IMG/VR virus record: IMGVR_UViG_3300020182_000010 | Span: 91,153 to 155,152 of that record | Source: a virus | Reading direction: 5' to 3' (one strand) | DNA: 64,000 bases | Part shown: positions 1 through 64,000 of the stretch, one piece after another | How positions within the stretch are numbered: the stretch's first letter is position 1 | How the letters are laid out: every line of letters starts with the position of its first letter | Translations under genes and position numbers: made by a program | The notes under the pieces: generated by a model | Seen by the model: the letters and a program-made list of their open reading frames with translations, nothing else | Databases searched by the model: none | Told to the model about the DNA's origin: nothing

Positions 1-178
1 GTTTTTTATTTAAGACTACTTCTCGTATATTATATTCATTGCCATGTAAAAATTCAGAGGTATGTAATACCCCCATCGCGGTTGGTTTATTTAACAATGT
101 CGAATAATGTTTTGCTAAACTGCGACTTGCAGTTCTTGGAAAACTGATTACCGCTATATTACAAATAGTGTTTGACAT
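1..178 (-). CDS. Partial (3'-truncated by window) sulfotransferase-like protein
   Basis: ATG at 178 reads MSNTICNIAVISFPRTASRSL..., open to window edge; PRTAS resembles the PAPS-binding 5'-PSB loop. Confidence 0.45.
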   Translation of the reverse strand, partial: MSNTICNIAVISFPRTASRSLAKHYSTLLNKPTAMGVLHTSEFLHGNEYNIREVVLNKK

Positions 179-179
179 A

Positions 180-908
180 TCATACATTTCCCGGTGATAC
201 GTTGTTTAAAATAAAAGAATCTACCGCATATTTTGCAAAATCTTCTCCGTAATGAAACGTATGTTTAGTAGAAAAATTGTTATCCTTCGCATAATTAGTA
301 TAGGCAAATGGTATGCTATTAAGTTTTAATATGCTTTTAGATTCTAGAATCCAAGACAAATCATTCCAATTTGAACTCAACGAATGACTTTTTTCTTCGT
401 CTGTGAGCATGGCATCTTCTATATCTGAAAACATAAACTTGCATGGTATGTTTTCATTGTCACAGAATGATTTTAATAATATTATATGTTGAAGTAAATC
501 TGTCTTATCTTGTATTGAATTTTGTATATATTCAAAATACCCAAGTGCTGCTGCATTGAAACCTCTACCCTGATTTAATTTTTCATACCATAAAGATAGT
601 GTAACTGGGTTATTAAGTGTTTTTAAAAACAATTCACGCCTATGTGAATATGTCATCATAAACACTGCGTTGGGTTTCTTGTTTTGTTGAATTAAGTTTT
701 TTATACCGATTATTGCTTTTCGTGTGATTAAATTGTTCGATGCTCCTGGTCTAGAATCGTTAATGACCGATACCCCCATCTGTTCTCCTAACAAAGCCGG
801 CCACGAAAATTTGCTGGTTTTGAAATTATCGACAAATGTATTACCCACATCATCCATTCCAAATCCTTGTGTATGAGAACAGCCACCTGCATATAAAATA
901 TTTTCCAT
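180..908 (-). CDS. SGNH/GDSL-like hydrolase-family phage protein
   Basis: GCSHTQG, SWPALL, PGASN and C-terminal HY motifs; start at 908 is coupled by TAATG to the upstream stop. Confidence 0.55.
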   Translation of the reverse strand: MENILYAGGCSHTQGFGMDDVGNTFVDNFKTSKFSWPALLGEQMGVSVINDSRPGASNNLITRKAIIGIKNLIQQNKKPNAVFMMTYSHRRELFLKTLNNPVTLSLWYEKLNQGRGFNAAALGYFEYIQNSIQDKTDLLQHIILLKSFCDNENIPCKFMFSDIEDAMLTDEEKSHSLSSNWNDLSWILESKSILKLNSIPFAYTNYAKDNNFSTKHTFHYGEDFAKYAVDSFILNNVSPGNV

Positions 909-1501
909 TAGATATTTATTGTTTTTCGCATATTTTCGCATAGTCTTATATCTTTAAGTGGTATGTTTGGAATTTCAAAATGTAAGCACAATCTATTTTC
1001 CGTAACATTTTTAACGCCGTGCCGTTTTGTAATGTTTAGAAATGTCGGAGAAGTTATTTGATACTCTCCGCCATCTTCATAATACGTGATTGATGACGAA
1101 ATCCCCCACAGAGGTATCATCAGAACCGTATTTTTTCTATATGGAAAATCTGAGTGTGTAGGCACATCTTCTCCTGCATGTTGAAGGAAAAATGAAACAT
1201 CACCAATAACGATGTCGTTGTCAATTTTTTCTGATAACTGTTTTATTATATTTGCAATTGTAGGATGAGTAGTGTCACACTTTGAAACAAAATCAGTACG
1301 CTTGTGTACTTTTTTTGTAATCGATTTTTTCAAATCTTTAATCGTATTACCGATTACGTTTATCCCTGTATTTTTACAGAATTCATCTTTGTGATTAATA
1401 TCAATATCATCAATATCATATGATCGCAGAGAGTTATAATAAGAAGTTAATACATCCACATCATAATCTAAATCTATGACTAGTACTTCACGATCATCCA
1501 T
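908..1501 (-). CDS. 2OG-Fe(II) oxygenase (DSBH fold)
   Basis: PTHSD (HxD), then RHGVKN and a downstream R. Confidence 0.65.
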   Translation of the reverse strand: MDDREVLVIDLDYDVDVLTSYYNSLRSYDIDDIDINHKDEFCKNTGINVIGNTIKDLKKSITKKVHKRTDFVSKCDTTHPTIANIIKQLSEKIDNDIVIGDVSFFLQHAGEDVPTHSDFPYRKNTVLMIPLWGISSSITYYEDGGEYQITSPTFLNITKRHGVKNVTENRLCLHFEIPNIPLKDIRLCENMRKTINI

Positions 1502-1570
1502 GAGGTAATTTATCCAAATTCTCTATCTCCATAGTAATTATATGTATTCAAAAAACTATATTCATATTTA

Positions 1571-2248
1571 TTATATTATAAACTGTGTTCGCCATAACAT
1601 ACGTTCACCCTCGAATGCTACTCTTTTATGGATCATTTTTAGATTGTCCCAGATTAATATCTCGTTATCCTGCCATTCATGCATATATGCATTTGCTTCT
1701 ACCCATTCTTTAATAGGACGTAAGTCTATTTCATTATTGCGCAATGTGTTTATACTACAATATAGTATATCTTCACCAGTGACATGATGCTTAATATTAA
1801 ATGGTCGCTTTATTTTTTGTTTCTCTAGTAATCGTAGTTGTCTATCAGTAAAACATTCGCCATGCAAATGTATAGGAGGGTAGTATTCACCTATAGAATC
1901 TTTATACAGTTCTCTAAGTTCAAGTGGTGCATTACTCATATTACAGAACCAAGTTGGTGAAAGATGAGCATTTTTTACATTGTACAATATTGTACCAAAG
2001 TAGTTTCCTCTACCATAACTCCAATCATTATGCCAGTCTACATCGCCGGTATTGAACAATCCATTATTACTTAACTCTTGCACAGTACGATTGTCATTAA
2101 TCACATGCTTGTCTGTGATTAATGGTTTTCCTAATTCACTGACAATATACTCGAAATCTGTTAATGTTATTGAACTATTTAATGAGACTTTCACAAGACC
2201 ATTCGTCATAAGATCCTGCTTGATGGTCTCTATATTCAATTGTTTCAT
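1571..2248 (-). CDS. TauD/TfdA-family dioxygenase
   Basis: WHND, HEWQDNEILIWDNLKMIHKR, RMLWR. Confidence 0.8.
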   Translation of the reverse strand: MKQLNIETIKQDLMTNGLVKVSLNSSITLTDFEYIVSELGKPLITDKHVINDNRTVQELSNNGLFNTGDVDWHNDWSYGRGNYFGTILYNVKNAHLSPTWFCNMSNAPLELRELYKDSIGEYYPPIHLHGECFTDRQLRLLEKQKIKRPFNIKHHVTGEDILYCSINTLRNNEIDLRPIKEWVEANAYMHEWQDNEILIWDNLKMIHKRVAFEGERMLWRTQFII

Positions 2249-3110
2249 CTACCTTTTCCTTTACTTCCTCGTCTCTATACCAAATACCTGCTCTCCACAA
2301 TTCGCGGTCGCCAGTATATGCTTCTCTTTTATGTAGACTGTGATGTTGGTCACTAAAACAGATATCATAATTATTCCATTCGTGTTCATACACATATTTT
2401 TCATCTTGTGTATGCTTTTTCAGTTTATAATATAAGTTATGCTGTGCATCTTTAGAAATTCCACTAAATCCTCGAATAACAGTCCAAGGAAAATATAGGC
2501 CTTCCTTATTATTGATAGGGTGAGTTGTGACTAAATCTTTTCTTGGTGTTTGTTTTTCGAAACTGTTTTGTCCATCTATATCTTTGAACTCCATCATAGT
2601 TTGTTCATCACTAAAAATTCTCTTGTAATACATTTGCTCAAGTTTCAACTTAGCATTATATGTTACGATTTTAGACTTTATGTTACGAAGAATGTCTTTT
2701 GTATTATCATCCAAATCTGCAAAAGCCGTTTGACTATCAGAGAAGAACGTATTTCCACCACTCTCTGCATTTTGATGCATGTACATAACTACAACATCAT
2801 CATGTCCCTTACGATTCATTCCAGCACTATGCCACTCTAATTCACCGTCTTCTTCACCGCTAAATAATCCATTTTTTCTAACTTTAATAAGTTCGCCATG
2901 TCCCGCGACATTTCCTTTGACTTTTGTATTTTGTGATACCACCTCACCAATTGTTTTATAAAATGATACTAGAGTTTCTGGTGGTACTGGATCATTATTT
3001 CTCACTACCACTACACGGCAATCACCTATTAGTTCTCTAATTTTATCTGCATCGTTTTCATAATCGCATTCAGTCACAATTGCTGCAAATTTATTTTTTT
3101 CTACAATCAT
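2175..3110 (-). CDS. TauD/TfdA-family Fe/2OG enzyme with HxA motif (candidate halogenase)
   Basis: WHSAG, GGNTFFSD, HP, HEW...SDQHHSLHKR, RELWR. Confidence 0.75.
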   Translation of the reverse strand: MIVEKNKFAAIVTECDYENDADKIRELIGDCRVVVVRNNDPVPPETLVSFYKTIGEVVSQNTKVKGNVAGHGELIKVRKNGLFSGEEDGELEWHSAGMNRKGHDDVVVMYMHQNAESGGNTFFSDSQTAFADLDDNTKDILRNIKSKIVTYNAKLKLEQMYYKRIFSDEQTMMEFKDIDGQNSFEKQTPRKDLVTTHPINNKEGLYFPWTVIRGFSGISKDAQHNLYYKLKKHTQDEKYVYEHEWNNYDICFSDQHHSLHKREAYTGDRELWRAGIWYRDEEVKEKVDETIEYRDHQAGSYDEWSCESLIK

Positions 3111-3663
3111 TTTTCACTCTTTCTAACCCTATATTTATACAGTCTTTCGTCAATGGAAGCCAAGTTATATTTTGTTCACAACTACTATCTCCGTTGCATA
3201 CATAAAACTGGTCTGTTTCCATGATCCAGTCTGGCCATTGCATTTTGTTGTGCAAGAAGTATTTAAATCCATTAATACCGAACTTACCTTCTCTACTCAT
3301 AAATGCATAATCAAATTTAAGATTGCCAACTAATTCTATCTGCTGTTCAATCATTTGTTTTGTATATTCAATATCGTTAACCGCAAATCTATAATCCGAA
3401 GATTTAATAAATCTATTTAGAACCCTACATCCATTTCCATAAAATTGTTTTCTATGTAAAACAGAAGAAAACCCCAATATTTTACCAGATTGCGTTTCAT
3501 ACGTTGATGCTCCAACCCAATCATCAATGTTTAACCGCTTCATTGTATAATTATATTTTAGATTGTCTTGAAAATTTGATTGTGTAATAAACTGTTTTAT
3601 GCTTTCAATATATGATTCCCAATTATTATCGGCAGAATTTATTGTTTTAATAGTTAAATTCAT
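3091..3663 (-). CDS. Hypothetical protein, possible GNAT fold
   Basis: ILGFSSV...RVLNRF...YR pattern; operonic overlaps with both neighbours. Confidence 0.4.
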   Translation of the reverse strand: MNLTIKTINSADNNWESYIESIKQFITQSNFQDNLKYNYTMKRLNIDDWVGASTYETQSGKILGFSSVLHRKQFYGNGCRVLNRFIKSSDYRFAVNDIEYTKQMIEQQIELVGNLKFDYAFMSREGKFGINGFKYFLHNKMQWPDWIMETDQFYVCNGDSSCEQNITWLPLTKDCINIGLERVKNDCRKK

Positions 3664-4582
3664 TTTGCTTCACATGTTCAAAGAATGGCGCAATTGTCCA
3701 ATTCTGAGTCAACCGTCCTCTACTAGTGTTATCATGATCAATAACACCGTCATCGTCAATTTCCCAATCAATTAATCTTACGTATACTGGTCCTGCTTGT
3801 GTTTCATACTCAAACATCCAGGATGAAAGAGTTTCACCACTTTGTGGTCCTGCCGCAACAACTCCCGCTGCAGTCTTATATATGTCTTTTTCATTAATAC
3901 CTAGTTGTAATTTTGCTATATCTTTAAGTTCTTGTATATTATATGAAGAATTTTCCATATATCTACCAATTTGTCCCACACTTTTCATTCGAAGTACGGG
4001 ACGAATTCTATTATATGGCGGAGTAGTATTAAAATCTATTCCACTATTGCAGGCTAGTTCACCAAATAATTCTATTTGTCTTTTTAATGTATGTTCGTTT
4101 ACATTTTTTGCAATGATTGTACCAGTGTTCACTGGCAGTCTCGCATCAAAAACATTTTTCAATGCTCTAACTTTTACCGTTGACCAATTGCCTTCATCTA
4201 ATACTTTGTATACATTATCATCATCTGCGCCGTTCATACTAAGCAATAGTAATCTGAGGCCTGCATCTTTTAGATTGGATGTGTAACTCTTATTTGCTAA
4301 CTTTAGTCCGTTGGTAGTTAGACTAGGGCGATGTCCTAATCTTTTTGTAGTTGCAATAATCTCACATATATCCTCTCTCATAGTAGGTTCTGCTCCTATT
4401 AATCTGATATAGGTACGAGCAGGTAATCGTTTGATAATGTCAAATAATTTATTTTTATCAATATCTGGAATATCACGATTTGGAATATAACAGTTAGCAC
4501 ACTCCATGTTACATCGATGAGTTAGATCAACTACAATGTTACTGAATGTATTATTTTCTGGTTCTAATTCGTAATAATTCAT
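3647..4582 (-). CDS. Radical SAM enzyme (MoaA-like core)
   Basis: CNMECANC (CxxxCxxC), GAEPT, TTNG. Confidence 0.9.
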   Translation of the reverse strand: MNYYELEPENNTFSNIVVDLTHRCNMECANCYIPNRDIPDIDKNKLFDIIKRLPARTYIRLIGAEPTMREDICEIIATTKRLGHRPSLTTNGLKLANKSYTSNLKDAGLRLLLLSMNGADDDNVYKVLDEGNWSTVKVRALKNVFDARLPVNTGTIIAKNVNEHTLKRQIELFGELACNSGIDFNTTPPYNRIRPVLRMKSVGQIGRYMENSSYNIQELKDIAKLQLGINEKDIYKTAAGVVAAGPQSGETLSSWMFEYETQAGPVYVRLIDWEIDDDGVIDHDNTSRGRLTQNWTIAPFFEHVKQNEFNY

Positions 4583-4918
4583 TTATGATTCAATTGATTT
4601 GTATTCTGCCTGTGTTATAGTCTCTATGTCACTTATTACTAAATATTCACCTAATGATTGTAATAACATTGTTAGATCATTATGCATATCAGATGCATGA
4701 GCCTTATATCGGTAGTAATTGGTCTGGAGCACATTGGAACCGTTATCTACTCTGGTAGATTTTCTATCACCACTAATGTCAAGCTCTTTTTCATCAGATA
4801 GCCGATATGTTATACTGGTGAATTGATCTGAACCAATTGTTTCTTCAAACCACGATAGATATTGATCATGGTTTTTTCCATCTGGGTAATCTATACTAAC
4901 TGTAAATTTATATGGCAT
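4583..4918 (-). CDS. Hypothetical 111-aa protein, first gene of the tailoring operon
   Basis: ORF with AAGGA RBS directly after a TATAAATA box. Confidence 0.7.
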   Translation of the reverse strand: MPYKFTVSIDYPDGKNHDQYLSWFEETIGSDQFTSITYRLSDEKELDISGDRKSTRVDNGSNVLQTNYYRYKAHASDMHNDLTMLLQSLGEYLVISDIETITQAEYKSIES

Positions 4919-4962
4919 TTTTGTTTTCCTTTTGTTTTAATTAAATAATTTATCTAGTTATC

Positions 4963-4970
4963 TATTTATA
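4963..4970 (-). promoter_or_regulatory. T4-type late promoter TATAAATA
   Basis: Exact T4 late consensus, between a terminator and the operon start. Confidence 0.7.
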
Positions 4971-4990
4971 TAATTATATAATTAAGTAAA

Positions 4991-5017
4991 TTGGTCTGGG
5001 CAAATTGCCCAGACCAA
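4991..5017 (-). terminator. Intrinsic terminator hairpin
   Basis: TTGGTCTGGGCAA/TTGCCCAGACCAA perfect inverted repeat. Confidence 0.7.
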
Positions 5018-5023
5018 CATCTA

Positions 5024-5374
5024 TTATTTTCCTTTGTTTACAAAATTGTAAAACTGTTGTGCAGCTTCAAGAATTTGTTCTGTTCCTGGAACTTCTGGCA
5101 TTTCTACCTTCGTTACAACTTCATCATGTTCTTTGCGAACTGATGTTTCGAACATACCATATTTTGCATAATAGTCCTGCCACATTTGTGATTGTGCCAT
5201 TTCTAATACTTGAGTGCGAATTTCATAACCATTTTTATTAAAAGTTACTTTAGGAAGTGAAGGAGGTGTCATTTTTTGAAATGCTTCTGTAAATGCCTCT
5301 GGTTTCATTCCGGTGTTTTTGTATAAATCGCTGAATTTTTCAGCCATCTCTGTCATTTGTTTCATATCGAACAT
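5024..5374 (-). CDS. Hypothetical phage protein (KNGYEIR motif)
   Basis: AAGGAG RBS; immediately downstream of the tmRNA. Confidence 0.75.
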   Translation of the reverse strand: MFDMKQMTEMAEKFSDLYKNTGMKPEAFTEAFQKMTPPSLPKVTFNKNGYEIRTQVLEMAQSQMWQDYYAKYGMFETSVRKEHDEVVTKVEMPEVPGTEQILEAAQQFYNFVNKGK

Positions 5375-5400
5375 ATTGTTCTCCTTTGTGTGTGTGTGTT

Positions 5401-5667
5401 GTGTAACTATTCTGTTGCTAGGTCAGTTACCAACCCCCACGTGCTTAAATTAAGCCGCTAATGCCATTTCTGGCGCATAATTGTTATTTGCAATTATAAA
5501 GTTTATTCGCGGTAACGGCGCTTATATCCCGGTAACTCCATTCATCTATCTTGTCAGTCGATCCTATTTCAGCCCCATAAGAAACACACTTATCTAAATG
5601 TGCTTATGGTGGAGCTGCGCGGTACTGCCCCACGGTCCTGTCCAATCATCAAATCACTTCAACGTTA
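5401..5667 (-). ncRNA. ssrA: tmRNA, circularly permuted two-piece (alphaproteobacterial type)
   Basis: Acceptor piece ends CGTGG-GGCAGTA-CCGCG-CAGCTCCACCA (CCA at 5607); 30-nt spacer; coding piece starts GGGGCTG (5576) giving a G3:U70 pair; tag frame 5491-5450 reads ANNNYAPEMALAA*; outer ends are approximate. Confidence 0.95.
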
Positions 5668-5672
5668 CATTC

Positions 5673-5704
5673 TATTTATAACATATTTTGATAGTGTTGT
5701 CAAG
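5673..5704 (-). promoter_or_regulatory. Dual promoter for tmRNA: sigma70 TTGACA-17-TATAAA overlapping late TATAAATA
   Basis: cTTGACA acactatcaaaatatgt TATAAATA. Confidence 0.7.
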
Positions 5705-6278
5705 TGTTGAATTTATTTTTAATAATTTCAACTACTCTGTCAGATAGAACTATCTCATAATGGTTTCTATCTACTTCTGCATATTCTATATCATTACGAC
5801 AAGTCATACTTTTACGTGTGACAATGCCATCATTTTCACCTGATATCCATGGTACATCGCCAACTGTTGTGACTACCTGAAGCCAATTACACGAAATATC
5901 AATATTACGACTACCTCTGATAAATCTACTATGTGTTGTAATGTCACTAAACATTTCATATCCAGAAAAGAATTTCATTGTTGCTCCCCAAACCGCAATC
6001 TCACTGCCATTAAATGGTGTTGCTAAACTAACAACATTTTTTATTGTATCAAATTCACTTTGTAAATATGTTGCATATACACCACCAAGACTATGTGCTA
6101 TTACAAAAAATTCATCATCTATATCATTCAAAGTTTTCATCATTATAGCAAGATTATCAACTGCCGCTGTATGTTTACTATAATTTAAATATATAGGATC
6201 TTTACAATCCAAAGATTTCTGAATGAAGGCGAAACTTCTTTCACTAGCAGTTGCCCCATGTATATACACTATTCTCAT
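5700..6278 (-). CDS. Alpha/beta hydrolase
   Basis: YIHG, AHSLGG nucleophile elbow, ATPFNGS, NDGIV, NH. Confidence 0.85.
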   Translation of the reverse strand: MRIVYIHGATASERSFAFIQKSLDCKDPIYLNYSKHTAAVDNLAIMMKTLNDIDDEFFVIAHSLGGVYATYLQSEFDTIKNVVSLATPFNGSEIAVWGATMKFFSGYEMFSDITTHSRFIRGSRNIDISCNWLQVVTTVGDVPWISGENDGIVTRKSMTCRNDIEYAEVDRNHYEIVLSDRVVEIIKNKFNT

Positions 6279-6282
6279 TCAT

Positions 6283-6978
6283 TCAAGTCCTGACGCTGTT
6301 GTGCTTGCGATCCATAAACATCTTTGCTGTTTCAACTGCTACTGCTGCATCTCTACAATACGCATCTGCACCAATTGCTTTTCCAAATTCTTCATTTAGT
6401 GGTGCGCCGCCTACTAGTATTGTATAATCATCACGCATACCTTTTTCAATCATTACATCAATAACAACCTTCATATATGGCATTGTTGTTGTAAGTAATG
6501 CACTCATACCTAATATATCTGGATTATGTTCTTCGATTGCATCAAGATAAGCCTGAACATCGTTATTAATACCAATATCGTGTACATCAAATCCTGCACC
6601 TTCCATCATCATGCCAACTAAGTTCTTACCAATGTCATGTATATCACCTTTAACTGTGCCGATAACCATAGTTCCAACTTGTGGTGCGCCTGTTTCCGCA
6701 AGTAGAGGTTTAAGAATTGACATACCGCCTTTCATAGCGTTTGCTGCCAGTAGCACTTCAGGCACAAACAATATGCCATCTCTGAAGTCGATGCCAACAA
6801 TTGTCATACCAGCAACTAAAGATTCTGTTAGTACACGATATGGTTCCCATCCTCGCTCTAATAGAATATTTGTGCCTTCTTCTACCTCTTCTTTTAGACC
6901 ATCATACAAATCATCGCCCATTTGAATTACTAATTCTTCATCATTTAATTCAGAGAGTACAATATTATCATCTTCCAT
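6283..6978 (-). CDS. Stand-alone cobalamin-binding corrinoid protein (cap + B12 domain; MtbC/split MetH-like)
   Basis: GDIHDIGKNLV (DxHxxG), SALLTTT, VGGAP, GADAY; FVPEVL cap domain. Confidence 0.92.
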   Translation of the reverse strand: MEDDNIVLSELNDEELVIQMGDDLYDGLKEEVEEGTNILLERGWEPYRVLTESLVAGMTIVGIDFRDGILFVPEVLLAANAMKGGMSILKPLLAETGAPQVGTMVIGTVKGDIHDIGKNLVGMMMEGAGFDVHDIGINNDVQAYLDAIEEHNPDILGMSALLTTTMPYMKVVIDVMIEKGMRDDYTILVGGAPLNEEFGKAIGADAYCRDAAVAVETAKMFMDRKHNSVRT

Positions 6979-7009
6979 TATTCTTCTCACTTGTATAGGT
7001 TAACATATC

Positions 7010-7017
7010 TATTTATA
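7010..7017 (-). promoter_or_regulatory. Late promoter TATAAATA
   Basis: Exact consensus upstream of the corrinoid gene. Confidence 0.65.
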
Positions 7018-7023
7018 AGCAAT

Positions 7024-7053
7024 AAAAAAGGGGCGCTATTAGCACCCCTTTTT
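7024..7053 (-). terminator. Intrinsic terminator
   Basis: AAAAAAGGGGCGCT...AGCACCCCTTTTT. Confidence 0.75.
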
Positions 7054-7074
7054 CTCAATATATTCACTTTTATA

Positions 7075-7848
7075 TTAGAATGAAAAACTTAGTGTAACTG
7101 ATGGTGTTACTGTTTCATCATCTACATTATAATTAACATCTGTTTCTACACTGGCACCAGACCAATCAAATTCATGTCCTACGCCGACGTTTTCTAGTAA
7201 ATCGTCTTCGTCACCATTAATATATGTTGTTAAACCATATGTACTAACAGTAGAATCTAATTCATATGCTAATGTATCTGTTTCATATGATACAGTTGTA
7301 CCAAGTGCAACACCTGTAACTTCTGCCGTATCAACCCGTGCACCCCAAGTATATTCTTCAGATGTGCGATTGTAATCCATAGATGCCGTTACATCTACAA
7401 CTGCTAAATCAACATTATATGCAAGTTGTACATTTGACACTTCGGTAATGTCAGTTGTAATATCAGTAAAACCAACTGCTACAGCGGCTGGACCGTATGA
7501 TAATATCACTGATTCATCAATAGTTGGTACTGCAACTGATGAAAAGTCTGATGTTGCTTCTACAAAAATACCGTCTTGGTCACCCAATGATACTGTTGTA
7601 CCTAAAACTTCTGTTCCAACATGCCATTTATCTAGTGCAATTGTGGCACTATCAACTGATTCAAACTCTAGTCCAACGTTTGCTGCACCTTCGCCTGCTG
7701 CAACATCAATACCGATTGTAGTTGTTGCTTCGTACTTATCTGTTGCTTTATTTTCAGCAACTTTCATTTCCACAGAAGCATCAACATCTGCAGCAAATGA
7801 AGTCGTAGCCATTAAAATAGCGGCTACTGTTGTTAGTAATAGTTTCAT
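7075..7848 (-). CDS. Porin-like outer-membrane beta-barrel protein
   Basis: Signal peptide (...TSFA), acidic alternating beta-strands, C-terminal LSFSF BAM signal. Confidence 0.75.
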   Translation of the reverse strand: MKLLLTTVAAILMATTSFAADVDASVEMKVAENKATDKYEATTTIGIDVAAGEGAANVGLEFESVDSATIALDKWHVGTEVLGTTVSLGDQDGIFVEATSDFSSVAVPTIDESVILSYGPAAVAVGFTDITTDITEVSNVQLAYNVDLAVVDVTASMDYNRTSEEYTWGARVDTAEVTGVALGTTVSYETDTLAYELDSTVSTYGLTTYINGDEDDLLENVGVGHEFDWSGASVETDVNYNVDDETVTPSVTLSFSF

Positions 7849-7992
7849 TATTATATTTCCTTTTAAACAAAAATATGAGCAGATAAACTGCTCACACTAT
7901 TCTACTTATACTAATATAATACATTTTTGCTTTATTATCAAGCGGTTATAAAGTTAATATTAGTGTATGTGACATTTATGATACACTTTTAA

Positions 7993-8238
7993 TTATGCTT
8001 TAGTATTTTTCTTTGCATTCTTTTTTGTCTTAGTTTTAGATGCTGGCTTTTTTGTTTTGGTAGTTGGTATGATTTTTTTATCATACCAACCCCATCGATT
8101 TAATAATGGTTCAACTGCATATTTAACTTGTGAGTCATTCCAATTATATAACTTTTTAATATCAGAAAAAAGTTTATCTTTATCTTCATAAATTTGCATC
8201 ATATTAATGATGTTTTTATCTATGTCGATCCAGTTCAT
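7993..8238 (-). CDS. Hypothetical protein with Lys-rich tail
   Basis: ORF coupled by ATGA overlap. Confidence 0.6.
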   Translation of the reverse strand: MNWIDIDKNIINMMQIYEDKDKLFSDIKKLYNWNDSQVKYAVEPLLNRWGWYDKKIIPTTKTKKPASKTKTKKNAKKNTKA

Positions 8239-8390
8239 TCAGATTTCCAGATAGTCCATATACCATATGCAATTGCTGCATATGCAATTAAATCAACTGG
8301 TACAATGAGCATTGCAATTCCAGTTGCAACTAGTGCTGCACCGTCGAGTGTTGTACGTTCTTTTAGTCTATTTTTAATCCAATTAATCAT
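8235..8390 (-). CDS. Small membrane protein (51 aa, not in ORF track)
   Basis: MINWIKNRLKERTTLDGAALVATGIAMLIVPVDLIAYAAIAYGIWTIWKSE; AAGGAG RBS. Confidence 0.75.
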   Translation of the reverse strand: MINWIKNRLKERTTLDGAALVATGIAMLIVPVDLIAYAAIAYGIWTIWKSE

Positions 8391-9312
8391 TTTTTTTCTC
8401 CTTTAATAATTTATTATAAAACAGTTCTTCATCTGGACAATTATTATGTTCAATTTGAATAGTTGTATGTACTATTTTATAATTATCGATTAATAGTTTC
8501 TTGGTATTATATATTGTATCATCACATTCGCCATCATCCAATATATTGATGTGCATAGCGGCTGAAATTTGTCCGCTTGCTAATTCCCATATATGTATAT
8601 GGTGAACATTACTAACATGATCGATATTTGTTATAATATCTTTTACTATAACATCAACATCAATATGTTCTGGTTTTCCAGTCATTAGTATTCTAATACA
8701 ATCTTTTAATAATTCCCAACCACTTTTTAATATCAAACTGGCCAGAACTACACTTATAATAGGATCAATATAATACCAATCAGTAAAATATATTACGATA
8801 CCACCTATAATGGCACCAACACTGCCTAAAATATCAAGTAAGATATGAAGTATCACTCCTCGCATATTAATATTATGACCATCATGGTGATGATGCACCA
8901 CTTTAAATAAAACCAAATTAACGATTAATCCAACAATAGCAATTGGTAACATCCAATATATATCAACATGCTCAGGATTTAGTATACGATAAATTGCTTC
9001 GTATATAATATATCCAAAAAGTCCAATCCACATCAGTGCATTTAAAAATGCTGCAATAACTTCCGCTCTCATAAATCCATATGAATATGTATCTGTTGGT
9101 GGTTTTCTGCCAATCCAAAATCCAAATACTGCAATAATCATTGCTAATGCATCAGTTGAAAGATGTAATGCATCACTCAATAACGCAAGTGAATTACTTA
9201 TATGTGCACCAAATAATTCGATAACAACAAATAATATTAAAATAAAAATGCTTATTTTTAATGCACGTTCTTCTTTGCCGGCTTTTCTGATATGATATTG
9301 ATTATGCTTCAT
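8383..9312 (-). CDS. Cation diffusion facilitator (CzcD/ZitB-like Zn/Co/Cd exporter)
   Basis: SLALLSDALHLSTD, YGFMRAE, His-rich loop, HILLD, HHIHIW, HTTIQIE. Confidence 0.92.
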   Translation of the reverse strand: MKHNQYHIRKAGKEERALKISIFILILFVVIELFGAHISNSLALLSDALHLSTDALAMIIAVFGFWIGRKPPTDTYSYGFMRAEVIAAFLNALMWIGLFGYIIYEAIYRILNPEHVDIYWMLPIAIVGLIVNLVLFKVVHHHHDGHNINMRGVILHILLDILGSVGAIIGGIVIYFTDWYYIDPIISVVLASLILKSGWELLKDCIRILMTGKPEHIDVDVIVKDIITNIDHVSNVHHIHIWELASGQISAAMHINILDDGECDDTIYNTKKLLIDNYKIVHTTIQIEHNNCPDEELFYNKLLKEKKND

Positions 9313-10226
9313 AAATTTTTCATCTTTGTATTATACAATTCTCTAATACCGTTTTCTATACTAATAGTTGGATTCCAACCAATAAGTTTTGTTGCTTTGG
9401 ATATGTCAGCAAGTGTTTCAGTTGCGTAACCTTTGGGTTTATCTTGATTCTCTACTTCTAAATTAGGAAAAAACTCACGTAAAACATTAACAACTTGATT
9501 TACAGAAAAATTTTCACCAGTTCCAACATTAAAAATCTCACTCTTTACTTTAGATTCCATACTTGCAATACATGCATGTGCAACATCACTAACATGAATA
9601 TAATCTCTTCTATATTCACCATCACCGTGAACTGTTAATGGTGTATTTTCATTAGCCATACGATAAAATCTACTGATCATCAATCCATTATTATCGTCTG
9701 ATGGTTGTTCATCACCATATATGGTAAAAAAACGTAATACATTATAATTTAGTCCAAAGACGTTTTTATATTGTTTACATAATTGTTCGCCAAATAATTT
9801 AGTCATTGCATAATAATTTAATGGATCCGGTTTATGAAATGGTTTATGTGGTATAGGATTATTCCCATATATACTTGATGAACTAGCATAAACAAATTTA
9901 CGAATACCTACAGCATGTGCGGCAGTTAATACGTTACGTGTACCAGTAACATTAATGTCAAAGTAAGTATCAGGATCAATAAAACTATCCGGTATTCGGG
10001 TCTTTGCTGCTAGATGTATAACATAATCTTTTCCGGCAGTTGCCATTACACACTTAGCTGCATTTTGTATATCACCTTTAATATACTTTACCATTTTAAA
10101 ATCAGTAGGCTTTTCTACAATATCTAAAACAGTTACTTCGTAACCTTTTCTTAGTAATTGTCTGACAACTTCTCTGCCTACGAAACCAGCGCCGCCAGTG
10201 ACAAGAACTTTACCTTTTGCTAACAT
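9309..10226 (-). CDS. NAD-dependent nucleotide-sugar epimerase/dehydratase
   Basis: TGGAGFVG, HLAA, SSSSIYG, YAMTK (YxxxK), RDYIHVSD. Confidence 0.92.
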   Translation of the reverse strand: MLAKGKVLVTGGAGFVGREVVRQLLRKGYEVTVLDIVEKPTDFKMVKYIKGDIQNAAKCVMATAGKDYVIHLAAKTRIPDSFIDPDTYFDINVTGTRNVLTAAHAVGIRKFVYASSSSIYGNNPIPHKPFHKPDPLNYYAMTKLFGEQLCKQYKNVFGLNYNVLRFFTIYGDEQPSDDNNGLMISRFYRMANENTPLTVHGDGEYRRDYIHVSDVAHACIASMESKVKSEIFNVGTGENFSVNQVVNVLREFFPNLEVENQDKPKGYATETLADISKATKLIGWNPTISIENGIRELYNTKMKNL

Positions 10227-10343
10227 ATGAATTCTTTCTAAGTTTCTTTATTCAACATATTTAGTCTATTAATATTTTTACTATTATAACAGAATAATAT
10301 ACAAATAGCAAGTATTATTTTTTAATTGACAAATTGGCACTGT

Positions 10344-10356
10344 TGCATTGGATGCA
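10344..10356. promoter_or_regulatory. Candidate LysR-type binding site TGC-N7-GCA (T-N11-A)
   Basis: TGCATTGGATGCA dyad about 65 nt upstream of the likely start of the + strand DUF1127 operon. Confidence 0.45.
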
Positions 10357-10511
10357 TACCGAGTCTTCTCAAAATGCAGTTGTTTTTGTTGTTTTTTAGT
10401 GCTATATTATAATAAATAATAGTAGAGAAACATAGTATTGTTTCACTATATGGCACTGGGAAAGACTAGGGTATTGCTTCCCTCAAGCATCAGACAATTT
10501 GGAGAAACTAT

Positions 10512-10700
10512 ATGACACTAAATGTATTTAGTGCCTTGACAAATCTTTTTGGCGGATTTGCTAGTAAGGCAACAAAACGCTCAGACTTGATGACTTGGGC
10601 AAAAACAGAATATGCACGTGATTGGCAATTTGCTTATAATTACATGCTAGACAATGATGGGAAGGCGCCATCACACAGACACATACAAGGAATAAAGTAA
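10512..10700 (+). CDS. Hypothetical small protein
   Basis: GGAGA RBS; TAATG-coupled to the next gene. Confidence 0.7.
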   Translation: MTLNVFSALTNLFGGFASKATKRSDLMTWAKTEYARDWQFAYNYMLDNDGKAPSHRHIQGIK

Positions 10701-10936
10701 TGATTAACAAATTAATCGCAACACTCACAAACATTCGTAATACAATGGATTATAACAAAAAAGTACGTCAAACAATTAGAGAATTATCCGCACTATCAAA
10801 CTATGAACTAAATGATATCGGTATTTCACGTAGCGAAATTTATCATATTGCGCATACATCATATAAAAAGTCAGCAAAGGTCAAAGCCGATGATGTACAT
10901 GTTAGTACAAATGAAAATTTGAGAGGATTTGTATAA
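10700..10936 (+). CDS. DUF1127 (YjiS-like) small protein
   Basis: RQTIRELSALSNYELNDIGISRSEI signature. Confidence 0.85.
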   Translation: MINKLIATLTNIRNTMDYNKKVRQTIRELSALSNYELNDIGISRSEIYHIAHTSYKKSAKVKADDVHVSTNENLRGFV

Positions 10937-11109
10937 TGACAACATTAGTAATGGAATATACAATTAATCCGTTTTGGACTGCACTCCGCACATTTGGACG
11001 CGGAACGTGGGCATTAATGGAATCGATAGGTAGAGCAAGAGCCGCCGCTGAATTGCATCGCCTAGGTTATACAAAAGAAGCAAAACGCTTGATGTTGGAG
11101 ATCAGATAA
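10936..11109 (+). CDS. Small hypothetical protein (57 aa, not in track)
   Basis: MTTLVMEYTINPFWTALRTFGRGTWALMESIGRARAAAELHRLGYTKEAKRLMLEIR; TAATG coupling on both sides. Confidence 0.75.
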   Translation: MTTLVMEYTINPFWTALRTFGRGTWALMESIGRARAAAELHRLGYTKEAKRLMLEIR

Positions 11110-11243
11110 TGTGGAATAGATTTATTAAAGCAATGGAATACCGCTCATACTGTATGGCAATTAGAGAACTACGCAACAAAGGCTTATACAGAGAAGCACA
11201 ACGTGTTAGTGAATACAAGCACAATATGTATCCGACTAATTAG
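11109..11243 (+). CDS. Small hypothetical protein (44 aa, not in track)
   Basis: MWNRFIKAMEYRSYCMAIRELRNKGLYREAQRVSEYKHNMYPTN; TAATG coupling. Confidence 0.7.
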   Translation: MWNRFIKAMEYRSYCMAIRELRNKGLYREAQRVSEYKHNMYPTN

Positions 11244-11258
11244 TAGTATGACAAAAAA

Positions 11259-11510
11259 TTAATTAGGACCAGCAATAAATTGTAGTTTGCGCATAATGCA
11301 TTCTACATCTGCTGGTTCAAGATAAGGTATAACATCATCATCTATATGTATACCAGGCAGTTGAACAAAATTATTATCCTTGAACACCGCGATTTCATAA
11401 AAATCTTTATCTGGTTCTCGGATCACACTCAAATCATATTTACCAAAAGATTGTTTGGCTTGAAAGTGCCGTGGATGTATCTCACTAAATTTCAAATCAT
11501 AAAAATTCAT
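11259..11510 (-). CDS. Hypothetical protein
   Basis: ORF track; operonic. Confidence 0.65.
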   Translation of the reverse strand: MNFYDLKFSEIHPRHFQAKQSFGKYDLSVIREPDKDFYEIAVFKDNNFVQLPGIHIDDDVIPYLEPADVECIMRKLQFIAGPN

Positions 11511-11718
11511 CTAACGTATCCTCAAATTTTTCTTCGATTGATTTAATGTGTTTGCATTTTTTAAACGCTGGACAATCACAAGTAAATCCGTTGGGTTTCA
11601 TTTCGATATTATATATGCCGCCCTTGCTACCAGTTGCAGTCCATGTAGTTCCGAGTGCCCAATGATTTTTAGTATTAATCAGGTCACTGGGAAATATACG
11701 TGGCCCATACTTTGCCAT
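11497..11718 (-). CDS. SWIM zinc-finger protein
   Basis: FTCDCPAFKKCKHI (CxC...CxH). Confidence 0.75.
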   Translation of the reverse strand: MAKYGPRIFPSDLINTKNHWALGTTWTATGSKGGIYNIEMKPNGFTCDCPAFKKCKHIKSIEEKFEDTLDEFL

Positions 11719-12059
11719 TATACAGATTCAAATCCAAAGTTTGCTACAACTGAACGATTACCATCAGCATCTTCAATAATATTTCCAACTGAAATACTAG
11801 ACATTTTTCCAAACCGCTCAATCCGATCTTCTGGTCCAATATTTCCTACTTCAAAAACATGATCCAGGCTATCAGCAATAATGTTTGCAACATGGGTATA
11901 ACATTCATCGAATTTCATAGCAGCCGCTTTAAAATTTCCAAATGTTGCATCTGCATACGCAGTTGCTTTTTCATGGCAATTCCAGCCCTCTTTATTAACC
12001 AGTTCTACTAGTTTTTCATCTAATTGAATTTGATAAACTTTAAAAACTTGTACTGACAT
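11718..12059 (-). CDS. Hypothetical early protein
   Basis: RBS plus own sigma70-like promoter. Confidence 0.7.
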   Translation of the reverse strand: MSVQVFKVYQIQLDEKLVELVNKEGWNCHEKATAYADATFGNFKAAAMKFDECYTHVANIIADSLDHVFEVGNIGPEDRIERFGKMSSISVGNIIEDADGNRSVVANFGFESV

Positions 12060-12090
12060 ATGAGATTTCCTTGTTGCTATCTATACACTC

Positions 12091-12120
12091 TTTATATAGT
12101 GATTCGTTCCGTTTGTCAAG
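12091..12120 (-). promoter_or_regulatory. sigma70 promoter with GANTC in spacer
   Basis: TTGACA aacggaacGAATCacta TATAAA. Confidence 0.8.
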
Positions 12121-12122
12121 TT

Positions 12123-12497
12123 TTATTGCATGTGTGAACTAACAAAATCTGGACCAAAAAATTCTGCACACATCACTTCTTCTGACGGGCGAGTTTTAGC
12201 ATAGCGCAAGTGAATTTTAATAAAGTCTTCGGATGACGTTTCTGCGAAATCTTTTTTCACACCTCGTCTGAACATCGCTTGCATAGCAGAGTTGAGCATT
12301 TCTTTTTGTTCTGCTGTGCATTCTTCTTTTATTGAAAGTGCATATGCGGCACAGCACAATTCTACGATATTTTTTACTTTGTTGATAGGACACATATAGA
12401 AATGACGCAAACCTGATTCTCGACTCTGACTTGCTTTGAAGATTGAGTTAACACGAATTTCTAGTTCACGCTCAGTCATATCATATACATTATACAT
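12123..12497 (-). CDS. Hypothetical early protein
   Basis: GAGAGGA RBS; own promoter. Confidence 0.7.
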   Translation of the reverse strand: MYNVYDMTERELEIRVNSIFKASQSRESGLRHFYMCPINKVKNIVELCCAAYALSIKEECTAEQKEMLNSAMQAMFRRGVKKDFAETSSEDFIKIHLRYAKTRPSEEVMCAEFFGPDFVSSHMQ

Positions 12498-12526
12498 AAC
12501 AGTATCCTCTCTCTGATTACTTAATT

Positions 12527-12556
12527 AATATAGAGCGATTCGTTAGTATTGTCAAG
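12527..12556 (-). promoter_or_regulatory. sigma70 promoter with GANTC in spacer
   Basis: TTGACA atactaacGAATCgctc TATATT. Confidence 0.8.
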
Positions 12557-12560
12557 TCTT

Positions 12561-13013
12561 TTATGCTGATTTCTTTTCGTAAACTGCTTCGCCATTAGAG
12601 AACACACCAATTTGTTCCATTTCTCCAAAGTTTGCGTGAAACTTTTTGGCAATCTTGCTGACCCATGCTTCTGCTAGTGGATTAACATCATCACCATAGT
12701 AACCTTTTTTAGCAACAATCCAGACAGCCGCACACCCACAGTATTCACTAACACCAAAATAAGCAAGTTGATTTTCAGCAATTGCTAATTCCTCACGGTC
12801 AACCCACTCTTCGCACTCTGACATAGATGGGAAAAGTTCTTTTACTTTCTCGACCATCCATTCTTTAAAGTGATCCCAATCATCACCGACGAGATATTCA
12901 TCGAAATTATCAAAATCAACACAATTGTTTTCTTCATCCCATCCGTAACCGTGCTCTGATACATCGTAGTACGCAACGATTGCGTCACGTGGTGTAGAAA
13001 CTGAACGACCCAT
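12561..13013 (-). CDS. Hypothetical early protein
   Basis: GAGGA RBS; own promoter. Confidence 0.75.
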   Translation of the reverse strand: MGRSVSTPRDAIVAYYDVSEHGYGWDEENNCVDFDNFDEYLVGDDWDHFKEWMVEKVKELFPSMSECEEWVDREELAIAENQLAYFGVSEYCGCAAVWIVAKKGYYGDDVNPLAEAWVSKIAKKFHANFGEMEQIGVFSNGEAVYEKKSA

Positions 13014-13032
13014 AGTTATTTCCTCTTCTCAG

Positions 13033-13075
13033 TGATTACTTAATTAATGTAAAATGATTCGTTAGATTTGTCAAG
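13033..13075 (-). repeat. 43-bp direct repeat copy 1, containing a GANTC sigma70 promoter
   Basis: Identical to 13246-13288; TTGACA aatctaacGAATCattt TACATT. Confidence 0.85.
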
Positions 13076-13229
13076 CTATCTTTTTTAATTTTTCTAAGAC
13101 TTCCCACATTTCTACCAATACAGGATGAGTTTTTCCTTCGAGACCTGGCATGTTATCGTAAACCAAGTCATGTACTTCGCCCAACTTTTCTTCGACCACT
13201 TCCATTATTTCTTCTTTAGTAAGAGTCAT
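13071..13229 (-). CDS. Small hypothetical protein (52 aa, not in track)
   Basis: MTLTKEEIMEVVEEKLGEVHDLVY...KKIA; its TGA overlaps the next -35 box. Confidence 0.65.
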   Translation of the reverse strand: MTLTKEEIMEVVEEKLGEVHDLVYDNMPGLEGKTHPVLVEMWEVLEKLKKIA

Positions 13230-13245
13230 AACATCCCTTTCTCTC

Positions 13246-13288
13246 TGATTACTTAATTAATGTAAAATGATTCGTTAGATTTGTCAAG
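13246..13288 (-). repeat. 43-bp direct repeat copy 2, containing a GANTC sigma70 promoter
   Basis: Identical to 13033-13075. Confidence 0.85.
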
Positions 13289-13310
13289 TATTATTTAACA
13301 CTTTTAGAGA

Positions 13311-13499
13311 TTAAAACTCGTCAATTAAAACACAATCTTCCTCTTCATCTTCACTCAAGTAAATAGAATCAAAAAGGGATTTAGGAACAACACCCAACCC
13401 AACCTTAGAACGTGTTTGACAATAGTGTTCATAATCTACACACTCTTTGATTTCGGGCAGAAAAGATAATGGATGGGATGTGATAATTTCTTGTGTCAT
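13311..13499 (-). CDS. Hypothetical early protein
   Basis: ORF track; preceded by TTGACA-17-TATAAA (13531-13560). Confidence 0.65.
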   Translation of the reverse strand: MTQEIITSHPLSFLPEIKECVDYEHYCQTRSKVGLGVVPKSLFDSIYLSEDEEEDCVLIDEF

Positions 13500-13561
13500 G
13501 TGATTCTCTTTCTTGTTAACTTATACATACTTTATAGCAGATGTATATTATGTTGTCAAGT

Positions 13562-13586
13562 AAAAAGGGCACCGAAGCGCCCTTTT
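13562..13586 (-). terminator. Intrinsic terminator fused to the downstream -35 box
   Basis: AAAAGGGCGC-TTCG-GTGCCCTTTTT then ACTTGACA on the minus strand. Confidence 0.75.
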
Positions 13587-13602
13587 ATTTTCCTCATTTG
13601 TA

Positions 13603-13857
13603 CTAATTAGCAAAAAGTGGTTGCATTGTTTCGAAAACTTTATTGTAAGCATTTACTTCTGCTTCATAGTATTCATAAAAATCGGAATCATCAGCGAAGT
13701 GTGCGTGGTCACAATTATAACTAGCACAATGTTCATCCCAAACACGGTTCATTGCTTCCATACCTTCAAGCAAATCACCACGACCATAAGAAGTCATTAC
13801 TGTTTTCGCATCTTCAAAGGTAGTATTGAACTGGTAAAAACTAGGAATTCTAAACAT
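13603..13857 (-). CDS. Hypothetical early protein
   Basis: GGAGA RBS; own promoter. Confidence 0.7.
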   Translation of the reverse strand: MFRIPSFYQFNTTFEDAKTVMTSYGRGDLLEGMEAMNRVWDEHCASYNCDHAHFADDSDFYEYYEAEVNAYNKVFETMQPLFAN

Positions 13858-13890
13858 ATCGTGTTCTCCGTTTTTCTAACTTATACATTC

Positions 13891-13920
13891 TTTATATACT
13901 GATTCGTTTAGAATGTCAAG
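13891..13920 (-). promoter_or_regulatory. sigma70 promoter with GANTC in spacer
   Basis: TTGACA ttctaaacGAATCagta TATAAA. Confidence 0.8.
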
Positions 13921-13926
13921 TAAAAA

Positions 13927-14751
13927 CTAAGAAAACATATTATTTAAATTGCCGTCGAATATAAAATGACCTGTGTGGTCTAATTTAACTAATGGGTCAA
14001 GTAATATTTCACCGCCAATATTTTGCCAACGACGGCAAAATGCATAATCTTCTGATAGATATCGTTTAGTATCAGGTTCCAAGTAAGTGTCAAAGAATAG
14101 ATAAGTCCATTTAGCAAACTCTGGATCTAAATTTAAATCATTGTTAAAGTAAAGATCCGGATATTCTTTGACCATTTTCATAATAACTTCACGCTTGATT
14201 AACATGAAACCGGTTGCAGCATCTTTAAGTAATGCTAATCCATCAGTCATTTGCATTCTTGGCGTATCTTCATCTAAATTATACTTGAAGTTAAGAGCAT
14301 AATTTGATCCCACTGAATTTAATATGTCACTATCTATTGATGAATTGTTTTTAACTGCATTTTGTATTTTATTCCAATCCAATTCTTTCTTTGGATATGC
14401 ACCAACGACAATATCTTTGTCATGCTGTAGCATATGTAAAATATCCAGTGCATCAAAATTTATATCTGCATCTATAAACATCATATGTGTTGCTGCAGGA
14501 TTAGACATAAAGTATGCTACCATATGACATCTTGCACGTGATATCAATGATTCATTTGCACTTGTGGTAAGAGAATAGGGGATTCCATACTTAGTGAACA
14601 TCATATGTGCACGTGACCAAGACCGAAAAAAAGGTTCAGTTACCTGTCCACCATAACATGGAGTACAGTAATGCACATGTGTTTTTTTAATGAAGTCTAA
14701 ATCAATTTCTTTTCTAAATTGCTGGCAGTGCTCTAATGCGCTATTATTCAA
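13927..14751 (-). CDS. Glycosyltransferase (GT-A/GT2-like, phage type)
   Basis: TPCYGG, ESLISRAR, FIDAD (DxD), TGFMLIKR, SEDYAFC. Confidence 0.75.
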   Translation of the reverse strand: MNNSALEHCQQFRKEIDLDFIKKTHVHYCTPCYGGQVTEPFFRSWSRAHMMFTKYGIPYSLTTSANESLISRARCHMVAYFMSNPAATHMMFIDADINFDALDILHMLQHDKDIVVGAYPKKELDWNKIQNAVKNNSSIDSDILNSVGSNYALNFKYNLDEDTPRMQMTDGLALLKDAATGFMLIKREVIMKMVKEYPDLYFNNDLNLDPEFAKWTYLFFDTYLEPDTKRYLSEDYAFCRRWQNIGGEILLDPLVKLDHTGHFIFDGNLNNMFS

Positions 14752-14786
14752 TTTTTATCCACTTCATTAATTTATAGTATTACTAC

Positions 14787-14815
14787 ATTATATACGATTC
14801 TACAGTAGATGTCAA
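14787..14815 (-). promoter_or_regulatory. sigma70 promoter with GANTC in spacer
   Basis: TTGACA tctactgtaGAATCgta TATAAT. Confidence 0.7.
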
Positions 14816-15492
14816 CGTTTTTGATCTTGTATCCATGCCTTTGCTTGTCTACTGTCAGGAGAACTATTTAAAAATTTCTGTACATTTTTATATACGGTAT
14901 TAAAGTTCTCTTGGCGTTCTTTATTTTCCTGGCCCATTGTATTATCTACAACATGAAAGTCAGCAGCGCCAAAAACTTGCTGAAATTGCATCAGATTATT
15001 CTGAACTCTATGCCACATTTTTATTACTACCTCGTCTGGTAATCTTCTAGCTCTATTTTTGTTTAACCTCGTTGCTTGTTCAAGGCTAGTGTTTACCATA
15101 ATCATCATTGTGTTGTAACCCAATGACTTTAATGCTTCACTATCTTTTTTAACTTTGCTCACATCTTTGCCTGTGCCATCAATTAGTACACCCAGTCTAC
15201 CATCTAAAAAGTGTCCACGTCTTTTTTGTGTAAGGTCTTTTGCTTTTTTGCGTACTTCTTGTCCTTGTGTTGAAAACACTTGCTCTGGATCACTTAGGTC
15301 AATATCTTGTTTCTGTGCTAAGTACTCATAAATTTCATCACTATTGATAGTTTTGAGGCCAGTGCCGCCCAACATCTTTCCAGCCACATATGACTTTCCA
15401 GATCCAGGACCACCAGCCATAAAAACTGCTTTGAAAATATGGGGATCATTCACGCCCTCTTCCATAGATTGTATGATTTCATTAACCCGCAT
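14812..15492 (-). CDS. P-loop kinase (AAA_33/zeta-toxin/PNK-like)
   Basis: GGPGSGKS, INSD, LIDGTG, NRARR lid; late GATAAATA box at 15522-15529. Confidence 0.8.
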   Translation of the reverse strand: MRVNEIIQSMEEGVNDPHIFKAVFMAGGPGSGKSYVAGKMLGGTGLKTINSDEIYEYLAQKQDIDLSDPEQVFSTQGQEVRKKAKDLTQKRRGHFLDGRLGVLIDGTGKDVSKVKKDSEALKSLGYNTMMIMVNTSLEQATRLNKNRARRLPDEVVIKMWHRVQNNLMQFQQVFGAADFHVVDNTMGQENKERQENFNTVYKNVQKFLNSSPDSRQAKAWIQDQKR

Positions 15493-15527
15493 TTGTACTT
15501 ACTCCATTAATTCATTATATATATTTA

Positions 15528-17618
15528 TCATGAACCTAAAACTGTTTGTGATTTTATTGATTCCCAAGATGTGATACTATTTGCTATTTTAGGAGAAATA
15601 TTATTAATAATTCTAGTATGTCGTGGTTTTATACTGTTCATATAAAGTATACGCTTTTCTTCTTCCTTAACTGAGTCATAATCTGCGCCAGGAGATTCAT
15701 ATGATAATTCTTTTCGTATGCTATATAAATCACGTAAAATTTTCTTGTAGCTAGAAAGTTCTTCGACTATTATAATTGCTTGTTGTTTTTGTCCTGATTG
15801 GAATATACTAGTATTACTTCCTGTATATTGCCTAATATCATTAATTGTATTTCTAATTAATGTTTGTTGTGCAGTTACATTAGGACCTATTTCAGACCGC
15901 CACATTGTTTTAAATACACTAGCAAGTACAGACATTAATGGTAATCCATTACTGTTGTTATCAGTGATTACATTATTGCCAGAAGTATTAATAATATCTG
16001 CTTCTGATGTAGATAATGCAACTTGTGGATTAGATGAATCACTACGGGTATTAAATGATTGGTCTGAATTACTGCCACCAAATGTGATGCCATCTATATC
16101 TTTAATACTAGGAGGTAAATCTAAATCAGGAATGGGTAATTGGGATGTTGCACGTTTAGAAATAGATGAAATGACAGATGAAGTAGCTGATATTGAATTA
16201 CTACCTGTCAGAGGTTTTTTAATAACTCTTGATGATCCATCAGATGATGTAATGGTCTCAAATTTTGAATCTAGACCAATCTTATCAGCATATAGATCAA
16301 ATAAGTATGAGTCTACAGGTTGGTAGATACTTGCTGCTAGACTAAATGGAGATTGTGGGACACCAGGTTGTGAAGCCGCTTCAGAATTTACACTACTAAT
16401 TATAGAATCAACATCCCCAGCAAACACACGCGGATCAAGACTGGTAGGAATATTAAAACCTGCATTTCCTGTCGGCAAGGGTGCATTTAATAGTCCTGCT
16501 GCATCTTTCAATGCAGATGATCCTGTATTCATTAATACTGCTAATTTACATGGATCTAGCATTGCAGCAGCCATTGTCATTGCTTTTAGTTTGTCTGCTA
16601 TTTGTGCTGTCATATTTGCAAGGCTTGATATTTCTCCAAATATTTGATTTGCCACACTTGAAACTGCATTCATTGCACTTGATGCCATATTACCCAAATC
16701 ACCCAATATGCTTTTAATATTTGGTAACGATCCTAATGCATTCGTCAATGCACTATTAACTACTCCTGATATATCAGATATCAATGAATTAATATTACTG
16801 GATATTGGTCCAACTATTCCAGAAATTATATTTGAAATATTATTTGAAATACCATTGAAAAAATCCATAATACCAGACTGTCCTAATATATTCATAATAG
16901 ATGTTTTTGCACTATCTAAAAGATCAAACGCACTATCAAAACCGCCTGACATTACTCCCATCAATTCATTAAATAAGCTACAACTACTATCTTGCTCTCC
17001 AAAACTTCTATTAAGACCTGACAACGTATCTGCATCTTGCAATGTTTGTGGCAAATCTGTAATTTGTTGGTTAGTATGAATATTTAAATTATTATACATT
17101 TCAATAGCGGCAGTTCCCAACACGGCACCAATTAATATTTTATCAAAATCTATTCCAGTTTGAGATAAAACACCGGCAATTATCGTACTTTTAGTAAGAA
17201 CACTGCCACCATTACTTTCATTAGACAACATGTTAAAAGAGTCATTTGCACTATTTAATGATACAACCCCTGGACTTGAAACATATTCAGTATAATTTGT
17301 ATTACCATTTGTAGAAACTGCACTATACGGATTGGTAAAATTGTTATCTGCTAATTCACTTGATATAATAGATAATGCTTGCTTTCTATTATATTGTTCT
17401 TCTGCTGCATTTAATTCTGCTAAACGTGCAGGAGACAATCCAATATTATTTTTTTCATCATAAAATTGCACAGGAGTGTTAACAGTTTCTCCTAAAGAAT
17501 CAAATATAATACTATCTGAATTAGGTGTATTTGATCCGGTTAGACTGCCGCCGCCTTTTCTTATAAATTCTTGATATCGTCTTTCAAATTCTGCTTCGCT
17601 CATTGACATCTTATTCAC
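15528..17618 (-). CDS. Large Ser/Asn-rich protein, probably baseplate/tail-associated
   Basis: Coupled to the PAAR gene; helical low-complexity sequence. Confidence 0.5.
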   Translation of the reverse strand: MNKMSMSEAEFERRYQEFIRKGGGSLTGSNTPNSDSIIFDSLGETVNTPVQFYDEKNNIGLSPARLAELNAAEEQYNRKQALSIISSELADNNFTNPYSAVSTNGNTNYTEYVSSPGVVSLNSANDSFNMLSNESNGGSVLTKSTIIAGVLSQTGIDFDKILIGAVLGTAAIEMYNNLNIHTNQQITDLPQTLQDADTLSGLNRSFGEQDSSCSLFNELMGVMSGGFDSAFDLLDSAKTSIMNILGQSGIMDFFNGISNNISNIISGIVGPISSNINSLISDISGVVNSALTNALGSLPNIKSILGDLGNMASSAMNAVSSVANQIFGEISSLANMTAQIADKLKAMTMAAAMLDPCKLAVLMNTGSSALKDAAGLLNAPLPTGNAGFNIPTSLDPRVFAGDVDSIISSVNSEAASQPGVPQSPFSLAASIYQPVDSYLFDLYADKIGLDSKFETITSSDGSSRVIKKPLTGSNSISATSSVISSISKRATSQLPIPDLDLPPSIKDIDGITFGGSNSDQSFNTRSDSSNPQVALSTSEADIINTSGNNVITDNNSNGLPLMSVLASVFKTMWRSEIGPNVTAQQTLIRNTINDIRQYTGSNTSIFQSGQKQQAIIIVEELSSYKKILRDLYSIRKELSYESPGADYDSVKEEEKRILYMNSIKPRHTRIINNISPKIANSITSWESIKSQTVLGS

Positions 17619-17920
17619 CCATTAATATATGTTTTGCCTGCTCCAGATGCCACTTTAATTCCACATGAGTGAGAATCATTAAGTCTACCAAGTGGTCTGC
17701 CATTGACATACACATTAGGAGAACCTTGTACCAATGGGGTGACATGGGGAACACATGATGGAGGTGAACCCATTGGTATATCGTGTGGGAAAGTTCTATC
17801 TCCTGTACGATACGCAAGTTTACCTTCTATGATAACATTTTCACTGCCCATGCCACACTTCCCTGGCGCACAAGGCGAATGCGCTGTTAATGTGTCTGTT
17901 GTTCTAGCAGCAGGTGGCAT
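17615..17920 (-). CDS. PAAR-domain spike tip protein (T4 gp5.4-like)
   Basis: MPPAARTTD, GSPNVYVNGRP, SCG, Zn-binding His/Cys. Confidence 0.9.
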   Translation of the reverse strand: MPPAARTTDTLTAHSPCAPGKCGMGSENVIIEGKLAYRTGDRTFPHDIPMGSPPSCVPHVTPLVQGSPNVYVNGRPLGRLNDSHSCGIKVASGAGKTYING

Positions 17921-18231
17921 TATGTAATTAATCCTGGTGTATCTGGTACAACCAATCCGCTTGTAGCGGCTCGATATGCATCTGTTGTTTCTTTATTTGT
18001 TTTTAATACTGCAACTACTTTATCTGCTTTAAATGATACTTCGCCCTCTGCATCACCAGTAATGGTAAACGGCTGAAATGCAGCACCTTGCGGACCAATT
18101 GCTATAGTAAGAGGTCGTGCTAAAACAATTGTTTCAGTGCTTTCACTTATCAATTTTCCCAATGCTTCCTGACCACTCATTAGAGAAATGGTAACAATAT
18201 CATTTACTTTATGTTTCGCTTGTACTAACAT
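17920..18231 (-). CDS. Hypothetical protein (possible Sm-like fold)
   Basis: IVTISLMSGQE...LARP pattern. Confidence 0.55.
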   Translation of the reverse strand: MLVQAKHKVNDIVTISLMSGQEALGKLISESTETIVLARPLTIAIGPQGAAFQPFTITGDAEGEVSFKADKVVAVLKTNKETTDAYRAATSGLVVPDTPGLIT

Positions 18232-18282
18232 TTTATCCTCATTCTATTATGTTATATTTATTCATTTAATTAACTTCTACTA

Positions 18283-18726
18283 TTATATATCTCTAAACTT
18301 TAATGTATTTAAAATGAATTCTTTAGAGAACCTTTTTAATATATCAAAATCTTTACTTACATCCTCAAACTTCTCTAGTATTCCACTTCTCCTGTTTAAT
18401 ACCCACCCATCAACCACACATATAAGATACATATCACCGTGAAGTAGATCATGTATTAATAATAATTCTGGGTCTTTATCAGGACATGCATGAAGCACGG
18501 TATATAAACAGCCTAAACCGTTACCACTGTTAGTATAAAATCCTTCAGTTATATACTCCCATACATCTGGCCAAATACTAGGGTTATCATAATTAAATCC
18601 ATTATGATGATAATCTAATCTTTTCCACCAGTCTATAACTTCCTGTAAGTTATGTTCTGTAAAATTATTTTTAAGTTCTAATCTTCTTTGTCGCCACTCA
18701 TAAAGAAGTGTAGATTGTTCTTTCAT
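18283..18726 (-). CDS. Hypothetical protein
   Basis: ORF track; abuts the upstream gene. Confidence 0.7.
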   Translation of the reverse strand: MKEQSTLLYEWRQRRLELKNNFTEHNLQEVIDWWKRLDYHHNGFNYDNPSIWPDVWEYITEGFYTNSGNGLGCLYTVLHACPDKDPELLLIHDLLHGDMYLICVVDGWVLNRRSGILEKFEDVSKDFDILKRFSKEFILNTLKFRDI

Positions 18727-20922
18727 TTACATTGACCATCTTTTTATAGTGTAACTAATTTCTGTAGTATAAGTTGCATTTTGTTCAAAATAAATTTTTA
18801 AATTATCGCCTTTTTCTGCGGATGCTGATAAAGTTGAATTACTCAAATCATTTAGCATTGCGGTATAATTCCATAATGGATCAGCAGATGAAATTATAAC
18901 ATCGTCGCCATCCTGTTTAGTATCGCCTATGATACCAGTTGTATTCATTACAGTTTCAAACCAATTATTGATTGCTGTCTCATTTTGATTTGCAACACGT
19001 ATAACATTTTCTATCATAACATCAAAAGAAATATTTGAAAATTCTACTTCCGGCGCAACTGGTGCTGCAGGAACTGCAGGTGGAGTAGGGTATAATGGAT
19101 TCGGATACATTTCTGCTATATTATCAGTATTTAAATCCTGCCATAATTCAGTACTTTCATCTGTTAATTTAACTTGATTTACACCATGTGGGTAACCATT
19201 AATTATTTTTATTGTACCAGTACGAAGAAATAAATTTCCTTCTACTGTACTTTCTTGCTTTAATGAATAATTAATAAAAAATGCACTGCATAGTTCAGAA
19301 TGATATTTTAAGAATGTATCTGATGTTGTTTCAAATGTTTTCTTAAATAAACTAGAACGTTTGCCGCTATGATGGGAATGCGATGATAGATGTTGATCTG
19401 CAAACATTTGATTATATGTATTCTCTGTCAATACTTCTACATTTCGGCGAGACCGTGCATAATATGGAGCAACAAATTCTGGAACGTCAACATAACCAAC
19501 ATTTGTAGTATCAGCATAACTAATATCTGATGGGATACCAACCAATGACTTTGTATAATAATATGCGCGGTGTGTGTTGCTATAATCATATAGTGTGAAA
19601 TCATTTGAGCCTGCTTGATCTTTTTCTTTAATATACAATGTGGCAAGTCCAACTTCAGATGTTTCAGGTTCTGCATATGTTAACTGATAGTCAAGTGTAT
19701 TCTGAACTGCAATATTCTCAGTTCTATAGACTGGTAGAGTAGTATCATCGTATCTGTAATAATTATTGATTTCATCCAATGACATTGTTGCCAAATCTGA
19801 ATTAGCAGGTAGACTTGCAATTCTAGGTGATAGTAAATCAAATTCAGATAATACAAGTGATAATCCGTTTTGTAAATCTCTACTATAGTCTATATAATAG
19901 TCATTATTTACAAGTGCTGATCCATCACTTCTAAGATTTGGTGTTGAAAGTGGAGTTGCATCTAAATCCTGTGTTTCAATATCAGTTGTATGGAATTGAA
20001 AATCTTGTGTACCGTTACCAAGTTGTTGCCAAACAGTATCTTGTTTATACCAATATGTAACTCTATCTGGTCCAGTAATCACTGCAACATCGCCACCTAA
20101 TCCAAGAGCATTGTCTGGTGAATTTGTTGTATAATCTATGTTTGCGTTCAAAGGATGATAATTAAGAATATGGTCAATAACCTCAGATGCCCATTCAGAA
20201 CCATCCCACTTGAATAATCCAAAATTAGACTTACTCATATAAGTTGAATTATCGTTAGGAGAAATAATTTGTGCTGGCATAGCATCATTATGCCTCATAT
20301 ATAATGAAGTTATAGTTATATCTTTTACTGGATCATATGATTTAGATGTTACGACACCGTGTGTATAATCTTCAACGCCAATAACTTCTAATACTTCTCC
20401 GGTGCCATCTAACGGACCAAGGGCAAGTGATGTAAACTGTACATTAATATCATTTGATACGGCACCCATGGTTCTATACTCTGTGTTGCCAATCTTTTTT
20501 ATAATATATGTTTTTCCAGCATCAATTTCAGAAGATGGTATTCTATGATTATCATATTTGTATTCTTTTAGATATACCGTTTCACCAACTGTAAAATTCA
20601 CATTGCCTTTCCATTCTACATTTTCTAAATAAAAATGCATTGCGCCAATTAAAGCATCAACATCTTGAACATTTCTTATTACTAAATCTTCGTCAACTTT
20701 CAGACCAGGTTCTGGATTATCATTACTATCTAACCAAGTTTGTATAACTGCGTGTGCGTTTGCGAATGCATCAAATTGAACTTCATTAATTGATTCATCA
20801 ATACCGACGAATAATTGGTTGGTATCTGTGGTGAAGCCCATTTCACCAGTTTCTAATGTATCAACGCCTATTTCCTCACGGAGGCCGCGTCTTAGTAGAA
20901 TTTTTACGTTTGTTATTGCCAT
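18727..20922 (-). CDS. Virion structural/fibre protein with Mtd-N-like N-terminus
   Basis: KILLRRG...LETGEMGFTTDTNQLFVG; late GATAAATA at 20947-20954. Confidence 0.7.
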   Translation of the reverse strand: MAITNVKILLRRGLREEIGVDTLETGEMGFTTDTNQLFVGIDESINEVQFDAFANAHAVIQTWLDSNDNPEPGLKVDEDLVIRNVQDVDALIGAMHFYLENVEWKGNVNFTVGETVYLKEYKYDNHRIPSSEIDAGKTYIIKKIGNTEYRTMGAVSNDINVQFTSLALGPLDGTGEVLEVIGVEDYTHGVVTSKSYDPVKDITITSLYMRHNDAMPAQIISPNDNSTYMSKSNFGLFKWDGSEWASEVIDHILNYHPLNANIDYTTNSPDNALGLGGDVAVITGPDRVTYWYKQDTVWQQLGNGTQDFQFHTTDIETQDLDATPLSTPNLRSDGSALVNNDYYIDYSRDLQNGLSLVLSEFDLLSPRIASLPANSDLATMSLDEINNYYRYDDTTLPVYRTENIAVQNTLDYQLTYAEPETSEVGLATLYIKEKDQAGSNDFTLYDYSNTHRAYYYTKSLVGIPSDISYADTTNVGYVDVPEFVAPYYARSRRNVEVLTENTYNQMFADQHLSSHSHHSGKRSSLFKKTFETTSDTFLKYHSELCSAFFINYSLKQESTVEGNLFLRTGTIKIINGYPHGVNQVKLTDESTELWQDLNTDNIAEMYPNPLYPTPPAVPAAPVAPEVEFSNISFDVMIENVIRVANQNETAINNWFETVMNTTGIIGDTKQDGDDVIISSADPLWNYTAMLNDLSNSTLSASAEKGDNLKIYFEQNATYTTEISYTIKRWSM

Positions 20923-20939
20923 GTCGTGTAACTCCTAGA

Positions 20940-21629
20940 TTACATGTATTTATCAAAATACTCTTGAACCTTAGTAGCCCACAATAGTGAATACTTGTCG
21001 AATTCCTCTCCCTCTACAACAAATTCTTGATAATTACCGAGATTATCTGCTTCCGCATCCCATCCAATCATCATAATAACAATAGTACGAATATCAGTTC
21101 CATATAATTCATTATGTGCGGCAGCATATGCAGCACCTTGTAGAAAATAATCATCAATCCATGCACGTTTTTTGGGCTTACGAGTTGTTTTAAAATCAAT
21201 AATTGCTTGTTGCCCTTTGTATACACCAATACAATCTGCAGTTCCTGCATATAGTCCTGGATAGTATAATGGGACTTCTGTTCCCCACACTTCACTAATA
21301 TTACTAAGACCATCGTTGATAACAATATCTGACAGTTCTTTAGCCATCTGATGGATGAGGTTTGTGCCACTTGGTCTATCCTCTTCAAGAATAAACTTTT
21401 CTAAATGCAAGTGAACTTGTGTGCCAATTCCAGTAGCAAGGTTCATAATACGATTTGCTTCTTCATTACCGACACGTTTTCGCCATTCGTGTAGCGCAGT
21501 TTTGTCCGCAAGTGCACTCAAAACTGTTGTAACACTTGGGAGGGGCTTACCTTCAGGTGTTTGATAGTGACGGGATCCGTCTAAATTGACACGTGATAGG
21601 GGAGCATAAGTATAGGTTTCTTTTAACAT
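20940..21629 (-). CDS. PD-(D/E)XK exonuclease (Cas4/MGME1-like)
   Basis: PSVTTVL, GTQVH, EVPL, AGTAD, IIDFKT, QGAAY. Confidence 0.85.
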   Translation of the reverse strand: MLKETYTYAPLSRVNLDGSRHYQTPEGKPLPSVTTVLSALADKTALHEWRKRVGNEEANRIMNLATGIGTQVHLHLEKFILEEDRPSGTNLIHQMAKELSDIVINDGLSNISEVWGTEVPLYYPGLYAGTADCIGVYKGQQAIIDFKTTRKPKKRAWIDDYFLQGAAYAAAHNELYGTDIRTIVIMMIGWDAEADNLGNYQEFVVEGEEFDKYSLLWATKVQEYFDKYM

Positions 21630-21635
21630 AAGACA

Positions 21636-21665
21636 ATAGTATCATATAAATTTAAGACTGTCAAG
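21636..21665 (-). promoter_or_regulatory. sigma70 promoter, leaderless configuration
   Basis: TTGACA-17-TACTAT-6nt-ATG. Confidence 0.7.
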
Positions 21666-21709
21666 AAAAAAGCGCAAGAAAGAATCCTGCGTTTTCAATG
21701 ATTTAGAAA

Positions 21710-21988
21710 TTAACTTGTATACATCTTACGATATGCTTCGATATCTTTCTCATACTGCTTCGAACAGAAGTTAGATTGACGTTTCCAAAAATTCATCTTA
21801 CGCTCACATATGTCTAACTCTTTAGATGCATGATGCTTTTCAACTGTATCGTCACTTTTTAGAAGTATGAATTTCAGGAAGAAGTAATTTTCAAGATGCT
21901 TACAAATCATGTGATTTGCATCGTATTTTTCTGCATTAAATGCAGAAGCGAATGTACGCTTTTCAGTATCGCTATAAAAAAACATCAT
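21710..21988 (-). CDS. Hypothetical early protein
   Basis: AAGGAG RBS before the ATG at 21988; the track start (22060) runs through the promoter. Confidence 0.7.
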   Translation of the reverse strand: MMFFYSDTEKRTFASAFNAEKYDANHMICKHLENYFFLKFILLKSDDTVEKHHASKELDICERKMNFWKRQSNFCSKQYEKDIEAYRKMYTS

Positions 21989-22018
21989 GTGTATTCTCCT
22001 TTTGTTTAACACATGATG

Positions 22019-22048
22019 TTTATAGCATTGATTCGAGGATTTGTCAAG
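22019..22048 (-). promoter_or_regulatory. sigma70 promoter with GANTC in spacer
   Basis: TTGACA aatcctcGAATCaatgc TATAAA; preceded by hairpin 22049-22079. Confidence 0.75.
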
Positions 22049-22104
22049 AAAAAAGCGCAAGATAAAACTCTTACGCTTTAATAGGTTATAATTTTTTAAA
22101 TTAA

Positions 22105-22560
22105 TTATAGATGTTTTTGTAATTCTTCTATCATTGATGCCTTTGTATGTCTACGATCTAATTGGATACCTATATTTTCATCTGCCCATATATCAATTTC
22201 TTTCTTAGTCATGGATGTAAAATTAGGAGTAGTTTCTATTTTTTTATTATTTTTGGTTTCTACAACTATACTTTCTGTGGTCATATCTACTGTAATTGGA
22301 GTAACTGTTTCTATTACTGCATCTTCAACTTTTTCAGCAACCGCTTTTTTTATAATTACTTCATCTTTAATACTTTGGATACGACTATTATTTTCTCTTG
22401 CCTTTTTGTTTTCTAATGTTAGGCGGCGCTTTTCTGCCTTTTCATCTGACATTGTTGCTAGAGCATTTTCAATAATATTATTACTATCAATAATAATTTT
22501 TTTCATTTCTTTTTTAGAAACAACTTTAATTTCTTTATCACCTTTAATAATTAATGGCAT
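22105..22560 (-). CDS. Hypothetical protein
   Basis: ORF track; RBS. Confidence 0.7.
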   Translation of the reverse strand: MPLIIKGDKEIKVVSKKEMKKIIIDSNNIIENALATMSDEKAEKRRLTLENKKARENNSRIQSIKDEVIIKKAVAEKVEDAVIETVTPITVDMTTESIVVETKNNKKIETTPNFTSMTKKEIDIWADENIGIQLDRRHTKASMIEELQKHL

Positions 22561-22880
22561 TACTTGGTTCTCCTTGTTGTTGCTTTTGTGGCAAGTTTTT
22601 TTACAGTTTCTTTAGAACTATCATCATTATCTGATGTAGGGGCAAATTCTAACTCTATACTGTTTGCATTTGCATTACTTACGTATTTACTTTTTGATAA
22701 AATATCAGTTAAACTCTCAGGTGTAATAGAATGACCCAAGTCATTCAGTTCACGCACCATTATATCAGTTCCAATAGTATTAATATCATTTGCTTTTAAG
22801 CGAACAAGATATACATTAATATCATTCATAAGTTGAGACTTATAATTATCATTTTCGCTTAAAAGTGTTGAAATTTTCAT
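22560..22880 (-). CDS. Hypothetical protein (MKISTLLSE N-terminus)
   Basis: ORF track; late operon. Confidence 0.7.
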   Translation of the reverse strand: MKISTLLSENDNYKSQLMNDINVYLVRLKANDINTIGTDIMVRELNDLGHSITPESLTDILSKSKYVSNANANSIELEFAPTSDNDDSSKETVKKLATKATTRRTK

Positions 22881-22881
22881 T

Positions 22882-23994
22882 TTATGACCTCTTTGCTCGG
22901 CCTAATGGTTCACTATCTGGTCCAGATGCTGCTTCGTCACCTGCTGCAAAATCTACATCGTCTTCAAAATCATCAGACATATCACCACCGATTATATCAC
23001 CTGAAGACATGTCATCTGATGGTTTTTCGCCATTAAGAACCAAAACTGCATCATTTACTGTATCTTTTGTTGCACGTGCCTGCCCTAGTAAACTTGCTAC
23101 GGCATCGTTTACTTTATCTTTAAATGATGATGCTTGGTCTGCGCCATGTGAGTAAGCCATTTCATCAGTAAGTGGACCAAGTTGATCATTTTGTAGTTTG
23201 CCTAGTTTTTCAATCATGTCTTGTAGTTCATCTACCATGCCACGTGCTGCCATCATAACTTCTGCTTCTGCTGCATCACTTTCAAGTAATGTATTAAGTT
23301 GTGCTAGAAGGCCTTCTTCTAATTTTTCTCTATCCATTTTGTATTCCTTTGGTGCTTCGTAAGTATTGCCATACTTTTTCATTGTATCAAATGATGGTTT
23401 TTCGCTCTCAGTTGCTTTTTCTGCTTTTGCAGCATGTACTGCTTTGCGTTGTGCATCAGATTTATACTTACCTTCATTGATTGATTCGTAGTACTCATTT
23501 GCCATTTCTTTGCCGTACTTTTTAGAAAATTCTTCTTTTGACATTGTTTCTGAATCATCAATAATCATATCACTCATGCGGCCTTCAACAAATGATTCAT
23601 TCTTTAAGAATGCTGGCTTATCATCTTTTGTGCCCATCTTGCCGTCTTTACCAGCAGCCATTGGCATTTTATCTGACTTTGCTTTACTCTTTTTAGTAGT
23701 CTTGCCTTTTTTCTTTGCATCTTGATATGCTTTCAGACCAGCGGGTAATTCACCTTCAGCAACGTGTGCTTTTAGTAGTGATTTAATAGTTTCAATCATA
23801 AGCATGTTTTCGACATATGCACGATCCTGGTAGTCTGAAGTCATTTCTCGCTTTTTTGCTTCTAGTTGTGCTTTTGCTTCTCTTAGTGATTCTAGATCAC
23901 CATCTACTTCGTACCCAAAATTACTTTTCATGTACTCATTCATTTTTGAAGAGATAGCAACCGGGTTAGAGTTGTAAAAAATTGTTTTTCTCAT
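22882..23994 (-). CDS. Probable internal head/prohead-core-like protein
   Basis: Charged helical protein with many xxE-delimited modules; late box 24028-24035. Confidence 0.5.
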   Translation of the reverse strand: MRKTIFYNSNPVAISSKMNEYMKSNFGYEVDGDLESLREAKAQLEAKKREMTSDYQDRAYVENMLMIETIKSLLKAHVAEGELPAGLKAYQDAKKKGKTTKKSKAKSDKMPMAAGKDGKMGTKDDKPAFLKNESFVEGRMSDMIIDDSETMSKEEFSKKYGKEMANEYYESINEGKYKSDAQRKAVHAAKAEKATESEKPSFDTMKKYGNTYEAPKEYKMDREKLEEGLLAQLNTLLESDAAEAEVMMAARGMVDELQDMIEKLGKLQNDQLGPLTDEMAYSHGADQASSFKDKVNDAVASLLGQARATKDTVNDAVLVLNGEKPSDDMSSGDIIGGDMSDDFEDDVDFAAGDEAASGPDSEPLGRAKRS

Positions 23995-24056
23995 GGTATT
24001 TGCCCCAATACATTAAGTTATATCATGTATTTATCTTTTTAGTTTCATTTCCTAAT

Positions 24057-24683
24057 TTACTTAATAGATTCATATATTGCTTTTATACTGCGTTTTGCAC
24101 TTCCTGCCTCAGATTTAGCACGTGTAAATCTTGCTTCCGCAATATTCATTTTACTAATATCTTTACGCTTTTTTGCTTTTGCATATGTATCTTTATACTG
24201 AATGGCATCAAAATAGAATTTTTCGAATACTGCGTTACTTGCCATTATTTTTGTTAATTCTGGTGAGTTTATTTTCTTTCCAGAATTCAAATGTCTTGTT
24301 ATAACATATGCAGTTTCATACAAACAAATTTCCTCAAATAATGTATCATCTGAACGATTGTCCCTAATATCATAGTAACCATTGTCATTTTTTTCAACAG
24401 AAAACATTCCTACTTTTACACCATTATGTGTCTTTGTAGACTCATTCATTGTTGTTGCAACTTTTTTACTAACATTGTTACTGGCACTATTAAATGCGTT
24501 CATAATATTTTCCATTGCTTTAATATCTGCAGTTTTAACTCCATGTGATACATCAATATGACCAGAGTCAGCCATTACTTGCTGTTCATGGGCAACCTGT
24601 TCTTTTAATGCAGTTTTGTCACCGTTCAGTGCCTTCATTAAATTTGACATTGCATTCACATCTTGTTTACTAGGTGTTGTCAT
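24057..24683 (-). CDS. Hypothetical late protein
   Basis: GGAGG RBS. Confidence 0.75.
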   Translation of the reverse strand: MTTPSKQDVNAMSNLMKALNGDKTALKEQVAHEQQVMADSGHIDVSHGVKTADIKAMENIMNAFNSASNNVSKKVATTMNESTKTHNGVKVGMFSVEKNDNGYYDIRDNRSDDTLFEEICLYETAYVITRHLNSGKKINSPELTKIMASNAVFEKFYFDAIQYKDTYAKAKKRKDISKMNIAEARFTRAKSEAGSAKRSIKAIYESIK

Positions 24684-24694
24684 TACATCCTCCG

Positions 24695-24889
24695 TTAGTT
24701 GACTCTATATCCACGTAGTGTTGGTACTAACACGCCCTTATGTACTAATTTATCAGCAATAATTATTGAGCGTTCACTCAATTGAGATTCATTAACATAT
24801 TCGTTTTCTGAAAAGAACTGGTTTAATAAATCACTTTCTTCTTCGGTGATCATAACATATATACCACCTAATACTTCTTGTAACTTCAT
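24695..24889 (-). CDS. Hypothetical small protein
   Basis: GAGGAG RBS. Confidence 0.7.
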   Translation of the reverse strand: MKLQEVLGGIYVMITEEESDLLNQFFSENEYVNESQLSERSIIIADKLVHKGVLVPTLRGYRVN

Positions 24890-24901
24890 TTTAAACTCCT
24901 C

Positions 24902-25462
24902 TTATTTATTGAGTTTATTTAATAGACTTCTAAATTGCTGGGCCGTTTTGGGATCACTTGCAAGTGCGTCTAACGATTTTGCTTGCTGTGCCATCGCAAA
25001 ACGTTGAACAGGCGTTAATGCTTTGCCTTGTTCGGCTCTATCAAGTGCCTTTGCTGCCTGTTGACCACTAATGCCACCCAATGCTTTCTTGCCTAGGCGT
25101 TGCATTGCTTGTGCCTTTTTAGTCATTGCAGATGAACTAGAATCTTGGCTAGGCGCGGATGCTTGTGCTTGTGACTGAGCTTGTTGCATGCCCTTCATTT
25201 CGCCTGGTGTTAATGAAGTTCTTGTTCCCTGCGAACCAGTAGAATATTCTTCATCAAGACTAAAACCTAAAACTTCTTTCGCTGTTTTTTCATCTCTATC
25301 ACGTAATGCTCTCATTAATTCAATATATTTACCAAAGTCAAGAGTTTTCATTCTATTACGAACATCATCATCACTTGCTCCAACTAAATCAGCAATACCA
25401 GTTAATCTTGTATTATATGACTCCGTTAACATAACATTCTCTATACTATCTTTTAAACTCAT
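24902..25462 (-). CDS. Hypothetical late protein
   Basis: ORF track; RBS. Confidence 0.7.
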   Translation of the reverse strand: MSLKDSIENVMLTESYNTRLTGIADLVGASDDDVRNRMKTLDFGKYIELMRALRDRDEKTAKEVLGFSLDEEYSTGSQGTRTSLTPGEMKGMQQAQSQAQASAPSQDSSSSAMTKKAQAMQRLGKKALGGISGQQAAKALDRAEQGKALTPVQRFAMAQQAKSLDALASDPKTAQQFRSLLNKLNK

Positions 25463-25468
25463 TTTATA

Positions 25469-25753
25469 TCACCTATTCAACATTTTTAATCGTTTGCTTG
25501 CTGGGTTCATACGTTTTGTCATCTTCGATTTACGTGTTAGTCTCTTGCCCATTTTAGCTTTAGTTTTTGCTAAAGTGAACCGCTTCTTAACATCTACTGG
25601 CTTAAAACATGCTGTGGGATTAGCAACTGTTTTGCCTTTTAGTCTTCCTGATGAACAGCGATACTTACGAACTACCTTTTTACCACTACGTGCATAAACT
25701 AGTTTCGCTTCGTAAAATTCTTCGTCATTTTTTACAATTTCTTCTATAAGCAT
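25469..25753 (-). CDS. Basic hypothetical protein
   Basis: Lys/Arg-rich; RC..G..KG motif. Confidence 0.7.
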   Translation of the reverse strand: MLIEEIVKNDEEFYEAKLVYARSGKKVVRKYRCSSGRLKGKTVANPTACFKPVDVKKRFTLAKTKAKMGKRLTRKSKMTKRMNPASKRLKMLNR

Positions 25754-26001
25754 TATATCACCTTAAACACAGAAGTCAATAGTGCAATTAACAATGTCCC
25801 AAATAATGTTGAACTTGCCCAAACAACTATCTTTTTCAATTCTGTAAATTGTTCCTTTGTATCTAATGTTTGACGTTCTACTAATGTTTCTAACCGCCCA
25901 ATCGATTCATCTAATTTCTTAAATCGTTCATGATTAACTGCTACATGAGTTTCTAAACTCTGCATCTCAAGTGCTGCTAATTGCGGTTCATTTATAGACA
26001 T
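25753..26001 (-). CDS. Coiled-coil plus C-terminal TM protein (holin/XhlA-like)
   Basis: Single hydrophobic C-terminal helix; late box 26028-26035. Confidence 0.5.
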   Translation of the reverse strand: MSINEPQLAALEMQSLETHVAVNHERFKKLDESIGRLETLVERQTLDTKEQFTELKKIVVWASSTLFGTLLIALLTSVFKVI

Positions 26002-26064
26002 CGTTCTTCTCCACTAAATGTTATATGTATTTATCATTTTAGTTTAGAAGAATTATCCACATAT

Positions 26065-26094
26065 AAAAAAACCCAGTTATTAACTGGGTTTTTT
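26065..26094. terminator. Bidirectional intrinsic terminator
   Basis: AAAAAAACCCAGTTA-T-TAACTGGGTTTTTT. Confidence 0.8.
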
Positions 26095-26113
26095 CTTTAC
26101 ATTCACTGCTTAA

Positions 26114-26190
26114 TGGGGTATCTCCACATTCTATTTCATTATGCGAATGATTCCAAGACCATACTAGGTAGTGGGCGCTCAATAGAATGT
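26114..26190. other. Candidate structured RNA/ssDNA element (multi-stem)
   Basis: 10-bp closing stem ACATTCTATT/AATAGAATGT enclosing two hairpins, plus an adjacent hairpin. Confidence 0.4.
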
Positions 26191-26194
26191 AGAA

Positions 26195-26584
26195 CTATAA
26201 TAATTCAGACATCTCAAATTCTATTGTAATAGGATCTAATGGTACACCATCTATATCCACACCGTAGAATATTTCTTTTAGTATTGCAACATTATCACCG
26301 CTACGTTCAAATGCTTGTCCATGCTCTACCGCAAATTTAAAAATCATGCCATTACCAGTTAGAGTTGGTGCTAGTCCAGTAAGTGATACTGGAATAGGAC
26401 TATTCATAATTACAGGTTGGGCTACCAGATTAATTAGATTACAAACATCATCAAAATTTTGTTGTGACTGATCTAATATATTACCGGTTGATGTGATATC
26501 TAATGTTTTTAGATAGATAGTATAAAAATTCAGATTGCCAGATAGATTTTCGCTTGAACCTGCCGAGCCATGTATTCTTGTCAT
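26195..26584 (-). CDS. Probable virion structural protein
   Basis: Two TATAAATA boxes (26613-26633), RBS, own terminator. Confidence 0.6.
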   Translation of the reverse strand: MTRIHGSAGSSENLSGNLNFYTIYLKTLDITSTGNILDQSQQNFDDVCNLINLVAQPVIMNSPIPVSLTGLAPTLTGNGMIFKFAVEHGQAFERSGDNVAILKEIFYGVDIDGVPLDPITIEFEMSELL

Positions 26585-26646
26585 ATTATTTCTCCGATTG
26601 AATTATTAAATGTATTTATACTATGTATTTATATCATATATAAAAC

Positions 26647-26677
26647 AAAAAAAGACCCACCATTGGTGGGCCTTTTT
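26647..26677 (-). terminator. Intrinsic terminator
   Basis: GACCCACCA-T-TGGTGGGCC with A/T runs. Confidence 0.75.
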
Positions 26678-26701
26678 ACTCTAACAAGTAGAGTTTATAT
26701 C

Positions 26702-26956
26702 TTAGTAATCAAAATCTGCTGCTGAATAATCGTCGCCTAGTGCTGCTGTTAGTGTAGTCGCTGTCCATGCGCCGTTATTTTCTACTGCAACGCGCTCTGC
26801 GCCTTCGCCTAGAATTACAACAGTTGCACGTGTGCCTACTGTTTCAACAACATGTTTCGCAGAGATTGTACCTGCTACTTTTGAGATTGTGAAATGTACA
26901 AGTGATCCTGTTAGGAATTGACCTGCATCATATGATTCGTGTACTTTTGCTACCAT
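26702..26956 (-). CDS. Probable virion structural protein, paralogue-like of 26195-26584
   Basis: Similar N-terminus; late box 27005-27012; GGAGA RBS. Confidence 0.6.
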   Translation of the reverse strand: MVAKVHESYDAGQFLTGSLVHFTISKVAGTISAKHVVETVGTRATVVILGEGAERVAVENNGAWTATTLTAALGDDYSAADFDY

Positions 26957-27035
26957 TTTATTTCTCCATTAAAATTTGTTGAGACTTTATCATCTCTATA
27001 CTTTTATTTATCATTTTTGTTCCAACAATTGTATG

Positions 27036-27887
27036 TTACTTTCTTCTAGATTGAAATTTTGTTAGACCAGATTTTGTTGGATTATCATATGTTGTCTTTG
27101 CTAATCGTTTGCCCAGTGCATCTGCACCTTTAGCAATTGCATAGGCTCCGCCAACTGCTACAACCGCTTTAACAATTGGACGATCCCAAATCTTTTTCTT
27201 TGTGTCATTTCTGTCATTCACAATATAATTACCACGCTTTTGAAAGGAAAGTAATGGTTGCATAAACTCACTTCGCATTGCTTTAGAACGCATATATTGA
27301 ACACTACGTGTTACTACTAATGCACGTTGATTTTGATTCAGATTATCCCAATCACCAACTAATCTACGCATAGACTTTAACATGCCATCTTGTATATTTA
27401 ATTGGCGCTGAAATCTAAGTAACATTTTTTGTTCAAATGCTGGACTATTTTTACTATTGCCTATATGAGTTAGATATTGTACTAAATCTGCTTTATTTGG
27501 AGATAATCTTTTCTTTGCAATTTCATCTTTTTCATTACTATTATCTTGATCTTTTCCCATAAGTCTATTAAGAGCAATATATAAATCAGTTCCGCTTGTT
27601 CTAAATGTATCAAAATTTCTAAATGCTACTGTACGTTTGGCATATTCACTTGCCAATGGCGCATAATCATAATCTTTATTAAAAATATTTAATAGCATTA
27701 GGTACATGAATGATACATCGGACGCATCATCTAAATTAACCTCACTTGCAATTTTTTTATTTCTAAAAAGTCGGCTCTCAGTTAGTTCATTCACTAACTG
27801 TAAACTTTTATCTTCATCATCACTTATATCATGGCCGCCATAAATTTCTGCCCATTGACTTGCTGTATATTTTTTATCATTTGCCAT
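27036..27887 (-). CDS. Hypothetical late protein
   Basis: ORF track; RBS. Confidence 0.7.
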   Translation of the reverse strand: MANDKKYTASQWAEIYGGHDISDDEDKSLQLVNELTESRLFRNKKIASEVNLDDASDVSFMYLMLLNIFNKDYDYAPLASEYAKRTVAFRNFDTFRTSGTDLYIALNRLMGKDQDNSNEKDEIAKKRLSPNKADLVQYLTHIGNSKNSPAFEQKMLLRFQRQLNIQDGMLKSMRRLVGDWDNLNQNQRALVVTRSVQYMRSKAMRSEFMQPLLSFQKRGNYIVNDRNDTKKKIWDRPIVKAVVAVGGAYAIAKGADALGKRLAKTTYDNPTKSGLTKFQSRRK

Positions 27888-27890
27888 GCT

Positions 27891-28085
27891 TTATTTCCTT
27901 TTATCTAGTATATCCTTCATGACATTTGTTGCTGTGTTGGTAAACCATCGTGGTGCCACACTGTGTATTAATAATGCTGGTACTAATAATTGCAATTTTA
28001 CCGCAGCACTTAGTGCAGTAGCCATATGTTGTAATCCACTTTCATTAACACTTTCTAAATGCTCTTTACATTTTTTACTAAACAT
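27891..28085 (-). CDS. DUF6356-like small protein
   Basis: HLESVNES..QHM...LLIH..P motif. Confidence 0.6.
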   Translation of the reverse strand: MFSKKCKEHLESVNESGLQHMATALSAAVKLQLLVPALLIHSVAPRWFTNTATNVMKDILDKRK

Positions 28086-28089
28086 TATA

Positions 28090-30144
28090 TTATCTTTCTT
28101 TTGTCATGTTTGCAGCACTAAAACCACTGCGATTAACTAATTTACTATCACCCTGGCCAATAACGTAGCCTTCGCCACCTCGCTGTCCATTTGTATATGC
28201 CTCTACATCTGCGTCACTTGCATCTAATTGTGCAATTATATCATTTTTTACTTTCATAATGCCCATTATTACTGTAAATAATGCCTTCATTCCTGCAGCA
28301 TTGTTATTTACATGATTGTTCATTCTATCTTTCATCTGTTCAGACATTTTGGCAGTTGCTATCCATTTTGACCAATCACCTGTTAAGTTATTCAACTTAC
28401 GTGCTTTTGTCATATTATTTACATATGTATAAAGTGCATTTTTGAAACTTGATAACTTGTTTGATTTTAAAAAATTATCATCTAATAACATATCTATTTT
28501 ATTGGCACTAGAATTTGCAATGCTTGCTACTTTATCTAAATCATCTGCTTGTACTCTTGGACCTTTTGTGAGTGTCACTGGTGGCATGATAAGAAGATTA
28601 CCTGAGTTTAACTCTGATGTATCTACTTTACTTTTTGTTCCATCAAGTTCAATCTTAGCATGTAAAACTACACCTGATTGACTTTTTGATATCTGTTTAC
28701 CGATATCACTATTGCCACGAACACGATATGTTACCGTATTTGGTGTGAAAACAAAATGCCCATCTTCTGCACTTGGTTTTGTAAAATATAATAAGTCACC
28801 ATGCACATAACCTCTAAAGTTTTCTGGCGTTGCTGCTTCATATATATCCCATATATTTGTCATTTGTTTTACAAAAGCCTTGCGGTTAGCATCCGGTGCT
28901 TCTTTGCCGCGTCTTAAAAACATTGATGCCATGTCATTTTTACTTGTTACTTTTCCATCATATCCTTTGGCACCGAAGCCACTCTTGTCTGTTAATACAA
29001 ATTCACCATTCTCATTGCGACCAAAGATTACCGCAGGCGAACCATCCCATTTAACAGTAACATTTTCAGGAGATTTCTCTAAATTCTTTAATGTTTCAAT
29101 CGATTTCGCAACACCTTTTGAACCATGCCAAATAGCAAAGTCTTCAACATGTTGAATACGTGCATCTGATTCACGCAACGAAGATTTAGCCCCTTCACTT
29201 AACTCGGTTGGAACACCAGCATTTTGAATACTTGGATTTGATTTGAAGTCTTTGAAAATCTTTTGTGCTAGTTCTTCTGGATAGTTTTTCTTAACTGCCG
29301 CATACAATGATTCAAAACTATCCATATCTGCAGGACTATCTAACTGTAGTTTTTTAGCAATCGTTGCATCGTCATAATATGGACCGCCAATTACTTCGTT
29401 ATTGTTTTTCTTAGTATAACCTTCGCCGTTCTTTTTAGGAACAGGTGTTCTACGAACACGCACTAGACCGTTTGAACTCCACATCCAACGTTCCATTTCC
29501 ATTGGACGACCATCTTCAGTTTTCTCATCACTTGCCGCCACGTTTAATCTGCCCGCAATACTGGCAATCATGATGTTACGATGAACACCTTTATACTTGC
29601 TATCTTCTTCATGTGGTGAGTGATAATATGTTTTCATCCATTTTGGATCGCCTGGCATAAAGTCCAATTGTACAAAACCAGTACGCCCTTCAGGTACACC
29701 TAAACTTTTTTTAGTTTTAGGGTCAAACATTTCACGGTTAGGGTCATAATTTTGGATTTTAATTTTAGTAATGTGTACGCTGGTTTTCGCATAGTATGAA
29801 ATTAGCGGATGATTTTTTAGCATTTCGCCAAATTCGTCACTTTTTTCTGGGGGGATCTTGATTGCAACGTCAATATCTCCGCTAAACTGTTTTTTGCCAA
29901 CACTACCAAGTGCCTGACTAACAAGATCAACACCCAATGCATTAGACAATGGTGTTAGTGTTGCTTTAATTTCGTCACGGTGAATTGGACCAACACCTGG
30001 TGCTGATCCGCTTTCATTAATTTGTGTATCATCAAGTAAGTTCTTCATACGATTATGTAGACCAACTTGTTTTAAGCGTGGCTTTCTTGGACCTCGAAAT
30101 CGGCGTTCAATTCCCTGATTTAAAATTATGTCTGATATCTTCAT
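28090..30144 (-). CDS. Fusion of Pol-beta-family nucleotidyltransferase and KWDG (ligase-like, DUF6267-like) domain
   Basis: GSVGKK..SGDIDV...VQLDF; HVED...TVKWDGSPA..FG, GDLLY, GEGYV, KLVNR..FS. Confidence 0.7.
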   Translation of the reverse strand: MKISDIILNQGIERRFRGPRKPRLKQVGLHNRMKNLLDDTQINESGSAPGVGPIHRDEIKATLTPLSNALGVDLVSQALGSVGKKQFSGDIDVAIKIPPEKSDEFGEMLKNHPLISYYAKTSVHITKIKIQNYDPNREMFDPKTKKSLGVPEGRTGFVQLDFMPGDPKWMKTYYHSPHEEDSKYKGVHRNIMIASIAGRLNVAASDEKTEDGRPMEMERWMWSSNGLVRVRRTPVPKKNGEGYTKKNNNEVIGGPYYDDATIAKKLQLDSPADMDSFESLYAAVKKNYPEELAQKIFKDFKSNPSIQNAGVPTELSEGAKSSLRESDARIQHVEDFAIWHGSKGVAKSIETLKNLEKSPENVTVKWDGSPAVIFGRNENGEFVLTDKSGFGAKGYDGKVTSKNDMASMFLRRGKEAPDANRKAFVKQMTNIWDIYEAATPENFRGYVHGDLLYFTKPSAEDGHFVFTPNTVTYRVRGNSDIGKQISKSQSGVVLHAKIELDGTKSKVDTSELNSGNLLIMPPVTLTKGPRVQADDLDKVASIANSSANKIDMLLDDNFLKSNKLSSFKNALYTYVNNMTKARKLNNLTGDWSKWIATAKMSEQMKDRMNNHVNNNAAGMKALFTVIMGIMKVKNDIIAQLDASDADVEAYTNGQRGGEGYVIGQGDSKLVNRSGFSAANMTKER

Positions 30145-30359
30145 TTCTTATCTCCAAATGGATTTTCACCTGTTAATTGAGGTCTTGAAAACCATAATTT
30201 AAACCAAGCATCAGTTCCAGGCTCAATATCATTCTTTTTTTGATACTCACCTTTTTCTTGTCCAGTATGAGATATATTTTCCTGATGTTGTGATACATCA
30301 TAGGGCTTATATATACCTGCTAAAACCTTCAGTTGATGTAACTGCTGTTCAAAGTCCAT
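30141..30359 (-). CDS. Hypothetical small protein
   Basis: LKVLAGI; IEPGTDAWFKLWF. Confidence 0.7.
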   Translation of the reverse strand: MDFEQQLHQLKVLAGIYKPYDVSQHQENISHTGQEKGEYQKKNDIEPGTDAWFKLWFSRPQLTGENPFGDKK

Positions 30360-30595
30360 TATTTGTCTACACTATTCATGCCTCGCTTAAACTTCCGCGG
30401 GTCTTTTGTGCGGATACTATTAACCAAACGTTTTTGTAAATCATGTGAAGTTTCTTCATCAAAAGTATTTTCAATGAATTCCATTAGGTGTATTGCACCT
30501 GCAATCAAGTGTTCACCTTTTTGTTCAACCAAACGTTTGTTATCTTTATCATAAGACATGCTGTTTAGTTCTTCAAATAGACTTTTACGTTTCAT
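30359..30595 (-). CDS. Hypothetical small protein
   Basis: GGAGG RBS; late box 30615-30622. Confidence 0.7.
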   Translation of the reverse strand: MKRKSLFEELNSMSYDKDNKRLVEQKGEHLIAGAIHLMEFIENTFDEETSHDLQKRLVNSIRTKDPRKFKRGMNSVDK

Positions 30596-30620
30596 AACAA
30601 TCCTCCGTTAAGTGTATTTA

Positions 30621-32039
30621 TCAAGTTTCGTCAAAAGCCGATCTAGTTTTAGTTTTCAACATTGCACGGAGAGAACTCGCTGCCTGTGTTTTTTCGAAAA
30701 CAGGAGTATCATCATCTGACTTATTTAGAGTTGTTTTCTTTCTAAGTTGATCAACAACACTAGAGGGGGCACCGCTATTGCTTGGTGTGCCTGCACCAGT
30801 GCTATCTTGGTCTGGATCATCTGATATACGTAAACTGTCTCTATCAAATAATAAACTTACTTTACTGCCGACACCAGATGATGAACGTGTTTTTAATAGT
30901 TGTAATTGATATTGTCCACGTTCACGCATAGCATTCGATGTAAAAATACCAATCACATTATCAGCAGTTTGAATTTTACTAATGCCACCAGCAATATGAG
31001 AATGATCAAATTCAATTTCTTCAACTGCACTACGATTTAATTGTGATGCAGTTACAGTAACAGTCTGTGTTTCCATAGAAAAGTTACGCATTTCTTCTGT
31101 AACATATTTGTCTTTGGTAAAGGTGTCACCTGCTTGTACTTTTTTAGTTGCCGGCATTAACAAATCTAGATAGTCAATGCACATGCAATCTACTGTTTTG
31201 CCAGTTTGTATCTGAAGTTCTTTCAAGTAAGACCGTAGATCATTGATTGTTGAACCACTCGGAAGATACTTTATACGTAGCATACCGGACTGTTTGCCTT
31301 TCGCTTTAACTTGTAGTTCAACATCATCTAAGTCTTTAAAAATGCGTCTAGTACTGCGGTCCGTCTGCATTGCATACATACGCATACTTGAAAGTTCCTC
31401 GGATAACTCCAATGTGAAGTAGACACAATTCAACCCAGCCTCCGCCCAATTCAGGCTCATATTTTGCATAAAAAGGGATTTACCTGCTCCGGAGCCACCT
31501 GCAAAAATCGTAATCTCCCCACGATTAATGCCACCATATAGCTTATCATCAAGAGATTTCCAACCAGTGGTAATCTGACCATTGTTGTCTTTCATCCGTT
31601 CAAGCACACCTCTGGGATCAGCAAAATAATCTGTTCCCAAACTACGTGCCAGTCCAATTTGAACAGCCTCTTTGATTCTAAGTTCTACTTCACCATACTT
31701 GCCAGTCTCAAGTAAATCTGTGCTATCGATAATAGCCTTCTCAATAGCCTTGTGACGGCAAAATGTCTCAAACTCATCCACAAACCATTCTTCGTGCTGG
31801 GTTATGTTTTCCAACTTCTCAATGTCTTGTCCTGTTTCTGCTTTAATAATTGCAGGATCTGGTAGTGTAGAATAGTCTTCACTATAATCAATAAGTTGTT
31901 TGACCACAGGACGGACACTGCGGTCGAAATATTCAGGCTTGATAATCCCTCTGATCCTAGTATATAGTTCAGGATTAGTCACCATGAATTGAATGAATAG
32001 TTTTTGTAAGTCTGGGCTATAATTTTTTACTTCTGACAT
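30621..32039 (-). CDS. gp41: Replicative DnaB-like helicase (T4 gp41)
   Basis: GGSGAGKS, TLELSE, IDYLDL, TASQLNR, KTRSS. Confidence 0.93.
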   Translation of the reverse strand: MSEVKNYSPDLQKLFIQFMVTNPELYTRIRGIIKPEYFDRSVRPVVKQLIDYSEDYSTLPDPAIIKAETGQDIEKLENITQHEEWFVDEFETFCRHKAIEKAIIDSTDLLETGKYGEVELRIKEAVQIGLARSLGTDYFADPRGVLERMKDNNGQITTGWKSLDDKLYGGINRGEITIFAGGSGAGKSLFMQNMSLNWAEAGLNCVYFTLELSEELSSMRMYAMQTDRSTRRIFKDLDDVELQVKAKGKQSGMLRIKYLPSGSTINDLRSYLKELQIQTGKTVDCMCIDYLDLLMPATKKVQAGDTFTKDKYVTEEMRNFSMETQTVTVTASQLNRSAVEEIEFDHSHIAGGISKIQTADNVIGIFTSNAMRERGQYQLQLLKTRSSSGVGSKVSLLFDRDSLRISDDPDQDSTGAGTPSNSGAPSSVVDQLRKKTTLNKSDDDTPVFEKTQAASSLRAMLKTKTRSAFDET

Positions 32040-32045
32040 TTGTAT

Positions 32046-32074
32046 AGTATATCATTTCTATGTGTAAAGGTCAA
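32046..32074 (-). promoter_or_regulatory. sigma70 promoter, leaderless configuration
   Basis: TTGACC-17-TATACT-6nt-ATG. Confidence 0.7.
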
Positions 32075-32079
32075 CACTT

Positions 32080-32946
32080 TTAGTCAAACAGTGCTGGATT
32101 TAAATTGTTTTCTTCTTTCTTGCGTAATCGGTCTCTCTTCCATCCTTCGCGCTGCTTTTCTCGTTTTGCAAGTTCTTCTGCAGATGGTGAGATAGGCTCT
32201 GGATCAGGGACTACTTCAACTTCGTCCAATGTTGGCAAGAAAGCATCATATGCATTCTTATTCATTTCAAATCCAACAAATTTTCTACCATATCGCAATG
32301 CAGTTCTAGGTGTAGTGAAGCCGCCACAGAATGGATCCATTACTACATCGCCACGGTTACTACTATACAATATAAACTTTTCAATCCAATCTTCATTTAG
32401 TTGGTTCTTGTTTTTAATTTGTCCCGGCTTATGGCTACGTGGCATTGTTTGAACTGTCAGACGATCATGATAACTATCTTTACTATCTGTATAATAAGCA
32501 TTAGTATTAAATGTGCGCTTTTGTTTGCTTGTTTCTGGCTTTGACCAAAACAATACATGATAGTGACTACTTACAAATTTGTTTTTTGTTGATACACCAA
32601 AACTATATTGTGCAATAATATGATTAATTTCTTTTAAGTCTGTTGAGTGCAATGCATTAAGTATATGATGCAAATTTGTATATCCACTGACAATATACAT
32701 ACTACCGCCTGGTCGTAAAACCCTTGCACATTCTGTAATCCATTGCCTAGAAAAATCACCGTATGTTTCTAATGGAACTTCTACATAGCCAGGAACTACG
32801 TTGCCTTCGTCACGATTATAATGTGCGTCAAGTTTATCACCCTCAATACCATAAGGAGGATCAGTAAATATCAAATCTACTGTTCCATCTTCTATATGCT
32901 CATTGATGCCGCTAGTACAATCTTGATTATAAACTGTATGATTCAT
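32080..32946 (-). CDS. Beta-class N6-adenine/N4-cytosine DNA methyltransferase
   Basis: TDPPY (motif IV) before DPFCGG (motif I); own TTGATA-17-TATAAT promoter at 32969-32997. Confidence 0.9.
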   Translation of the reverse strand: MNHTVYNQDCTSGINEHIEDGTVDLIFTDPPYGIEGDKLDAHYNRDEGNVVPGYVEVPLETYGDFSRQWITECARVLRPGGSMYIVSGYTNLHHILNALHSTDLKEINHIIAQYSFGVSTKNKFVSSHYHVLFWSKPETSKQKRTFNTNAYYTDSKDSYHDRLTVQTMPRSHKPGQIKNKNQLNEDWIEKFILYSSNRGDVVMDPFCGGFTTPRTALRYGRKFVGFEMNKNAYDAFLPTLDEVEVVPDPEPISPSAEELAKREKQREGWKRDRLRKKEENNLNPALFD

Positions 32947-32993
32947 TTACTCTCCTTAACATTTGATAATTATACTATAAATCAAATAAAATA

Positions 32994-33578
32994 TCAAGCA
33001 TTTTGTATACTTTGTTTCACAGATTCAATTACCGCGCGTTGTGCTTTACGTTTTTCATCTTTGTAATTAACTTCAACTAGTTGTGTATTTGAAATATCTT
33101 CTGGTCTAAAAATAAACTCCAATGCATCAAATGGAATGTGTGCTTCAATGCCGTCAGATACTCCAACCAAATATGGTTTAACATCTTCAGCACTGATGAT
33201 TGCAATTGCGTTCTGTTGTCCAAGCATATAAAAATCTGCAGGATTTTCAATTGTTGTGCCTTTGTTTTCACCTAAACTATTTTTTAGTTTTACTTTGACT
33301 GTCTTTTTTTGATTATTGCGTTTAGTAAACATACCATCTGTCATATATTTAAATTCTATATCTAAATTTTCTATGATATCTCTATGGTCTCTACCGATAT
33401 CATCAACCCAAACCAGCCGCCCGTCTGTTGCTGCTTCAACTGTTTGTTCAATTATATCTGCCTTATCAAATCTATCTTTGCGGTCGTTCAACTGTGATCC
33501 CAAACTATATACAACCGAACTATATACTTGTGAATTAATTACTGATTTTAATTGAGTAGCATATGTAGAAGTTTTCAT
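32994..33578 (-). CDS. Hypothetical protein, candidate PD-(D/E)XK restriction endonuclease
   Basis: E...GRD...DIEFK pattern; adjacent to the MTase; start uncertain (ATG 33578 with AGGA RBS, or an upstream in-frame TTG). Confidence 0.45.
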   Translation of the reverse strand: MKTSTYATQLKSVINSQVYSSVVYSLGSQLNDRKDRFDKADIIEQTVEAATDGRLVWVDDIGRDHRDIIENLDIEFKYMTDGMFTKRNNQKKTVKVKLKNSLGENKGTTIENPADFYMLGQQNAIAIISAEDVKPYLVGVSDGIEAHIPFDALEFIFRPEDISNTQLVEVNYKDEKRKAQRAVIESVKQSIQNA

Positions 33579-33696
33579 TATCGTGTTTCCTAATATTTCA
33601 AAATGTCCCCAATAGTCTTCTGGTTCTATCTGAGTTTCGTCAAGATTGTTAAGAATATCCAACAAATCATCTCTCTGTTTATTAGCGTATACGTTC

Positions 33697-33726
33697 TTTA
33701 TATAATGATTCTTATTGCTTGTCAAG
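33697..33726 (-). promoter_or_regulatory. sigma70 promoter with GANTC in spacer
   Basis: TTGACA agcaataaGAATCatta TATAAA; preceded by terminator 33728-33752. Confidence 0.75.
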
Positions 33727-33750
33727 TAAAAAGAGCGCCGAAGCGCCCTT

Positions 33751-33966
33751 TTATTTTCCTCTACTAAATCTATCTTTTGGTCTATAAAAAATCTTTTGAT
33801 TATGAAATCTTCCTAGCAAATCACGAATTTCTTTTAACTCTTCGGCTAGTTTATCATCATGCTCTTCCATTAAACGTTTTGCCCTTCTGGAAACTTTTGC
33901 ACTTAATGCGTTTTCTATAATTTCTAAATCCCTAACTGTTAACTTGAAATTTTCATTCGGTTTCAT
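33751..33966 (-). CDS. Hypothetical small protein
   Basis: MKPNENFKL... with AAGGT RBS. Confidence 0.65.
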   Translation of the reverse strand: MKPNENFKLTVRDLEIIENALSAKVSRRAKRLMEEHDDKLAEELKEIRDLLGRFHNQKIFYRPKDRFSRGK

Positions 33967-33985
33967 AGTGCTGCTACCTTGCTTT

Positions 33986-34672
33986 TTAGTATGTTTTAAT
34001 AATTTTATCAGCAATTCCATGTTTAATTGCCTCTTCTGGAGTTAACCACATATCACTTTCTGGAAGCAAGTGTTTACGAATGTAACTTTCTGTTTTGCCT
34101 GTGCATTTTTTATAATGGTCAAGCATCCGTTCTGTTGATAATTCAAACTCTTTAACAATTGACATTAGTTCATGTTCTTTGCCTTTTGATCCCCAACTAT
34201 ATTGATGTGACATTACACTTGTATTTTGTGTGAGATAACGATGACCTTTTTCACCTGACATCATTAACAGAACACCACAACTTGCAATCATGCCCATTCC
34301 ATATGTATATACTGGAATTTCACTTTGTTTAATTGTGTCTATAAGATGCAATGCACTATTTACAGCACCTCCTGGTGAATTAATATAAAGATGAATTATA
34401 TTAGGTCTTTGTTCAGCAGGCATCATATTATATTCCATAATCATTTTGACTAATGGCATACAATTTTCTTGATTGAATTCTTTATCCATGAATAATACAC
34501 CATTATCATACAGTATTTCACCTGGCTTTTTTGGTGGCATTGGTGGCTGCGGCATCGGCATTTGTGGTGTTGCCGGTTGCTCTTTTGGTGATGGAATTAC
34601 TTTTGTTTCTACTGCTGGTTTTTTCTCTGGTGTCTTTTTGGTTGTTTTCTTTTTGACTGGATTCTTTGCCAT
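33986..34672 (-). CDS. clpP: ClpP-family protease
   Basis: LYINSPGG, IASCG (catalytic Ser), MSHQ, SDMWLTPEEA..HGIAD. Confidence 0.9.
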   Translation of the reverse strand: MAKNPVKKKTTKKTPEKKPAVETKVIPSPKEQPATPQMPMPQPPMPPKKPGEILYDNGVLFMDKEFNQENCMPLVKMIMEYNMMPAEQRPNIIHLYINSPGGAVNSALHLIDTIKQSEIPVYTYGMGMIASCGVLLMMSGEKGHRYLTQNTSVMSHQYSWGSKGKEHELMSIVKEFELSTERMLDHYKKCTGKTESYIRKHLLPESDMWLTPEEAIKHGIADKIIKTY

Positions 34673-34690
34673 GTATTTGTATTTCCTATA

Positions 34691-35692
34691 TTATCCTAAA
34701 CGCATTTTTACGTTAATTTTAGTACTATTACTTATCTTACTATCAATTATACTCTTTAGAGTATATAACTTACCATATTTATTCACTGCATCAGCGGCGT
34801 CTTTTATATCATCTTCCCATCTTGGAAAACTAACTGACCAACCGTTTTCAATTGCTTGCTTAATTAATTTTTCACCTGCTTTATCTCTATCAGGGCTTAA
34901 AATAATATCACCTTTAAATAAATTGATATAATCTATCTGCTCCTTACTCGCCTCATTGCTCATTATAGCCACACAGTCTAATGCAGCCGCATCAAACACT
35001 CCTTCTGTTATTATTAGATACTTACGCTTACTATTAATAACATCTATATTATATATAAAGTCTTTAGGCGTCTTCATCATGTACTTTGAATCTGCTTTAC
35101 CAGTATAGTCTCTACCAGTATAACCTACTATACGTCCACCTTGGTAATAGGGAATAATAACACGGTGTCTGAATACTGGATGTGGGCTCCAGTATATGTT
35201 ATTCACATGATCATATAGTCCACGATCTATCAAGTATTTAGCACCTAAAATCGCTCTTTTATCAGGTGCGTCAATTTGTAGTATATCTTCCAATAACATA
35301 CTTCCAACTGGCAATTCACAATCTTTAAATTTAGGTATTATAGTTCTAGACTTTTTACTAGCAAATGTCATTGGGCCATCTGCTAATTCTTTATCTCTAA
35401 TCGCTTGTAATTGAATACGTTTTATATCACTATCAGGAATTCCCAAATTACGCATTAGCAAAATCATTTTCTTATTAATGACTCTACCTAACTTATGTGA
35501 TGCAGTAAATCCACAATTAAAACAATGATACGATATACTATCTATATCGTTTCTAATGCCGCCGCGCAATCTTGTATCATTTCTTGCTTCGCCATTATCT
35601 ATGCAACAAGGGCAATTAAATGATAACCAGCCACCACTACTAGGTCTCTGAGGTCTAGGCAGACTCGAATATATAACTTCCTGTAGATTCAT
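34691..35692 (-). CDS. gp61: DNA primase (T4 gp61-like)
   Basis: CPCC...HCFNCG Zn finger, YTGR, EGVFDA, PDRD TOPRIM. Confidence 0.88.
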   Translation of the reverse strand: MNLQEVIYSSLPRPQRPSSGGWLSFNCPCCIDNGEARNDTRLRGGIRNDIDSISYHCFNCGFTASHKLGRVINKKMILLMRNLGIPDSDIKRIQLQAIRDKELADGPMTFASKKSRTIIPKFKDCELPVGSMLLEDILQIDAPDKRAILGAKYLIDRGLYDHVNNIYWSPHPVFRHRVIIPYYQGGRIVGYTGRDYTGKADSKYMMKTPKDFIYNIDVINSKRKYLIITEGVFDAAALDCVAIMSNEASKEQIDYINLFKGDIILSPDRDKAGEKLIKQAIENGWSVSFPRWEDDIKDAADAVNKYGKLYTLKSIIDSKISNSTKINVKMRLG

Positions 35693-35698
35693 AAGTTT

Positions 35699-35728
35699 AT
35701 AATAAACTATAATATAATAATTGTCAAG
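35699..35728 (-). promoter_or_regulatory. sigma70 promoter, leaderless configuration
   Basis: TTGACA-17-TATTAT-6nt-ATG. Confidence 0.7.
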
Positions 35729-35741
35729 TATTATTTAAAAT

Positions 35742-36677
35742 TTAAATCCACTTTGCAATTTTGCGACCACCCATTGGATATACTCCAAATCTAGCACCTT
35801 TAATACCAAAGTTATTTCTATCTTTTGAGTATCTTACCATTAATACTGGTTCAAACTCTCCTTCAAGTCTTTCCTTATTTGCATGAGATGAACCAGTTGC
35901 AACAAGTTTATTACCATCAAATTTTGGTTCACCCTGTAATACCAAATCAACATTTTGCGGTCCTGTCTTGCCGCCCCAGCCTATACCATAAATTGCAATA
36001 CCGCGTAGTCTTCCATCTTTTAGTTTTCTAGCAAATGTTGAGCCTTTAATCATTTGTCCATCAGGTGATATATCTCTGACTGCCTGTACAAATGAATCTA
36101 TTTCTTCTTTAATACTTGGTATACGGTTATAAACAACCGCAAGTTCTTTATCTGAAACTCCGCCCCATTGTCCAAAGTCTTTTGCCTGAGAACCTTTTTT
36201 ATGTGAAACCCAAGCAACTGCATTACCACTTGCGTCAACTGCATGAAAATCTGATTTAGGAGTACCTGGAGTAGAAACAAACTTGGCGACCGATACAGTC
36301 CGATTACCAATGACAAGATCAATTTCTGCATTATCTTGTTTCATCTGTCCTAGCATTTTATTTATTGTTCCAAGTGCAGCATCTTCATCACGTGTAGAAA
36401 ACCCTAAGCCTTTGCCACCGAACTCACTAGTTTTTTCCAAACCTGAAAGTCTCACTGTGCGACCGTCTTCTAGTTCAAACGTATCAGGAATAATACCATT
36501 TTTAAGATTATCTATAACTTCAGAATTCTTCTTAATAATTACAGATGGCTCACTTTGTCCAGCAAGAACGAAAGGCTCACCTTTTTTAATCTTGGCAATC
36601 AATGTTTGTAATCTATTGGGATTATCTTTTAAGTTTCGTTTTACAAGAGGTCCTTCTTGAAGTTCATTATATTTCAT
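35742..36677 (-). CDS. Hypothetical protein, PD-(D/E)XK-like nuclease candidate (MKYNELQEG N-terminus)
   Basis: KTSEFGG; TPKSDF...SHKKG...QWGG. Confidence 0.5.
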   Translation of the reverse strand: MKYNELQEGPLVKRNLKDNPNRLQTLIAKIKKGEPFVLAGQSEPSVIIKKNSEVIDNLKNGIIPDTFELEDGRTVRLSGLEKTSEFGGKGLGFSTRDEDAALGTINKMLGQMKQDNAEIDLVIGNRTVSVAKFVSTPGTPKSDFHAVDASGNAVAWVSHKKGSQAKDFGQWGGVSDKELAVVYNRIPSIKEEIDSFVQAVRDISPDGQMIKGSTFARKLKDGRLRGIAIYGIGWGGKTGPQNVDLVLQGEPKFDGNKLVATGSSHANKERLEGEFEPVLMVRYSKDRNNFGIKGARFGVYPMGGRKIAKWI

Positions 36678-36690
36678 TTGTCTCTCTCTT

Positions 36691-37515
36691 TTAATTCCGT
36701 AACATGACTTTAGATATAGAGCCACTTGTTGCAGTATATGAAATTCGTATCCAATTAACATTGGCATTAACCATATATGCTTGAACGCCCGACTCATTAT
36801 TAACTATAATATTTTTATCGTAAAATAGATTAGGCGTAAGATCGAACCAATCGCTATCATTCATTGATGGCTGCGGTGAAAGATCACCTTGAATATTCAC
36901 TTTTCCTGTCATATCATCAAAATATAATGCGATAGTATGAAGTGATTTAGATTTGATAGTGTTACCACTGCCATCAAATGTAGTTGTTGTAAAAGTTGTG
37001 ATTTCTTCGCCATTAACAGTTTCAGATACAGGAAAAAATGTAGTTGTTTCTTGCGAATCTTCAAACTGTGGATAAATGTCATCGATTACTTCTATTGTAC
37101 CTTTAGCATTATCATATGTATCAGTATAGATAATTTGTTCTACGCCATTTTCTACAGTATACATTGCAAACTGATAGAAGCCTTCTGGTAGCATAATTGT
37201 ATCAGCCGTAGAGATAACAAGTGACGCCATCCCTTTGGTAGCATTTGTAATATCTAAATATTTGAATAGAACATTTTCACGACTTTCTCTATCATACATT
37301 TTCCAGATAATAGTTTTTCCACTTAAATCAATTGATTTTCTGTCTGTGTCTTTTATCTTAAATCTGAGAGTATTATCAATACCCTTGTGTAATTTATGGT
37401 GTCCATCATACATTGGCATATTCCCTAGGTAGGTTGTCGCAGCAGATGTGCCAGTTTCATCTAAGCACACTACCTCTATTTCTCTGTTATACTGCAATAC
37501 ATTAAAGTTAATCAT
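36691..37515 (-). CDS. Probable virion structural protein (Ig-like/BppU-like)
   Basis: KGIDNTLRF.IKD.DRK..DL; late promoter. Confidence 0.5.
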   Translation of the reverse strand: MINFNVLQYNREIEVVCLDETGTSAATTYLGNMPMYDGHHKLHKGIDNTLRFKIKDTDRKSIDLSGKTIIWKMYDRESRENVLFKYLDITNATKGMASLVISTADTIMLPEGFYQFAMYTVENGVEQIIYTDTYDNAKGTIEVIDDIYPQFEDSQETTTFFPVSETVNGEEITTFTTTTFDGSGNTIKSKSLHTIALYFDDMTGKVNIQGDLSPQPSMNDSDWFDLTPNLFYDKNIIVNNESGVQAYMVNANVNWIRISYTATSGSISKVMLRN

Positions 37516-37520
37516 AGATG

Positions 37521-37560
37521 TATTTATCTCCTAGGACACATAATTTTTATTACATAAATA
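37521..37560. promoter_or_regulatory. Back-to-back late promoters, each 5 nt from an ATG
   Basis: Minus strand GATAAATA-catct-ATG; plus strand CATAAATA-tagtt-ATG. Confidence 0.7.
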
Positions 37561-37565
37561 TAGTT

Positions 37566-37952
37566 ATGGATAATAAAAAAATAGAATGGATACAAGAGAA
37601 TTACCCGTTTTTCTCTTGTGTTCGTTATGGGAAAAAAGAATTTAACGAATATTTAGGTATTGTTATCAATACTGATAATATAATTACTTCTATATATAAT
37701 TGGGAATCAATACCTACGCCAGAATTGAGGAAACAATTTATAGAATTGGGAGAACAATGGTGGTGGGAATCCAATAGATTAATTCCCATCAATCTATTTT
37801 TAGGATCACAGATAAAACCCTATAGGAATTGGATTTTGAATATGAACTCAAAAGACGTACAAATTATTTGGGGACCCGAAACAAGTTTAAATAATATTGT
37901 GCAAAAAAGAATTAAACGACGGTCGATTCAACTTGTTCGCAAATTAGATTAA
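37566..37952 (+). CDS. Hypothetical phage protein
   Basis: YPFF...WWWESNRLIPINLFL; start at 37566 after the late box. Confidence 0.75.
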   Translation: MDNKKIEWIQENYPFFSCVRYGKKEFNEYLGIVINTDNIITSIYNWESIPTPELRKQFIELGEQWWWESNRLIPINLFLGSQIKPYRNWILNMNSKDVQIIWGPETSLNNIVQKRIKRRSIQLVRKLD

Positions 37953-38508
37953 GTTGTACAACAATACTTACAGCATATGCAATCGCATGTGCCTTCTTGA
38001 AATAATAACTATTGTCTGTTGGCTTTGTCCATACATTTTCTTTAATAACATCTACGCTTTCACTCAATAGATATCTTTTCGCTGGTCTGATAATTGCAAG
38101 CACTTCTGCTAATTCTATAATACTCTGTGGTTTTAATATTCGTAACACATCTATATGATTATGCACATGTGCAAGTTGTTCAACAATTTCAGAGTGTTCT
38201 AATAACTCCCAAATTGGTTCTTTGTCTGTTAATTCAGATAAATGTTCAGGATCACGCACACCATTGTATAAACTGTTATTCAAAAAATCTAATTTAAAGT
38301 ACCCACGTTCTTCTGCCTCTTTGTATTCAATACTTGCTAGATTGCTTACAGGATCATACGGTATCTCAGACACATATACGCCACTATTATGTTTCGTATA
38401 AATACCATTTTTTTTAATACTGGCAGGTATATGACTAATTAGACTGAGAATATCATTCCTGTCTAAAACGTCAATATCAATATCAGTTTGATTTTTCATT
38501 ATTTCCAC
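37912..38508 (-). CDS. Minimal DNA polymerase III alpha (DnaE)-like protein
   Basis: DIDID, KHNSGVY, GYFKLDFL, LAIIRP, FKKAHAIAYA in DnaE order. Confidence 0.8.
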   Translation of the reverse strand: MEIMKNQTDIDIDVLDRNDILSLISHIPASIKKNGIYTKHNSGVYVSEIPYDPVSNLASIEYKEAEERGYFKLDFLNNSLYNGVRDPEHLSELTDKEPIWELLEHSEIVEQLAHVHNHIDVLRILKPQSIIELAEVLAIIRPAKRYLLSESVDVIKENVWTKPTDNSYYFKKAHAIAYAVSIVVQLNLICEQVESTVV

Positions 38509-38810
38509 ACCATTATAAACATTGCTGCATCAGTGTCATCTTCAAAATATAATGAACCCATATGTGCCACATAAAAGCCATTACATGTATCATTGCACCA
38601 ATCAATTAATTCTGTAAGTGCGCCACTTCCTGGCACTAATTCACCTTCGAATTTAATATTATCTTTTGAAACTGCCGACCATTTTAAAAACTCTTTATTA
38701 TCAAAGTCACTAAAGAATTTTCTACGATTGCGGGTTTTGCCTTCAATTTTACGAAGTCGATCAAGCAACTCACGTGTTTTATGATTTCTTTTAATAAGTT
38801 GTGTCATCAA
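38499..38810 (-). CDS. Hypothetical protein
   Basis: WC...FEDDTDAAMF.MVW motif. Confidence 0.65.
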   Translation of the reverse strand: MMTQLIKRNHKTRELLDRLRKIEGKTRNRRKFFSDFDNKEFLKWSAVSKDNIKFEGELVPGSGALTELIDWCNDTCNGFYVAHMGSLYFEDDTDAAMFIMVWK

Positions 38811-39265
38811 TTTTGAGTATTCTCACTATCATCATCATAAAGTAATGCCTCAGCAGCACGATATTGGTTGTATAAATCTTTCAGTACTTCATATTTTTCA
38901 ATCATTTCGTGCTTTGGTTCTAGGATACATAGTCGCTTTTCTATTGCATCAAGCCGTCTCTCTGTTCGATCCTCGTGTGTTTCTATATTATCATGAAAAG
39001 TAAAAAGATCAAGGTCTATATTAACGGTTCCTTGACTTTGCATATTGGATGAGGATGAACTTGATGTAAAGTCTGATACATCATATGTAGTACTACCACT
39101 TGTGATTTTTATATTACTATCATCTTCGGATTGAAGGCTTAATACAAATTCATCAAAATCATCTACATCACTTTCAATTTTTGTTTCTTCTGAAATATGT
39201 TTTTTAATTTCCTTATCCCAATCAGTAATTGCTTCAATTGGATATTTTCCTTGTCCTGGTATCAT
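38807..39265 (-). CDS. Hypothetical protein
   Basis: RLDAIEKRL.IL.P; start refined to ATG 39265. Confidence 0.65.
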   Translation of the reverse strand: MIPGQGKYPIEAITDWDKEIKKHISEETKIESDVDDFDEFVLSLQSEDDSNIKITSGSTTYDVSDFTSSSSSSNMQSQGTVNIDLDLFTFHDNIETHEDRTERRLDAIEKRLCILEPKHEMIEKYEVLKDLYNQYRAAEALLYDDDSENTQN

Positions 39266-39266
39266 A

Positions 39267-39764
39267 TTATGTCTCCCATGGAAATTGCACCCAGCAGTCC
39301 TCTTCGTCAGAAAATTCATTACTCCAATAATCGGTATCTACAATTGAATTGGGACTACTGAGCAATGCGCTAAATCTAACATTATTGTGCCACACCTGCC
39401 CCCATCTTTCGTCTGATGGTAAACAACTTGCTTGCCAATCTTTCATAATCCATTCCATCGCATCTCCGCCACGATTTATATCATCTAAGATTAAGATATT
39501 CTTTGGATCTTTTTCATAACCAAATGCATCTTCTGCCATCCAACAATTACTTTCGGTATTCTCTTCTAACCCATTTGCTGCTAGTTGTACACATAATGTA
39601 TGCATTGGTATCTCAGTCATATGAGAAAGCATAACGGCAGGAACAAGACCGCCACGTGTGATTCCTATAATGTAGTCTGGACGCCAGTTATCTTTGTACA
39701 TATCCATTGCAATATCTTGTACGGCAGAGTTAATTTTTGACCAATCGTATGTGATAAGTTTCAT
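39267..39764 (-). CDS. Type I phosphoribosyltransferase
   Basis: IIGITRGGLVPA, LILDDINRGG, WVQFPWE. Confidence 0.85.
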   Translation of the reverse strand: MKLITYDWSKINSAVQDIAMDMYKDNWRPDYIIGITRGGLVPAVMLSHMTEIPMHTLCVQLAANGLEENTESNCWMAEDAFGYEKDPKNILILDDINRGGDAMEWIMKDWQASCLPSDERWGQVWHNNVRFSALLSSPNSIVDTDYWSNEFSDEEDCWVQFPWET

Positions 39765-39967
39765 GTATCTGTTTCCACTTCTACTATTTTTCGTAAACTC
39801 CATCCACCGTTATTATCTTCATTCCATTCAAGTTCAGTATTCTCATCCCATCCAAGGTGAGATAACAAATCCTCCGGTAAGTATATAAACAATTCTCCTG
39901 TTTCCGGATCCTCATATACAGTTGATGTATTGCTTAATAGTTTACTTGATGCTTTCATAGTACTCAT
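39761..39967 (-). CDS. AbrB/MazE-like DNA-binding protein
   Basis: GELFIYLPEDLLSHLGW..NTELEW. Confidence 0.65.
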   Translation of the reverse strand: MSTMKASSKLLSNTSTVYEDPETGELFIYLPEDLLSHLGWDENTELEWNEDNNGGWSLRKIVEVETDT

Positions 39968-40641
39968 AGTCCTGCCCTTTCTAATACTTCACTAACAAAT
40001 TGCACATCATCTTTTCTTACTGAAAACTTTTTGGTCCAAAATGTAGGTTCTAAATATTCATTTATTAAGTTTAATTCATGTTCATTAAAATTTGCCATTG
40101 CTTCGCTACAACTGTAGCAATTAAAAATAATCCAAGGGCTGATGCGTCCGGATTTGATCCAATGTATGAGACGCGGCTTACTAATCTCCCTAAAGAATGC
40201 ATTATACGGTCTATCATATTCCCTACTCCATTGTTGCATTAATAATATACCACGTTCAACTGCACGTTCTGCAGTTTCTTTTTTATTTAACTCACGAATA
40301 TAAGTCTCATAAACTGCATCACTACACCATTTATCTAAATGAACACTATTATTGATAACAAAATCAATAAATTTCTCTGGATCAATTGCATTAATATCTA
40401 AAATGTGCCTACCAAATTTAGTAAATGCAGTATAGTAATTAGATTTTGAAAATTCTTCGTATGATTTTTCTTTAGTTTTTATACCTTGTGTTAACTTATA
40501 AAATTGATTATATGCTATATGTCCTAGTCTAACATATTTAGCATCTTTATTTAACCAACGTCTTTTCGGTTCACAGAGATGAACTGAGAGAGTCTTTTCC
40601 TTTTTAAAGGACTTTTTACAATATTGGCATTCAAAACTCAT
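39964..40641 (-). CDS. Hypothetical protein with N-terminal Zn finger
   Basis: CQYCKKSF......VHLC; GRISPW. Confidence 0.7.
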   Translation of the reverse strand: MSFECQYCKKSFKKEKTLSVHLCEPKRRWLNKDAKYVRLGHIAYNQFYKLTQGIKTKEKSYEEFSKSNYYTAFTKFGRHILDINAIDPEKFIDFVINNSVHLDKWCSDAVYETYIRELNKKETAERAVERGILLMQQWSREYDRPYNAFFREISKPRLIHWIKSGRISPWIIFNCYSCSEAMANFNEHELNLINEYLEPTFWTKKFSVRKDDVQFVSEVLERAGL

Positions 40642-41044
40642 AAGGGCATTCTGTTTCTTCTATAGTAAAGCCACCTTCAATCCAGAACTCAGGATCATCC
40701 CCATCATCGAATCCATTATCATATAGATAATTAATACCTTCGTCATGATAATTATTTATAAAATCATTATAATCTTTTGCTTCGTACTCTTCACCAGTTT
40801 CTAAATTGTAAAAAATGAATTCATCTGTGCCACTATTCAATGCATTAACCATTGGTTCATCAAATTCTGCATATACATCAACCGTTTCTTCAGTGTGGGA
40901 AACTATACCGTCATGTCCAATATCAAAAGATCCCCATTTCCAGTTAGTATCTATTTTCAATCCGGTATTTGTCTCTTTATTAATGAAATATTGTATTTCA
41001 CTAATGCCCCACTTTTGTACGTTCTGAATATGATACCAATTCAT
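40631..41044 (-). CDS. Hypothetical acidic protein
   Basis: ORF track; overlapping neighbours. Confidence 0.65.
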   Translation of the reverse strand: MNWYHIQNVQKWGISEIQYFINKETNTGLKIDTNWKWGSFDIGHDGIVSHTEETVDVYAEFDEPMVNALNSGTDEFIFYNLETGEEYEAKDYNDFINNYHDEGINYLYDNGFDDGDDPEFWIEGGFTIEETECPYEF

Positions 41045-41523
41045 TTTTTCTTCTTTCGCTTTGTTTTACCAAAAATTTCATCTATAGATTTATCATCTAT
41101 TCCTATATTAATTGCCATACGTTTTATATCTGTGTCTGTGTTTATGTTACGATACAATTCAATTTCATCTGCCTTCATATGTGGGTATGTATCTCTAATA
41201 AACTCAGATATAGTATCCTTCTTTTTGTTAGAGTTAGGAGGCTTGATCCATTCGTGATATTGCTTCTTACCACTACCAGTTAAACACATTAGTTTCCATA
41301 TTAGTTCATCATGTTTATACAAATCTACATAATGCTTGTTGACAAACTCATTAGTTGCAAGTATTGCTTCCTCTGCGTATGCACCCTTAATACTGCTAGT
41401 ATAACGTAAAAATAGCCAACTACTCCATTGCTTCTTATCATCATCAGACAAACGTGAATACCAATCATAATCACGGCGGTCTATAGCATTAAGAATATCA
41501 TTCAATGGAAGTTTATCGGCCAT
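41041..41523 (-). CDS. Probable clamp-loader small subunit (gp62-like)
   Basis: LNAID, WLFLRY, NEFVN, HEWIK patterns; GAGGAG RBS. Confidence 0.5.
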   Translation of the reverse strand: MADKLPLNDILNAIDRRDYDWYSRLSDDDKKQWSSWLFLRYTSSIKGAYAEEAILATNEFVNKHYVDLYKHDELIWKLMCLTGSGKKQYHEWIKPPNSNKKKDTISEFIRDTYPHMKADEIELYRNINTDTDIKRMAINIGIDDKSIDEIFGKTKRKKKK

Positions 41524-41740
41524 TCTCTGCTCCTCTTGGCGGTGCGATGTATTTGCCACCATTTATGAATATAAACATACTACAAATCTTCTTAGATGTA
41601 AAGTAAAAACAGTCATTATTATCAAAATATTCTACACTCCACTCTGTTGATTGCAATGATTGTTCACACCATTTGACTGCATTTTTCGTGTCACTATAAT
41701 TAACTATTAATACACGATGTAATGTATTAAAAGAAATCAT
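41513..41740 (-). CDS. Hypothetical protein
   Basis: ORF track. Confidence 0.55.
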   Translation of the reverse strand: MISFNTLHRVLIVNYSDTKNAVKWCEQSLQSTEWSVEYFDNNDCFYFTSKKICSMFIFINGGKYIAPPRGAENGR

Positions 41741-42227
41741 AACTACTTAATACATCCGGAATGCGATTAAGGTCTTTTACAAAATAAGCACACTTGGGTT
41801 TATCACCGTATTCTAATGGGATAGCAAGAATGTGTCCATATTTTAGTTTAGGAAAAAACCATTTTACATCTGCAAATACGTTGTTAATTTTTATTGGTTG
41901 CCAATCCATTGTAAATCCGGCTAATGGATTAGTTAAAATTGTATCAAAACTACGTTCATTAATACTTGTTAATGGTACAAATTCTAAATCTCCTATATCT
42001 CTATGTCCAATTAGAATATTCCAATCAATTGGCATTTCAATTTTATGGTCACCTATTGTCATTGCTATACTAGGCGCTTCAAACGTTTCAATAAAAACTA
42101 AAGGAATGAAGTAAAAATCCGGATCTGCTTTATCTGTTACATCCATTACACAATATCGAATATCTTCTATTTCCTCGGGCAGACTGTTCATTTCAAAACA
42201 GCGATTTTCTGGTGTTAATATTTTCAT
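41727..42227 (-). CDS. Hypothetical protein downstream of uvsW
   Basis: TAATG-coupled to uvsW. Confidence 0.75.
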   Translation of the reverse strand: MKILTPENRCFEMNSLPEEIEDIRYCVMDVTDKADPDFYFIPLVFIETFEAPSIAMTIGDHKIEMPIDWNILIGHRDIGDLEFVPLTSINERSFDTILTNPLAGFTMDWQPIKINNVFADVKWFFPKLKYGHILAIPLEYGDKPKCAYFVKDLNRIPDVLSSYDFF

Positions 42228-43672
42228 TAGTATTTTACCTTTTCTATGCTGAATGGATATTCGGCATCTTTATAGAATTTCTTTCTTTCGGTTAAATGTC
42301 TTTTTGAGAATCTACATCGACTGGTGACATCCCAGATTTGAACAAAATCTTTATCTTTTGCCACACGGACACCACGACCGATAGACTGAATAACCCGCAC
42401 AAAAGACTTGCCAGGCTCCAAAAGAACCATGTTGAATATGCGAGGGATGTTAATACCAACGGCGGCAACACCGTAAGTAGCAATAGTGATTGAATTGGTA
42501 CCTTCATTTATTTCCTTATATGCTGTTTTCCTATCATCAGATTTCATAGAACCTTGTACAAAATCTGCTTCTGGAATTAGCTCCTGTAATGCTTGTCCTG
42601 AATTAATACGCCCAGTTAAAACTAGGGTATTTCCTGTTTGTGATATTTCTTTAATTAAGTTGGCTAAATATTCTTGTCGTTTTTTATCCTCTAACAAAAA
42701 TTTAAGTTCACTTTGATAATCAGTATATGACTGTGTTTCTTGTGTTTGAACAACATTTACATGACAATTGGATAATACACCAATATCTTGTAAATCTTTG
42801 GCCGCTAGTCGATTTACGATATCTCCCAGACTGGCACGTATGGTAGCAAACTCATGATCGGACTTGGGAATAGTCCCTGTTAATCCCCAACGCAACGGAA
42901 CACGTGAAAATACACTTGTTAACAAATCTTTTAGTACATCAGCCTTTGCTTGATGTACTTCGTCTACTATTACGCAACATACATCTTCAATAAAGTCCAT
43001 GATGTTGTCTTCGCCTTTTTTAGTTTTCTTTAGCAAGGAATTGAGGGATTGCCATGTACAGATGGTGTGGGTTTTTCCAATATCTTTCCTATCACCGAAG
43101 TAAACACCAGCATCTAACCCACAGTTTAGATAGTCTTCTTCGGTCTGCCGTACCAAGTCCTTATTTGGTACAATAACAATTGAACGCCCATACTTTTCTA
43201 CTAATTTAGACATAGTGGCAGTCATAATAGTTTTACCGGCACCTGTAGCAATCTCTTGTAGAGCCTGTGGTGCTTCTAAAAACTTATTAACAACGGCAAC
43301 CTGATAATCACGAAGGCGAATAGGTTCACCTTCCGCTGGATGTCCTTCAGGCCAACATGTATCACCCCAAAATTCATCATCAATTGTATCAAATTCTAGT
43401 TCAATATGTTCACGCCTATCATCAATGTCAATCTCATATCCAGAACTCATAATTATAGGTAAAAGATCATCTAATAAATTTAGATAAGTTCTGCCACCTA
43501 CATCACAAAATCTAACCGTTCCGTCCCATCGTCCCAATTTATAAGCAGGCATATGGTATGCATGTGGCAATAAAAACTTTAACTTATCACTACACTTACG
43601 GCGTGTTGCAGGATCAAGTCCTTCTAACTTTACGTTTACTTCGTCTTTTATTAAGATTGTACATTTTTTCAT
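42227..43672 (-). CDS. uvsW: SF2 DNA helicase UvsW
   Basis: LRDYQ, ATGAGKT, VDEVH, GLTGT, QSIGRGVR. Confidence 0.92.
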   Translation of the reverse strand: MKKCTILIKDEVNVKLEGLDPATRRKCSDKLKFLLPHAYHMPAYKLGRWDGTVRFCDVGGRTYLNLLDDLLPIIMSSGYEIDIDDRREHIELEFDTIDDEFWGDTCWPEGHPAEGEPIRLRDYQVAVVNKFLEAPQALQEIATGAGKTIMTATMSKLVEKYGRSIVIVPNKDLVRQTEEDYLNCGLDAGVYFGDRKDIGKTHTICTWQSLNSLLKKTKKGEDNIMDFIEDVCCVIVDEVHQAKADVLKDLLTSVFSRVPLRWGLTGTIPKSDHEFATIRASLGDIVNRLAAKDLQDIGVLSNCHVNVVQTQETQSYTDYQSELKFLLEDKKRQEYLANLIKEISQTGNTLVLTGRINSGQALQELIPEADFVQGSMKSDDRKTAYKEINEGTNSITIATYGVAAVGINIPRIFNMVLLEPGKSFVRVIQSIGRGVRVAKDKDFVQIWDVTSRCRFSKRHLTERKKFYKDAEYPFSIEKVKY

Positions 43673-43678
43673 AATAAT

Positions 43679-43708
43679 ATAATAACACTTTTATCGGTTC
43701 AAGTCAAG
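43679..43708 (-). promoter_or_regulatory. sigma70 promoter, leaderless configuration
   Basis: TTGACT-17-TATTAT-6nt-ATG. Confidence 0.7.
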
Positions 43709-43756
43709 AAAAAACAGACATCCATTAGATGCCTGCTTTTGAAATTTTAATATAGA

Positions 43757-44731
43757 CTACACCCGTTTCATACATGTAGTTTCTGCTAATCGCTTCCAAC
43801 GTGCAGGACTTAACTTACACAAGTCAGCCAACTTCTGAGCCATGCGAAGTGAAATTTCACGCATTTTTGCTTGATTATCTTCCAGGAATGTTACAATATC
43901 AACTTCCTGTTCTTTAGTCAAACCTTTCTGATCGAACAACCCACCATCACGTGCAATCTGTTTTATGCGCAAGATTTTTTCGCGTGTTGTATCCATAGTC
44001 AAATCAAGATAGTGACAGCGTGACATAATAGCCCCGAGGTGATCTTTGATTTTTGTTGAACGTACATTGTCGAATTTCAAGTTAGTGATAAAGATTACAG
44101 AACCTTTGAACTCAAAACGATCAGGAACACCTTCACGGCGCAAGAAATGCGAGTCTGAATTCCAAGAGATATAACGTTTCTTGCCACTATCAAGTGCAGC
44201 TTTAAGAATGTTTAGTGCATTCTCGTCAAACAAGATGCTATCACAGTCATCCAAAACAACGATGTTCTTTGCATCTGAATACTTGTAAAGCATTGCATAC
44301 AAACCAATCGGTGACATTGTGCCTTTGACAAATGTGTGACGAAGCGGATTGTCTGCCATTAAATCAAACAGTGAATCTTTCTCAAGTATTTGCTCAACAC
44401 CATATGTTTTGCCAATACCAGGAGGTCCAGATACCACCATACCACGCACGATACCATCACATGTTGCTACAGTCATTTCATCTAATATAGCAAAACGTTC
44501 CGCAATGCGATCCATAACCTCAACATCAGTCTCACGATGAAATGATACAACCTCAACGTTTTCAGGCTGTACTTTTACTCGCATTTTTGAACGTTTAAAT
44601 TCTGTTTCACTTGCATCAACTGTTATGAAATTTGTACCATTTTTTGCTTGTTTCATTTCAGAAACTACAGGAAAAATACCTGTTACTTCTTCATTGCGAT
44701 AAAATCCGTTTGTTATTTGAACTACTGACAT
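43757..44731 (-). CDS. AAA+ ATPase
   Basis: GPPGIGKT, VVLDDCD, IFITN, SR. Confidence 0.85.
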   Translation of the reverse strand: MSVVQITNGFYRNEEVTGIFPVVSEMKQAKNGTNFITVDASETEFKRSKMRVKVQPENVEVVSFHRETDVEVMDRIAERFAILDEMTVATCDGIVRGMVVSGPPGIGKTYGVEQILEKDSLFDLMADNPLRHTFVKGTMSPIGLYAMLYKYSDAKNIVVLDDCDSILFDENALNILKAALDSGKKRYISWNSDSHFLRREGVPDRFEFKGSVIFITNLKFDNVRSTKIKDHLGAIMSRCHYLDLTMDTTREKILRIKQIARDGGLFDQKGLTKEQEVDIVTFLEDNQAKMREISLRMAQKLADLCKLSPARWKRLAETTCMKRV

Positions 44732-44761
44732 TTACGTTTCCTCTTTGTGATTACTAACTTA

Positions 44762-44791
44762 GTTATAAACTGATTCTCTTATAATGTCAAG
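44762..44791 (-). promoter_or_regulatory. sigma70 promoter with GANTC in spacer
   Basis: TTGACA ttataagaGAATCagtt TATAAC. Confidence 0.75.
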
Positions 44792-44798
44792 TATCTAT

Positions 44799-45050
44799 TT
44801 ACCGATGCCTCCAAGGTTCAGCCAAATCTGCTAAGTGCCGTTGGTAATTATTATAGGAAATTGTATAATCTTGCCAAGAACTATATGTATATGTTTCAGG
44901 ACCAACTTTATTATTCCGTGATTCTGCAGATGCACGTGCCATTTTTTCACCATATGGATACCAATCGACCAATTCTTTAGTATCAGATGTGTACACAACA
45001 AAAATAGGATAACCCTTTTTGACTTCAGTTTTTAGTTTTTCAATATTCAT
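44799..45050 (-). CDS. Hypothetical protein
   Basis: ORF track. Confidence 0.65.
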   Translation of the reverse strand: MNIEKLKTEVKKGYPIFVVYTSDTKELVDWYPYGEKMARASAESRNNKVGPETYTYSSWQDYTISYNNYQRHLADLAEPWRHR

Positions 45051-45052
45051 TA

Positions 45053-45223
45053 TTAAACCCTAGACAATTCAAAATAACAATCGGCAACAAGTTGTATAGC
45101 ATTATCACCATATCGTTCTCTTACTTTATCATATACGGTCTCTACATCTTTACCAGAATTGATTAACTGCTGTGCAAAATTTTGCACTTCCATTCGGAAA
45201 CTTTTAGTGATTGGAGTATTCAT
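45053..45223 (-). CDS. Small hypothetical protein (56 aa, not in track)
   Basis: MNTPITKSFRMEVQNFAQQLINSG...; TAATG-coupled. Confidence 0.6.
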   Translation of the reverse strand: MNTPITKSFRMEVQNFAQQLINSGKDVETVYDKVRERYGDNAIQLVADCYFELSRV

Positions 45224-45621
45224 TATGCTGCTTCTTTCATTTCACTACGATAGTTGTATGGTTTATCCCATTTACCACAGTTTATATCAATGTAAAAGTC
45301 GTGGTCAAAATAATCAATTTGTGAATTGCTGTTGTTGTAGTAACCAGTTGATTTGATTGCTACAAGCAAATCGCCATAGAAACGTTTAATTATCGGATCG
45401 TTAGCATTTTCCTCACACCAGTAGTGGTTAACTTGCAGATTATCACCAGAGATACCTGCATCACCCAGTAGGTCAAGCGGTCCGCCCCAAAGATTGACAA
45501 CCAATGAACTATGATTATCAACGCCAACAGTTACTTCTCTACCAGTAAATCCATATGATTTACACACTATTTTAACATTTTTTGCAATTACTTTTTTGCG
45601 GTCCTGAGAAATATAAGCCAT
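45223..45621 (-). CDS. Hypothetical early protein
   Basis: MAYISQ...SQIDYFD...GKWDKPY; AAGGA RBS. Confidence 0.75.
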   Translation of the reverse strand: MAYISQDRKKVIAKNVKIVCKSYGFTGREVTVGVDNHSSLVVNLWGGPLDLLGDAGISGDNLQVNHYWCEENANDPIIKRFYGDLLVAIKSTGYYNNSNSQIDYFDHDFYIDINCGKWDKPYNYRSEMKEAA

Positions 45622-45652
45622 ATTGTTAGTCCTTTTCACTGATTACTATTAT

Positions 45653-45682
45653 AATATAAAGTGATTCGCTATATTTGTCAAC
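45653..45682 (-). promoter_or_regulatory. sigma70 promoter with GANTC in spacer
   Basis: TTGACA aatatagcGAATCactt TATATT. Confidence 0.8.
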
Positions 45683-45816
45683 CTTTTTATGACAGGATAA
45701 CGCAAAAAATACCAATAATAGTTGTAACGGTCATAATTTCAGAAGTTAAAGTTACCATTCCATTTTTAAGTACATTCAACATTTTTAAAGCCCTCATTGT
45801 TGCTATCTATACATAC

Positions 45817-45846
45817 TTTATATAATGATTCGTTTAAGATGTCAAG
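45817..45846 (-). promoter_or_regulatory. sigma70 promoter with GANTC in spacer
   Basis: TTGACA tcttaaacGAATCatta TATAAA; preceded by terminator 45847-45876. Confidence 0.8.
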
Positions 45847-45905
45847 AAAAAAGCGCAACAAAAAATGCTGCGCTTTCAATAATCTATAAAATAGTTTACA
45901 GTAAG

Positions 45906-47036
45906 TTAAAGTGACATGCCACCAAATGTATTCTTATCAACATCTTGTTTGACACCACCAACTACATATGATGAAATTTCAGTCTCTTGAGGCGCAACTT
46001 GAACTTCTGCGCCAGCGATCCACTTTTGTGTCCATGGCAGAGGATTTGCTTGAGGTGTTGTATACGGACATTTTAAACCTACAGCCGTCATACGTTTACA
46101 ACAAATCCATTCAATATAATCACTTAACAATTGTGTGTTTAGACCAATCATTGACCCATCTTTGAATAGATAATTTGCCCATGCTTTTTCTTGCTCGACT
46201 GCATCAACAAACATTTGAATACACTCTGCTTCTGTTTCTTTGGCAATTTGGATATAGTCTGGATCATCTTTTGGCAGAAGTTTTAGAAGTGTTTGTGTTG
46301 AACCCAAATGTAGATTTTCATCACGGGCAATCAATTTAATAATTTTAGCATTACCTTCCATCTTCTTCAATTCTGCGAATGCCCAAGAACATGCAAATGA
46401 AACATAAAAGCGAACACCCTCAAGAATGTTGACACTCATAAGTGTTTTGTAAAGTAATTTCTTAATTTCATACTTATCAATAACAACTTCATTGCCATTA
46501 ACAGTATGGGTACCTTCACCCAATAGATTGAAATATGAGGTCATATCAATTAGTTGGTCATAGCATTCTGAAATATCATCAGCACATTCCATGATTTCTT
46601 CAATATCCATCATACCATCAAATACTTTTGATGGGTCAGAATATACATTACGAATGATGTGAGTGTATGAACGCGAATGAATTGTTTCACTGAATGTCCA
46701 AGTTTGAATCCATGCTTCTAGTTCTGGAATAGTTACCAGCGGTCCGAATGCCTCTACTGGAGCACGACCTTGTACACTATCTAACAGAATTTGACGCTTT
46801 AGATTTGATGTAAAAATATGACGTTCATTGTCTGTAAGATTCTTAAAATCGTTTGAATCTTTAGTTACATCAACTTCTTCTGGACGCCAAAAGAACCCAA
46901 GTTGTTTGTCTGTTAGTTTGTCAAACTGCTTATACTTTAACATATCATAACGTTGAATAGCAACGCTGCCTGCAGGATCCATGAAGGCCAATGCTTTAGT
47001 ATGATCTGTCTTATTCTGTGAATTAAATACACTCAT
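45906..47036 (-). CDS. nrdB: Ribonucleotide reductase class Ia beta subunit
   Basis: FFWRPEEV, ETIHSRSY, LEGVRFY, RDENLH, APQETEISSY. Confidence 0.97.
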   Translation of the reverse strand: MSVFNSQNKTDHTKALAFMDPAGSVAIQRYDMLKYKQFDKLTDKQLGFFWRPEEVDVTKDSNDFKNLTDNERHIFTSNLKRQILLDSVQGRAPVEAFGPLVTIPELEAWIQTWTFSETIHSRSYTHIIRNVYSDPSKVFDGMMDIEEIMECADDISECYDQLIDMTSYFNLLGEGTHTVNGNEVVIDKYEIKKLLYKTLMSVNILEGVRFYVSFACSWAFAELKKMEGNAKIIKLIARDENLHLGSTQTLLKLLPKDDPDYIQIAKETEAECIQMFVDAVEQEKAWANYLFKDGSMIGLNTQLLSDYIEWICCKRMTAVGLKCPYTTPQANPLPWTQKWIAGAEVQVAPQETEISSYVVGGVKQDVDKNTFGGMSL

Positions 47037-47051
47037 TTTATATACCCTTAT

Positions 47052-49343
47052 TTAAATTACGCAACTATCACAATCATCGTCATCTACTTGTGATATTGAT
47101 AGTGGTTCGTCCATTAGTTTGTCAATGTCAATTTCGCCTTGGCCATCGAATGTGTTGAAATAATACAATTGCTTGCCTCCATACTTATAGAACATAATAA
47201 GATGTTGGAGCATTGTAGACATTGGAATTTTTTCTTCATCATAGAACACAGGATTGTAACTTGTGTTTACTGAAATTCCTTGGTCAATATACTTCTGTAA
47301 AACTGCTACGATCTTGAGGTAACCTTCAGGAGATGTTTGATCCCATAGCAATTCATATTTGTTTTTTAGTTTGTGAATTCCTGGCACAACTTGTTTTAGT
47401 ACACCGTGTTTAGACTGTTTGATTGATACTAGTGAACGTGGTGGTTCAATACCATTAGTACTGTTACTAATTTGTGCAGAGGTTTCTGCTGGCATAAGCG
47501 CCATCAATGTAGAATTACGAATACCATATTCTTTCAAATCTGCACGAAGTCCATCCCAATCTTGACGTTCTTGGTGTGTTACTAATTCATCAACATCAAT
47601 TTTACGAGTATCAATAGGCACAATGCCTTGGCCGTATTTGGTCTCATTTGAACCAGTACATGATCCCATTTCTTTTGCAAGTTCAACACTTGCTTTAATT
47701 AAATAATAACTCCATGCTTCTGCCCATTCATCAATCATATCCAAATTTGGATTTGTATATGTCATATCATTCTTTGCCATCCAATATGCGAAGTTAATAA
47801 TACCGACGCCAACAGGTCTACGCTTCAATGTGGATAATTCAGCAGCTAATACTGGATAACGCTGATAATCAAGTAACGCATCAATGCCACGAACTGCAAG
47901 GCGACTAACACGTTCAAAATCAGTGAGTGTTTTAATATTACCCCAATTGATTGCTGCTAGTGTACATAGTGAAATTTCACCGTCTGGATCATTTAGATTG
48001 CTTAAAGGTCTAGTAGGAAGATTAATTTCCTGACATAGATTTGATTGGCGCACAGGTGCAATATCCTGTAAAAATGAACTATGTGTATTAGCATGGTCAA
48101 CATTCATGAGATAGATACGACCAGTATTTTTACGCTCATTCATAAATGCTGAAAACAGTTCACTTGCTGGAATAGATTTTTGTCTAATAGAACTATCATT
48201 CTCAGCAAGTTCATACAAACGTTTAAATTCGTCCTGGTCATTAAAGAATGATTCATACAAACCTGGGACATCTGCTGGTGAAAATAATGTAATGTCACCA
48301 CCAGTCATTAGGCGCTCATACATAAGTTTGTTAAATTGAACACTATAATCTAAGTGACGAACTCGATTATCTTCTGTGCCTTTGTTATTTTTTAGAACAA
48401 GTAAATCTTCTACTTCTAGGTGCCATAATGGATAATGTAGAGTTGCGGCGCCGCCACGAACACCACCCTGAGAACATGATTTTACACTTGCTTGAAACAT
48501 TTTATAAAATGGAATAACACCAGTATGTGTAGCATCACCATTTCGGATTGGCGAATTGATAGCACGAATGCTACCAGCGCCAATGCCGATGCCTGCTTTT
48601 TGTGAAACATACTTCACAATAGCACCTGATGTTGCCGTTATTGAATCAAGAGAATCACCTGTTTCGATAACAACACAACTACTAAATTGACGCTGTGGTG
48701 TTCTGACACCAGCCATTACAGGAGTTGGTAAACTAATGTCAAAATTACTCACAGCATCATAGTAGTCTTTTACCCATTTCATACGGGTATCTTTTGGATA
48801 GTTAGAAAAAAGAGTAGCAGCGATAAGGACATATGCAACTTGTGGTGTTTCGTACAATTGCTTAGTTGCACGATTTTGCGCAAGGTATTTGCCGCGAAAT
48901 TGTTCCATTCCCACATATGATATATTGAAATCTCTTTCATGCTTTACAAAAGCATTAATTCTTTCCCATTCATCATCATCATAAGAACCTAATAGTTCTG
49001 AATCATAAAACCCATCAGTAGTGTTTTTTTCTACTATCGCTTTTACATGCCATGGATCAAATGAACCGTACACTTCTTTGCGAATATGATAGTTAATCAG
49101 ATTTCCAGCAACCCATTGATAATTTGGGGTATCCTCAGTAATCAAATCGGCTGCGGATTTAATCAATGTTTCTTGAATTTCTGCACTTGTTATGCCATCG
49201 TAAAATTGTATGTGAGATTTGATTTCAACTTCACTAGGTGATACACCTGCGATACCATCACACGCAAAAAATACTACCTTATGCATTTTATCAAGGTCTA
49301 ATTCTTTTTTAGTGCCGTCCCGTTTTGCTACATTTATTACCAT
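47052..49343 (-). CDS. nrdA: Ribonucleotide reductase class Ia alpha subunit
   Basis: ATP cone, QFSSC, SNLCQEI, C-terminal CDSC. Confidence 0.97.
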   Translation of the reverse strand: MVINVAKRDGTKKELDLDKMHKVVFFACDGIAGVSPSEVEIKSHIQFYDGITSAEIQETLIKSAADLITEDTPNYQWVAGNLINYHIRKEVYGSFDPWHVKAIVEKNTTDGFYDSELLGSYDDDEWERINAFVKHERDFNISYVGMEQFRGKYLAQNRATKQLYETPQVAYVLIAATLFSNYPKDTRMKWVKDYYDAVSNFDISLPTPVMAGVRTPQRQFSSCVVIETGDSLDSITATSGAIVKYVSQKAGIGIGAGSIRAINSPIRNGDATHTGVIPFYKMFQASVKSCSQGGVRGGAATLHYPLWHLEVEDLLVLKNNKGTEDNRVRHLDYSVQFNKLMYERLMTGGDITLFSPADVPGLYESFFNDQDEFKRLYELAENDSSIRQKSIPASELFSAFMNERKNTGRIYLMNVDHANTHSSFLQDIAPVRQSNLCQEINLPTRPLSNLNDPDGEISLCTLAAINWGNIKTLTDFERVSRLAVRGIDALLDYQRYPVLAAELSTLKRRPVGVGIINFAYWMAKNDMTYTNPNLDMIDEWAEAWSYYLIKASVELAKEMGSCTGSNETKYGQGIVPIDTRKIDVDELVTHQERQDWDGLRADLKEYGIRNSTLMALMPAETSAQISNSTNGIEPPRSLVSIKQSKHGVLKQVVPGIHKLKNKYELLWDQTSPEGYLKIVAVLQKYIDQGISVNTSYNPVFYDEEKIPMSTMLQHLIMFYKYGGKQLYYFNTFDGQGEIDIDKLMDEPLSISQVDDDDCDSCVI

Positions 49344-49392
49344 TTATTCATTTCTCCGAAATCGCAATGTATTTACACATTTTACACTTTAC

Positions 49393-49860
49393 TTAATATC
49401 TATTGTTTATATCCGCATCTTCCATACCGGCGACACGTAATTTTATTATATTACTAAGTTGAAAATGCTTTATTTCAAATCCCTTAGTAATCCCTTGAAA
49501 CTTATTTCTCATAAGTGCTACCTGATTAATTAGTTCAGATATGGCAACAACTTCTGCTTCACCATCAGAATATTTTTCAGCATCCCTGCTTGATAATGCT
49601 TTATTATAATTTTCTAAATATTTACGCAAATATTCACTTCGTTTCTTTCTTAGTTGTATATTTAGATGTTCTAGTATAGCCTCTAATTCTTGCAACTGCC
49701 CAAATCTATGTTCGACATATCCAGGCAGTTGTGTGGATGCTTTTTCAATATTACCTGTTACTTTTACTTCTTTTTTTGCTTCTGTAAGTTCGATTTCAAA
49801 GTGGTCTAAAAAAGCAGGAATATTATTCCAATCAGCAACTATCTTACTATACCAATTCAT
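49393..49860 (-). CDS. uvsY: Recombination mediator UvsY
   Basis: Helical, YLENY.KALSSRDAEKY; located near uvsX. Confidence 0.75.
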   Translation of the reverse strand: MNWYSKIVADWNNIPAFLDHFEIELTEAKKEVKVTGNIEKASTQLPGYVEHRFGQLQELEAILEHLNIQLRKKRSEYLRKYLENYNKALSSRDAEKYSDGEAEVVAISELINQVALMRNKFQGITKGFEIKHFQLSNIIKLRVAGMEDADINNRY

Positions 49861-50105
49861 CCGTCATACTCATCCCATTCATCGTCCCATTCATCGTCAG
49901 TATCATCATTAACAAAATATCGGTCGAATGCTGTTTGTAGAATTTTATCATCATCCACCATTTCAAATATTTCAGTTTTTCTGATACCATGGTCATCCAA
50001 TATTTTTATTAGACGTTCAGCAGATTCCATTTTATCCTTTGCTGGAATAAAAGATTTAAGTGTATTCCAAACATCAAGTAATATTTCTGTATCACTGGTA
50101 GCCAT
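49857..50105 (-). CDS. Hypothetical acidic protein
   Basis: ORF track; operonic. Confidence 0.7.
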   Translation of the reverse strand: MATSDTEILLDVWNTLKSFIPAKDKMESAERLIKILDDHGIRKTEIFEMVDDDKILQTAFDRYFVNDDTDDEWDDEWDEYDG

Positions 50106-50108
50106 AAA

Positions 50109-50558
50109 TCATCCTTCATATATTGCTGAGTTAGCACCGTGTTCTGCACATTCAGATTTTACACAATAGCATCTATTATTAGTTAATTCACGAACAAGTT
50201 TGTCAGCAAATTTATATGCATGTTCTGCAAACTTTTCTGCGCCCACACCATCCATCACTGTTAATTCTGCCAAACCTGCTGATTCTAGTTCAGTTAATTT
50301 ATACAACATTGGATCAGCCCTGTCAACTACTACTTTATGATCAAAATTATCTTCTAGCCATTTCTTCAATGGCTTTAGCCCACCAAAATCTACTGCCCAA
50401 TTACGATGATCTAAATCATCGCACCCAAACGTAAATTTGAATGCTAGACTATATCCATGTAAAAAGCGACAATGCGAATGGTCTGCATGCGGTTGTCTGA
50501 ATACTGCAGATAGTCCTATATTGTGTCCATAACTCTTTGTAGAATAGTACTTAGCCAT
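50109..50558 (-). CDS. queD: 6-carboxytetrahydropterin synthase (QueD/PTPS family)
   Basis: SHCRFLHGYS, VDFGGL, FDH, GAEKFA, EHGANSA. Confidence 0.85.
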   Translation of the reverse strand: MAKYYSTKSYGHNIGLSAVFRQPHADHSHCRFLHGYSLAFKFTFGCDDLDHRNWAVDFGGLKPLKKWLEDNFDHKVVVDRADPMLYKLTELESAGLAELTVMDGVGAEKFAEHAYKFADKLVRELTNNRCYCVKSECAEHGANSAIYEG

Positions 50559-50560
50559 TT

Positions 50561-51673
50561 CTAAACCTCATTAACTTCTAAGTTTTCATCAATAATTTCA
50601 CCATTTGAATCAACTTCAAGTGTTTCAAGTCCATGTTCATCAGCATCTAAATCTTCGTTATTCCAATCATTGATCACAATGTCAAGTTTTTCATCTGTCC
50701 AGTTTTTACGAAATTCAATGATTTCATCACCTGATTTGGTGACATATCGCAAGCGATTGCCTTGCTTTACAAGCAAACCTTTTGCTTCAAAAAATTCAAT
50801 TAGTCCTGAGTAAGGTGACATACCAGTTTCATATGGAATTTCTACTTGCACACTTTCAAATGGTTTTGAATATCGAGTTTTTACAACTTTACACGCTGCT
50901 CTAATACCATGTACTTGAGATGTTTTGTTGCCGTCTGCATCTACTTTTAGTTTTAGTTTACGCATAGCGATAACAATGCTTGATGCATAGATAAAGCCTT
51001 GTCCACCCGAGATCTTGTCATCTGGATCAAACATATCCTGTGATGCATATGTATGATTTGTGGCAATCATACCAATATTAAAATCTCCAAACATATTTAC
51101 ACAGTTACGAACTAGTGCAGCAAGTGCTTTGGGTTTACGACCCATGTCACCTTTCATATCACCCTTTTCAAACTGTGTTACATCAGTTGGTGTTAACATC
51201 ATGCCCAAACTATCAAGTACAAAAAGAACTTTTGGACGCTCTGCATCCTCTACATCAGCATATTCTTTGCGATAATCTGTCATAAAATCTGATATAATTC
51301 TTGCGACATCATCAATCATTGCGACATTTAATTTTAATAGTTTATCATCGCTTGTATCTACATTTAGCGCATGTAACCATGATTCATCAAGTGCATTTTC
51401 ACTATCAATAAGAACTACAAAGATACCTTGATCCTGTGCATTTTTGACAATGTTACCAGCTGCAATATATGATTTACCTGCGCCGGACTCTCCGGCAAGA
51501 ACAGTAACTTTACCAAGTGGAATACCTTTGTGAAAGTCATTAGATATTAACTTATTTAGACAGTAGTTACCTGTTGAAATCCATGTGTCTGGATCCCGAA
51601 ATCCCATAGACATACCTGGGACTGCTTTCGTAATACTCTTACGAAATTTTGAAGCATCGAATGCTTTAGCCAT
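50561..51673 (-). CDS. uvsX: RecA-like recombinase UvsX
   Basis: GESGAGKS, IDSENALD, LDSLG, SGGQG. Confidence 0.93.
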   Translation of the reverse strand: MAKAFDASKFRKSITKAVPGMSMGFRDPDTWISTGNYCLNKLISNDFHKGIPLGKVTVLAGESGAGKSYIAAGNIVKNAQDQGIFVVLIDSENALDESWLHALNVDTSDDKLLKLNVAMIDDVARIISDFMTDYRKEYADVEDAERPKVLFVLDSLGMMLTPTDVTQFEKGDMKGDMGRKPKALAALVRNCVNMFGDFNIGMIATNHTYASQDMFDPDDKISGGQGFIYASSIVIAMRKLKLKVDADGNKTSQVHGIRAACKVVKTRYSKPFESVQVEIPYETGMSPYSGLIEFFEAKGLLVKQGNRLRYVTKSGDEIIEFRKNWTDEKLDIVINDWNNEDLDADEHGLETLEVDSNGEIIDENLEVNEV

Positions 51674-51747
51674 ATTAGACTCCTAATAAAAATGTATGAG
51701 ACAGGAGAGCAATATTATCGCTCTCCTTTTTTATGTACGATCTACTA

Positions 51748-52740
51748 TTAATCAGTTTTACGATTACGGATCATTGCAAGAATATCAGACGCATCTGCGC
51801 CTGCATTACTAGTTGCTTCTTCTGCTACAGGGGCTGCAGCAGGTGCTGCGACAGGCTCTGCTTCAACTTTAGGTGCAGATGCAGTAACATGTGCTTGCGG
51901 TTTTGTTGTAATAGAAGATCCCACAGAACCATTAGAAATGGCTCCTTCAGGAACTTCCATGCCATATGGACGATAAAAGTTTGCCCAACGATTTGGATCA
52001 TACAACTCACCATCTACTGATGCTTCAAACATTTCCATAATTACACGAAGTTCATCTTCTGATGGACGTTTAGGCATGAAATCATTTAGGTTATACAACC
52101 CATGTGTTTCAATAGATTGGCGCTCTGCTTCATTTAGTGAACGCTCTTTACGAGCCCAATTTGAAGTTGAATAGTCTGCATATTGTCCTTTTTGTGTTTT
52201 AACAAGTCTAAAGTCAGTTCCTGCATCATAATCAGTTGGCAAGTTTTCCATATCAGGATCCATAAGTGCTGATTTCAATAACTTAAAGATTTGCGGACCA
52301 ATTACAAAACGACGGATAGGATTTTCTGGAGGGGTTTCATTCATAGGATCTGTTACAACAAATCCTTGAAAAATATATGAACGCTTTTTCCAGTATTTGC
52401 GGCCTAAATCTTCCATTGATGGGTCTTTGAACCATGGACGGATTTCTGCGTGAACAGGGCAAGTGTCTCCCCACATTTCAACGCACGGTACTTGCACTGA
52501 AATAGGCTTTTGTTCGCCGCCCAATACACCTGCAAATGGAATTTTTATTACTTGACGTTCACGCCAAAAGAATACATTGTCAGGGGAATCATCTGGTAAA
52601 AAACGAATAACTGCAGTACTATCATTATCCATATTCCAGAAAGGATAGATTGCGTCTGTGCCGCGTGATTGATTTGAATTTGTTTCTGCTTTATTTTCTT
52701 GTGCAAGCAGTTTTGCACGAATTTCTGCTAGTGTTGCCAT
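51748..52740 (-). CDS. gp32: Single-stranded DNA-binding protein (gp32-like)
   Basis: IRFLP, C...CPV, YWKKRSY, G.DFRL.K, ADYSTS; Ala-rich tail. Confidence 0.85.
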   Translation of the reverse strand: MATLAEIRAKLLAQENKAETNSNQSRGTDAIYPFWNMDNDSTAVIRFLPDDSPDNVFFWRERQVIKIPFAGVLGGEQKPISVQVPCVEMWGDTCPVHAEIRPWFKDPSMEDLGRKYWKKRSYIFQGFVVTDPMNETPPENPIRRFVIGPQIFKLLKSALMDPDMENLPTDYDAGTDFRLVKTQKGQYADYSTSNWARKERSLNEAERQSIETHGLYNLNDFMPKRPSEDELRVIMEMFEASVDGELYDPNRWANFYRPYGMEVPEGAISNGSVGSSITTKPQAHVTASAPKVEAEPVAAPAAAPVAEEATSNAGADASDILAMIRNRKTD

Positions 52741-52863
52741 TTTACTTTTCCTTTATATTAGCCTTATTAGCCATGTTAGATTTATATTAGCTTTAGTTGT
52801 GATATGCATTATCCTCTCTAGAGCATATATACATATTACAGTAATTATTTATCAATGTCAAGC

Positions 52864-52890
52864 AAAAAGAGGGCATAATGCCCTCTTTTT
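52864..52890 (-). terminator. Intrinsic terminator abutting a TTGACA promoter
   Basis: AAAAAGAGGGCAT-A-ATGCCCTCTTTTT. Confidence 0.8.
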
Positions 52891-52911
52891 AAAATAAATT
52901 TTTATTAAATT

Positions 52912-54432
52912 TTAGTCGAAATAATTGAATGGTTTAAATGCTTCTGATAACATATCATCTATTTTATCTTCGATTGTGGTTTCTACCACGTCTTCCGAAA
53001 CTACATCTGCCATTTTTACAAGTCTAGCACCCATTTCTAATGATTCGCGCGCCACTGTATGTGGGGCTACTTTTACTTGTTCTGCAATGTTTCTTAAAAA
53101 TACAGATAATTCTGCTGCACGATCATTACTTCTATCATGCCTACGATTATCATCACACGATTCAACATGTATTCTACTAGCCAAATCTACAAACTTTTGC
53201 GCAAGACTGGGAGTTTTACTATCTTCATCTAGTTCAGTTTTCTTAATGCCACTAATGTCAATATTACTATCACGGTATGAAATAGTATTAACTGGCGAAC
53301 CGTCTTCATTACATGCTTCAATAATATTTTTAACACGCTCTAATTGATTTGTTTTTTGATTTTCTGATTCTGTTGTGTTTGCACGATGTATAAGAGGTAG
53401 AATATCTATTAATTTATCTTCGAATGTTGACTTTGTAAATTTTGATATATAATCATTCATAGTATCTTCTGACAAGTCAGACTTCTTAACCCACCATGAT
53501 CCACTTTCATCATCACAATCATGCTTACAATCAGTAGTTGGCTTGTGTTGTTCATCACCGCAATCTTTACATACTAATTTTTCTTTACCTGCTTCATTAA
53601 GTGCTAATGATTCTACAAAAGATGTATATCCTTTAGTACCTTGAATACGTTTAATACTTTCTTTGACTGATTCTATTTGTCTTTTTACATTAAGGACTAT
53701 GTCACGGTTTGTTTCATTTACCAATCCTTGTTTATTTACAATATTCATAAATTCTTTTAGTTTAACTAATGTAGTAGTTTGTTCAATAATTGCTTCTCCA
53801 ACCAAGTCACTTGGTACGCCACCATTACTAACGTGTCTAGCCATTGCACGTGCACCTGATAAATGTTTATTTGGATATTTAAAACGTTCACCATCTGAGT
53901 TTTCTACAAATATTGCAGAGATATTACGTGATCTTGCTCCGCGTTGTTCTTCATTGACTGAAGCTTTGTGTCTTATAATCAATCTAACATTTTCAAGAGT
54001 CTGGCGACTTGTTTTTGCCGAACCTTCTAATGGGCTCAGTCCTTCTCCTAATACATCACTCATTTCTTGCTCCTTACTATGTTTACTATTTGTTTCTATA
54101 TTATATGTATAATTTTTAGGTTCTATATGCTTGCCAAAGGTTCTAATATCAAAATCCATAAGATTACTTTTAGATAAATTTTTAATTAAATTTATCATTT
54201 TTTCTACCTTAGGTGTATTAATATCAACATTTTCTCCAATATGAAATTTTATTTCAGACGAATTATCATCTATAAATATCATAATATTGGGGTCTTGCAC
54301 ATAGAAATATCTTGCATCCTCTGGTACTGCAACACTTTTACCATCCTCATTTGAAAATAATTTAGGCGATAGCCCATTACCTTGTAATATTCTCATTACT
54401 TTTTCTGCGATATTTTTAAAATTAATTGCCAT
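52912..54432 (-). CDS. Large late protein, probable head-associated
   Basis: GARAMARHV..GG; late box 54452-54459; small Cys/His insert. Confidence 0.6.
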   Translation of the reverse strand: MAINFKNIAEKVMRILQGNGLSPKLFSNEDGKSVAVPEDARYFYVQDPNIMIFIDDNSSEIKFHIGENVDINTPKVEKMINLIKNLSKSNLMDFDIRTFGKHIEPKNYTYNIETNSKHSKEQEMSDVLGEGLSPLEGSAKTSRQTLENVRLIIRHKASVNEEQRGARSRNISAIFVENSDGERFKYPNKHLSGARAMARHVSNGGVPSDLVGEAIIEQTTTLVKLKEFMNIVNKQGLVNETNRDIVLNVKRQIESVKESIKRIQGTKGYTSFVESLALNEAGKEKLVCKDCGDEQHKPTTDCKHDCDDESGSWWVKKSDLSEDTMNDYISKFTKSTFEDKLIDILPLIHRANTTESENQKTNQLERVKNIIEACNEDGSPVNTISYRDSNIDISGIKKTELDEDSKTPSLAQKFVDLASRIHVESCDDNRRHDRSNDRAAELSVFLRNIAEQVKVAPHTVARESLEMGARLVKMADVVSEDVVETTIEDKIDDMLSEAFKPFNYFD

Positions 54433-54457
54433 AATATTGTTCCCTTTTTAGTATTTA

Positions 54458-56017
54458 TCAAAATACCATTGGAAGTGGTTCATCATAGTCATCATTCGTA
54501 TCTAAACTTTCACCTAATAATTCTTCATATTGTTCATCAAACCGTGATATAACTTGTATTTGTCTCACACACAATAACGTAGCACTAACAAGGTCATCAG
54601 TCTCTCCTAATTTTGCTTCGTAACTTTTACCTTTAGCAACAAAGGTCTTGAACTCTCTTATTAAATTTTTACTGATAGGTGTCATCTTATCACTTTCAAT
54701 CCAAGACTTCATTTTCATACACGCAGTAATTTTAGTCTTATATGTTGTGGTAAACCCTTTACGTATTGAGCGGGTCGCTCCTCGCTTCTTAGGCTCATGT
54801 AGAAACTCACCGGGAAATTTATCTTCATCCATCTCTTCTATAAGTATTAATGCTGCTTCGCCAAGTGAATTATTCTCAACACTCCAATATATCTCCGGTG
54901 ATTTATTTCCTAATTCTTTTAATTCTTCTTTAATAATATGCAGTATATCATACAAGGTCTTAACTTGTCCTCGCATATCAGTTTTATTATGTTGCCATTC
55001 TGCTACTTGATTCATCTCAGGTAAACTCCAGACCTGTATCGCAGCATTATCACCTCCTGTGCCCATTGCAGGGTCAAGACCAACAACATATGTATTTCCT
55101 TTCTTTATAGAATCATACCATCGTATCTGTCCAGTTTTGCGTAACGGCTCAATACCTCTAAACTGTGATAATTTCACACTGTCAACCAATGTTTCATCGA
55201 ATGCAACAAATTCACATTCGTGTTCACGCAAGAAACGTTCTACTCCAACACGTCCTTTTTCTTCACTTGCCCAAATCTCATCACGATCCGGATGCTGTGA
55301 CCATACTGCTTTATATGCTCTAAAACCATTAACACCAACTTCTGTTTCATTTCCAAACTCATCAACTGTTTTAATTCCACCCTGCCAAATAAGAGCAAAT
55401 TGGTCATCATCTAAATTTGGGGTTGATGTAATAATTGCTTTACCACCAGTTGCGAGTGTTGGTGAAATAGATGTCCAAAATTCTTTGGCAATTGTAGGTC
55501 TAACAAATGCAAATTCGTCTGCATACAATAATGAAATACTCAAACCACGACCAGTGTTTTCTGTTGTTGCCTGGGCAATAATTCTTGATCCATTATCAAA
55601 TTCAATAGAACCTTTATTATATGAGATAACACCACACCTAATGTGGTCCGGACATAATTCATACGCATATCTAATTCTGTGCATAATTTCTTGGGCACCA
55701 CTGTATTTGTGTGCAGCAATCAAAATTGTTTGATCTGGAACAAACATGGCGTACCACAACAAATAGCCTGCGGCAGTCGTTGACTTACCCATTTGTCTGC
55801 CTAACATCGAAATACTGTAGCGATAATTGTGATATGAATTTACAAGTTCATTTTGATATTCATATGCGTTATATATCATACTACCCTTGGTAGGATGCTG
55901 AATTGTGAAGTATGTATTCAGAAAATAGGAAGGATTGTCTATACATTGACTAAACTCACTTAATTGTTCATCAGTGAATTCTGTGGTTTTGTATGCTTGT
56001 TTTGTTAGGTCTGCCAT
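54458..56017 (-). CDS. gp17: Terminase large subunit
   Basis: RQMGKST, YADEFAF, ITSTPN, GLDPAMG, VENN, TDDLV; start refined to ATG 56017. Confidence 0.95.
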   Translation of the reverse strand: MADLTKQAYKTTEFTDEQLSEFSQCIDNPSYFLNTYFTIQHPTKGSMIYNAYEYQNELVNSYHNYRYSISMLGRQMGKSTTAAGYLLWYAMFVPDQTILIAAHKYSGAQEIMHRIRYAYELCPDHIRCGVISYNKGSIEFDNGSRIIAQATTENTGRGLSISLLYADEFAFVRPTIAKEFWTSISPTLATGGKAIITSTPNLDDDQFALIWQGGIKTVDEFGNETEVGVNGFRAYKAVWSQHPDRDEIWASEEKGRVGVERFLREHECEFVAFDETLVDSVKLSQFRGIEPLRKTGQIRWYDSIKKGNTYVVGLDPAMGTGGDNAAIQVWSLPEMNQVAEWQHNKTDMRGQVKTLYDILHIIKEELKELGNKSPEIYWSVENNSLGEAALILIEEMDEDKFPGEFLHEPKKRGATRSIRKGFTTTYKTKITACMKMKSWIESDKMTPISKNLIREFKTFVAKGKSYEAKLGETDDLVSATLLCVRQIQVISRFDEQYEELLGESLDTNDDYDEPLPMVF

Positions 56018-56058
56018 AATAATTATATACTCACTTAATTTATATATGTATTTAGCAC

Positions 56059-56082
56059 AAAAAAGCATCCCCTGAGGGATGC
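56059..56082 (-). terminator. Intrinsic terminator
   Basis: GCATCCC-TCAG-GGGATGC followed by a T run on the minus strand. Confidence 0.7.
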
Positions 56083-56112
56083 ATTATTATTTCTATAGAT
56101 ATATTAATAAAT

Positions 56113-56757
56113 TTATAAATTAAGTGTAATATCGATTGGTGCAATACGTCCGCCCATACCCATGCCATGATTTGTGCAATAATACCATAATGGCCATGGC
56201 CCAGGAGTAGGATATGTAAATGTAACTTTGGCATCTGCTGTTCCTGGCGTGCCAGAAACAAGGACACCTTTTGTATATGTTGAATTTCCACTGTTATTGG
56301 TAAAACGTAACGGGTGACCTGTATTTGAAGATGCACTAACATCAAATATATATGCAACCCCAGGTGTCATTCTAATTAAAGGATTTGGCGTGAAGGTTGT
56401 TTCACCGTCAGTTACATTTTTAAAATAGAATACATTTCCGGTTGACCCAGATCTATAAAGACTTCCCTGGCCAACTTGAACTGAAATATTTACTGTTGGA
56501 GTATCAACAGTTGTATCAATGGTTGTGCCTTGCTTTTCGAATGTATGGTCACCAAATAGAGCATCATTATCAGTAAACTCATTTACGTCCGTTTTAATAT
56601 CACTATGGGCAGCAATTATATGACCGCCAGGCGTTACACCATCATGTGTTACTAATCTTTTCAAATCAGTATCAACTGTTATTTCGCCTACTTCACCGAT
56701 AAAGTTTTTATGTTGTAACGTAGTGCCTCTACGTAATTTTACTCTATATGCTGGCAT
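56113..56757 (-). CDS. Virion protein: Mtd-N-like domain plus cupredoxin-like domain
   Basis: LRRGTT..H..FIG..GEITVDTD...HDG..PGG; GHP...YYCTNH..GMGG. Confidence 0.7.
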   Translation of the reverse strand: MPAYRVKLRRGTTLQHKNFIGEVGEITVDTDLKRLVTHDGVTPGGHIIAAHSDIKTDVNEFTDNDALFGDHTFEKQGTTIDTTVDTPTVNISVQVGQGSLYRSGSTGNVFYFKNVTDGETTFTPNPLIRMTPGVAYIFDVSASSNTGHPLRFTNNSGNSTYTKGVLVSGTPGTADAKVTFTYPTPGPWPLWYYCTNHGMGMGGRIAPIDITLNL

Positions 56758-56812
56758 TTTTATTTCTCCAATTAGTTATATCTATATTTACTATTATTAA
56801 TCTAAAGTTGTA

Positions 56813-57160
56813 TTAGTCATTACCGCCACGTGCTCTAACTTCAGCCATAGATGATCTTCGTCTAGCAGTCCATGATATTTTTTGTGAATCTTCTACTTGT
56901 GTTATTATTTCACCGAAATCATGATCTTCTATCACCTGGGGGTCTGTTATAGATCCCATTGATGTTGTTTTTGAAACTGCAGATCCTTTATCAGATCCTT
57001 TTCTGTGTCCAGCTCCTGCAGTTGAAGGGGGGATAACATCATCAGTTATATATCCTCGGTCTAAGTAATCAGTCAAATCAACTGATTTCTTAACTTGAAT
57101 ATTTTTAAGTTTATTAGTGCTAATCCCGCCTGGGATTTTTACACCTCTAAAATTTGCCAT
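56813..57160 (-). CDS. Hypothetical structural-type protein
   Basis: AGGAGA RBS; D.G.IT repeats. Confidence 0.6.
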   Translation of the reverse strand: MANFRGVKIPGGISTNKLKNIQVKKSVDLTDYLDRGYITDDVIPPSTAGAGHRKGSDKGSAVSKTTSMGSITDPQVIEDHDFGEIITQVEDSQKISWTARRRSSMAEVRARGGND

Positions 57161-57188
57161 TCTATATCTCCTAATTTTATTATTCAAT

Positions 57189-57215
57189 TATAGGGCTGCA
57201 ATTTGCAGCCCTATA
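57189..57215 (-). terminator. Hairpin/terminator after the giant gene
   Basis: TATAGGGCTGCAA-T-TTGCAGCCCTATA. Confidence 0.7.
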
Positions 57216-57225
57216 TAATTTCTAC

Positions 57226-60200
57226 TTAGTCACTAGTATATTGATAGAATATAGTTCCTATTCTAACATACATTTTTGATCCATCTGATGATAATCTAGC
57301 ATTAGTTGAATATGGAACTCTCTTTGTTATACCTGCATATGAAATCGTAGTTATATCATATGCAGTTGTCATTGGAAGTTCATACATAGAATTACCCTCT
57401 GTGCCAAATGCATATAGTGCCGATCCATCTGAACTAAACTGAAGTGATTTAATTGAAGTATCAAGATCACCCAACCAATATGTATTACTAGTTCTATATT
57501 CAGTTGAAATATCAAATGGTGTAGCCAACACTCTTTCAACTATATATTCACCACTTGTATGTAACATAATCTTACCATCATATGACATTGTAAAATCTGT
57601 TATGGAACTGTTGGGTCTCATGAATCTCTTATATGTTCCAGATGTAGCAGTAATCGTACTAATATCAAATGGAGTACCAAAATCAAACTGATACATAGAG
57701 CAAGGATTCAAGTGATCTATTACATAAAACTTTGTCCCAGTAGAATTAATATGCATTCCTCTTATCTGGTCAGTAACAGCATTATAAACGCCTACATCAT
57801 CTCGTAAGTATGTTGTGTGTGTTAAGGATGCTGTACTTATATCATATGGAGTGGACAAAGTATGTTGTGTTACATATCCACCGTTTGAAGTATACATGTT
57901 AGTGCCATCATCACTGAAAATAAAGTTATCAGTATTACTAGATGGTTCATAACTTATACCAGTATCATACGTTAATCCTTGCAAGTCTGCTGCCCAGGTT
58001 ATCGAACTACCGGTTGCAGTCACAGGAGTGTAAGCACTTCCATCAATGCTATATACCTGGTAATTGTTACCAGTAGATGCGGTCAAAAGACTTCCATTAG
58101 CAGCAATGTGAATGGTACCAGTATTTCTAAAGAAATGTGAATTGCTGGGAGTTGTACTAATAGTATTGATATCCCAAGCGGTTGTCAATGCATACTCACG
58201 TAAAGTATCATCCTCTTGCGTATATGTATATACTTTTGCTCCATTTGAACTCATTTGGAAAGAAATTGGCGTGTATTGTCCTTCAAACACATGGGAAGTA
58301 CCTGTCCAATATGCAGTTGTAATATCCCATGGAGTTGCGCATATATATTGCTTTACAATTTGACCAGTTTCATAATATAAATTAAATCCTATACCATCTG
58401 GATTAAACTCAATACTTCTAAGTTGTGTAATTGAATTTACTGAAGAATTTACTGCTGTATATACTGCAGTACTAATATCAAATGGTGTTCCCAATATATA
58501 ATGATAGAGTTTATTATCATAATCGCCAATATACATATTTACACCATCTGATGACATCCACATACATTCAACATAATCAGTTAGATTATTGAAGGTTCCT
58601 GTGCTATACGAATTGCTCTTACTAGTTACATCATATGCAACACCCAAGTTATACTGGTGTATTACTTTAGTATTTCCATTACTCTGATATAATTTAGATC
58701 CATCATTCGAAATAAACAAAATGTGATCATATGTGCCTATACTAGTATGATTTTTATGTTGGTCTATTATATAATTAAAATCAAAGTTCCAATCTGACAT
58801 ATACCCAGATGGTGTGGTAACTGTAGGATACACTGCATCGGCAGTGCCATCAATTTTGTAAGTAACAATTGTGTTAGAAGTTATCCGTCCAGAAACTGAG
58901 TTTCCATCATCACTAATCCACATCCCATATCCTGTATTACGTTGTTCAGATTTTACACCATTATATACGGCAGTTGATAAATCAAAAGGAGTTGATAAAT
59001 CCAATTGATATGTTCTATCACCTCCAAGACCATAAACAAATATTTTTGTTCCATCATTTGATATATCAAGGTATGTTGGGGTGCTGTCCAATGTTCCTAC
59101 ATTAAATGTTACACCATTCCAATATATATTTTCTAGACTACCTGGGGTCGTCATAACATATTCGTATATAATATTAGTGTCATACATTATATACATTTTT
59201 GTAGAATCATATGAAAAAGCAAAATCATCAACATAATTATATATACCGTCATAATAGCCACTGATCTTTCTAATACTCGTTAAAGATGCTGGATCAAATG
59301 GAGTAGATAAGTCATATTCTTGAAGTTCGTGTCTAAAACTACCATAAGATGGTTGATATCCCCATCTGACATACATTTTAGTACCATCCGAATTTAATTT
59401 TGCTCTTTCTATAGCAGTGCCGCGATAATGACCTGTTGTTCCAGTTGTAGTGCTTGTAACAGTTGCGATATCATATGGGGTTGACATATTATGTGCTGTA
59501 ATACTAGCACCATTAGTAGTAATAAATTTATTACCATTATCTACAAATCCATTGTAACCACCGTTCATTGTTGTTGATGAATATGTCTTACTTGTGGTTG
59601 CAAATGGTACCGTGATATCACCTGCCCATGCTGGGCCAGCTACTGGAGTCAATACTACTGGTAGATCACCATTCATACTATAAAGAGTGAGTCGTTGTTC
59701 ATTGGTTGGTTGTACAACAACTCTGCTGCCATCATCTGATATCGCAGTAGCCGCTGCACCTGGGAAACTTGTAGATTTTACATCATTATATGAAATGGTT
59801 GATAAATCAAAGGGAGTTGATAAATCCAATTGGTATGTTACATCATCACCTCTGCCATATATACGCATTTTTGTTCCATCATTTGATATATTCATTCTAG
59901 TAACTGTGCTGTCCAATGTTCCTACATTAAATGTTACACCAGTCCAATATATATTTTCTAGACTACCTGGTACTACCATAACATATTCGTATATAATATT
60001 AGTTTCATACATTATATACATTTTTGTAGAATCATATGAAAAAGCAAAATCATCAATATAATCATATATACCTTGATAATAGCTATTGATCTTTCTAACA
60101 CTTGTCAACGATGCTGGATCAAATGGAGTAGATAAGTCATATTCTTGAAGTTCATGTCTAAAACTACCATAAGATGGTTGATATCCCCATCTGACATACA

Positions 60201-63200
60201 TTTTAGTACCATCCGAATTTAATTTTGCTATTTCTAGTTCTGTCCCGCGATAATGACCTGTTGTTCCAGTTGTACTACCTGTTATCGTTGTGATATCATA
60301 TGGGGTTGACATATTATGTGCTGTAATACTAGCACCACTAATAGTAATAAGTTTATTACCGCCATCCACAAAGCCTTGCAATCCATTATATGCATTCATT
60401 GAAATTTCCCATGTCTTTTTCAATGCAATTGGTGATGCTGTAATATCACCATTAAAGTTTGATGCTGGGCCAGCTACTGGAGTCAATACTACTGGTAGAT
60501 CGCCATTCATACTATAAAGAGTGAGTCGTTGTTCATTGTCTGGTTGTACAACAACTCTACTACCATCATCTGATATCGCAGTGGCAGTCGCATCTGGGAA
60601 ACTTGTAGATTTTACATCATTATATGAAATGGTTGATAAATCAAAAGGTGTTGCGAAATCCAATTGATATGTTACATCATCACCTCTGCCATATATACGC
60701 ATTTTTGTTCCATCATTTGATATATTCATTCTAGTAACTGTGCTGTCCAATGTTCCTACATTAAATGTTACACCAGTCCAATATATATTTTCTAGACTAC
60801 CTGGTACTACCATAACATATTCGTATATAATATTAGTTTCATACATTATATACATTTTTGTAGAATCATATGAAAAAGCAAAATCATCAATATAATCATA
60901 TATACCTTGATAATAGCTATTGATCTTTCTAACACTTGTCAACGATGCTGGATCAAATGGAGTAGATAAGTCATATTCTTGAAGTTCATGTCTAAAACTA
61001 CCATAAGATGGTTGATATCCCCATCTGACATACATTTTAGTACCATCCGAATTTAATTTTGCTATTTCTAGTTCTGTCCCGCGATAATGACCTGTTGTTC
61101 CAGTTGTACTACCTGTTATCGTTGTGATATCATATGGGGTTGACATATTATGTGCTGTAATACTAGCACCACTAATAGTAATAAGTTTATTACCGCTATC
61201 TACATAACTTTGCAATCCATTATATGCATTCATTGAAATTTCCCATGTCTTTTTCAATGCAATTGGCGATGCTGTAATATCACCATTAAAGTTTGATGCA
61301 CCAGCTGCTGGAGTCAATACTACTGGTAGATCACCATTCATACTATAAAGAGTGAGTCGTTGTTCATTGTCTGATTGTACAACAACTCTGCTGCCATCGT
61401 CTGATATTACAGTGACAGTCGCATCTGGGAAACTTGTAGATTTTACATTATTGTATGAAATGGTTGATAAATCAAAAGGAGTTGATAAATCCAATTGATA
61501 TGTTACATCATCACCTCTGCCATATATACGCATTTTTGTTCCATCATTTGATATATTCATTCTAGTAACTGTGCTGTCCAATGTTCCTACATTAAATGTT
61601 ACACCAGTCCAATATATATTTTCTAGACTACCTGGTACTACCATAACATATTCGTATATAATATTAGTTTCATACATTATATACATTTTTGTAGAATCAT
61701 ATGAAAAAGCAAAATCATCAATATAATCATATATACCTTGATAATAGCTATTGATCTTTCTAACACTTGTCAACGATGCTGGATCAAATGGAGTAGATAA
61801 GTCATATTCTTGAAGTTCATGTCTAAAACTACCATAAGATGGTTGATATCCCCATCTGACATACATTTTAGTACCATCCGAATTTAATTTTGCTATTTCT
61901 AGTTCTGTCCCGCGATAATGACCTGTTGTTCCAGTTGTACTACCTGTTATCGTTGTGATATCATATGGGGTTGACATATTATGTGCTGTAATACTAGCAC
62001 CACTAATAGTAATAAGTTTATTACCGCTATCTACATAACTTTGCAATCCATTATATGCATTCATTGAAATTTCCCATGTCTTTTTCAATGCAATTGGTGA
62101 TGCTGTAATATCACCATTAAAGTTTGATGCACCAGCTACTGGAGTCAATACTACTGGTAGATCGCCATTCATACTATAAAGAGTGAGTCGTTGTTCATTG
62201 TCTGGTTGTACAACAACTCTACTACCATCATCTGATATTGCAGTAGCCGTTGCACCTGGGAAACTTGTAGATTTTACACCATTATATACGGCAGTTGATA
62301 AATCATAAGGAGTTGATAAATCCAATTGATATGTTACATCATCACCTCTACCGTATACAAACATTTTTGTTCCATCATTTGATATATCAAGATGTGTTGG
62401 TGTGCTGTCCAATGTTCCTGCATTAAATGTTCCACCAGTCAAATATTTTCCACTAATAGAAAATGGTGTATTAAGACGATATTGATATATAATATTAGTG
62501 TTACTTAATATATATAATGAAGTTCCATCATATGATAAATCAAAATCATGCAAATATGATCCAGCCCAACCGCTAGTGATCTTTGCAACACTTGTTAGAG
62601 ATGCTGGATCAAATGGAGTAGATAAGTTATATTCTTGAAGTTCATGTCTAAAACTACCATAAGATGGTTGATATCCCCATCTGAGATACATTTTGGTACC
62701 ATCCGAATTTAATTTTGCTCTGCCTATGGGTGCGCTGCGTTGATGACTTGCTGATCCAGATGTAGTACCTGTTATCGTTGTGATATCATATGGGGTTGAC
62801 ATATTATGTGCTGTAATAGTAGTACCACTAGTAGTAATAAGTTTATTACCGCCATTCACAAAGCCTTGCAATCCATTATATCCATCCATTGGAATTTCCC
62901 ATGTCTTTTTTAATGCAATTGGCGATACTGTAATATCAATCGAAGATGTTGCCGAAGGAACAACACCCGTACTATATTGATGTAACTCACCATTTGAGCC
63001 AGCAATATACATTTTAGAACCATCTGTACTGAAAATTACGTCAGCTGGACTACCTTCCTCATTGCTCACACCAAAGCTAACATTGTCGTATGTCGCAGTA
63101 CTTATATCAAAAGCACTGGTCAAGCTGAATTGCTGAACCGTGTCCAGGTTGTTACCAACCATATACATCTTAGTTCCGTCAGGGTTAAACTCTATACTAA

Positions 63201-64000
63201 AAGGAGATTGTTCAATAGAATCGACATTAATGGAAATACTATTGTATGACGCTGTGCTTACATCAAAACCGGTGGATAGTGTGTATTGAAATATATCTTT
63301 AGTGCCAAACCCAACAACATACATCTTAGTACCATCAATGTTGAAAGTTATGTCACTAGCAAGACTAGCCTGACTAGATATACCAAAGAAGACATTACTG
63401 TATGCAATTGTGCTTAAATCATAAGCAGTAGACAAACCATATTGATATACTTTGCCGTCACTGAACCCAACAATATACAACTTAGTGCCATCATCATTGA
63501 AATCAAATCCATAAGTAGAAGATTCTTGTGCAGATGAATCAAAGCTAACATTATTGTATGTGGATGTACTTAGATCGAAGGCAGTGGAAAGATCATACTC
63601 GTATATAACACCTGAAGAGTCCAGCATATACATCTTAGTGCCATTATCGTTGAATTTCATACCAGTAGGATAGTTGCTCTGGGAAACTACACTAAGAGTA
63701 ATATTGTCATATGACACCAGAGACATATCAGCAGTCCAACCTGCTGTTGCGGTAGGTGCCGTGTGACCCATATCCGGTACATCATTGGCATCAAAATAAT
63801 ATGTACGATACGTATCATCATTTCCTCTGAATACTATGTTATCTCCCGCTTGTGAAACGAATGCTTTTGTATGTGTTTCGTTTAAATTATCAATTCCATA
63901 GTCATTATTATATGTCGTAGTAGATATATCATTTGGAGTTCCCATAATATACTGATGAAGTTCTTCTATACCTAAACTATTTTCTCCATATACGTTAAAT
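57226..64000 (-). CDS. Giant multi-beta-propeller virion/fibre protein, 5'-truncated by window (>2250 aa)
   Basis: Repeated F(N/S)xDGTKMY...QYxLSTPFD(L/I)ST blades; the frame stays open from 63945 to the window end (FNVYGENSLGIEELHQYI). Confidence 0.85.
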   Translation of the reverse strand, partial: FNVYGENSLGIEELHQYIMGTPNDISTTTYNNDYGIDNLNETHTKAFVSQAGDNIVFRGNDDTYRTYYFDANDVPDMGHTAPTATAGWTADMSLVSYDNITLSVVSQSNYPTGMKFNDNGTKMYMLDSSGVIYEYDLSTAFDLSTSTYNNVSFDSSAQESSTYGFDFNDDGTKLYIVGFSDGKVYQYGLSTAYDLSTIAYSNVFFGISSQASLASDITFNIDGTKMYVVGFGTKDIFQYTLSTGFDVSTASYNSISINVDSIEQSPFSIEFNPDGTKMYMVGNNLDTVQQFSLTSAFDISTATYDNVSFGVSNEEGSPADVIFSTDGSKMYIAGSNGELHQYSTGVVPSATSSIDITVSPIALKKTWEIPMDGYNGLQGFVNGGNKLITTSGTTITAHNMSTPYDITTITGTTSGSASHQRSAPIGRAKLNSDGTKMYLRWGYQPSYGSFRHELQEYNLSTPFDPASLTSVAKITSGWAGSYLHDFDLSYDGTSLYILSNTNIIYQYRLNTPFSISGKYLTGGTFNAGTLDSTPTHLDISNDGTKMFVYGRGDDVTYQLDLSTPYDLSTAVYNGVKSTSFPGATATAISDDGSRVVVQPDNEQRLTLYSMNGDLPVVLTPVAGASNFNGDITASPIALKKTWEISMNAYNGLQSYVDSGNKLITISGASITAHNMSTPYDITTITGSTTGTTGHYRGTELEIAKLNSDGTKMYVRWGYQPSYGSFRHELQEYDLSTPFDPASLTSVRKINSYYQGIYDYIDDFAFSYDSTKMYIMYETNIIYEYVMVVPGSLENIYWTGVTFNVGTLDSTVTRMNISNDGTKMRIYGRGDDVTYQLDLSTPFDLSTISYNNVKSTSFPDATVTVISDDGSRVVVQSDNEQRLTLYSMNGDLPVVLTPAAGASNFNGDITASPIALKKTWEISMNAYNGLQSYVDSGNKLITISGASITAHNMSTPYDITTITGSTTGTTGHYRGTELEIAKLNSDGTKMYVRWGYQPSYGSFRHELQEYDLSTPFDPASLTSVRKINSYYQGIYDYIDDFAFSYDSTKMYIMYETNIIYEYVMVVPGSLENIYWTGVTFNVGTLDSTVTRMNISNDGTKMRIYGRGDDVTYQLDFATPFDLSTISYNDVKSTSFPDATATAISDDGSRVVVQPDNEQRLTLYSMNGDLPVVLTPVAGPASNFNGDITASPIALKKTWEISMNAYNGLQGFVDGGNKLITISGASITAHNMSTPYDITTITGSTTGTTGHYRGTELEIAKLNSDGTKMYVRWGYQPSYGSFRHELQEYDLSTPFDPASLTSVRKINSYYQGIYDYIDDFAFSYDSTKMYIMYETNIIYEYVMVVPGSLENIYWTGVTFNVGTLDSTVTRMNISNDGTKMRIYGRGDDVTYQLDLSTPFDLSTISYNDVKSTSFPGAAATAISDDGSRVVVQPTNEQRLTLYSMNGDLPVVLTPVAGPAWAGDITVPFATTSKTYSSTTMNGGYNGFVDNGNKFITTNGASITAHNMSTPYDIATVTSTTTGTTGHYRGTAIERAKLNSDGTKMYVRWGYQPSYGSFRHELQEYDLSTPFDPASLTSIRKISGYYDGIYNYVDDFAFSYDSTKMYIMYDTNIIYEYVMTTPGSLENIYWNGVTFNVGTLDSTPTYLDISNDGTKIFVYGLGGDRTYQLDLSTPFDLSTAVYNGVKSEQRNTGYGMWISDDGNSVSGRITSNTIVTYKIDGTADAVYPTVTTPSGYMSDWNFDFNYIIDQHKNHTSIGTYDHILFISNDGSKLYQSNGNTKVIHQYNLGVAYDVTSKSNSYSTGTFNNLTDYVECMWMSSDGVNMYIGDYDNKLYHYILGTPFDISTAVYTAVNSSVNSITQLRSIEFNPDGIGFNLYYETGQIVKQYICATPWDITTAYWTGTSHVFEGQYTPISFQMSSNGAKVYTYTQEDDTLREYALTTAWDINTISTTPSNSHFFRNTGTIHIAANGSLLTASTGNNYQVYSIDGSAYTPVTATGSSITWAADLQGLTYDTGISYEPSSNTDNFIFSDDGTNMYTSNGGYVTQHTLSTPYDISTASLTHTTYLRDDVGVYNAVTDQIRGMHINSTGTKFYVIDHLNPCSMYQFDFGTPFDISTITATSGTYKRFMRPNSSITDFTMSYDGKIMLHTSGEYIVERVLATPFDISTEYRTSNTYWLGDLDTSIKSLQFSSDGSALYAFGTEGNSMYELPMTTAYDITTISYAGITKRVPYSTNARLSSDGSKMYVRIGTIFYQYTSD
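58830..62940 (-). repeat. Intragenic tandem repeat, ~831-834-bp unit; 3 near-identical plus 2 diverged copies
   Basis: GGAGTCAATACTACTGGTAG recurs at 59645, 60479, 61310 and 62141; outer boundaries approximate. Confidence 0.92.

Follow-up and report, generated by a model that had tools for sequence, protein, structure and literature searches.

Does the tightly packed set of tailoring-enzyme genes at one end of a 64,000-nt stretch of DNA (the window) from an uncultured marine giant phage encode a single pathway and, if so, what would that pathway modify? All genes of this cassette lie on the minus strand, closely packed, in the following order: a 111-aa protein, a radical SAM enzyme, a GNAT-fold protein, a TauD-family enzyme with an HxA motif, a second TauD-family enzyme with the HxD motif, an AspH-like cupin, a DUF6071/SGNH-like protein and a sulfotransferase-like protein. 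The junctions between them, read 5' to 3' along the operon, measure 0, -17, -20, -74, +69, -34 and -8 nt, i.e. only one is neither overlapping nor abutting. Upstream, a terminator-like hairpin on the minus strand (window positions 4991-5017) with a perfect 13-bp stem is positioned after the stop codon of a 116-aa gene, whose transcript it would end; its folding energy is -22.7 kcal/mol (z = -6.3 versus shuffled sequences, none of which equalled it). It is followed by a T-rich tail and then by TATAAATA (4963-4970, minus strand), a candidate T4-type late promoter located 44 nt 5' of the ATG at 4918. The arrangement described in the original prediction, a terminator and a TATAAATA box followed by tightly coupled genes, was therefore confirmed. 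In the 155-kb phage record the total count of TATAAATA is not above the base-composition expectation; the coding strand has 14 copies and the opposite strand 4, and 8 of the 14 coding-strand copies fall in non-coding DNA, which makes up 9.6% of the sequence. This distribution fits T4-type late promoter use, and late expression of the cassette from the promoter box is plausible.

The last ORF had been seen to run off the window, with the advice to read the adjacent sequence, and this reading yielded the full 151-aa gene and three further operon genes. The operon extends 1.9 kb beyond the window edge, to L001:13143, and this part comprises the rest of the 151-aa gene and a further three cupin-like genes (one of them with weak support), namely those of p199, which is AspH-like (L001:14142-14741), p160 (L001:13649-14131) and p169 (L001:13143-13652), the last of the operon. 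The 3' end faces a convergent AspH gene (L001:12531-13157), and the cassette contains up to seven iron oxygenases. It sits in a variable region: upstream of it lie a gene for an NAD-dependent epimerase/dehydratase, at 5 kb, and tail-fibre-like genes, at 11-16 kb. A P-loop kinase gene and a nucleotidyltransferase-like gene, which also recur near the cassette, are found 1-2 kb past the operon; this pair is equally compatible with NadR-like NAD salvage.

The gene names proposed originally were upheld by Pfam for the radical SAM and both TauD enzymes and by the fold of an AlphaFold model for the GNAT-like protein, while '2OG oxygenase' is supported by a motif and a chain of profile matches, 'SGNH-like' by structural look-alikes and homology to a GDS-motif family, with a Pfam match below threshold, and 'sulfotransferase-like' by motifs only. 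The radical SAM enzyme (3647-4582, minus strand; 311 aa; PF04055 at 55 bits, cut-off 29.5) has a single CxxxCxxC cluster and a family-specific C-terminal domain; no conserved cysteine was found outside this motif, and the SPASM/twitch auxiliary-cluster cysteines of peptide maturases are absent. Its nearest solved relatives by profile, in the core domain only, are GDGT-MAS (7TOL; 1e-24) and MoaA (3e-20); it matches the Tes model at 3e-17 and also the nucleoside-sugar enzyme BlsE. Members of the family were found at more than 80 loci in IMG/VR and at about 34 in bacteria; in the latter, too, they sit next to oxygenases.

The first TauD/TfdA-family Fe(II)/2OG enzyme (2175-3110, minus strand; PF02668 at 109 bits, cut-off 27) has HxA in place of HxD: its WHSAG aligns with WHSD of TfdA, so that A96 takes the position of the Asp ligand in TfdA (5BKE). 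The phage enzyme retains the distal His and the 2OG-binding Arg, and WH[SC]AG is shared by all 17 orthologues from the loci and is also found in L082 and L084. The second (1571-2248, minus strand; PF02668 at 56 bits, cut-off 27) is a canonical HxD...H dioxygenase with conserved WHND, H and R; its 74-nt overlap with the preceding gene suggests that the true start lies further inside. The four genes from the radical SAM enzyme to this dioxygenase keep their order in 13 of the 15 informative IMG/VR loci whose radical SAM enzyme is at least 60% identical to that of the phage, and in three closer contigs (L082-L084), so the objection that gene order is not conserved across relatives fails for this core. 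The core is inherited as a unit and recurs in many uncultured phages and some bacteria. The genes after it (197-aa, 253-aa, 151-aa and onward) vary in presence between relatives. The original interpretation is therefore supported in part: there is a real, conserved multi-enzyme unit, but the 'eight-gene pathway' is a four-gene core with swappable accessories.

Among these accessories, the 197-aa protein (908-1501, minus strand), a candidate cupin/AspH-like oxygenase with invariant H116-x-D118...H161, gave no HMM match and no direct Pfam or PDB sequence match; hhalign links it at 95.8% to family c21, which in turn matches the AspH-like p199 family at 97.3%, and only 5-6 relatives have the protein. 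The 253-aa DUF6071/SGNH-hydrolase-like protein (180-941, minus strand), which probably starts at Met12 (position 908), was assigned with the ESM Atlas (score 0.97, TM 0.81 to viral DUF6071/SGNH clusters) and hhalign (92% to a GDS-motif family located in the same cassette in L035-L037), its Pfam DUF6071 match being below threshold (16 bits, cut-off 27). The 151-aa protein (minus strand; first 62 codons at window positions 1-187, full gene L001:14732-15187) carries an invariant PRTAS loop and R94-x7-S102 and lacks a Walker A motif. Its AlphaFold model (pLDDT 85) has a predicted P-loop-kinase/sulfotransferase fold (shikimate kinase Z 9.2, Stf0 sulfotransferase Z 7.9), which leaves the sulfotransferase-like label ambiguous. 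The 197-aa, 253-aa and 151-aa genes occur in 4-6, 1-2 and 7-9 loci, respectively, and Sulfotransfer_2 and SGNH-type genes are found again at other loci of the cassette.

The GNAT-fold protein (p190; 3091-3663, minus strand; 190 aa) is a probable acyltransferase, judging from its AlphaFold model (pLDDT 90), for which all top Foldseek and VIA matches are GNAT-fold proteins (Z up to 11.1). No HMM or Pfam match was obtained, and the Q/RxxGxG/A CoA pyrophosphate loop is absent, as it is from GNAT-fold enzymes that use acyl-ACP. R80, R84, Q108, F121 and Q164 are invariant, and a p190-type protein lies near the radical SAM gene in 48 of 78 loci. The slot after the radical SAM gene (or after a radical SAM-TauD pair) is occupied by acyltransferases of three unrelated families: the p190-type GNAT fold in phages, L092 and L094; a GNAT of Pfam Acetyltransf_1 in L086, with a homologue of 208 aa in L088 (32% identity, BLASTP); and HlyC/ApxC toxin-activating lysine acyltransferases in L089, L090 and L091, whose radical SAM enzymes are 48-53% identical to that of the phage (tblastn). 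The L090 protein matches PDB 4WHN (E = 2.4e-19) and that of L091 was recognised by hhalign at 99.4%. Lysine acyltransferases of this type use acyl-ACP.

These observations point, tentatively and at somewhat less than even confidence, to a modular cassette for modifying an acyl group and passing it on to an amine. A fatty-acyl or similar group, probably carried by the host acyl carrier protein, would be functionalised at unactivated carbons, the radical SAM enzyme abstracting a hydrogen atom and the Fe(II)/2OG enzymes (two TauD and three to five AspH-like cupins) hydroxylating; the HxA enzyme may act non-canonically. The GNAT-fold protein would then move the acyl group to an amine, possibly a protein lysine or an amino-lipid head group, and the phage accessories would complete the product, the 151-aa protein adding sulfate and the SGNH-like protein hydrolysing or moving an ester. 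The cassette would be transcribed late, from the T4-type promoter, and, since it lies in a variable region near tail-fibre genes, a component of the virion or of the cell envelope may be the acceptor.

Apart from the three-family acyltransferase slot and GDGT-MAS as the best solved relative of the radical SAM enzyme, this acyl-tailoring proposal draws on the genomic context of more distant phage loci, where a bona fide ACP (TIGR00517, 82.8 bits, cut-off 70.45) and an AcpS-like gene with a weak match (Pfam ACPS, E = 0.0056, 17.1 bits versus a cut-off of 25) were found and a DesA-type membrane desaturase adjoins the radical SAM gene in 38 loci. The trio of radical SAM enzyme, desaturase and AspH is also present in Bdellovibrionota genomes, bacterial neighbours of the AspH family show a weak match to the lipid A hydroxylase LpxO, and ABC exporters adjoin the cassette in L086, L087 and L090. 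On the other side, no ACP, AcpS or desaturase gene was found in the 155 kb of the phage (a record rated 42% complete), and the radical SAM enzymes of loci bearing them are only 35-45% identical to that of the phage, so that a shift in function is possible. Only the generic radical SAM core is similar to GDGT-MAS, with scores far below family cut-offs, an RTX-protein neighbour occurs in one locus only, and the GNAT fold names neither donor nor acceptor. Acyl-chain chemistry is a prediction for every member, and amino acids, peptides and small sulfonates are equally good substrates for the TauD and AspH families.

The variability of the accessory genes, even among close relatives, could instead mean that there is no single pathway, but a hot spot gathering independent auxiliary oxygenase genes, in which only the radical SAM and GNAT-fold proteins cooperate. 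Multiple 2OG oxygenases are a known feature of the variable regions of marine T4-like phages, and AspH-like paralogues are scattered in many arrangements and orientations. However, the genes overlap or abut and share one common promoter and terminator, the core order is retained at 50-70% identity and the same enzyme classes recur around the radical SAM gene in bacteria, which makes this explanation unlikely. It is just as unlikely that the cassette tailors a glycan or sugar nucleotide, making or editing an unusual N-acylated, hydroxylated and sulfated sugar destined for the host envelope or for glycosylation of the virion, a role that has been suggested for the LPS-gene islands of pelagimyophages. 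Sugars are commonly modified by GNAT, sulfotransferase and SGNH enzymes, the epimerase/dehydratase and tail-fibre-like genes upstream, together with the BlsE match, would suit such a role, and the host recognition cluster of pelagimyophages also has radical-SAM cassettes and LPS genes (PMC7029224). However, glycosyltransferase, nucleotidyl-sugar synthase and aminotransferase genes are absent from the operon and the conserved core, and the partners that recur are not sugar enzymes but ACP, desaturase and lysine acyltransferases.

The 111-aa protein (4583-4918, minus strand; acidic, pI 4.6, without Cys), whose gene abuts that of the radical SAM enzyme, was originally proposed as a RiPP-like substrate or scaffold. 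The gene is real, since homologues of 49-90% identity have conserved residues along the full length, and an invariant K-x-x-R-x-D lies within the most variable loop. Nevertheless, only five relatives were found among 5.8 billion proteins, a family search gave no match, and the gene is confined to the closest relatives, being missing in all those with a radical SAM enzyme of 80% identity or less, where it is replaced by small genes unrelated to it (hhalign probabilities of 1% or less). Restricted to the nearest relatives and conserved throughout, with no leader/core pattern, the protein does not resemble a RiPP precursor, and the proposal is not supported. It may be a folded partner or acceptor; its Atlas model, of low confidence, resembles a ferredoxin-type fold. 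Peptide or protein maturation that involves no acyl group, the radical SAM enzyme and oxygenases directly modifying residues of this or a virion protein, is likewise improbable: AspH and TauD families do include peptide and amino-acid hydroxylases, the radical SAM enzyme is weakly similar to PqqE and SkfB and one relative is flanked by an RTX protein and a C39 ABC exporter, but the core has neither protease nor RRE and the radical SAM enzyme lacks the SPASM/twitch cysteines.

Quite improbable is a halogenating pathway, in which the HxA enzyme would serve as an Fe(II)/2OG halogenase of the phage and the cassette would yield a chlorinated (and sulfated) compound. As in halogenases of the SyrB2, WelO5 and BesD type, two His ligands are accompanied by an Ala exactly replacing the carboxylate, here invariant in all orthologues with the distal His and Arg retained, and sea water is rich in chloride. 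In contrast to those enzymes, the phage protein belongs to the TauD/TfdA fold family, for which we know of no described halogenase, and has no carrier-protein or known halogenase context. Moreover, of 130 representative relatives, 12 have Ala at the carboxylate position, about 55 have Asn and about 55 have Asp/Glu. Loss of the carboxylate is thus the mark of a large clade in which Asn, no signature of halogenases, predominates, and the halogenase idea is weakened. Hypermodification of nucleotides or DNA bases, which the MoaA-like and BlsE-like radical SAM enzyme and the kinase-nucleotidyltransferase pair might recall, is highly improbable, as the TauD and AspH enzymes are not of TET/JBP type, the core is without glycosylase-fold, transferase or DNA-binding parts and the pair fits NAD salvage equally well.

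Compared with known systems, the proposed acyl-tailoring cassette resembles the aminolipid and lipid A enzymes OlsB and OlsC/LpxO in combining a GNAT-fold N-acyltransferase with AspH-family hydroxylases, a likeness drawn partly from general knowledge; scores are far below the family cut-offs and no OlsA or OlsB homologue was detected. The lipid-modifying radical SAM family, which activates unreactive carbons in lipid tails (PMC13459092), includes GDGT-MAS/Tes (7TOL), the best solved sequence relative of the phage enzyme core, but the latter is shorter (311 versus about 490-526 aa), scores 62 bits against a cut-off of 450, contains no additional Fe-S clusters and differs in its unique C-terminal domain. 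Pelagimyophages and cyanomyophages, likewise marine and T4-like, have large variable regions close to the tail fibres, with the host recognition cluster and auxiliary-gene islands; the radical-SAM cassettes are mentioned there without a description of content, core, bacterial relatives or chemistry (PMC7029224), and the terminase of the present phage is nearest not to that of known pelagimyophages but to those of PA5oct-type jumbo phages (55% identity). Finally, in HlyC/ApxC (4WHN) and CdiC systems a fatty acyl group, sometimes hydroxylated, is moved from ACP to a protein lysine, CdiC lipidating a receptor-binding domain (PMC8510554). p190 is not a member of the HlyC/ApxC family (hhalign 0.1%), the phage has no RTX-type or CdiA-type acceptor and the known systems are without radical SAM or TauD partners, but in the nearest bacterial relatives of the radical SAM(+TauD) unit it is an ApxC homologue that takes the position of p190.

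The window corresponds to the final 64 kb of an IMG/VR record of 155,152 bp, whose completeness was estimated by CheckV at 42%, whose G+C content ranges from 32 to 38% and in which nearly every gene is located on the minus strand. The record encodes a T4-type large terminase, with the closest matches (55% identity) in PA5oct-like jumbo phages, and also contains genes for UvsX, a primase, a DnaB-type helicase and a class I ribonucleotide reductase. It most likely represents part of the genome of an uncultured marine giant phage. Window positions 1-6000 gave no DNA matches among GenBank phages.

The operon opening the window lies on the minus strand, behind a 116-aa gene whose stop is at 5024 and which is followed by a perfect 13-bp hairpin (4991-5017) with a T-rich run (-22.7 kcal/mol, z -6.3) and then by a TATAAATA box (4963-4970), with the first ATG 44 nt downstream. 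It codes for a 111-aa protein, a radical SAM enzyme (rSAM, 311 aa), p190 (proteins are named here by their length in aa), two TauD-family proteins differing in their metal motif (HxA, 311 aa, and HxD, 225 aa), p197, p253 and p151. The junctions within the operon (0, -17, -20, -74, +69, -34, -8, -10, +10 and -4 nt) are overlaps or abutments. Each element listed in the original prediction of a late operon (the hairpin, the box and the tightly coupled genes) is indeed present. The TATAAATA box was found 14 times on the coding strand of the whole record and 4 times on the opposite strand, and 8 of the 14 coding-strand copies fall into non-coding DNA, which constitutes 9.6% of the record, its raw count not being above the expectation from base composition. 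This distribution fits a candidate T4-type late promoter. A second copy in the operon (3132-3139), within the 3' end of the p190 gene and 21 nt before the TauD(HxA) start, may be a candidate internal late promoter.

The last ORF of the operon had been described as running off the window. It is cut at the edge and, in the phage DNA beyond it (L001), this gene is a full 151-aa ORF, followed by further genes coding for 199-, 160- and 169-aa proteins (p199, p160 and p169). The 169-aa gene meets tail-to-tail, with a 15-nt overlap, an AspH-family gene (PF05118, 31 bits; L001:12531-13157, plus strand), which is the sole plus-strand gene in the region and converges on the operon. Because the operon continues up to this gene, the island comprises approximately 7.4 kb and 12 genes (11 in the operon and the convergent one). 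No direct repeats were detected around it.

Comparison with relatives confirmed that gene order is conserved in the core of the cassette. This core (rSAM, p190, TauD(HxA) and TauD(HxD), in this order) is kept in 13 of the 15 loci that have an rSAM identity of 60% or more and enough flanking DNA, as well as in contigs at 80-93% rSAM identity. Of the accessory genes, the one for p151 occurs in 7-9 loci, those for p199 and p169 in about 10, that for p197 in 4-6 and that for p253 in 1-2. Insertions seen in other loci comprise a true Sulfotransfer_2 gene (7e-15), an SGNH gene of the GDS type, a Rieske oxygenase, PP-loop enzymes and B12-dependent radical SAM methylases. Phage loci at a greater distance, with an rSAM identity of 35-45%, include a DesA-type membrane desaturase (38 loci) and an acyl carrier protein (ACP) with the DSLD motif (13 loci; TIGR00517, 82.8 bits vs a cut-off of 70.45); p190, AspH-like genes and a small protein (about 100 aa) recur there too. 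Several of the ACP loci additionally carry an AcpS-like gene, with a weak, sub-threshold Pfam match. Within L044-L067 (e.g. L054:6942-7190 and L057:3168-3467), the phage-encoded ACP and this weakly matching AcpS-like gene lie beside the membrane desaturase and the rSAM family gene. Marine T4-like and jumbo phages possess large variable islands full of unexplained enzymes and, with over 1,100 rSAM relatives in the protein collection and 80 retained IMG/VR loci carrying them (at least 80 viral contigs), the cassette is among the most widespread units in such islands. Searches of phage records by tblastn returned only two weak Enterococcus phage matches for rSAM and none for either TauD protein, and PHROGs matches of rSAM were restricted to generic radical SAM families.

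The strongest functional clue comes from the gene slot occupied in the phage by p190. This protein has no Pfam or NCBIfam match, and its PDB profile search gave nothing meaningful. Its predicted model (pLDDT 90) matched GNAT-fold proteins only, the best 50 VIA rows all being of this fold (Z 9.2-11.1) and Foldseek giving 370 matches at E <= 1e-3, and by this modelled alpha/beta fold p190 can be placed in the GNAT superfamily. An alignment of 43 sequences revealed invariant R80, R84, Q108, F121 and Q164, and the acetyl-CoA pyrophosphate loop (Q/R-x-x-G-x-G/A) is absent after strand 4. No fused forms of p190 were found among longer proteins, which is weak evidence.

Full-length rSAM homologues are also present in bacterial genomes. 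The closest cellular relatives (48-54% identical by tblastn) come from six loci of alphaproteobacterial MAGs; in most of these (L086, L087, L089 and L090) rSAM is followed by a TauD gene, and in 5 of the 6 an acyltransferase of a family other than p190 comes next. In three loci the slot holds a toxin-activating lysine acyltransferase of the ApxC/HlyC type (PDB 4WHN, E 2.4e-19), encoded after rSAM at L089:9641-10111, L090:9594-10112 and L091:1685-2242, with TauD in between in the first two; no RTX protein was found within 8 kb of any of these genes, and such a location, behind a radical SAM gene, has not been described for this family. L086 carries a standard Acetyltransf_1 GNAT in the slot, and L088 a homologue of that gene. 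Bdellovibrionota genomes possess desaturase, rSAM and AspH genes, and in one of them (L094) a p190 homologue comes next (hhalign 99.3%). The occurrence of three unrelated acyltransferase families in one slot suggests acyl transfer as an integral part of the unit. ApxC-type enzymes acylate protein lysines using acyl-ACP. CdiC is an example of such lysine acylation (PMC8510554). Assignment of p190 itself to the HlyC/ApxC family was rejected, as hhalign against the L089 and L090 homologues gave 0.1% and gene position alone is in common. ABC exporters adjoin the cassette in three alphaproteobacterial loci; an RTX/type I secretion context does not hold as a general rule, since a C39 exporter and an RTX-repeat protein are present only in L086, the ABC exporters of L087 and L090 being of the plain kind.

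Given the observed gene content, synteny and slot replacement, a sequence of chemical steps, all of which we infer, can be proposed. An acyl group, probably on host ACP, would be functionalised by rSAM and the oxygenases, and the GNAT-fold protein would then pass it to an amine; the steps added in this phage would be sulfation and ester hydrolysis. Acyl tailoring and transfer is put forward tentatively as the function of the cassette, with somewhat less than even confidence. Several points count against it: peptides and small molecules are substrates of TauD and AspH enzymes as well, the likeness of rSAM to the lipid-tail enzyme GDGT-MAS is generic, and neither ACP (PP-binding) nor FA_desaturase families were found in the 155 kb of a record that is 42% complete. 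A more specific version of acyl tailoring appears unlikely. It supposes that the cassette makes, late in infection, a hydroxylated and possibly sulfated or halogenated fatty-acyl group and attaches it to a lysine of a tail-fibre/receptor-binding protein or of the 111-aa protein, so that the lipidated virion could grip the host outer membrane, by analogy with CdiC/CdiA. Tail-fibre-like genes are located 11-16 kb upstream of the island.

Both TauD proteins belong to PF02668 (109 and 55.9 bits vs a cut-off of 27), and they differ at the iron site. The 225-aa paralogue has the canonical HxD/E...H facial triad (WHND...H), whereas the 311-aa protein deviates from it, its metal motif being WHSAG (H94-S-A96), in which Ala takes the place of the TfdA Asp ligand in the alignment. 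This Ala is invariant in all orthologues, and the distal His and the 2OG-binding Arg are retained; Ala or Gly at the carboxylate position, together with these two retained residues, is a halogenase feature, necessary but not sufficient. Among 130 relatives drawn from a search of 1.8 billion representative proteins, which form a large clade with TauD(HxA), the carboxylate position is occupied by Ala in 12, by Asn in about 55 and by Asp/Glu in about 55, a mixture indicating that the loss of the carboxylate is old and mostly to Asn. The simple reading of TauD(HxA) as a halogenase is weakened by the residue distribution. In a large TauD-like clade (representatives P0128-P0275), apparently uncharacterised, WHxD is replaced by WHxN or WHxA and the usual DN...H by DQxHxxHKR.

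Further putative oxygenases were recognised among the accessory genes. Three of them (p197, p199 and p169) are chained to AspH-like cupins by profile matches with probabilities of 84-97%: p199 to AspH families (93-96%), p169 to p199 (96.7%), and p197 to family c21 (95.8%) and to p199 (84%, all by hhalign). PF05118 was matched by the p199-family representative from L064 (24.6 bits vs a cut-off of 22.6) and not by p199 itself; p197 has no Pfam or PDB match, and its family gave nothing above noise in Pfam. Each of the three contains an HxD...H motif, which is also present in p160, with only weak profile links. Up to 7 of the 12 island genes may therefore encode non-haem iron oxygenases. The SGNH-like p253 is similar to DUF6071/SGNH proteins of viruses (Atlas score 0.97, TM 0.81; Pfam DUF6071 16 bits vs a cut-off of 27) and is homologous at 92% (hhalign) to a GDS-motif family found in cassettes elsewhere; its Block I motif, G-C-S-H-T, keeps the Ser and has Cys in place of Asp. 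In p151, inspection of motifs in 9 sequences revealed no Walker A and two invariant sulfotransferase-type motifs, P17-R-T-A-S21 for the 5'-phosphosulfate loop (PKxGxT-like) and R94...S102 for the 3'-phosphate motif (R-x7-S). One of the 9 family members matches Sulfotransfer_2 (E 0.084), Pfam searches of the family gave nothing above noise, and PDB profile searches of p151 and p197 gave nothing meaningful. Its fold matches shikimate kinase (Z 9.2) and Stf0 (Z 7.9), and since this fold is shared by kinases and sulfotransferases, p151 is only a probable sulfotransferase; known sulfotransferases have roughly 200-300 aa, compared with its 151.

Just beyond the operon (L001:11558-12389) a P-loop kinase matching APS-kinase in Pfam (29.7 bits vs a cut-off of 21.1) is paired with a 127-aa nucleotidyltransferase, and at least 6 viral loci have this pair in the vicinity of the rSAM cassette. 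It could supply PAPS, and it fits equally well a split NadR-like NAD salvage unit, for which reason PAPS supply was not relied on. A relative at 93% identity has a 146-aa APS-kinase-like gene just before the 111-aa lead gene. Several other genes in the surroundings are worth recording. A stand-alone 235-aa cobalamin-binding protein (B12-binding and B12-binding_2 domains; window 5700-7054, minus strand) has a separate TATAAATA box (7010) and terminator hairpin (7024-7054); it is followed by a 192-aa alpha/beta-hydrolase-like gene, no obvious methyltransferase partner was seen, and the 257-aa upstream gene has no family. At 8383-10226 (minus strand) the gene for a 309-aa metal efflux transporter of the cation-diffusion-facilitator type shares 4 nt with that for an NAD-dependent sugar epimerase/dehydratase (305 aa). 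A full ClpX homologue with a zinc finger and an AAA domain (L001:6090-8735, 15-17 kb left of the window) is accompanied by a membrane protein of 456 aa whose match is tetraspanin-like.

The 111-aa lead gene is real but narrow, with only 5 relatives in 5.8 billion proteins, and it abuts rSAM in the 85-93% relatives only. It showed no homology (phmmer and hhalign) to the small genes that take its place upstream of rSAM in other loci, and a joint alignment was unconvincing. The protein is acidic, its low-confidence model is ferredoxin-like, and an invariant K-x-x-R-x-D lies in its most variable loop; it is possibly a folded partner or acceptor. The suggestion that it serves as a RiPP precursor was not upheld: the protein is conserved over its whole length, with no leader/core layout, and lacks Cys, its relatives are few, and no recognition element (RRE), protease or exporter is encoded in the phage operon.

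The radical SAM assignment itself is firm (PF04055, 55.4 bits vs a cut-off of 29.5), and C24-x3-C28-x2-C31 is kept across 61 homologues, in which no other Cys is conserved; rSAM is therefore without a SPASM/twitch auxiliary cluster. Every named NCBIfam model scored far under its cut-off, for example TrsS (87 vs 490 bits). A lipid synthase of the Tes/GDGT-MAS type was rejected (62 bits vs a cut-off of 450); the best solved relatives by profile are GDGT-MAS (7TOL, 1e-24) and MoaA, both over the core domain only and the former limited to profile positions 17-218. MoaA (GTP 3',8-cyclase) was likewise rejected, with 62-67 bits vs cut-offs of 231-325 (67 vs 231 for the NCBIfam model) and no C-terminal Cys, and the JGI "MoaA" labels on rSAM relatives are over-annotations. 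A SPASM/twitch peptide maturase of the PqqE or SkfB type was dismissed (PqqE 53 vs 381 bits, no SPASM Pfam match and no auxiliary Cys).

No paper on the composition or chemistry of this cassette was found in the literature searched, and it has never been characterised. The swapping of lysine acyltransferases, ACP and desaturases into it provides a concrete, bench-testable hypothesis, namely acyl tailoring followed by transfer, and the four-gene core offers a defined unit to express. If this proves true, it would mean that viruses direct lipidation or the remodelling of lipids in microbes abundant in the ocean, and it would reveal new radical SAM and Fe/2OG chemistry, including that of a large TauD clade without the usual carboxylate ligand; the virion-lipidation version would add a novel type of modification of phage virions, based on new radical SAM and 2OG acyl-tailoring chemistry. 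In comparison with the lipid synthases Tes/GDGT-MAS, which have about 490-526 aa and additional clusters, the phage rSAM has 311 aa. The feature is real and conserved, and in it known enzyme superfamilies are assembled into an undescribed pathway.

What the first reader, a model, noticed from the sequence alone, without database searches (positions are those of the whole stretch)
2175..3110. Phage TauD-fold enzyme with the HxA halogenase signature, paired with a normal HxD paralogue
Seen: the first iron-ligand motif is W-H-S-A-G (2821-2834 region), while the distal His (SLHKR) and the 2OG-binding R..R are retained. The adjacent TauD (1571-2248) keeps canonical W-H-N-D. Established: in Fe(II)/2OG halogenases such as SyrB2, CytC3, WelO5 and BesD, the HxD/E carboxylate is replaced by Ala or Gly to open a halide site. 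Inference: this is a halogenase/hydroxylase pair acting on a shared substrate. I know of a phage flavin-dependent halogenase (VirX1) but not of a characterised phage Fe/2OG halogenase.
Basis: partly seen in the sequence, partly recalled or inferred. Interest (0 to 1): 0.8.

Follow-up and report, generated by a model that had tools for sequence, protein, structure and literature searches.

The report
Phage TauD enzyme lacking carboxylate ligand
An uncultured marine jumbo phage encodes an iron/2-oxoglutarate enzyme whose usual acidic iron ligand is always alanine, as in chlorinating enzymes. This makes it a credible but untested candidate for the first viral enzyme of that kind.

Summary
ORF 2175-3110 (-) is a full TauD/TfdA-fold protein (Pfam 109 bits; AF2 pLDDT 87.5; Z 27 to TauD, PlaO1 and AtsK). 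W-H-S-A-G lies at 2834-2820, and Ala96 aligns with Asp101 of E. coli TauD. The other catalytic positions are intact: His94, His260, Thr121, Arg269 and Arg273.

Ala96 is invariant in 73 homologues of 49-88% identity and in viral loci down to 39%. Its codon changes only synonymously (GCT/GCA/GCC), so Ala is under selection.

The gene sits in a syntenic four-gene module: radical SAM, GNAT-fold protein, TauD(HxA), TauD(HxD). The module occurs in 19 of 25 IMG/VR loci. I found it in no cultured phage and no close relative in GTDB species genomes. RNA-library contigs cover it.

Two caveats weaken the halogenase reading:
- More distant relatives carry Asn, Asp, Glu, His or Gly at this position (HxN is commonest), so carboxylate loss is common in this branch.
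- AspH shows that a two-His 2OG enzyme can be a plain hydroxylase.

No halide test was possible. Halogenase about 0.4; water- or substrate-ligated oxygenase about 0.33. The 111-aa neighbour is not part of the module. First readers of this scan noted the same motif in at least four other genomes; none was followed up.

The parts
2175..3110 (-). TauD/TfdA-fold Fe(II)/2OG enzyme, 311 aa, with H94-x-A96...H260 (here TauD_A). The C-terminal tail 286-311 is low-confidence and specific to close relatives.
   Evidence: Pfam PF02668 E 5e-31, 109 bits. AF2 pLDDT 87.5. VIA Z 26-27 to PlaO1, TauD and AtsK. 73 homologues.
2820..2834 (-). W93-H94-S95-A96-G97. The first iron-ligand motif, with Ala (GCT, 2825..2823) in place of the Asp/Glu ligand.
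   Evidence: Sequence read. Aligned to WHSD of TfdA and WHTD of E. coli TauD. Invariant, with only synonymous codon change in related loci.
2292..2333 (-). Distal His260 (2333..2331), Arg269 (2306..2304, 2OG C5-carboxylate Arg) and Arg273 (2294..2292, substrate-anion Arg).
   Evidence: phmmer alignment to TfdA. H-to-R spacing compared with TauD H255/R266/R270. 97% or more conserved in all three residue groups for H260 and R269, and 85-100% for R273.
2748..2750 (-). Thr121, equivalent to TauD Thr126 (2OG carboxylate contact).
   Evidence: hhalign GGNT/GGDT. 96-98% conserved.
1571..2248 (-). Short TauD paralogue, 225 aa, with the canonical H73-x-D75...H207 triad (TauD_D). It always lies downstream of TauD_A, in a few loci with one gene between.
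   Evidence: Pfam PF02668 E 8e-15. Triad and both Arg invariant in 18 orthologues. Synteny.
3091..3663 (-). GNAT-fold protein, 190 aa, always between the radical SAM gene and TauD_A.
   Evidence: No Pfam or PHROG hit. AF2 pLDDT 90. Foldseek prob 1.0 to many GNAT acetyltransferases, TM 0.5-0.6. Invariant R80, R84, K87, R92 and FMSR 121-124.
3647..4582 (-). Radical SAM enzyme, 311 aa, with CxxxCxxC at residues 24-31. First conserved gene of the module and its most conserved member.
   Evidence: Pfam PF04055 E 1e-14. Weak core-domain hits to TrsS, MoaA and Tes models, all below cut-off. 49-73% identity in 30 related loci.
4583..4918 (-). 111-aa ORF, first gene after the putative promoter. Not part of the conserved module.
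   Evidence: No family hit. No tblastn homologue in any of the related loci.
4963..5017 (-). 12-bp GC-rich hairpin (5017..4991) followed by TATAAATA (4970..4963), 45 nt upstream of the 111-aa ORF. Possible terminator plus T4-type late promoter that starts the operon.
   Evidence: The TATAAATA count in the window is not above chance (9 against 13 expected), so only the position supports it.
908..1501 (-). 197-aa ORF with an H-x-D...H pattern (T-H-S-D, R-H-G). A likely small cupin or 2OG oxygenase, present in some related loci.
   Evidence: Sequence. Homologues in L017, L021 and L026. No Pfam hit.
180..941 (-). 253-aa ORF with a weak DUF6071 match, possibly SGNH-like. A downstream member of the island.
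   Evidence: Pfam E 0.0098, below cut-off. Not followed further.
2..187 (-). Start of a 151-aa ORF that runs off the window. It is frequently syntenic after TauD_D. The island continues in the genome with three more small H-x-D...H proteins, an AspH-like hydroxylase, an APS-kinase-like protein, a nucleotidyltransferase-like protein and a ferredoxin.
   Evidence: L010 ORFs and Pfam. Synteny of u151, u199 and u169.

Best explanation
TauD_A is a catalytically competent Fe(II)/2-oxoglutarate enzyme of the TauD/TfdA fold. It holds iron with only two protein ligands, His94 and His260. The third facial-triad position is an invariant Ala, which leaves a coordination site for an exogenous anion.

The best-precedented use of such a site is radical halogenation. 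Cl- or Br-, abundant in a marine host, binds iron. 2OG and O2 then give a cis-halo-oxo-Fe(IV) species, which abstracts an aliphatic H. The halogen rebounds instead of OH.

The substrate is probably a small anionic molecule. It would be held by Arg273 and Gln60 (the TauD R270 and H70 positions) and Glu90 (the TauD N95 position). It would be made or N-acylated by the co-transcribed radical SAM and GNAT-fold enzymes, and then hydroxylated or further processed by the HxD paralogue.

Shown here: the fold, the ligand replacement, retention of the remaining Fe/2OG residues, selection on Ala, the conserved four-gene module, and a distribution restricted to viral and metagenomic sequences.

Inferred: halide binding, halogen transfer, the nature of the substrate and the order of steps.
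For: - Ala96 aligns with the Asp ligand of TfdA and TauD.
- H94, H260, T121, R269 and R273 are retained at 96% or more in the clade.
- Ala is invariant in 73 homologues and in every viral locus down to 39% identity. Codons are GCT x15, GCA x13 and GCC x3, each one step from Asp, Glu or Gly codons.
- No clade-specific carboxylate or His stands in as a replacement. Glu90 and His257 also occur in relatives that have HxD, HxE or HxN.
- A sister sub-branch (P0087, P0121) has HxE with the same downstream (M/Q)-N-R. This resembles the natural hydroxylase/halogenase switches of other families.
- The model has a high-confidence TauD fold.
- The module radical SAM-GNAT-TauD_A-TauD_D is syntenic in 19 of 25 IMG/VR loci and in all 7 ENA loci fetched for close homologues.
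- Contigs from RNA libraries of 3 studies cover the gene, one of them from a DNase-treated library.
- HxA/G is the motif used to annotate non-heme iron halogenases (PMC13519999).
Against: - No test of halide binding or halide dependence was possible, and model coordinates could not be inspected.
- In the wider branch the position is Asn in 63 of 133 representatives and flips repeatedly among N, D, A, E, H, G and C. Loss of the carboxylate is therefore not tied to one chemistry here.
- AspH has the same two-His arrangement, hydroxylates, and does not halogenate (PMC13168262).
- No known halogenase appears among sequence matches to solved structures, even at E <= 10, or among the listed structural matches.
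- The Pfam scans of neighbours gave no carrier-protein or dehalogenase hit.
- The authors of the halogenase pipeline warn that the short HxA/G motif gives false positives.
Confidence: 0.4

Rival explanations
1. Two-His oxygenase of the AspH type. The vacant site is filled by a water or hydroxide, or by a donor group of the substrate itself (carboxylate, sulfate, phosphate or hydroxyl). The enzyme hydroxylates, desaturates or cleaves its substrate without any halide. On this reading Ala is kept for steric or charge reasons, for example to avoid repelling an anionic substrate.
For: AspH is a functional two-His Fe/2OG hydroxylase that does not halogenate (PMC13168262). The wider branch tolerates N, D, A, E, H and G at this site with all other catalytic residues kept, including HxN in the cultured Pelagibacter phage Mosig. 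Clade-specific Arg100, Arg213 and Gln60, plus Arg273, suggest a strongly anionic substrate. AspH-family genes lie in the same islands. The nearest solved relatives are all oxygenases.
Against: A relaxed or merely permissive site would be expected to vary (G, S, N, D) within a family as divergent as 39-88% identity. Instead Ala is invariant, with synonymous change only. No clade-specific second-sphere carboxylate that could hold a water, as D721 does in AspH, was identified by sequence.
Confidence: 0.33
2. The same open coordination site is used for a non-halide anion or for unusual chemistry, such as transfer of another iron-bound group, or ring closure or elimination after H abstraction. Halogenation would then be at most cryptic.
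For: Known Fe/2OG halogenases accept azide and nitrite at this site (Matthews et al. 2014, cited in PMC13168262). The module is embedded in islands rich in radical SAM, sulfotransferase-like, APS-kinase-like and carbamoyltransferase genes, which points to unusual small-molecule chemistry.
Against: No natural Fe/2OG enzyme that transfers a non-halide anion is known to me, and nothing in the sequence points to a particular anion.
Confidence: 0.1
3. Non-catalytic or regulatory paralogue. TauD_A has lost iron-dependent catalysis and serves as a substrate-binding or structural partner of the HxD enzyme.
For: It always accompanies an intact HxD paralogue. TauD-family enzymes are oligomers (established knowledge).
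Against: Both His ligands, the 2OG Thr and Arg, and the substrate Arg are conserved at 96% or more, which a pseudoenzyme has no reason to keep. HxA copies also occur without the HxD partner (L032, L034, L036).
Confidence: 0.07
4. A different protein residue completes the triad in three dimensions, for example His257 to give a three-His site, or Glu90. The enzyme would then be an ordinary hydroxylase with a relocated ligand.
For: His257 lies three residues before the distal His, in the loop 255-259, and is 97% conserved in the clade. Glu90 is 96% conserved.
Against: Both residues are also present in near relatives that carry HxD, HxE or HxN (Q-x-H-S-L-H in P0086, P0087, P0088, P0082 and P0093; G-E-L-E-W-H-S-D in bacterial TauDs). 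They therefore did not arise as replacements. Glu90 aligns with TauD Asn95, a substrate-contact position.
Confidence: 0.05

Closest known systems
E. coli TauD, TfdA/AAD-2, RdpA/AAD-1, AtsK, PlaO1 (TauD/TfdA-type Fe(II)/2OG dioxygenases)
   Same: Same fold (Z 24-27, rmsd 2-3 A over 230-258 residues) and same Pfam family. Same positions for the proximal and distal His, the 2OG Thr and Arg, and the substrate-anion Arg.
   Different: Only 14-21% identity. The carboxylate ligand (TauD Asp101) is Ala. The substrate-contact positions differ (Gln60 for His70, Glu90 for Asn95). The family was found only in viral and metagenomic sequences.
SyrB2 / CytC3 / CmaB (carrier-protein-dependent Fe/2OG halogenases, HxA)
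   Same: His-x-Ala in place of His-x-Asp, with the distal His and 2OG binding retained. Ala rather than Gly.
   Different: No detectable sequence relation (none at E <= 10 in the search of solved-structure sequences). Pfam found no carrier protein or NRPS in the neighbours scanned. A different branch of the superfamily (from memory: SyrB2 is PhyH-like).
BesD / HalB and AdeV(AdaV) (Fe/2OG halogenases of free amino acids and of nucleotides, HxG)
   Same: Stand-alone enzymes acting on free small polar substrates. BesD binds halide together with a charged substrate (bioRxiv 10.1101/2023.05.02.539147 abstract). AdaV acts in halogenated-nucleoside biosynthesis (PMC12766721).
   Different: They have Gly, not Ala. 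They were not among the matches listed. They are bacterial natural-product enzymes, not viral.
Human AspH (two-His Fe/2OG hydroxylase)
   Same: Iron held by two His only. The site normally taken by Asp/Glu is open and in AspH holds a water (PMC13168262).
   Different: AspH belongs to another Pfam family (PF05118). It acts on EGF-domain proteins and uses a second-sphere Asp to hold the water. TauD_A does not match PF05118.
VirX1 (cyanophage flavin-dependent halogenase)
   Same: The only characterised phage halogenase known to me. Also marine.
   Different: A flavin-dependent electrophilic halogenase of aromatic carbons, with unrelated fold and chemistry.
TauD-like protein of Pelagibacter phage Mosig EXVC030M (Mosig_00075)
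   Same: The only match among deposited phage genomes (27% identity). It lies in a similar island with a MoaA-like radical SAM, a GNAT and two AspH-like genes. It also lacks the carboxylate.
   Different: Its motif is W-H-S-N-G (HxN), not HxA. Its neighbours differ.

Membership tests
TauD/TfdA family Fe(II)/2OG dioxygenases (PF02668) | Profile match above the curated cut-off | tested here: met
   109 bits against a cut-off of 27, profile positions 25-266 of 267.
TauD/TfdA family Fe(II)/2OG dioxygenases (PF02668) | Double-stranded beta-helix fold superposable on TauD | tested here: met
   AF2 pLDDT 87.5. Z 26.4, rmsd 3.1 A over 258 residues to 6edh (TauD). Z 27.1 to PlaO1.
TauD/TfdA family Fe(II)/2OG dioxygenases (PF02668) | [quoted passage not shown] | tested here: not met
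   H94-x-A96...H260. Ala aligns with Asp of TfdA and TauD and is invariant in the family. The protein is a member by fold and descent but lacks this catalytic hallmark.
TauD/TfdA family Fe(II)/2OG dioxygenases (PF02668) | 2OG-binding Thr and Arg | tested here: met
   T121 = TauD T126. R269 = TfdA/TauD 2OG Arg. Both 96% or more conserved.
Fe(II)/2OG radical halogenases (functional class) | Carboxylate ligand replaced by Ala or Gly and conserved across the family | tested here: met
   Ala in 73 of 73 homologues and in 31 of 31 locus copies at 39% identity or more, with synonymous codon change only.
Fe(II)/2OG radical halogenases (functional class) | Both His ligands and 2OG binding retained | tested here: met
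Fe(II)/2OG radical halogenases (functional class) | Halide coordinated to iron; halide-dependent formation of a C-Cl or C-Br product | not testable with these tools
   This needs biochemistry or a structure. Model coordinates are not exposed and halide is not among the ligands offered.
Fe(II)/2OG radical halogenases (functional class) | Descent from a known halogenase clade (SyrB2-, WelO5-, BesD-, AdeV- or DAH-type) | tested here: inconclusive
   None appears among 37 sequence matches at E <= 10 or among the listed structural matches. Absence from a list does not exclude distant relation, and halogenases have arisen several times independently.
Fe(II)/2OG radical halogenases (functional class) | No alternative protein ligand near the vacated site | tested here: inconclusive
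   By sequence, the only conserved candidates (Glu90, His257) also occur with HxD/E/N in relatives. Distances in the model could not be measured.
AspH-type two-His hydroxylases (PF05118) | Match to the Asp_Arg_Hydrox profile | tested here: not met
   TauD_A matches only PF02668. PF05118 proteins are separate genes of the island.
AspH-type two-His hydroxylases (PF05118) | Iron bound by two His, with a water at the third site held by a second-sphere acid | tested here: inconclusive
   The two-His arrangement is met. No clade-specific second-sphere acid could be placed without coordinates.

The most novel reading that the evidence does not exclude
This is the first virus-encoded Fe(II)/2OG radical halogenase and the first within the TauD/TfdA branch proper. 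It would define a family found so far only in viral and metagenomic sequences and widespread in marine T4-like and jumbo phages. Together with a radical SAM enzyme, a GNAT-fold acyltransferase and an HxD hydroxylase, it would make a chlorinated or brominated small molecule during infection, possibly a modified sugar, nucleotide or N-acyl amine.
Probability: 0.35. Interest if true: 0.85.

Novelty: new variant of a known kind. Interest (0 to 1): 0.62.

Why it matters
Fe/2OG halogenases are rare. They are prized as biocatalysts for C(sp3)-H halogenation, and all known ones come from bacterial, cyanobacterial or plant natural-product pathways.

A halogenase family found only in viruses would be a new source of such enzymes and would extend them to a new branch of the fold. 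Near-identical DNA of this phage occurs in marine and estuarine metagenomes of at least 8 studies between 2014 and 2025. The family would also imply that phages make halogenated metabolites in infected marine cells, which is unexplored viral chemistry.

If the enzyme is instead a two-His oxygenase, it is still useful. Together with the many HxN relatives, it gives a natural series (D, E, N, A, H, G at one ligand position on one scaffold) for asking what the third ligand does in 2OG oxygenases.

The conserved four-gene module is small enough to express and test directly.

Tried and rejected
- DNA (megablast) and protein (tblastn) searches of 50,697 deposited phage genomes found no close homologue of TauD_A or of the radical SAM gene. 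At E <= 1 the only hit was the HxN TauD of Pelagibacter phage Mosig.
- PHROGs gave nothing for either TauD.
- A scan of one genome per GTDB species gave at best 28% identity and no HxA copy. An apparent HxA in a Rhodospirillaceae MAG (L043) was a gap artefact of my tblastn parsing; the protein reads W-H-S-D-Q.
- The bacterial HxN relative P0082 (Bdellovibrio-like MAG) does not share the phage module. tblastn of its neighbours found only a B12-radical-SAM similarity.
- The 111-aa protein was rejected as a module member or carrier because it has no homologues.
- Model coordinates are not exposed, so the requested check for a nearby Asp or Glu could only be done by sequence.
- Literature searches for a phage or viral Fe/2OG halogenase, for the module, and for HxN 2OG oxygenases returned nothing relevant.
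- The ESM Atlas feature searches returned only unnamed viral clusters for the GNAT-fold protein, with a weak Acetyltransf_1 lead, and only viral radical SAM clusters.
- Sigma-70 promoter-like sites are not above shuffles, and TATAAATA is not enriched in the window.
- RNA-library evidence consists of assembled contigs only. It shows presence, not strand, level or proof of transcription.
Full report
**Observation**

The ORF at 2175..3110 on the minus strand encodes 311 residues. The minus-strand sequence 2846..2811 reads G-E-L-E-W-H-S-A-G-M-N-R. W93-H94-S95-A96-G97 therefore occupies 2834..2820, and the Ala codon GCT lies at 2825..2823. Further on come H-H-S-L-H260-K-R and G-D-R269-E-L-W-R273. 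The neighbour at 1571..2248 (-) has W-H-N-D and a matching distal motif.

**What the protein is**

- It matches Pfam TauD (PF02668) at 109 bits against a cut-off of 27, over almost the whole profile.
- An AlphaFold2 model built on 73 homologues has mean pLDDT 87.5. Only the last 26 residues are disordered.
- Foldseek and VIA-align place the model with TauD, PlaO1, AtsK, RdpA/AAD-1, TfdA/AAD-2 and ScoE/Rv0097 (Z 24-27, rmsd 2-3 A over 230-258 residues).
- phmmer aligns WHSA with WHSD of TfdA.
- hhalign against E. coli TauD (tauD taken from NC_000913.3) gives these equivalences: H94 = H99, A96 = D101, T121 = T126, H260 = H255, E90 = N95, Q60 = H70.
- From the TfdA alignment and the R-x-x-x-R spacing, R269 is the 2OG C5-carboxylate Arg (TauD R266). 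R273 is the Arg that binds the anionic group of the prime substrate (TauD R270).
- The roles of the TauD residues are established knowledge recalled from the TauD literature, not tested here.
- In short, every part of a working Fe/2OG site is present except the carboxylate ligand.

**Is the Ala meaningful?**

- The word-indexed search of 5.8 billion proteins gave 73 homologues of 49-88% identity. H94 and A96 are among only 27 invariant columns.
- In 31 gene copies from IMG/VR and ENA contigs, down to 39% identity, the residue is always Ala. Its codon is GCT (15), GCA (13) or GCC (3). All the change is synonymous, although every one of these codons is one step from Asp, Glu or Gly. This is purifying selection on Ala, not decay.
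- I looked for a conserved acidic or His residue that could replace the lost ligand. The clade-conserved candidates are Glu90 and His257.
- Both also occur in relatives that still have HxD, HxE or HxN: Q-x-H-S-L-H in P0086, P0087, P0088 and P0082, and G-E-L-E-W-H-S-D in bacterial TauDs. They therefore did not arise as substitutes.
- I could not measure distances, because model coordinates are not exposed.

**Wider family**

- An exhaustive profile search of 1.84 billion representatives found 1,681 relatives, but only 20 at E <= 1e-30.
- In a MAFFT alignment and FastTree of 133 full-length representatives, canonical HxD TauDs are basal.
- A large derived branch is mostly HxN (63 of 133) with repeated flips to HxD.
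- The target clade is HxA, with one HxC member and a sister sub-branch with HxE (P0087, P0121) that keeps the downstream (M/Q)-N-R.
- A second, independent small HxA group exists (P0092, P0137, P0196).
- This cuts both ways. The A/E alternation among close relatives resembles the natural hydroxylase/halogenase switches of other families. But this branch has abandoned the carboxylate many times, mostly for Asn, so its loss cannot be equated with halogenation.
- The HxN type is also phage-borne. The only hit among 50,697 deposited phage genomes is the W-H-S-N-G protein of Pelagibacter phage Mosig, in an island with a MoaA-like radical SAM, a GNAT and two AspH-like genes.

**Context**

- The window is part of a 155-kb IMG/VR record that CheckV rates 42% complete. 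Its TerL is 55% identical to that of Pseudomonas jumbo phage PA5oct.
- The window carries an alphaproteobacterial permuted tmRNA (Rfam, 126 bits). The phage is thus a marine jumbo phage, and the tmRNA type suggests an alphaproteobacterial host.
- TauD_A lies in a run of overlapping minus-strand genes that starts after a hairpin and a TATAAATA box.
- In order, the genes are a 111-aa ORF, a radical SAM enzyme (3647..4582), a 190-aa protein (3091..3663), TauD_A, TauD_D and a 197-aa H-x-D...H protein. A 253-aa protein follows.
- Beyond the window edge the run continues with a 151-aa protein and three more small H-x-D...H proteins. Next come a convergent AspH-like gene, an APS-kinase-like protein, a nucleotidyltransferase-like protein and a ferredoxin.
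- The 190-aa protein has no family hit, but its model (pLDDT 90) is a GNAT fold.
- tblastn of all island proteins against 37 related loci shows that the order radical SAM, GNAT-fold, TauD_A, TauD_D is kept in 19 of 25 IMG/VR loci and in all 7 ENA loci fetched for close homologues.
- In those loci the radical SAM gene is 49-73% identical, TauD_A 48-79% and TauD_D 47-71%. The 151-, 199- and 169-aa genes are frequent followers.
- The 111-aa ORF has no homologue anywhere in these loci, so it is not part of the module.
- TauD_D keeps H73, D75, H207, R216 and R220 invariant.
- Divergent HxA copies (W-H-N-A) occur outside the module, directly after a family-B DNA polymerase gene. In L034 the next genes encode a cytidylyltransferase-like protein, a phosphomannomutase-like protein and an NAD epimerase/dehydratase.
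- In L003 the module follows HAD, nucleotidyltransferase and carbamoyltransferase genes. Nucleotide-sugar or nucleotide-type enzymes are therefore recurrent neighbours.
- No homologue above 28% identity, and none with HxA, was found in one genome per GTDB species.
- Near-identical DNA is present in marine and estuarine metagenomes of at least 8 studies from 2014 to 2025. Assembled contigs from RNA libraries of three studies cover the module. One is a 4,726-nt contig with no mismatch over 134..4859, and another set comes from a DNase-treated library. This shows presence in RNA libraries, not proof of transcription.

**How it most likely works**

TauD_A is almost certainly an active iron/2OG enzyme with a two-His site and one open coordination position that selection keeps open with Ala.

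- **Halogenation (confidence 0.4).** The best-precedented use of such a site is halide binding and radical halogenation, in a host bathed in 0.5 M chloride. The substrate pocket has Arg273 and Gln60 for an anion, Glu90, and clade-specific Arg100 and Arg213. This fits a small, strongly anionic, probably amine- or hydroxyl-bearing molecule. The GNAT-fold partner suggests N-acylation. The HxD paralogue would hydroxylate the same scaffold.
- **AspH-type oxygenase (0.33).** Water or the substrate fills the site. Support comes from AspH itself (PMC13168262), from the prevalence of HxN relatives, and from the fact that all nearest solved relatives are oxygenases.
- **Lesser rivals.** Use of the site for another anion or other chemistry (0.1), a non-catalytic partner (0.07, contradicted by the conserved catalytic residues) and a relocated protein ligand (0.05).

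**Comparison and novelty**

- By fold and descent this is a TauD/TfdA protein that fails the facial-triad criterion.
- It meets the two sequence criteria used to annotate Fe/2OG halogenases: HxA/G, with the other ligands retained (PMC13519999). The authors of that pipeline warn of false positives.
- It is not detectably related to SyrB2-, WelO5-, BesD- or AdeV-type enzymes (inconclusive).
- Full-text searches found no described viral Fe/2OG halogenase and no description of this module.
- First readers of this scan flagged the same motif and module in at least four other genomes. None was followed up, and these notes are not independent evidence.
- I rate it a new variant of a known kind. It is well supported as a conserved two-His TauD family found only in viral and metagenomic sequences. 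It is plausible but unproven as a halogenase.

Noticed in passing
window 5400-5707 (-): Phage-encoded alphaproteobacterial permuted (two-piece) tmRNA. Rfam alpha_tmRNA 126 bits and tmRNA_permuted 113 bits; ARAGORN tag ANNNYAPEMALAA. It points to an alphaproteobacterial host. Contig depth in the RNA libraries is highest over this stretch.
   Followed up: partly
window 6283-6990 (-): Stand-alone corrinoid (B12-binding) protein. Best NCBIfam hit is the glycine-betaine corrinoid protein MtgC (E 2e-57, below the equivalog cut-off). The neighbouring ORFs (7075-7848, 8383-10226) were not scanned, so I do not know whether a methyltransferase partner is present.
   Followed up: partly
window 18727-20922 (-): 731-aa protein with an N-terminal Mtd_N (major tropism determinant) domain. 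It may be a receptor-binding protein. I did not check for a diversity-generating retroelement.
   Followed up: no
window 57226-63945 (-): Giant ORF of 2,239 aa or more, running to the window end. Not examined.
   Followed up: no
L041 (Pelagibacter phage Mosig EXVC030M, MT647606.1 51511-62074): A cultured pelagiphage carries an HxN (W-H-S-N-G) TauD-like gene. Its island also has a MoaA-like radical SAM, a nitroreductase, two AspH-like genes, a desaturase, an aminotransferase, a methylase and a GNAT, next to tail-fibre genes. This is an accessible system for learning what these islands do.
   Followed up: partly
L057 (Logan SRR26502663 contig, 36.9 kb): The HxE sister of the HxA clade (P0087) lies in a run of about ten radical SAM genes, plus an AMP-binding fragment and a 2OG-FeII_Oxy gene. 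This is an unusually radical-SAM-dense island.
   Followed up: no
Representative set P0074-P0221: A large, mostly metagenomic branch of TauD-like proteins has Asn at the carboxylate-ligand position (63 of 133 representatives), with all other catalytic residues kept and repeated N/D flips. I found no literature on an HxN Fe/2OG site.
   Followed up: partly
L032 4375-6199 and L034 6959-7840: Divergent HxA copies (W-H-N-A). L032 has a tandem pair. In both loci they sit directly after a family-B DNA polymerase gene. In L034 the next genes are cytidylyltransferase-like, phosphomannomutase-like and NAD epimerase/dehydratase genes, with no radical SAM/GNAT module.
   Followed up: partly
window 45906-49343 (-), 30621-32039 (-), 50561-51673 (-), 54458-56068 (-): Ordinary phage replication and packaging genes: class I ribonucleotide reductase large and small subunits, a DnaB-like helicase, a RecA/UvsX-like recombinase, and a T4-type large terminase 55% identical to that of Pseudomonas jumbo phage PA5oct.
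   Followed up: partly

Follow-up and report, generated by a model that had tools for sequence, protein, structure and literature searches.

The closest described counterparts of the phage promoters analyzed here are the GcrA-activated promoters of Caulobacter crescentus (PcsM; Haakonsen 2015, Wu 2018, 2023), with which they share the sigma70 -35 and -10 elements and a spacer GANTC in the YGAKTCK context, centred at about -20 and with GATTCG on the template strand. The consensus of GcrA sites is TGATTCG or, more broadly, YGAKTCK (Haakonsen 2015, PMC4647560); these boxes are mostly centred at -20 +/- 1, within the spacer, and are also found at -30 +/- 2 and at +5 to +30 (PMC9976885). The scaffold in the GcrA-RNAP cryo-EM structure consists of TTGACA, 7 nt, GAATC, 5 nt and TATAAT, with CGAATC on the non-template strand. 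In the Caulobacter model, GcrA is abundant in S-phase cells, and the GcrA/CcrM module is conserved in most free-living Alphaproteobacteria, marine lineages of which methylate GANTC or GAWTC. The phage promoters differ from the C. crescentus ones in that they reside on a virus rather than on a chromosome, number about 20 per genome and have the box at a single rigid position, the cellular boxes being scattered over the three locations, and in that their hexamers, set in AT-rich DNA, are close to the E. coli consensus; methylation of the phage sites and their dependence on GcrA are predicted features.

Several systems of phages and mobile elements are comparable in part. Sites for another host cell-cycle regulator, CtrA, have been described in promoters of alphaproteobacterial phages ('lytic deferment'; Mascolo 2022, PMC9437464), and infection by those phages follows the host cell cycle, as is proposed here; however, CtrA is a classical response regulator with the site TTAA-N7-TTAA, whereas the reader in the present case would be a methylation-dependent sigma cofactor. 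The phiCbK-like Caulobacter phages, which encode a GcrA homologue (Gill 2012, PMC3556154), likewise connect the GcrA module with large phages of Alphaproteobacteria, but there it is the protein that is carried, and it is proposed to act on host genes, whereas the present phages possess sites in cis and no gcrA gene. The T4 middle promoters (MotA box plus AsiA sigma appropriation) similarly combine a fixed extra box, a temporal promoter class and the host polymerase. In T4, however, the MotA box, at -30, replaces the -35 element, whereas the phage promoters described here keep a consensus -35 and have the box at -20; given these differences and the lack of a MotA_activ domain in the six genomes searched (G000-G005; a search without positive control), a MotA-type middle promoter was rejected. 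Finally, in the Dam-controlled phage and plasmid promoters (P1 cre, Mu mom, traJ), the activity of a mobile element's promoter is governed by adenine methylation within or close to it and is thereby linked to replication, as would be the case here, but the methyltransferase, from Gammaproteobacteria, acts on GATC and the readers are OxyR and Lrp, both unlike the proposed phage case, and the known examples are single promoters rather than a genome-wide class.

Box promoters in the window

The window, i.e., the whole 64,000-nucleotide stretch that was analyzed (positions 91,153 to 155,152 of virus record IMGVR_UViG_3300020182_000010), contains 15 matches to TTGACA-N17-TAYA, compared with 1.1 expected (0 of 100 shuffles reach 15). 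In 11 of these matches, all on the minus strand, the spacer carries GAATC, at spacer positions 9-13 in nine (match starts 12093, 12529, 13048, 13261, 13893, 33699, 44764, 45655 and 45819) and off by one base in two (positions 10-14 in the match at 14789 and 8-12 in that at 22021); by chance, a promoter would have GAATC at any one spacer position with a probability of about 0.001. The promoters are designated below by the plus-strand end of the full -10 hexamer (12091 etc.), with match starts lying 2 higher. Outside the box, the composition of the spacer is near random. On the opposite strand, YGATTCG is found in eight promoters, which account for 8 of the window's 11 such heptamers; the remaining three have YGATTCT, in agreement with the broader YGAKTCK. 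GANTC as such is under-represented in the window (131 observed vs 172 +/- 14 expected). A sequence-only reading of this DNA had described 11 promoters with a nearly fixed GAATC in an otherwise variable spacer, eight with YGATTCG on the opposite strand and most of them upstream of small genes; this pattern is confirmed in every detail, coordinates included and against a depleted background of GANTC, and extends well beyond the window.

The first gene is a small ORF, either without a family match or from a phage family of unknown function, in eight of the 11 cases. The promoter at 12091..12119 (TTGACA, 17-nt spacer with CGAATCA at -22 to -16, TATAAA) drives ORFs of 113, 73 and 83 aa, and those at 12527..12555 (CGAATCG, -10 TATATT), 13046..13074 (CGAATCA, -10 TACATT) and 13891..13919 (CGAATCA) drive ORFs of 124, 150 and 84 aa, respectively, all without family matches. 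The promoter at 13259..13287, which has a 27-nt core identical to that of 13046, drives a 52-aa ORF, and the one at 14787..14815, with the box shifted by +1 (AGAATCG, 3-nt gap to TATAAT), drives a 274-aa ORF (phrog_1574, function unknown). Two promoters with CGAATCA lie in tandem, that at 45653..45681 driving ORFs of 138, 56 and 83 aa and that at 45817..45845 located 164 bp upstream. The remaining three promoters lead to genes of DNA metabolism (exonuclease, helicases, methyltransferase). At 22019..22047, the box is shifted by -1 (CGAATCA, a 5-nt gap that equals the PcsM scaffold spacing, then TGC), and a small ORF is followed by the exonuclease and a 731-aa protein; at 33697..33725 (AGAATCA, template TGATTCT), immediately preceded by a terminator hairpin, an ORF of about 218 aa is followed by the methyltransferase and a DnaB-like helicase; and the promoter at 44762..44790 (AGAATCA) drives the genes of an ATPase-like protein of 324 aa (phrog_1250) and of a DEAD/ResIII helicase. 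For comparison, a box-free sigma70-type promoter on the minus strand at 13533..13559, also immediately preceded by a terminator hairpin, has the extended -10 TGC-TATAAA.

The motif and its distribution among phages

Over the whole genome, GAATC occupies spacer positions 9-13 in 20 of the 33 strict TTGACA-N17-TAYA promoters. Across five related phage genomes, which yield 67 non-redundant promoters, the -35 and -10 hexamers are of the sigma70 type and near consensus (TTGACA, a 16- or 17-nt spacer, and TATAAA, TATATT or TACATT), and the sole conserved element of the spacer is C-GAATC-R (template strand, Y-GATTC-G), with about 0 bits at positions -28 to -24 and -13. The bases flanking GANTC, which were not forced by the search, are C at -22 in 57 of the 67 promoters and R at -16 in 66, the central N is A in 63, and the template strand reads YGATTCG or YGATTCT in 66. 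Most copies have 4 nt between GANTC and the -10, with 3 or 5 nt in a few exceptions; as the 4-nt gap holds for spacers of either 17 or 16 nt, the box stands at a fixed distance from the -10. A conserved purine-T-A is present 7 nt past the -10 hexamer; if its purine is taken as the putative +1, GANTC would span -21 to -17 and be centred at about -19, within the -20 +/- 1 published for GcrA. The broader GcrA consensus YGAKTCK is matched by 66 of the 67 family promoters and by all 11 in the window, and the box lies on the same strand as in the cryo-EM scaffold, with a 1-nt difference in register, the 22019 promoter having the exact scaffold register. The claim that the box is the word preferred by GcrA near promoters was well founded, as sequence, position and orientation all match published GcrA sites. 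GANTC is depleted elsewhere in the family genomes, and such depletion is likewise reported for marine Alphaproteobacteria that methylate GANTC. The promoter element is real and strongly selected.

Relatives whose protein identity lies anywhere between 99% and about 40% retain the box, which is absent in the cultured distant relatives that infect Pseudomonas, Xanthomonas and E. coli. A pattern search of IMG/VR recovered at least 116 stretches, many of them multi-copy, compared with 48 stretches, all single, for a reversed-box control. Four promoters of the same design are present in G408, the 49-kb genome of an unrelated phage that shares no proteins with the family and whose terminase is closest to those of Rhizobium phages, with 62% identity to that of P106B. 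Because the G408 copies share the whole spacer, fully identical in three of the four and with a one-base insertion in the fourth, this case amounts to a single event. Such promoters were not found in the cultured alphaproteobacterial phages examined, namely, HTVC115P, HTVC103P, P106B, RHph_X2_24, CRP-804, Atu_ph07 and Phosso, and a published scan of alphaproteobacterial phages detected no GcrA-site signal in cultured phages (Mascolo 2022, PMC9437464).

Host class and the phage methyltransferase

The assumption of an alphaproteobacterial host gains independent support from tmRNA. The two-piece (permuted) alpha-type tmRNA gene of the window (5400..5707, minus strand; tag ANNNYAPEMALAA), which has its own box-free TGn promoter at 5677-5703, scores 126.3 bits with the alpha_tmRNA model RF01849, compared with a gathering score of 50, and the genes of four relatives score 92-123 bits. 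The permuted tmRNA model RF04321 also matches these genes, and ARAGORN flags them as tmRNA*, which we read as a permuted call. The presence of an alpha-type permuted tmRNA in all five phages supports the host class that possesses GcrA and CcrM; what the tmRNA attests is contact with Alphaproteobacteria rather than the identity of the current host.

The window also encodes a beta-class N6-adenine DNA methyltransferase (32080..32946, minus strand; 288 aa) that matches PF01555 with 112.7 bits, follows the beta-class motif order and aligns, including the DPPY motif, to CcrM (6pbd) with an E-value of 2.9e-21. This alignment stops at residue 232, and the C-terminal DNA-binding segment of CcrM, about 80 residues in length (S315, H317, N330, W332, R350), has no match in the phage enzyme. 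The CcrM residues L42, R44, W57 and D58 of Loop-2B and N120, P123, N124, F125, G127, R129 and N132 of Loop-45 (PMC7672430) correspond in the 6pbd alignment (chain numbering is residue number + 8) to K, D, a gap and V, and to F, S, T, a gap, a gap, K and S, respectively. The NCBIfam CcrM equivalog, for which the cut-off is 830, gives the phage enzyme 98 bits, and the NCBIfam PRK11524 adenine-specific DNA-methyltransferase model lies just as close to it. Given the missing loop residues and C-terminal segment and the score below the CcrM cut-off, orthology with CcrM or M.HinfI was rejected. Furthermore, genome G001 (92% complete) has the boxes and no PF01555 gene, which, together with the non-CcrM-like character of the enzyme, implies that virion DNA would have to be methylated by a host enzyme. 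In Caulobacter, CcrM is present only briefly. Genes for GcrA (PF07750) and for a sigma70 region 4 are absent from G000-G005; the search for homologues of gcrA and ccrM that the sequence-only reading had proposed thus yielded no gcrA and a methyltransferase that is not a CcrM orthologue. Most genes of the family genomes have no known function.

Interpretations of the spacer box

Coupling to the host GcrA and CcrM is the best explanation of the spacer box and, in our judgment, a somewhat probable one. Of the original proposal to this effect, the part that rests on motif, position, orientation and sigma70 design, along with the alpha-type tmRNA, has held; the phages, however, have no gcrA, and their methyltransferase is not CcrM-like. 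It seems unlikely that the box is instead the operator of a phage-encoded DNA-binding protein, either a repressor that shuts off the early promoters or a virion-delivered activator bound between -35 and -10, with a coincidental likeness to the GcrA motif. Sites for a phage's own regulator inside early promoters are common, the abundance of genes without known function makes an undetected regulator possible, and the lack of the box in the cultured alphaproteobacterial phages indicates that it is not general for phages on such hosts. Moreover, in G000, conservation extends beyond the heptamer, to AAC-GAATC-A-Y-T, with AA at -24/-23 and T at -14 in 20 of 20 promoters. These extra positions, however, are not kept in G001-G003, where only C-GANTC-R is conserved, and part of the longer block could reflect another reader or recent duplication. 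The likeness to GcrA sites spans sequence, position and orientation together; the A/T flip of the central base in G002 (CGATTCG, TGATTCG) is more in keeping with a GANTC site than with an asymmetric operator; the design recurs in G408, which nevertheless has no detectable protein in common with the family; and neither MotA-like proteins, in the search without positive control, nor sigma region 4 proteins were found.

Conceivably, GANTC could confer sensitivity to methylation without GcrA, in that N6-methyladenine at -20/-18 would directly alter sigma70-RNAP binding or spacer geometry, or that another host reader would be involved, e.g., CcrM itself or a MucR-type silencer blocked by methylation. 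The invariant core of the box is GANTC itself, the rest of the genomes is depleted of it, and AT-rich foreign DNA is a natural target of alphaproteobacterial silencers; nevertheless, we hold this to be very unlikely, given that the conserved C at -22 and R at -16 are the preference of GcrA and are not required by CcrM, and that the constant spacing from the -10 agrees with the geometry known for GcrA when tethered to sigma region 2. Highly doubtful, too, is an account without any trans-acting reader, under which the box is a fragment of some ancestral promoter cassette that was duplicated and kept as a strong promoter for the host polymerase. Some copies are indeed near-identical, 5' leader included (13046 and 13259 in the window; 38609, 38939, 85975 and 86328 in G000), and the shared spacers of G408 are of the same kind, but the upstream flanks and spacer positions 1-7 are randomized among copies and among genomes, whereas the 7-nt box is kept down to about 40% protein identity, and its distance to the -10 is the same in two different spacer designs. 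To our knowledge, no sigma70 contact selects CGAATCR at -22 to -16.

Under GcrA/CcrM coupling, the promoters would be read by the host primary sigma factor, with the spacer GANTC in the context preferred by GcrA (template YGATTCG) and centred at about -19. Virion DNA would enter the cell with N6-methyladenine at the box GANTC, from CcrM of the previous host or possibly from the phage enzyme. The host RNAP holoenzyme, with GcrA pre-bound to sigma70 region 2, would then contact the box via the GcrA DNA-binding domain, on the helix face opposite the polymerase, so that polymerase binding and open-complex formation would be raised at about 20 phage promoters per genome, and both the small early-type genes and a portion of the replication module would track GcrA abundance and template methylation. 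The near-consensus -35 and -10 elements might need no activator. Early expression of these phages may follow the epigenetic cell-cycle switch of the host.

A more far-reaching possibility, which we regard as quite unlikely, is that methylation of phage DNA read by the host GcrA serves as a clock in this clade of marine giant phages, providing an early-to-late switch and a mark of self versus progeny without a phage-encoded regulator. On entering a cell, methylated virion DNA would fire its approximately 20 early promoters only if GcrA is present there, and replicated, not-yet-methylated DNA would go silent. If true, the box would be a sequence signature that predicts alphaproteobacterial hosts of uncultured phages.

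Box promoters in the window and the 155-kb record

The window contains 15 matches to TTGACA-N17-TAYA against 1.1 expected, and 11 of these have GAATC in their spacer and lie without exception on the minus strand; the GAATC occupies spacer positions 9-13 in nine cases and is shifted by one base in the other two, as the sequence-only reading had claimed (the position by which it identified each promoter is the plus-strand end of the -10 hexamer). On the template strand, eight of these GANTC boxes read YGATTCG, again in agreement with that reading, and the other three read YGATTCT. The claim that the rest of the spacer varies is borne out by the whole 155-kb record (G000), in which GAATC occupies spacer positions 9-13 in 20 of 33 strict promoters: spacer positions 1-7 and the upstream flanks are almost information-free, and the block AAC-GAATC-A-Y-T is nearly invariant among the box promoters. 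Most promoters do lead into small genes, the first gene being mostly small and without known function; three of the 11 in the window lead into DNA-metabolism genes.

The extended -10 element (TGn) is found in none of the 20 G000 box promoters and in six of the nine sigma70-type promoters without the box, including those preceding the tmRNA and tRNA genes, a distribution that would fit two alternative ways of helping the polymerase, one by the box and the other by the extended -10. The ten-tRNA cluster at G000 26820-28731 lies, like the tmRNA gene, behind box-free extended -10 promoters, and the stable-RNA genes and early protein genes of G000 seem to employ different promoter designs. One and the same GC-rich hairpin terminator, GGGCGC-TTCG-GCGCCC with a run of T after it, adjoins the -35 hexamer of several promoters; compact terminator-promoter cassettes lie between small genes at window 13533-13586, window 33725-33750 and in the G000 38939 region. 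The 5' leaders behind box promoters throughout G000 form two families, starting aagtaagtatagattg and ttaattaagtaatcag.

The phage family and its host

A 155-kb IMG/VR virus record, rated 42% complete by CheckV, ends with the 64 kb of the window, which has 35% GC, with almost all genes on the minus strand, and encodes a DnaB-like helicase and a primase, both subunits of ribonucleotide reductase, a RecA/UvsX-like and a gp32-like protein, a T4-type large terminase, a ClpP-like protease and an exonuclease. Compared with its counterparts in cultured jumbo phages (PA5oct, Atu_ph07, Phosso, Rak2-like phages), the helicase shows ~50% identity, and many marine and saline-lake IMG/VR contigs encode helicases 75-99% identical to it; among these contigs are two near-complete 342-kb genomes, G001 (92% complete) and G002 (100% complete, with terminal repeats). 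The window is thus part of the genome of a marine jumbo phage that has not been cultured. A DNA-level search of cultured phages yielded no match to this phage, and BLAST with a 46-nt promoter gave chance matches only (E of at least 0.8). The large aquatic phage lineage of a 2025 paper, with Bacteroidota as predicted hosts, is a different group. A near-identical phage is represented by two large IMG/VR contigs, 2747842453_000002 (120.8 kb) and _000003 (146.0 kb), both from one non-metagenome IMG assembly (single cell or isolate), whose other contigs could name the host.

A 2239-aa ORF at window 57226-63945 (minus strand), with only weak Pfam matches, contains about five tandem copies, 88-98% identical, of an ~831-nt (277-aa) unit at window 58948-62871; these were missed by Tandem Repeats Finder because its longest period is 500 and were detected by a general repeat search. 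The ORF possibly encodes a fibre or surface protein built of repeats.

The alphaproteobacterial host that the sequence-only reading had assumed gains independent support from tmRNA. A permuted, two-piece tmRNA gene at window 5400-5707 (minus strand) matches the Rfam alpha_tmRNA model with 126 bits, and the same type is present, with 92-123 bits, in G001 (185943-186373), G002 (281184-281530) and two further relatives, G003 (5334-5725) and G005 (51603-51962), the tag peptides of the five phages diverging (ANNNYAPEMALAA, ANTNAAPAMAKLAA, ANDNYQPEMAMAA, ANENFAPVAYALAA, ANANYQPEMAMAA). A Firmicutes host, considered on account of the low GC and consensus promoters, was dropped in view of the helicase relatives and the tmRNA. 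Searches for a more specific host returned little: scanning GTDB genome contigs with the phage helicase gave no match; a GTDB scan with the phage PutA, a full-length bifunctional protein of 947 aa (L137:13280-16123, minus strand, equal to G000 33280-36123), had its only matches, ~40% identical, in two MAGs (one Thiomicrospira, one Pseudomonadales) and is uninformative on the host; placement of PutA in a protein atlas reached phylum level only; and BLAST of the tmRNA against 401 sampled Pseudomonadota genomes produced partial matches only, at 71-75%. Side features include a tRNA with anticodon CTA (labelled Pyl by ARAGORN) at G001 132737-132811, within a cluster of 28 phage tRNA genes, possibly an amber suppressor, and a manA RNA motif (RF01745) barely over its gathering score in G002 (L132:4861-5059) and G005 (L115:14556-14753).

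The GcrA/CcrM pair, that is, the sigma70 cofactor reading methylated GANTC and the methyltransferase that produces it, is conserved in most Alphaproteobacteria except reduced endosymbionts, and GANTC or GAWTC is methylated and depleted in marine SAR11, SAR116, Rhodobacteraceae and Rhodospirillales genomes. GANTC is likewise depleted in the window (131 observed versus 172 +/- 14 expected). A SAR11 host is neither shown nor excluded: 340 kb seems large for a phage of SAR11 cells and, unlike in the published SAR11 pattern, GASTC is depleted in the phage genomes at least as much as GAWTC (log2 observed/expected -0.85 to -1.56 and -0.15 to -0.88, respectively, under a composition model, the depletion being smaller under higher-order models). 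Other short palindromes are avoided far more than GANTC, and the set differs among the five genomes: AGCT/GAGCTC in G000 and G001, GTAC in G003, and GCWGC, nearly absent from G002 and G005 (log2 observed/expected ~-9 and ~-7), with CGCG and GATC avoided too, which suggests that host restriction pressure differs among close relatives.

Anatomy of the box and its likeness to GcrA sites

When the four related genomes were taken whole and searched for GANTC between -35-like and -10-like hexamers, the promoter class was present in every genome examined, with 22 box promoters in G000, 20 in G001, about 20 in G002, eight in G003 and three in the 89 kb of G005. There are two designs: either the spacer has 17 nt, or it has 16 nt and an extended -10 (TGn) comes after it. 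Both leave 4 nt between GANTC and the -10 hexamer, so that the box is set relative to the -10 rather than the -35. Among 67 non-redundant promoters, counted only at positions left free by the search pattern, C is found at -22 in 57 and a purine at -16 in 66, the central base of GANTC is A in 63 and T in four, and positions -28 to -24 and -13 carry ~0 bits. A purine-T-A is conserved 7-9 nt past the -10 hexamer; its purine is likely to be the start site, which would put GANTC at -21 to -17. This triplet, then at +1 to +3, is kept in all five genomes, and the conserved leaders may hold further signal. The same box also occurs in contigs whose proteins are only ~40% identical to those of the window phage, and the 7-nt box is under purifying selection, beyond shared descent alone.

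The GcrA motif has been described as 'TGATTCG or, more broadly, YGAKTCK' (PMC4647560), and the phage box reads TGATTCG or CGATTCG, less often YGATTCT, on the template strand. For GcrA boxes that precede the start, the centre is mostly at -20 +/- 1 and -30 +/- 2, in the spacer, where GcrA tethered to sigma region 2 must occupy the helix face opposite the polymerase (PMC9976885). The cryo-EM scaffold derived from PcsM, a GcrA-activated Caulobacter crescentus promoter, consists of TTGACA, 7 nt, G(m6A)ATC, 5 nt and TATAAT, with CGAATC on the non-template strand; its site lies on the same strand as the phage box but one base farther from the -10, and the promoter at window 22019 has exactly its register. 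By sequence, position and orientation, the phage box thus agrees with the known class of GcrA promoters.

Possible readers of the box and their significance

Neither GcrA (PF07750) nor sigma70 region 4 was found in the six genomes searched (G000-G005), and a search of the same genomes for the MotA activation domain, run without a positive control, was negative as well; judging from this gene content, the -35/-10 promoters must be read by the host primary sigma factor. A PF01555 methyltransferase is encoded behind one box promoter at window 32080-32946 (minus strand). Although CcrM is its closest relative with a solved structure (E 2.9e-21), it fails every defining feature of the CcrM/M.HinfI group: the Loop-2B and Loop-45 residues differ (residue list in PMC7672430), the C-terminal segment of ~80 residues is missing, and the score is 98 bits against a CcrM equivalog cut-off of 830. 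GANTC is nevertheless a possible target, because M.HhaII methylates it without these features (PMC7672430); were GANTC its target, the enzyme would tend to sustain the box promoters instead of silencing them. G001 has boxes and lacks the PF01555 gene, so the box does not require the methyltransferase as a partner; in view of the residue check and this absence, a phage CcrM homologue was dropped as the source of methylation.

A scan of IMG/VR with TTGACA-N7-CGAATCR-N3-TATA returned at least 116 stretches, roughly a quarter of the matches listed having 2-4 copies, against 48 stretches of one copy each for the same pattern with the box reversed. Relatives of the window phage account for the majority of the real-pattern matches listed; 17 single-copy matches in unrelated contigs, among the matches listed, are within chance, given the yield of the control, and only multi-copy contigs were taken as evidence. 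One such contig is G408, an unrelated 49-kb phage genome (91% complete) with a terminase that shares 62% identity with its Rhizobium phage P106B counterpart. Its four promoters of the box design, in a genome without any protein shared with the jumbo family, argue for a host-encoded reader. In three of the four the whole spacer is the same, and the fourth has one inserted base, so G408 represents a single event. Box promoters are absent or at chance level in Pelagibacter phages HTVC115P and HTVC103P, Rhizobium/Sinorhizobium phages P106B, RHph_X2_24 and Phosso, roseobacter phage CRP-804 and Agrobacterium phage Atu_ph07, and the gammaproteobacterial relatives PA5oct, XaC1 and 121Q lack the box; a published survey of alphaproteobacterial phages found no GcrA-site signal (PMC9437464). 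The negatives in cultured phages speak against generality of the box.

On balance, we lean towards these promoters being GcrA-box promoters, at which host RNAP-sigma70 with bound GcrA would read methylated YGATTCG at -19 and thereby boost expression of early and part of the replication genes in cells that hold GcrA. That the box is instead the operator of a phage-encoded protein is rather unlikely; the design in the unrelated G408 points the other way. Still less probable is a sensitivity of the promoters to methylation without GcrA. We also doubt strongly that the cassette is retained solely for intrinsic promoter strength, a reading that may be weighed with the shared spacers of G408 on one side and the information-free spacer positions of the jumbo phages on the other. 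The case for GcrA-box promoters is well supported at the level of sequence, and the function is a proposal. The early-to-late timer, in which replicated, unmethylated DNA would switch the promoters off, is possible as a speculation going beyond the present observations.

Phage promoters under Dam control are already known, as are the use of host CtrA sites by phage (PMC9437464) and GcrA homologues encoded by phages (PMC3556154). The literature searched contained no description of a phage promoter class based on the GcrA/CcrM site. If the proposal is correct, the study of GcrA would gain natural promoters that are unusually rigid and repeated, and suited to biochemical and structural work, and the question would arise of how virion DNA is methylated, given that the host enzyme is short-lived. 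The YGATTCG fixed 4 nt upstream of the -10 may also be of use in linking uncultured marine phages to hosts among the Alphaproteobacteria. If correct, the proposal would make this the first virus with a whole promoter class wired to the CcrM/GcrA epigenetic module, for which, to our knowledge, the only role described so far is the regulation of chromosomal cell-cycle genes, and alphaproteobacterial phages would have a second route, mechanistically unlike the CtrA sites, by which to sense the host cell cycle.
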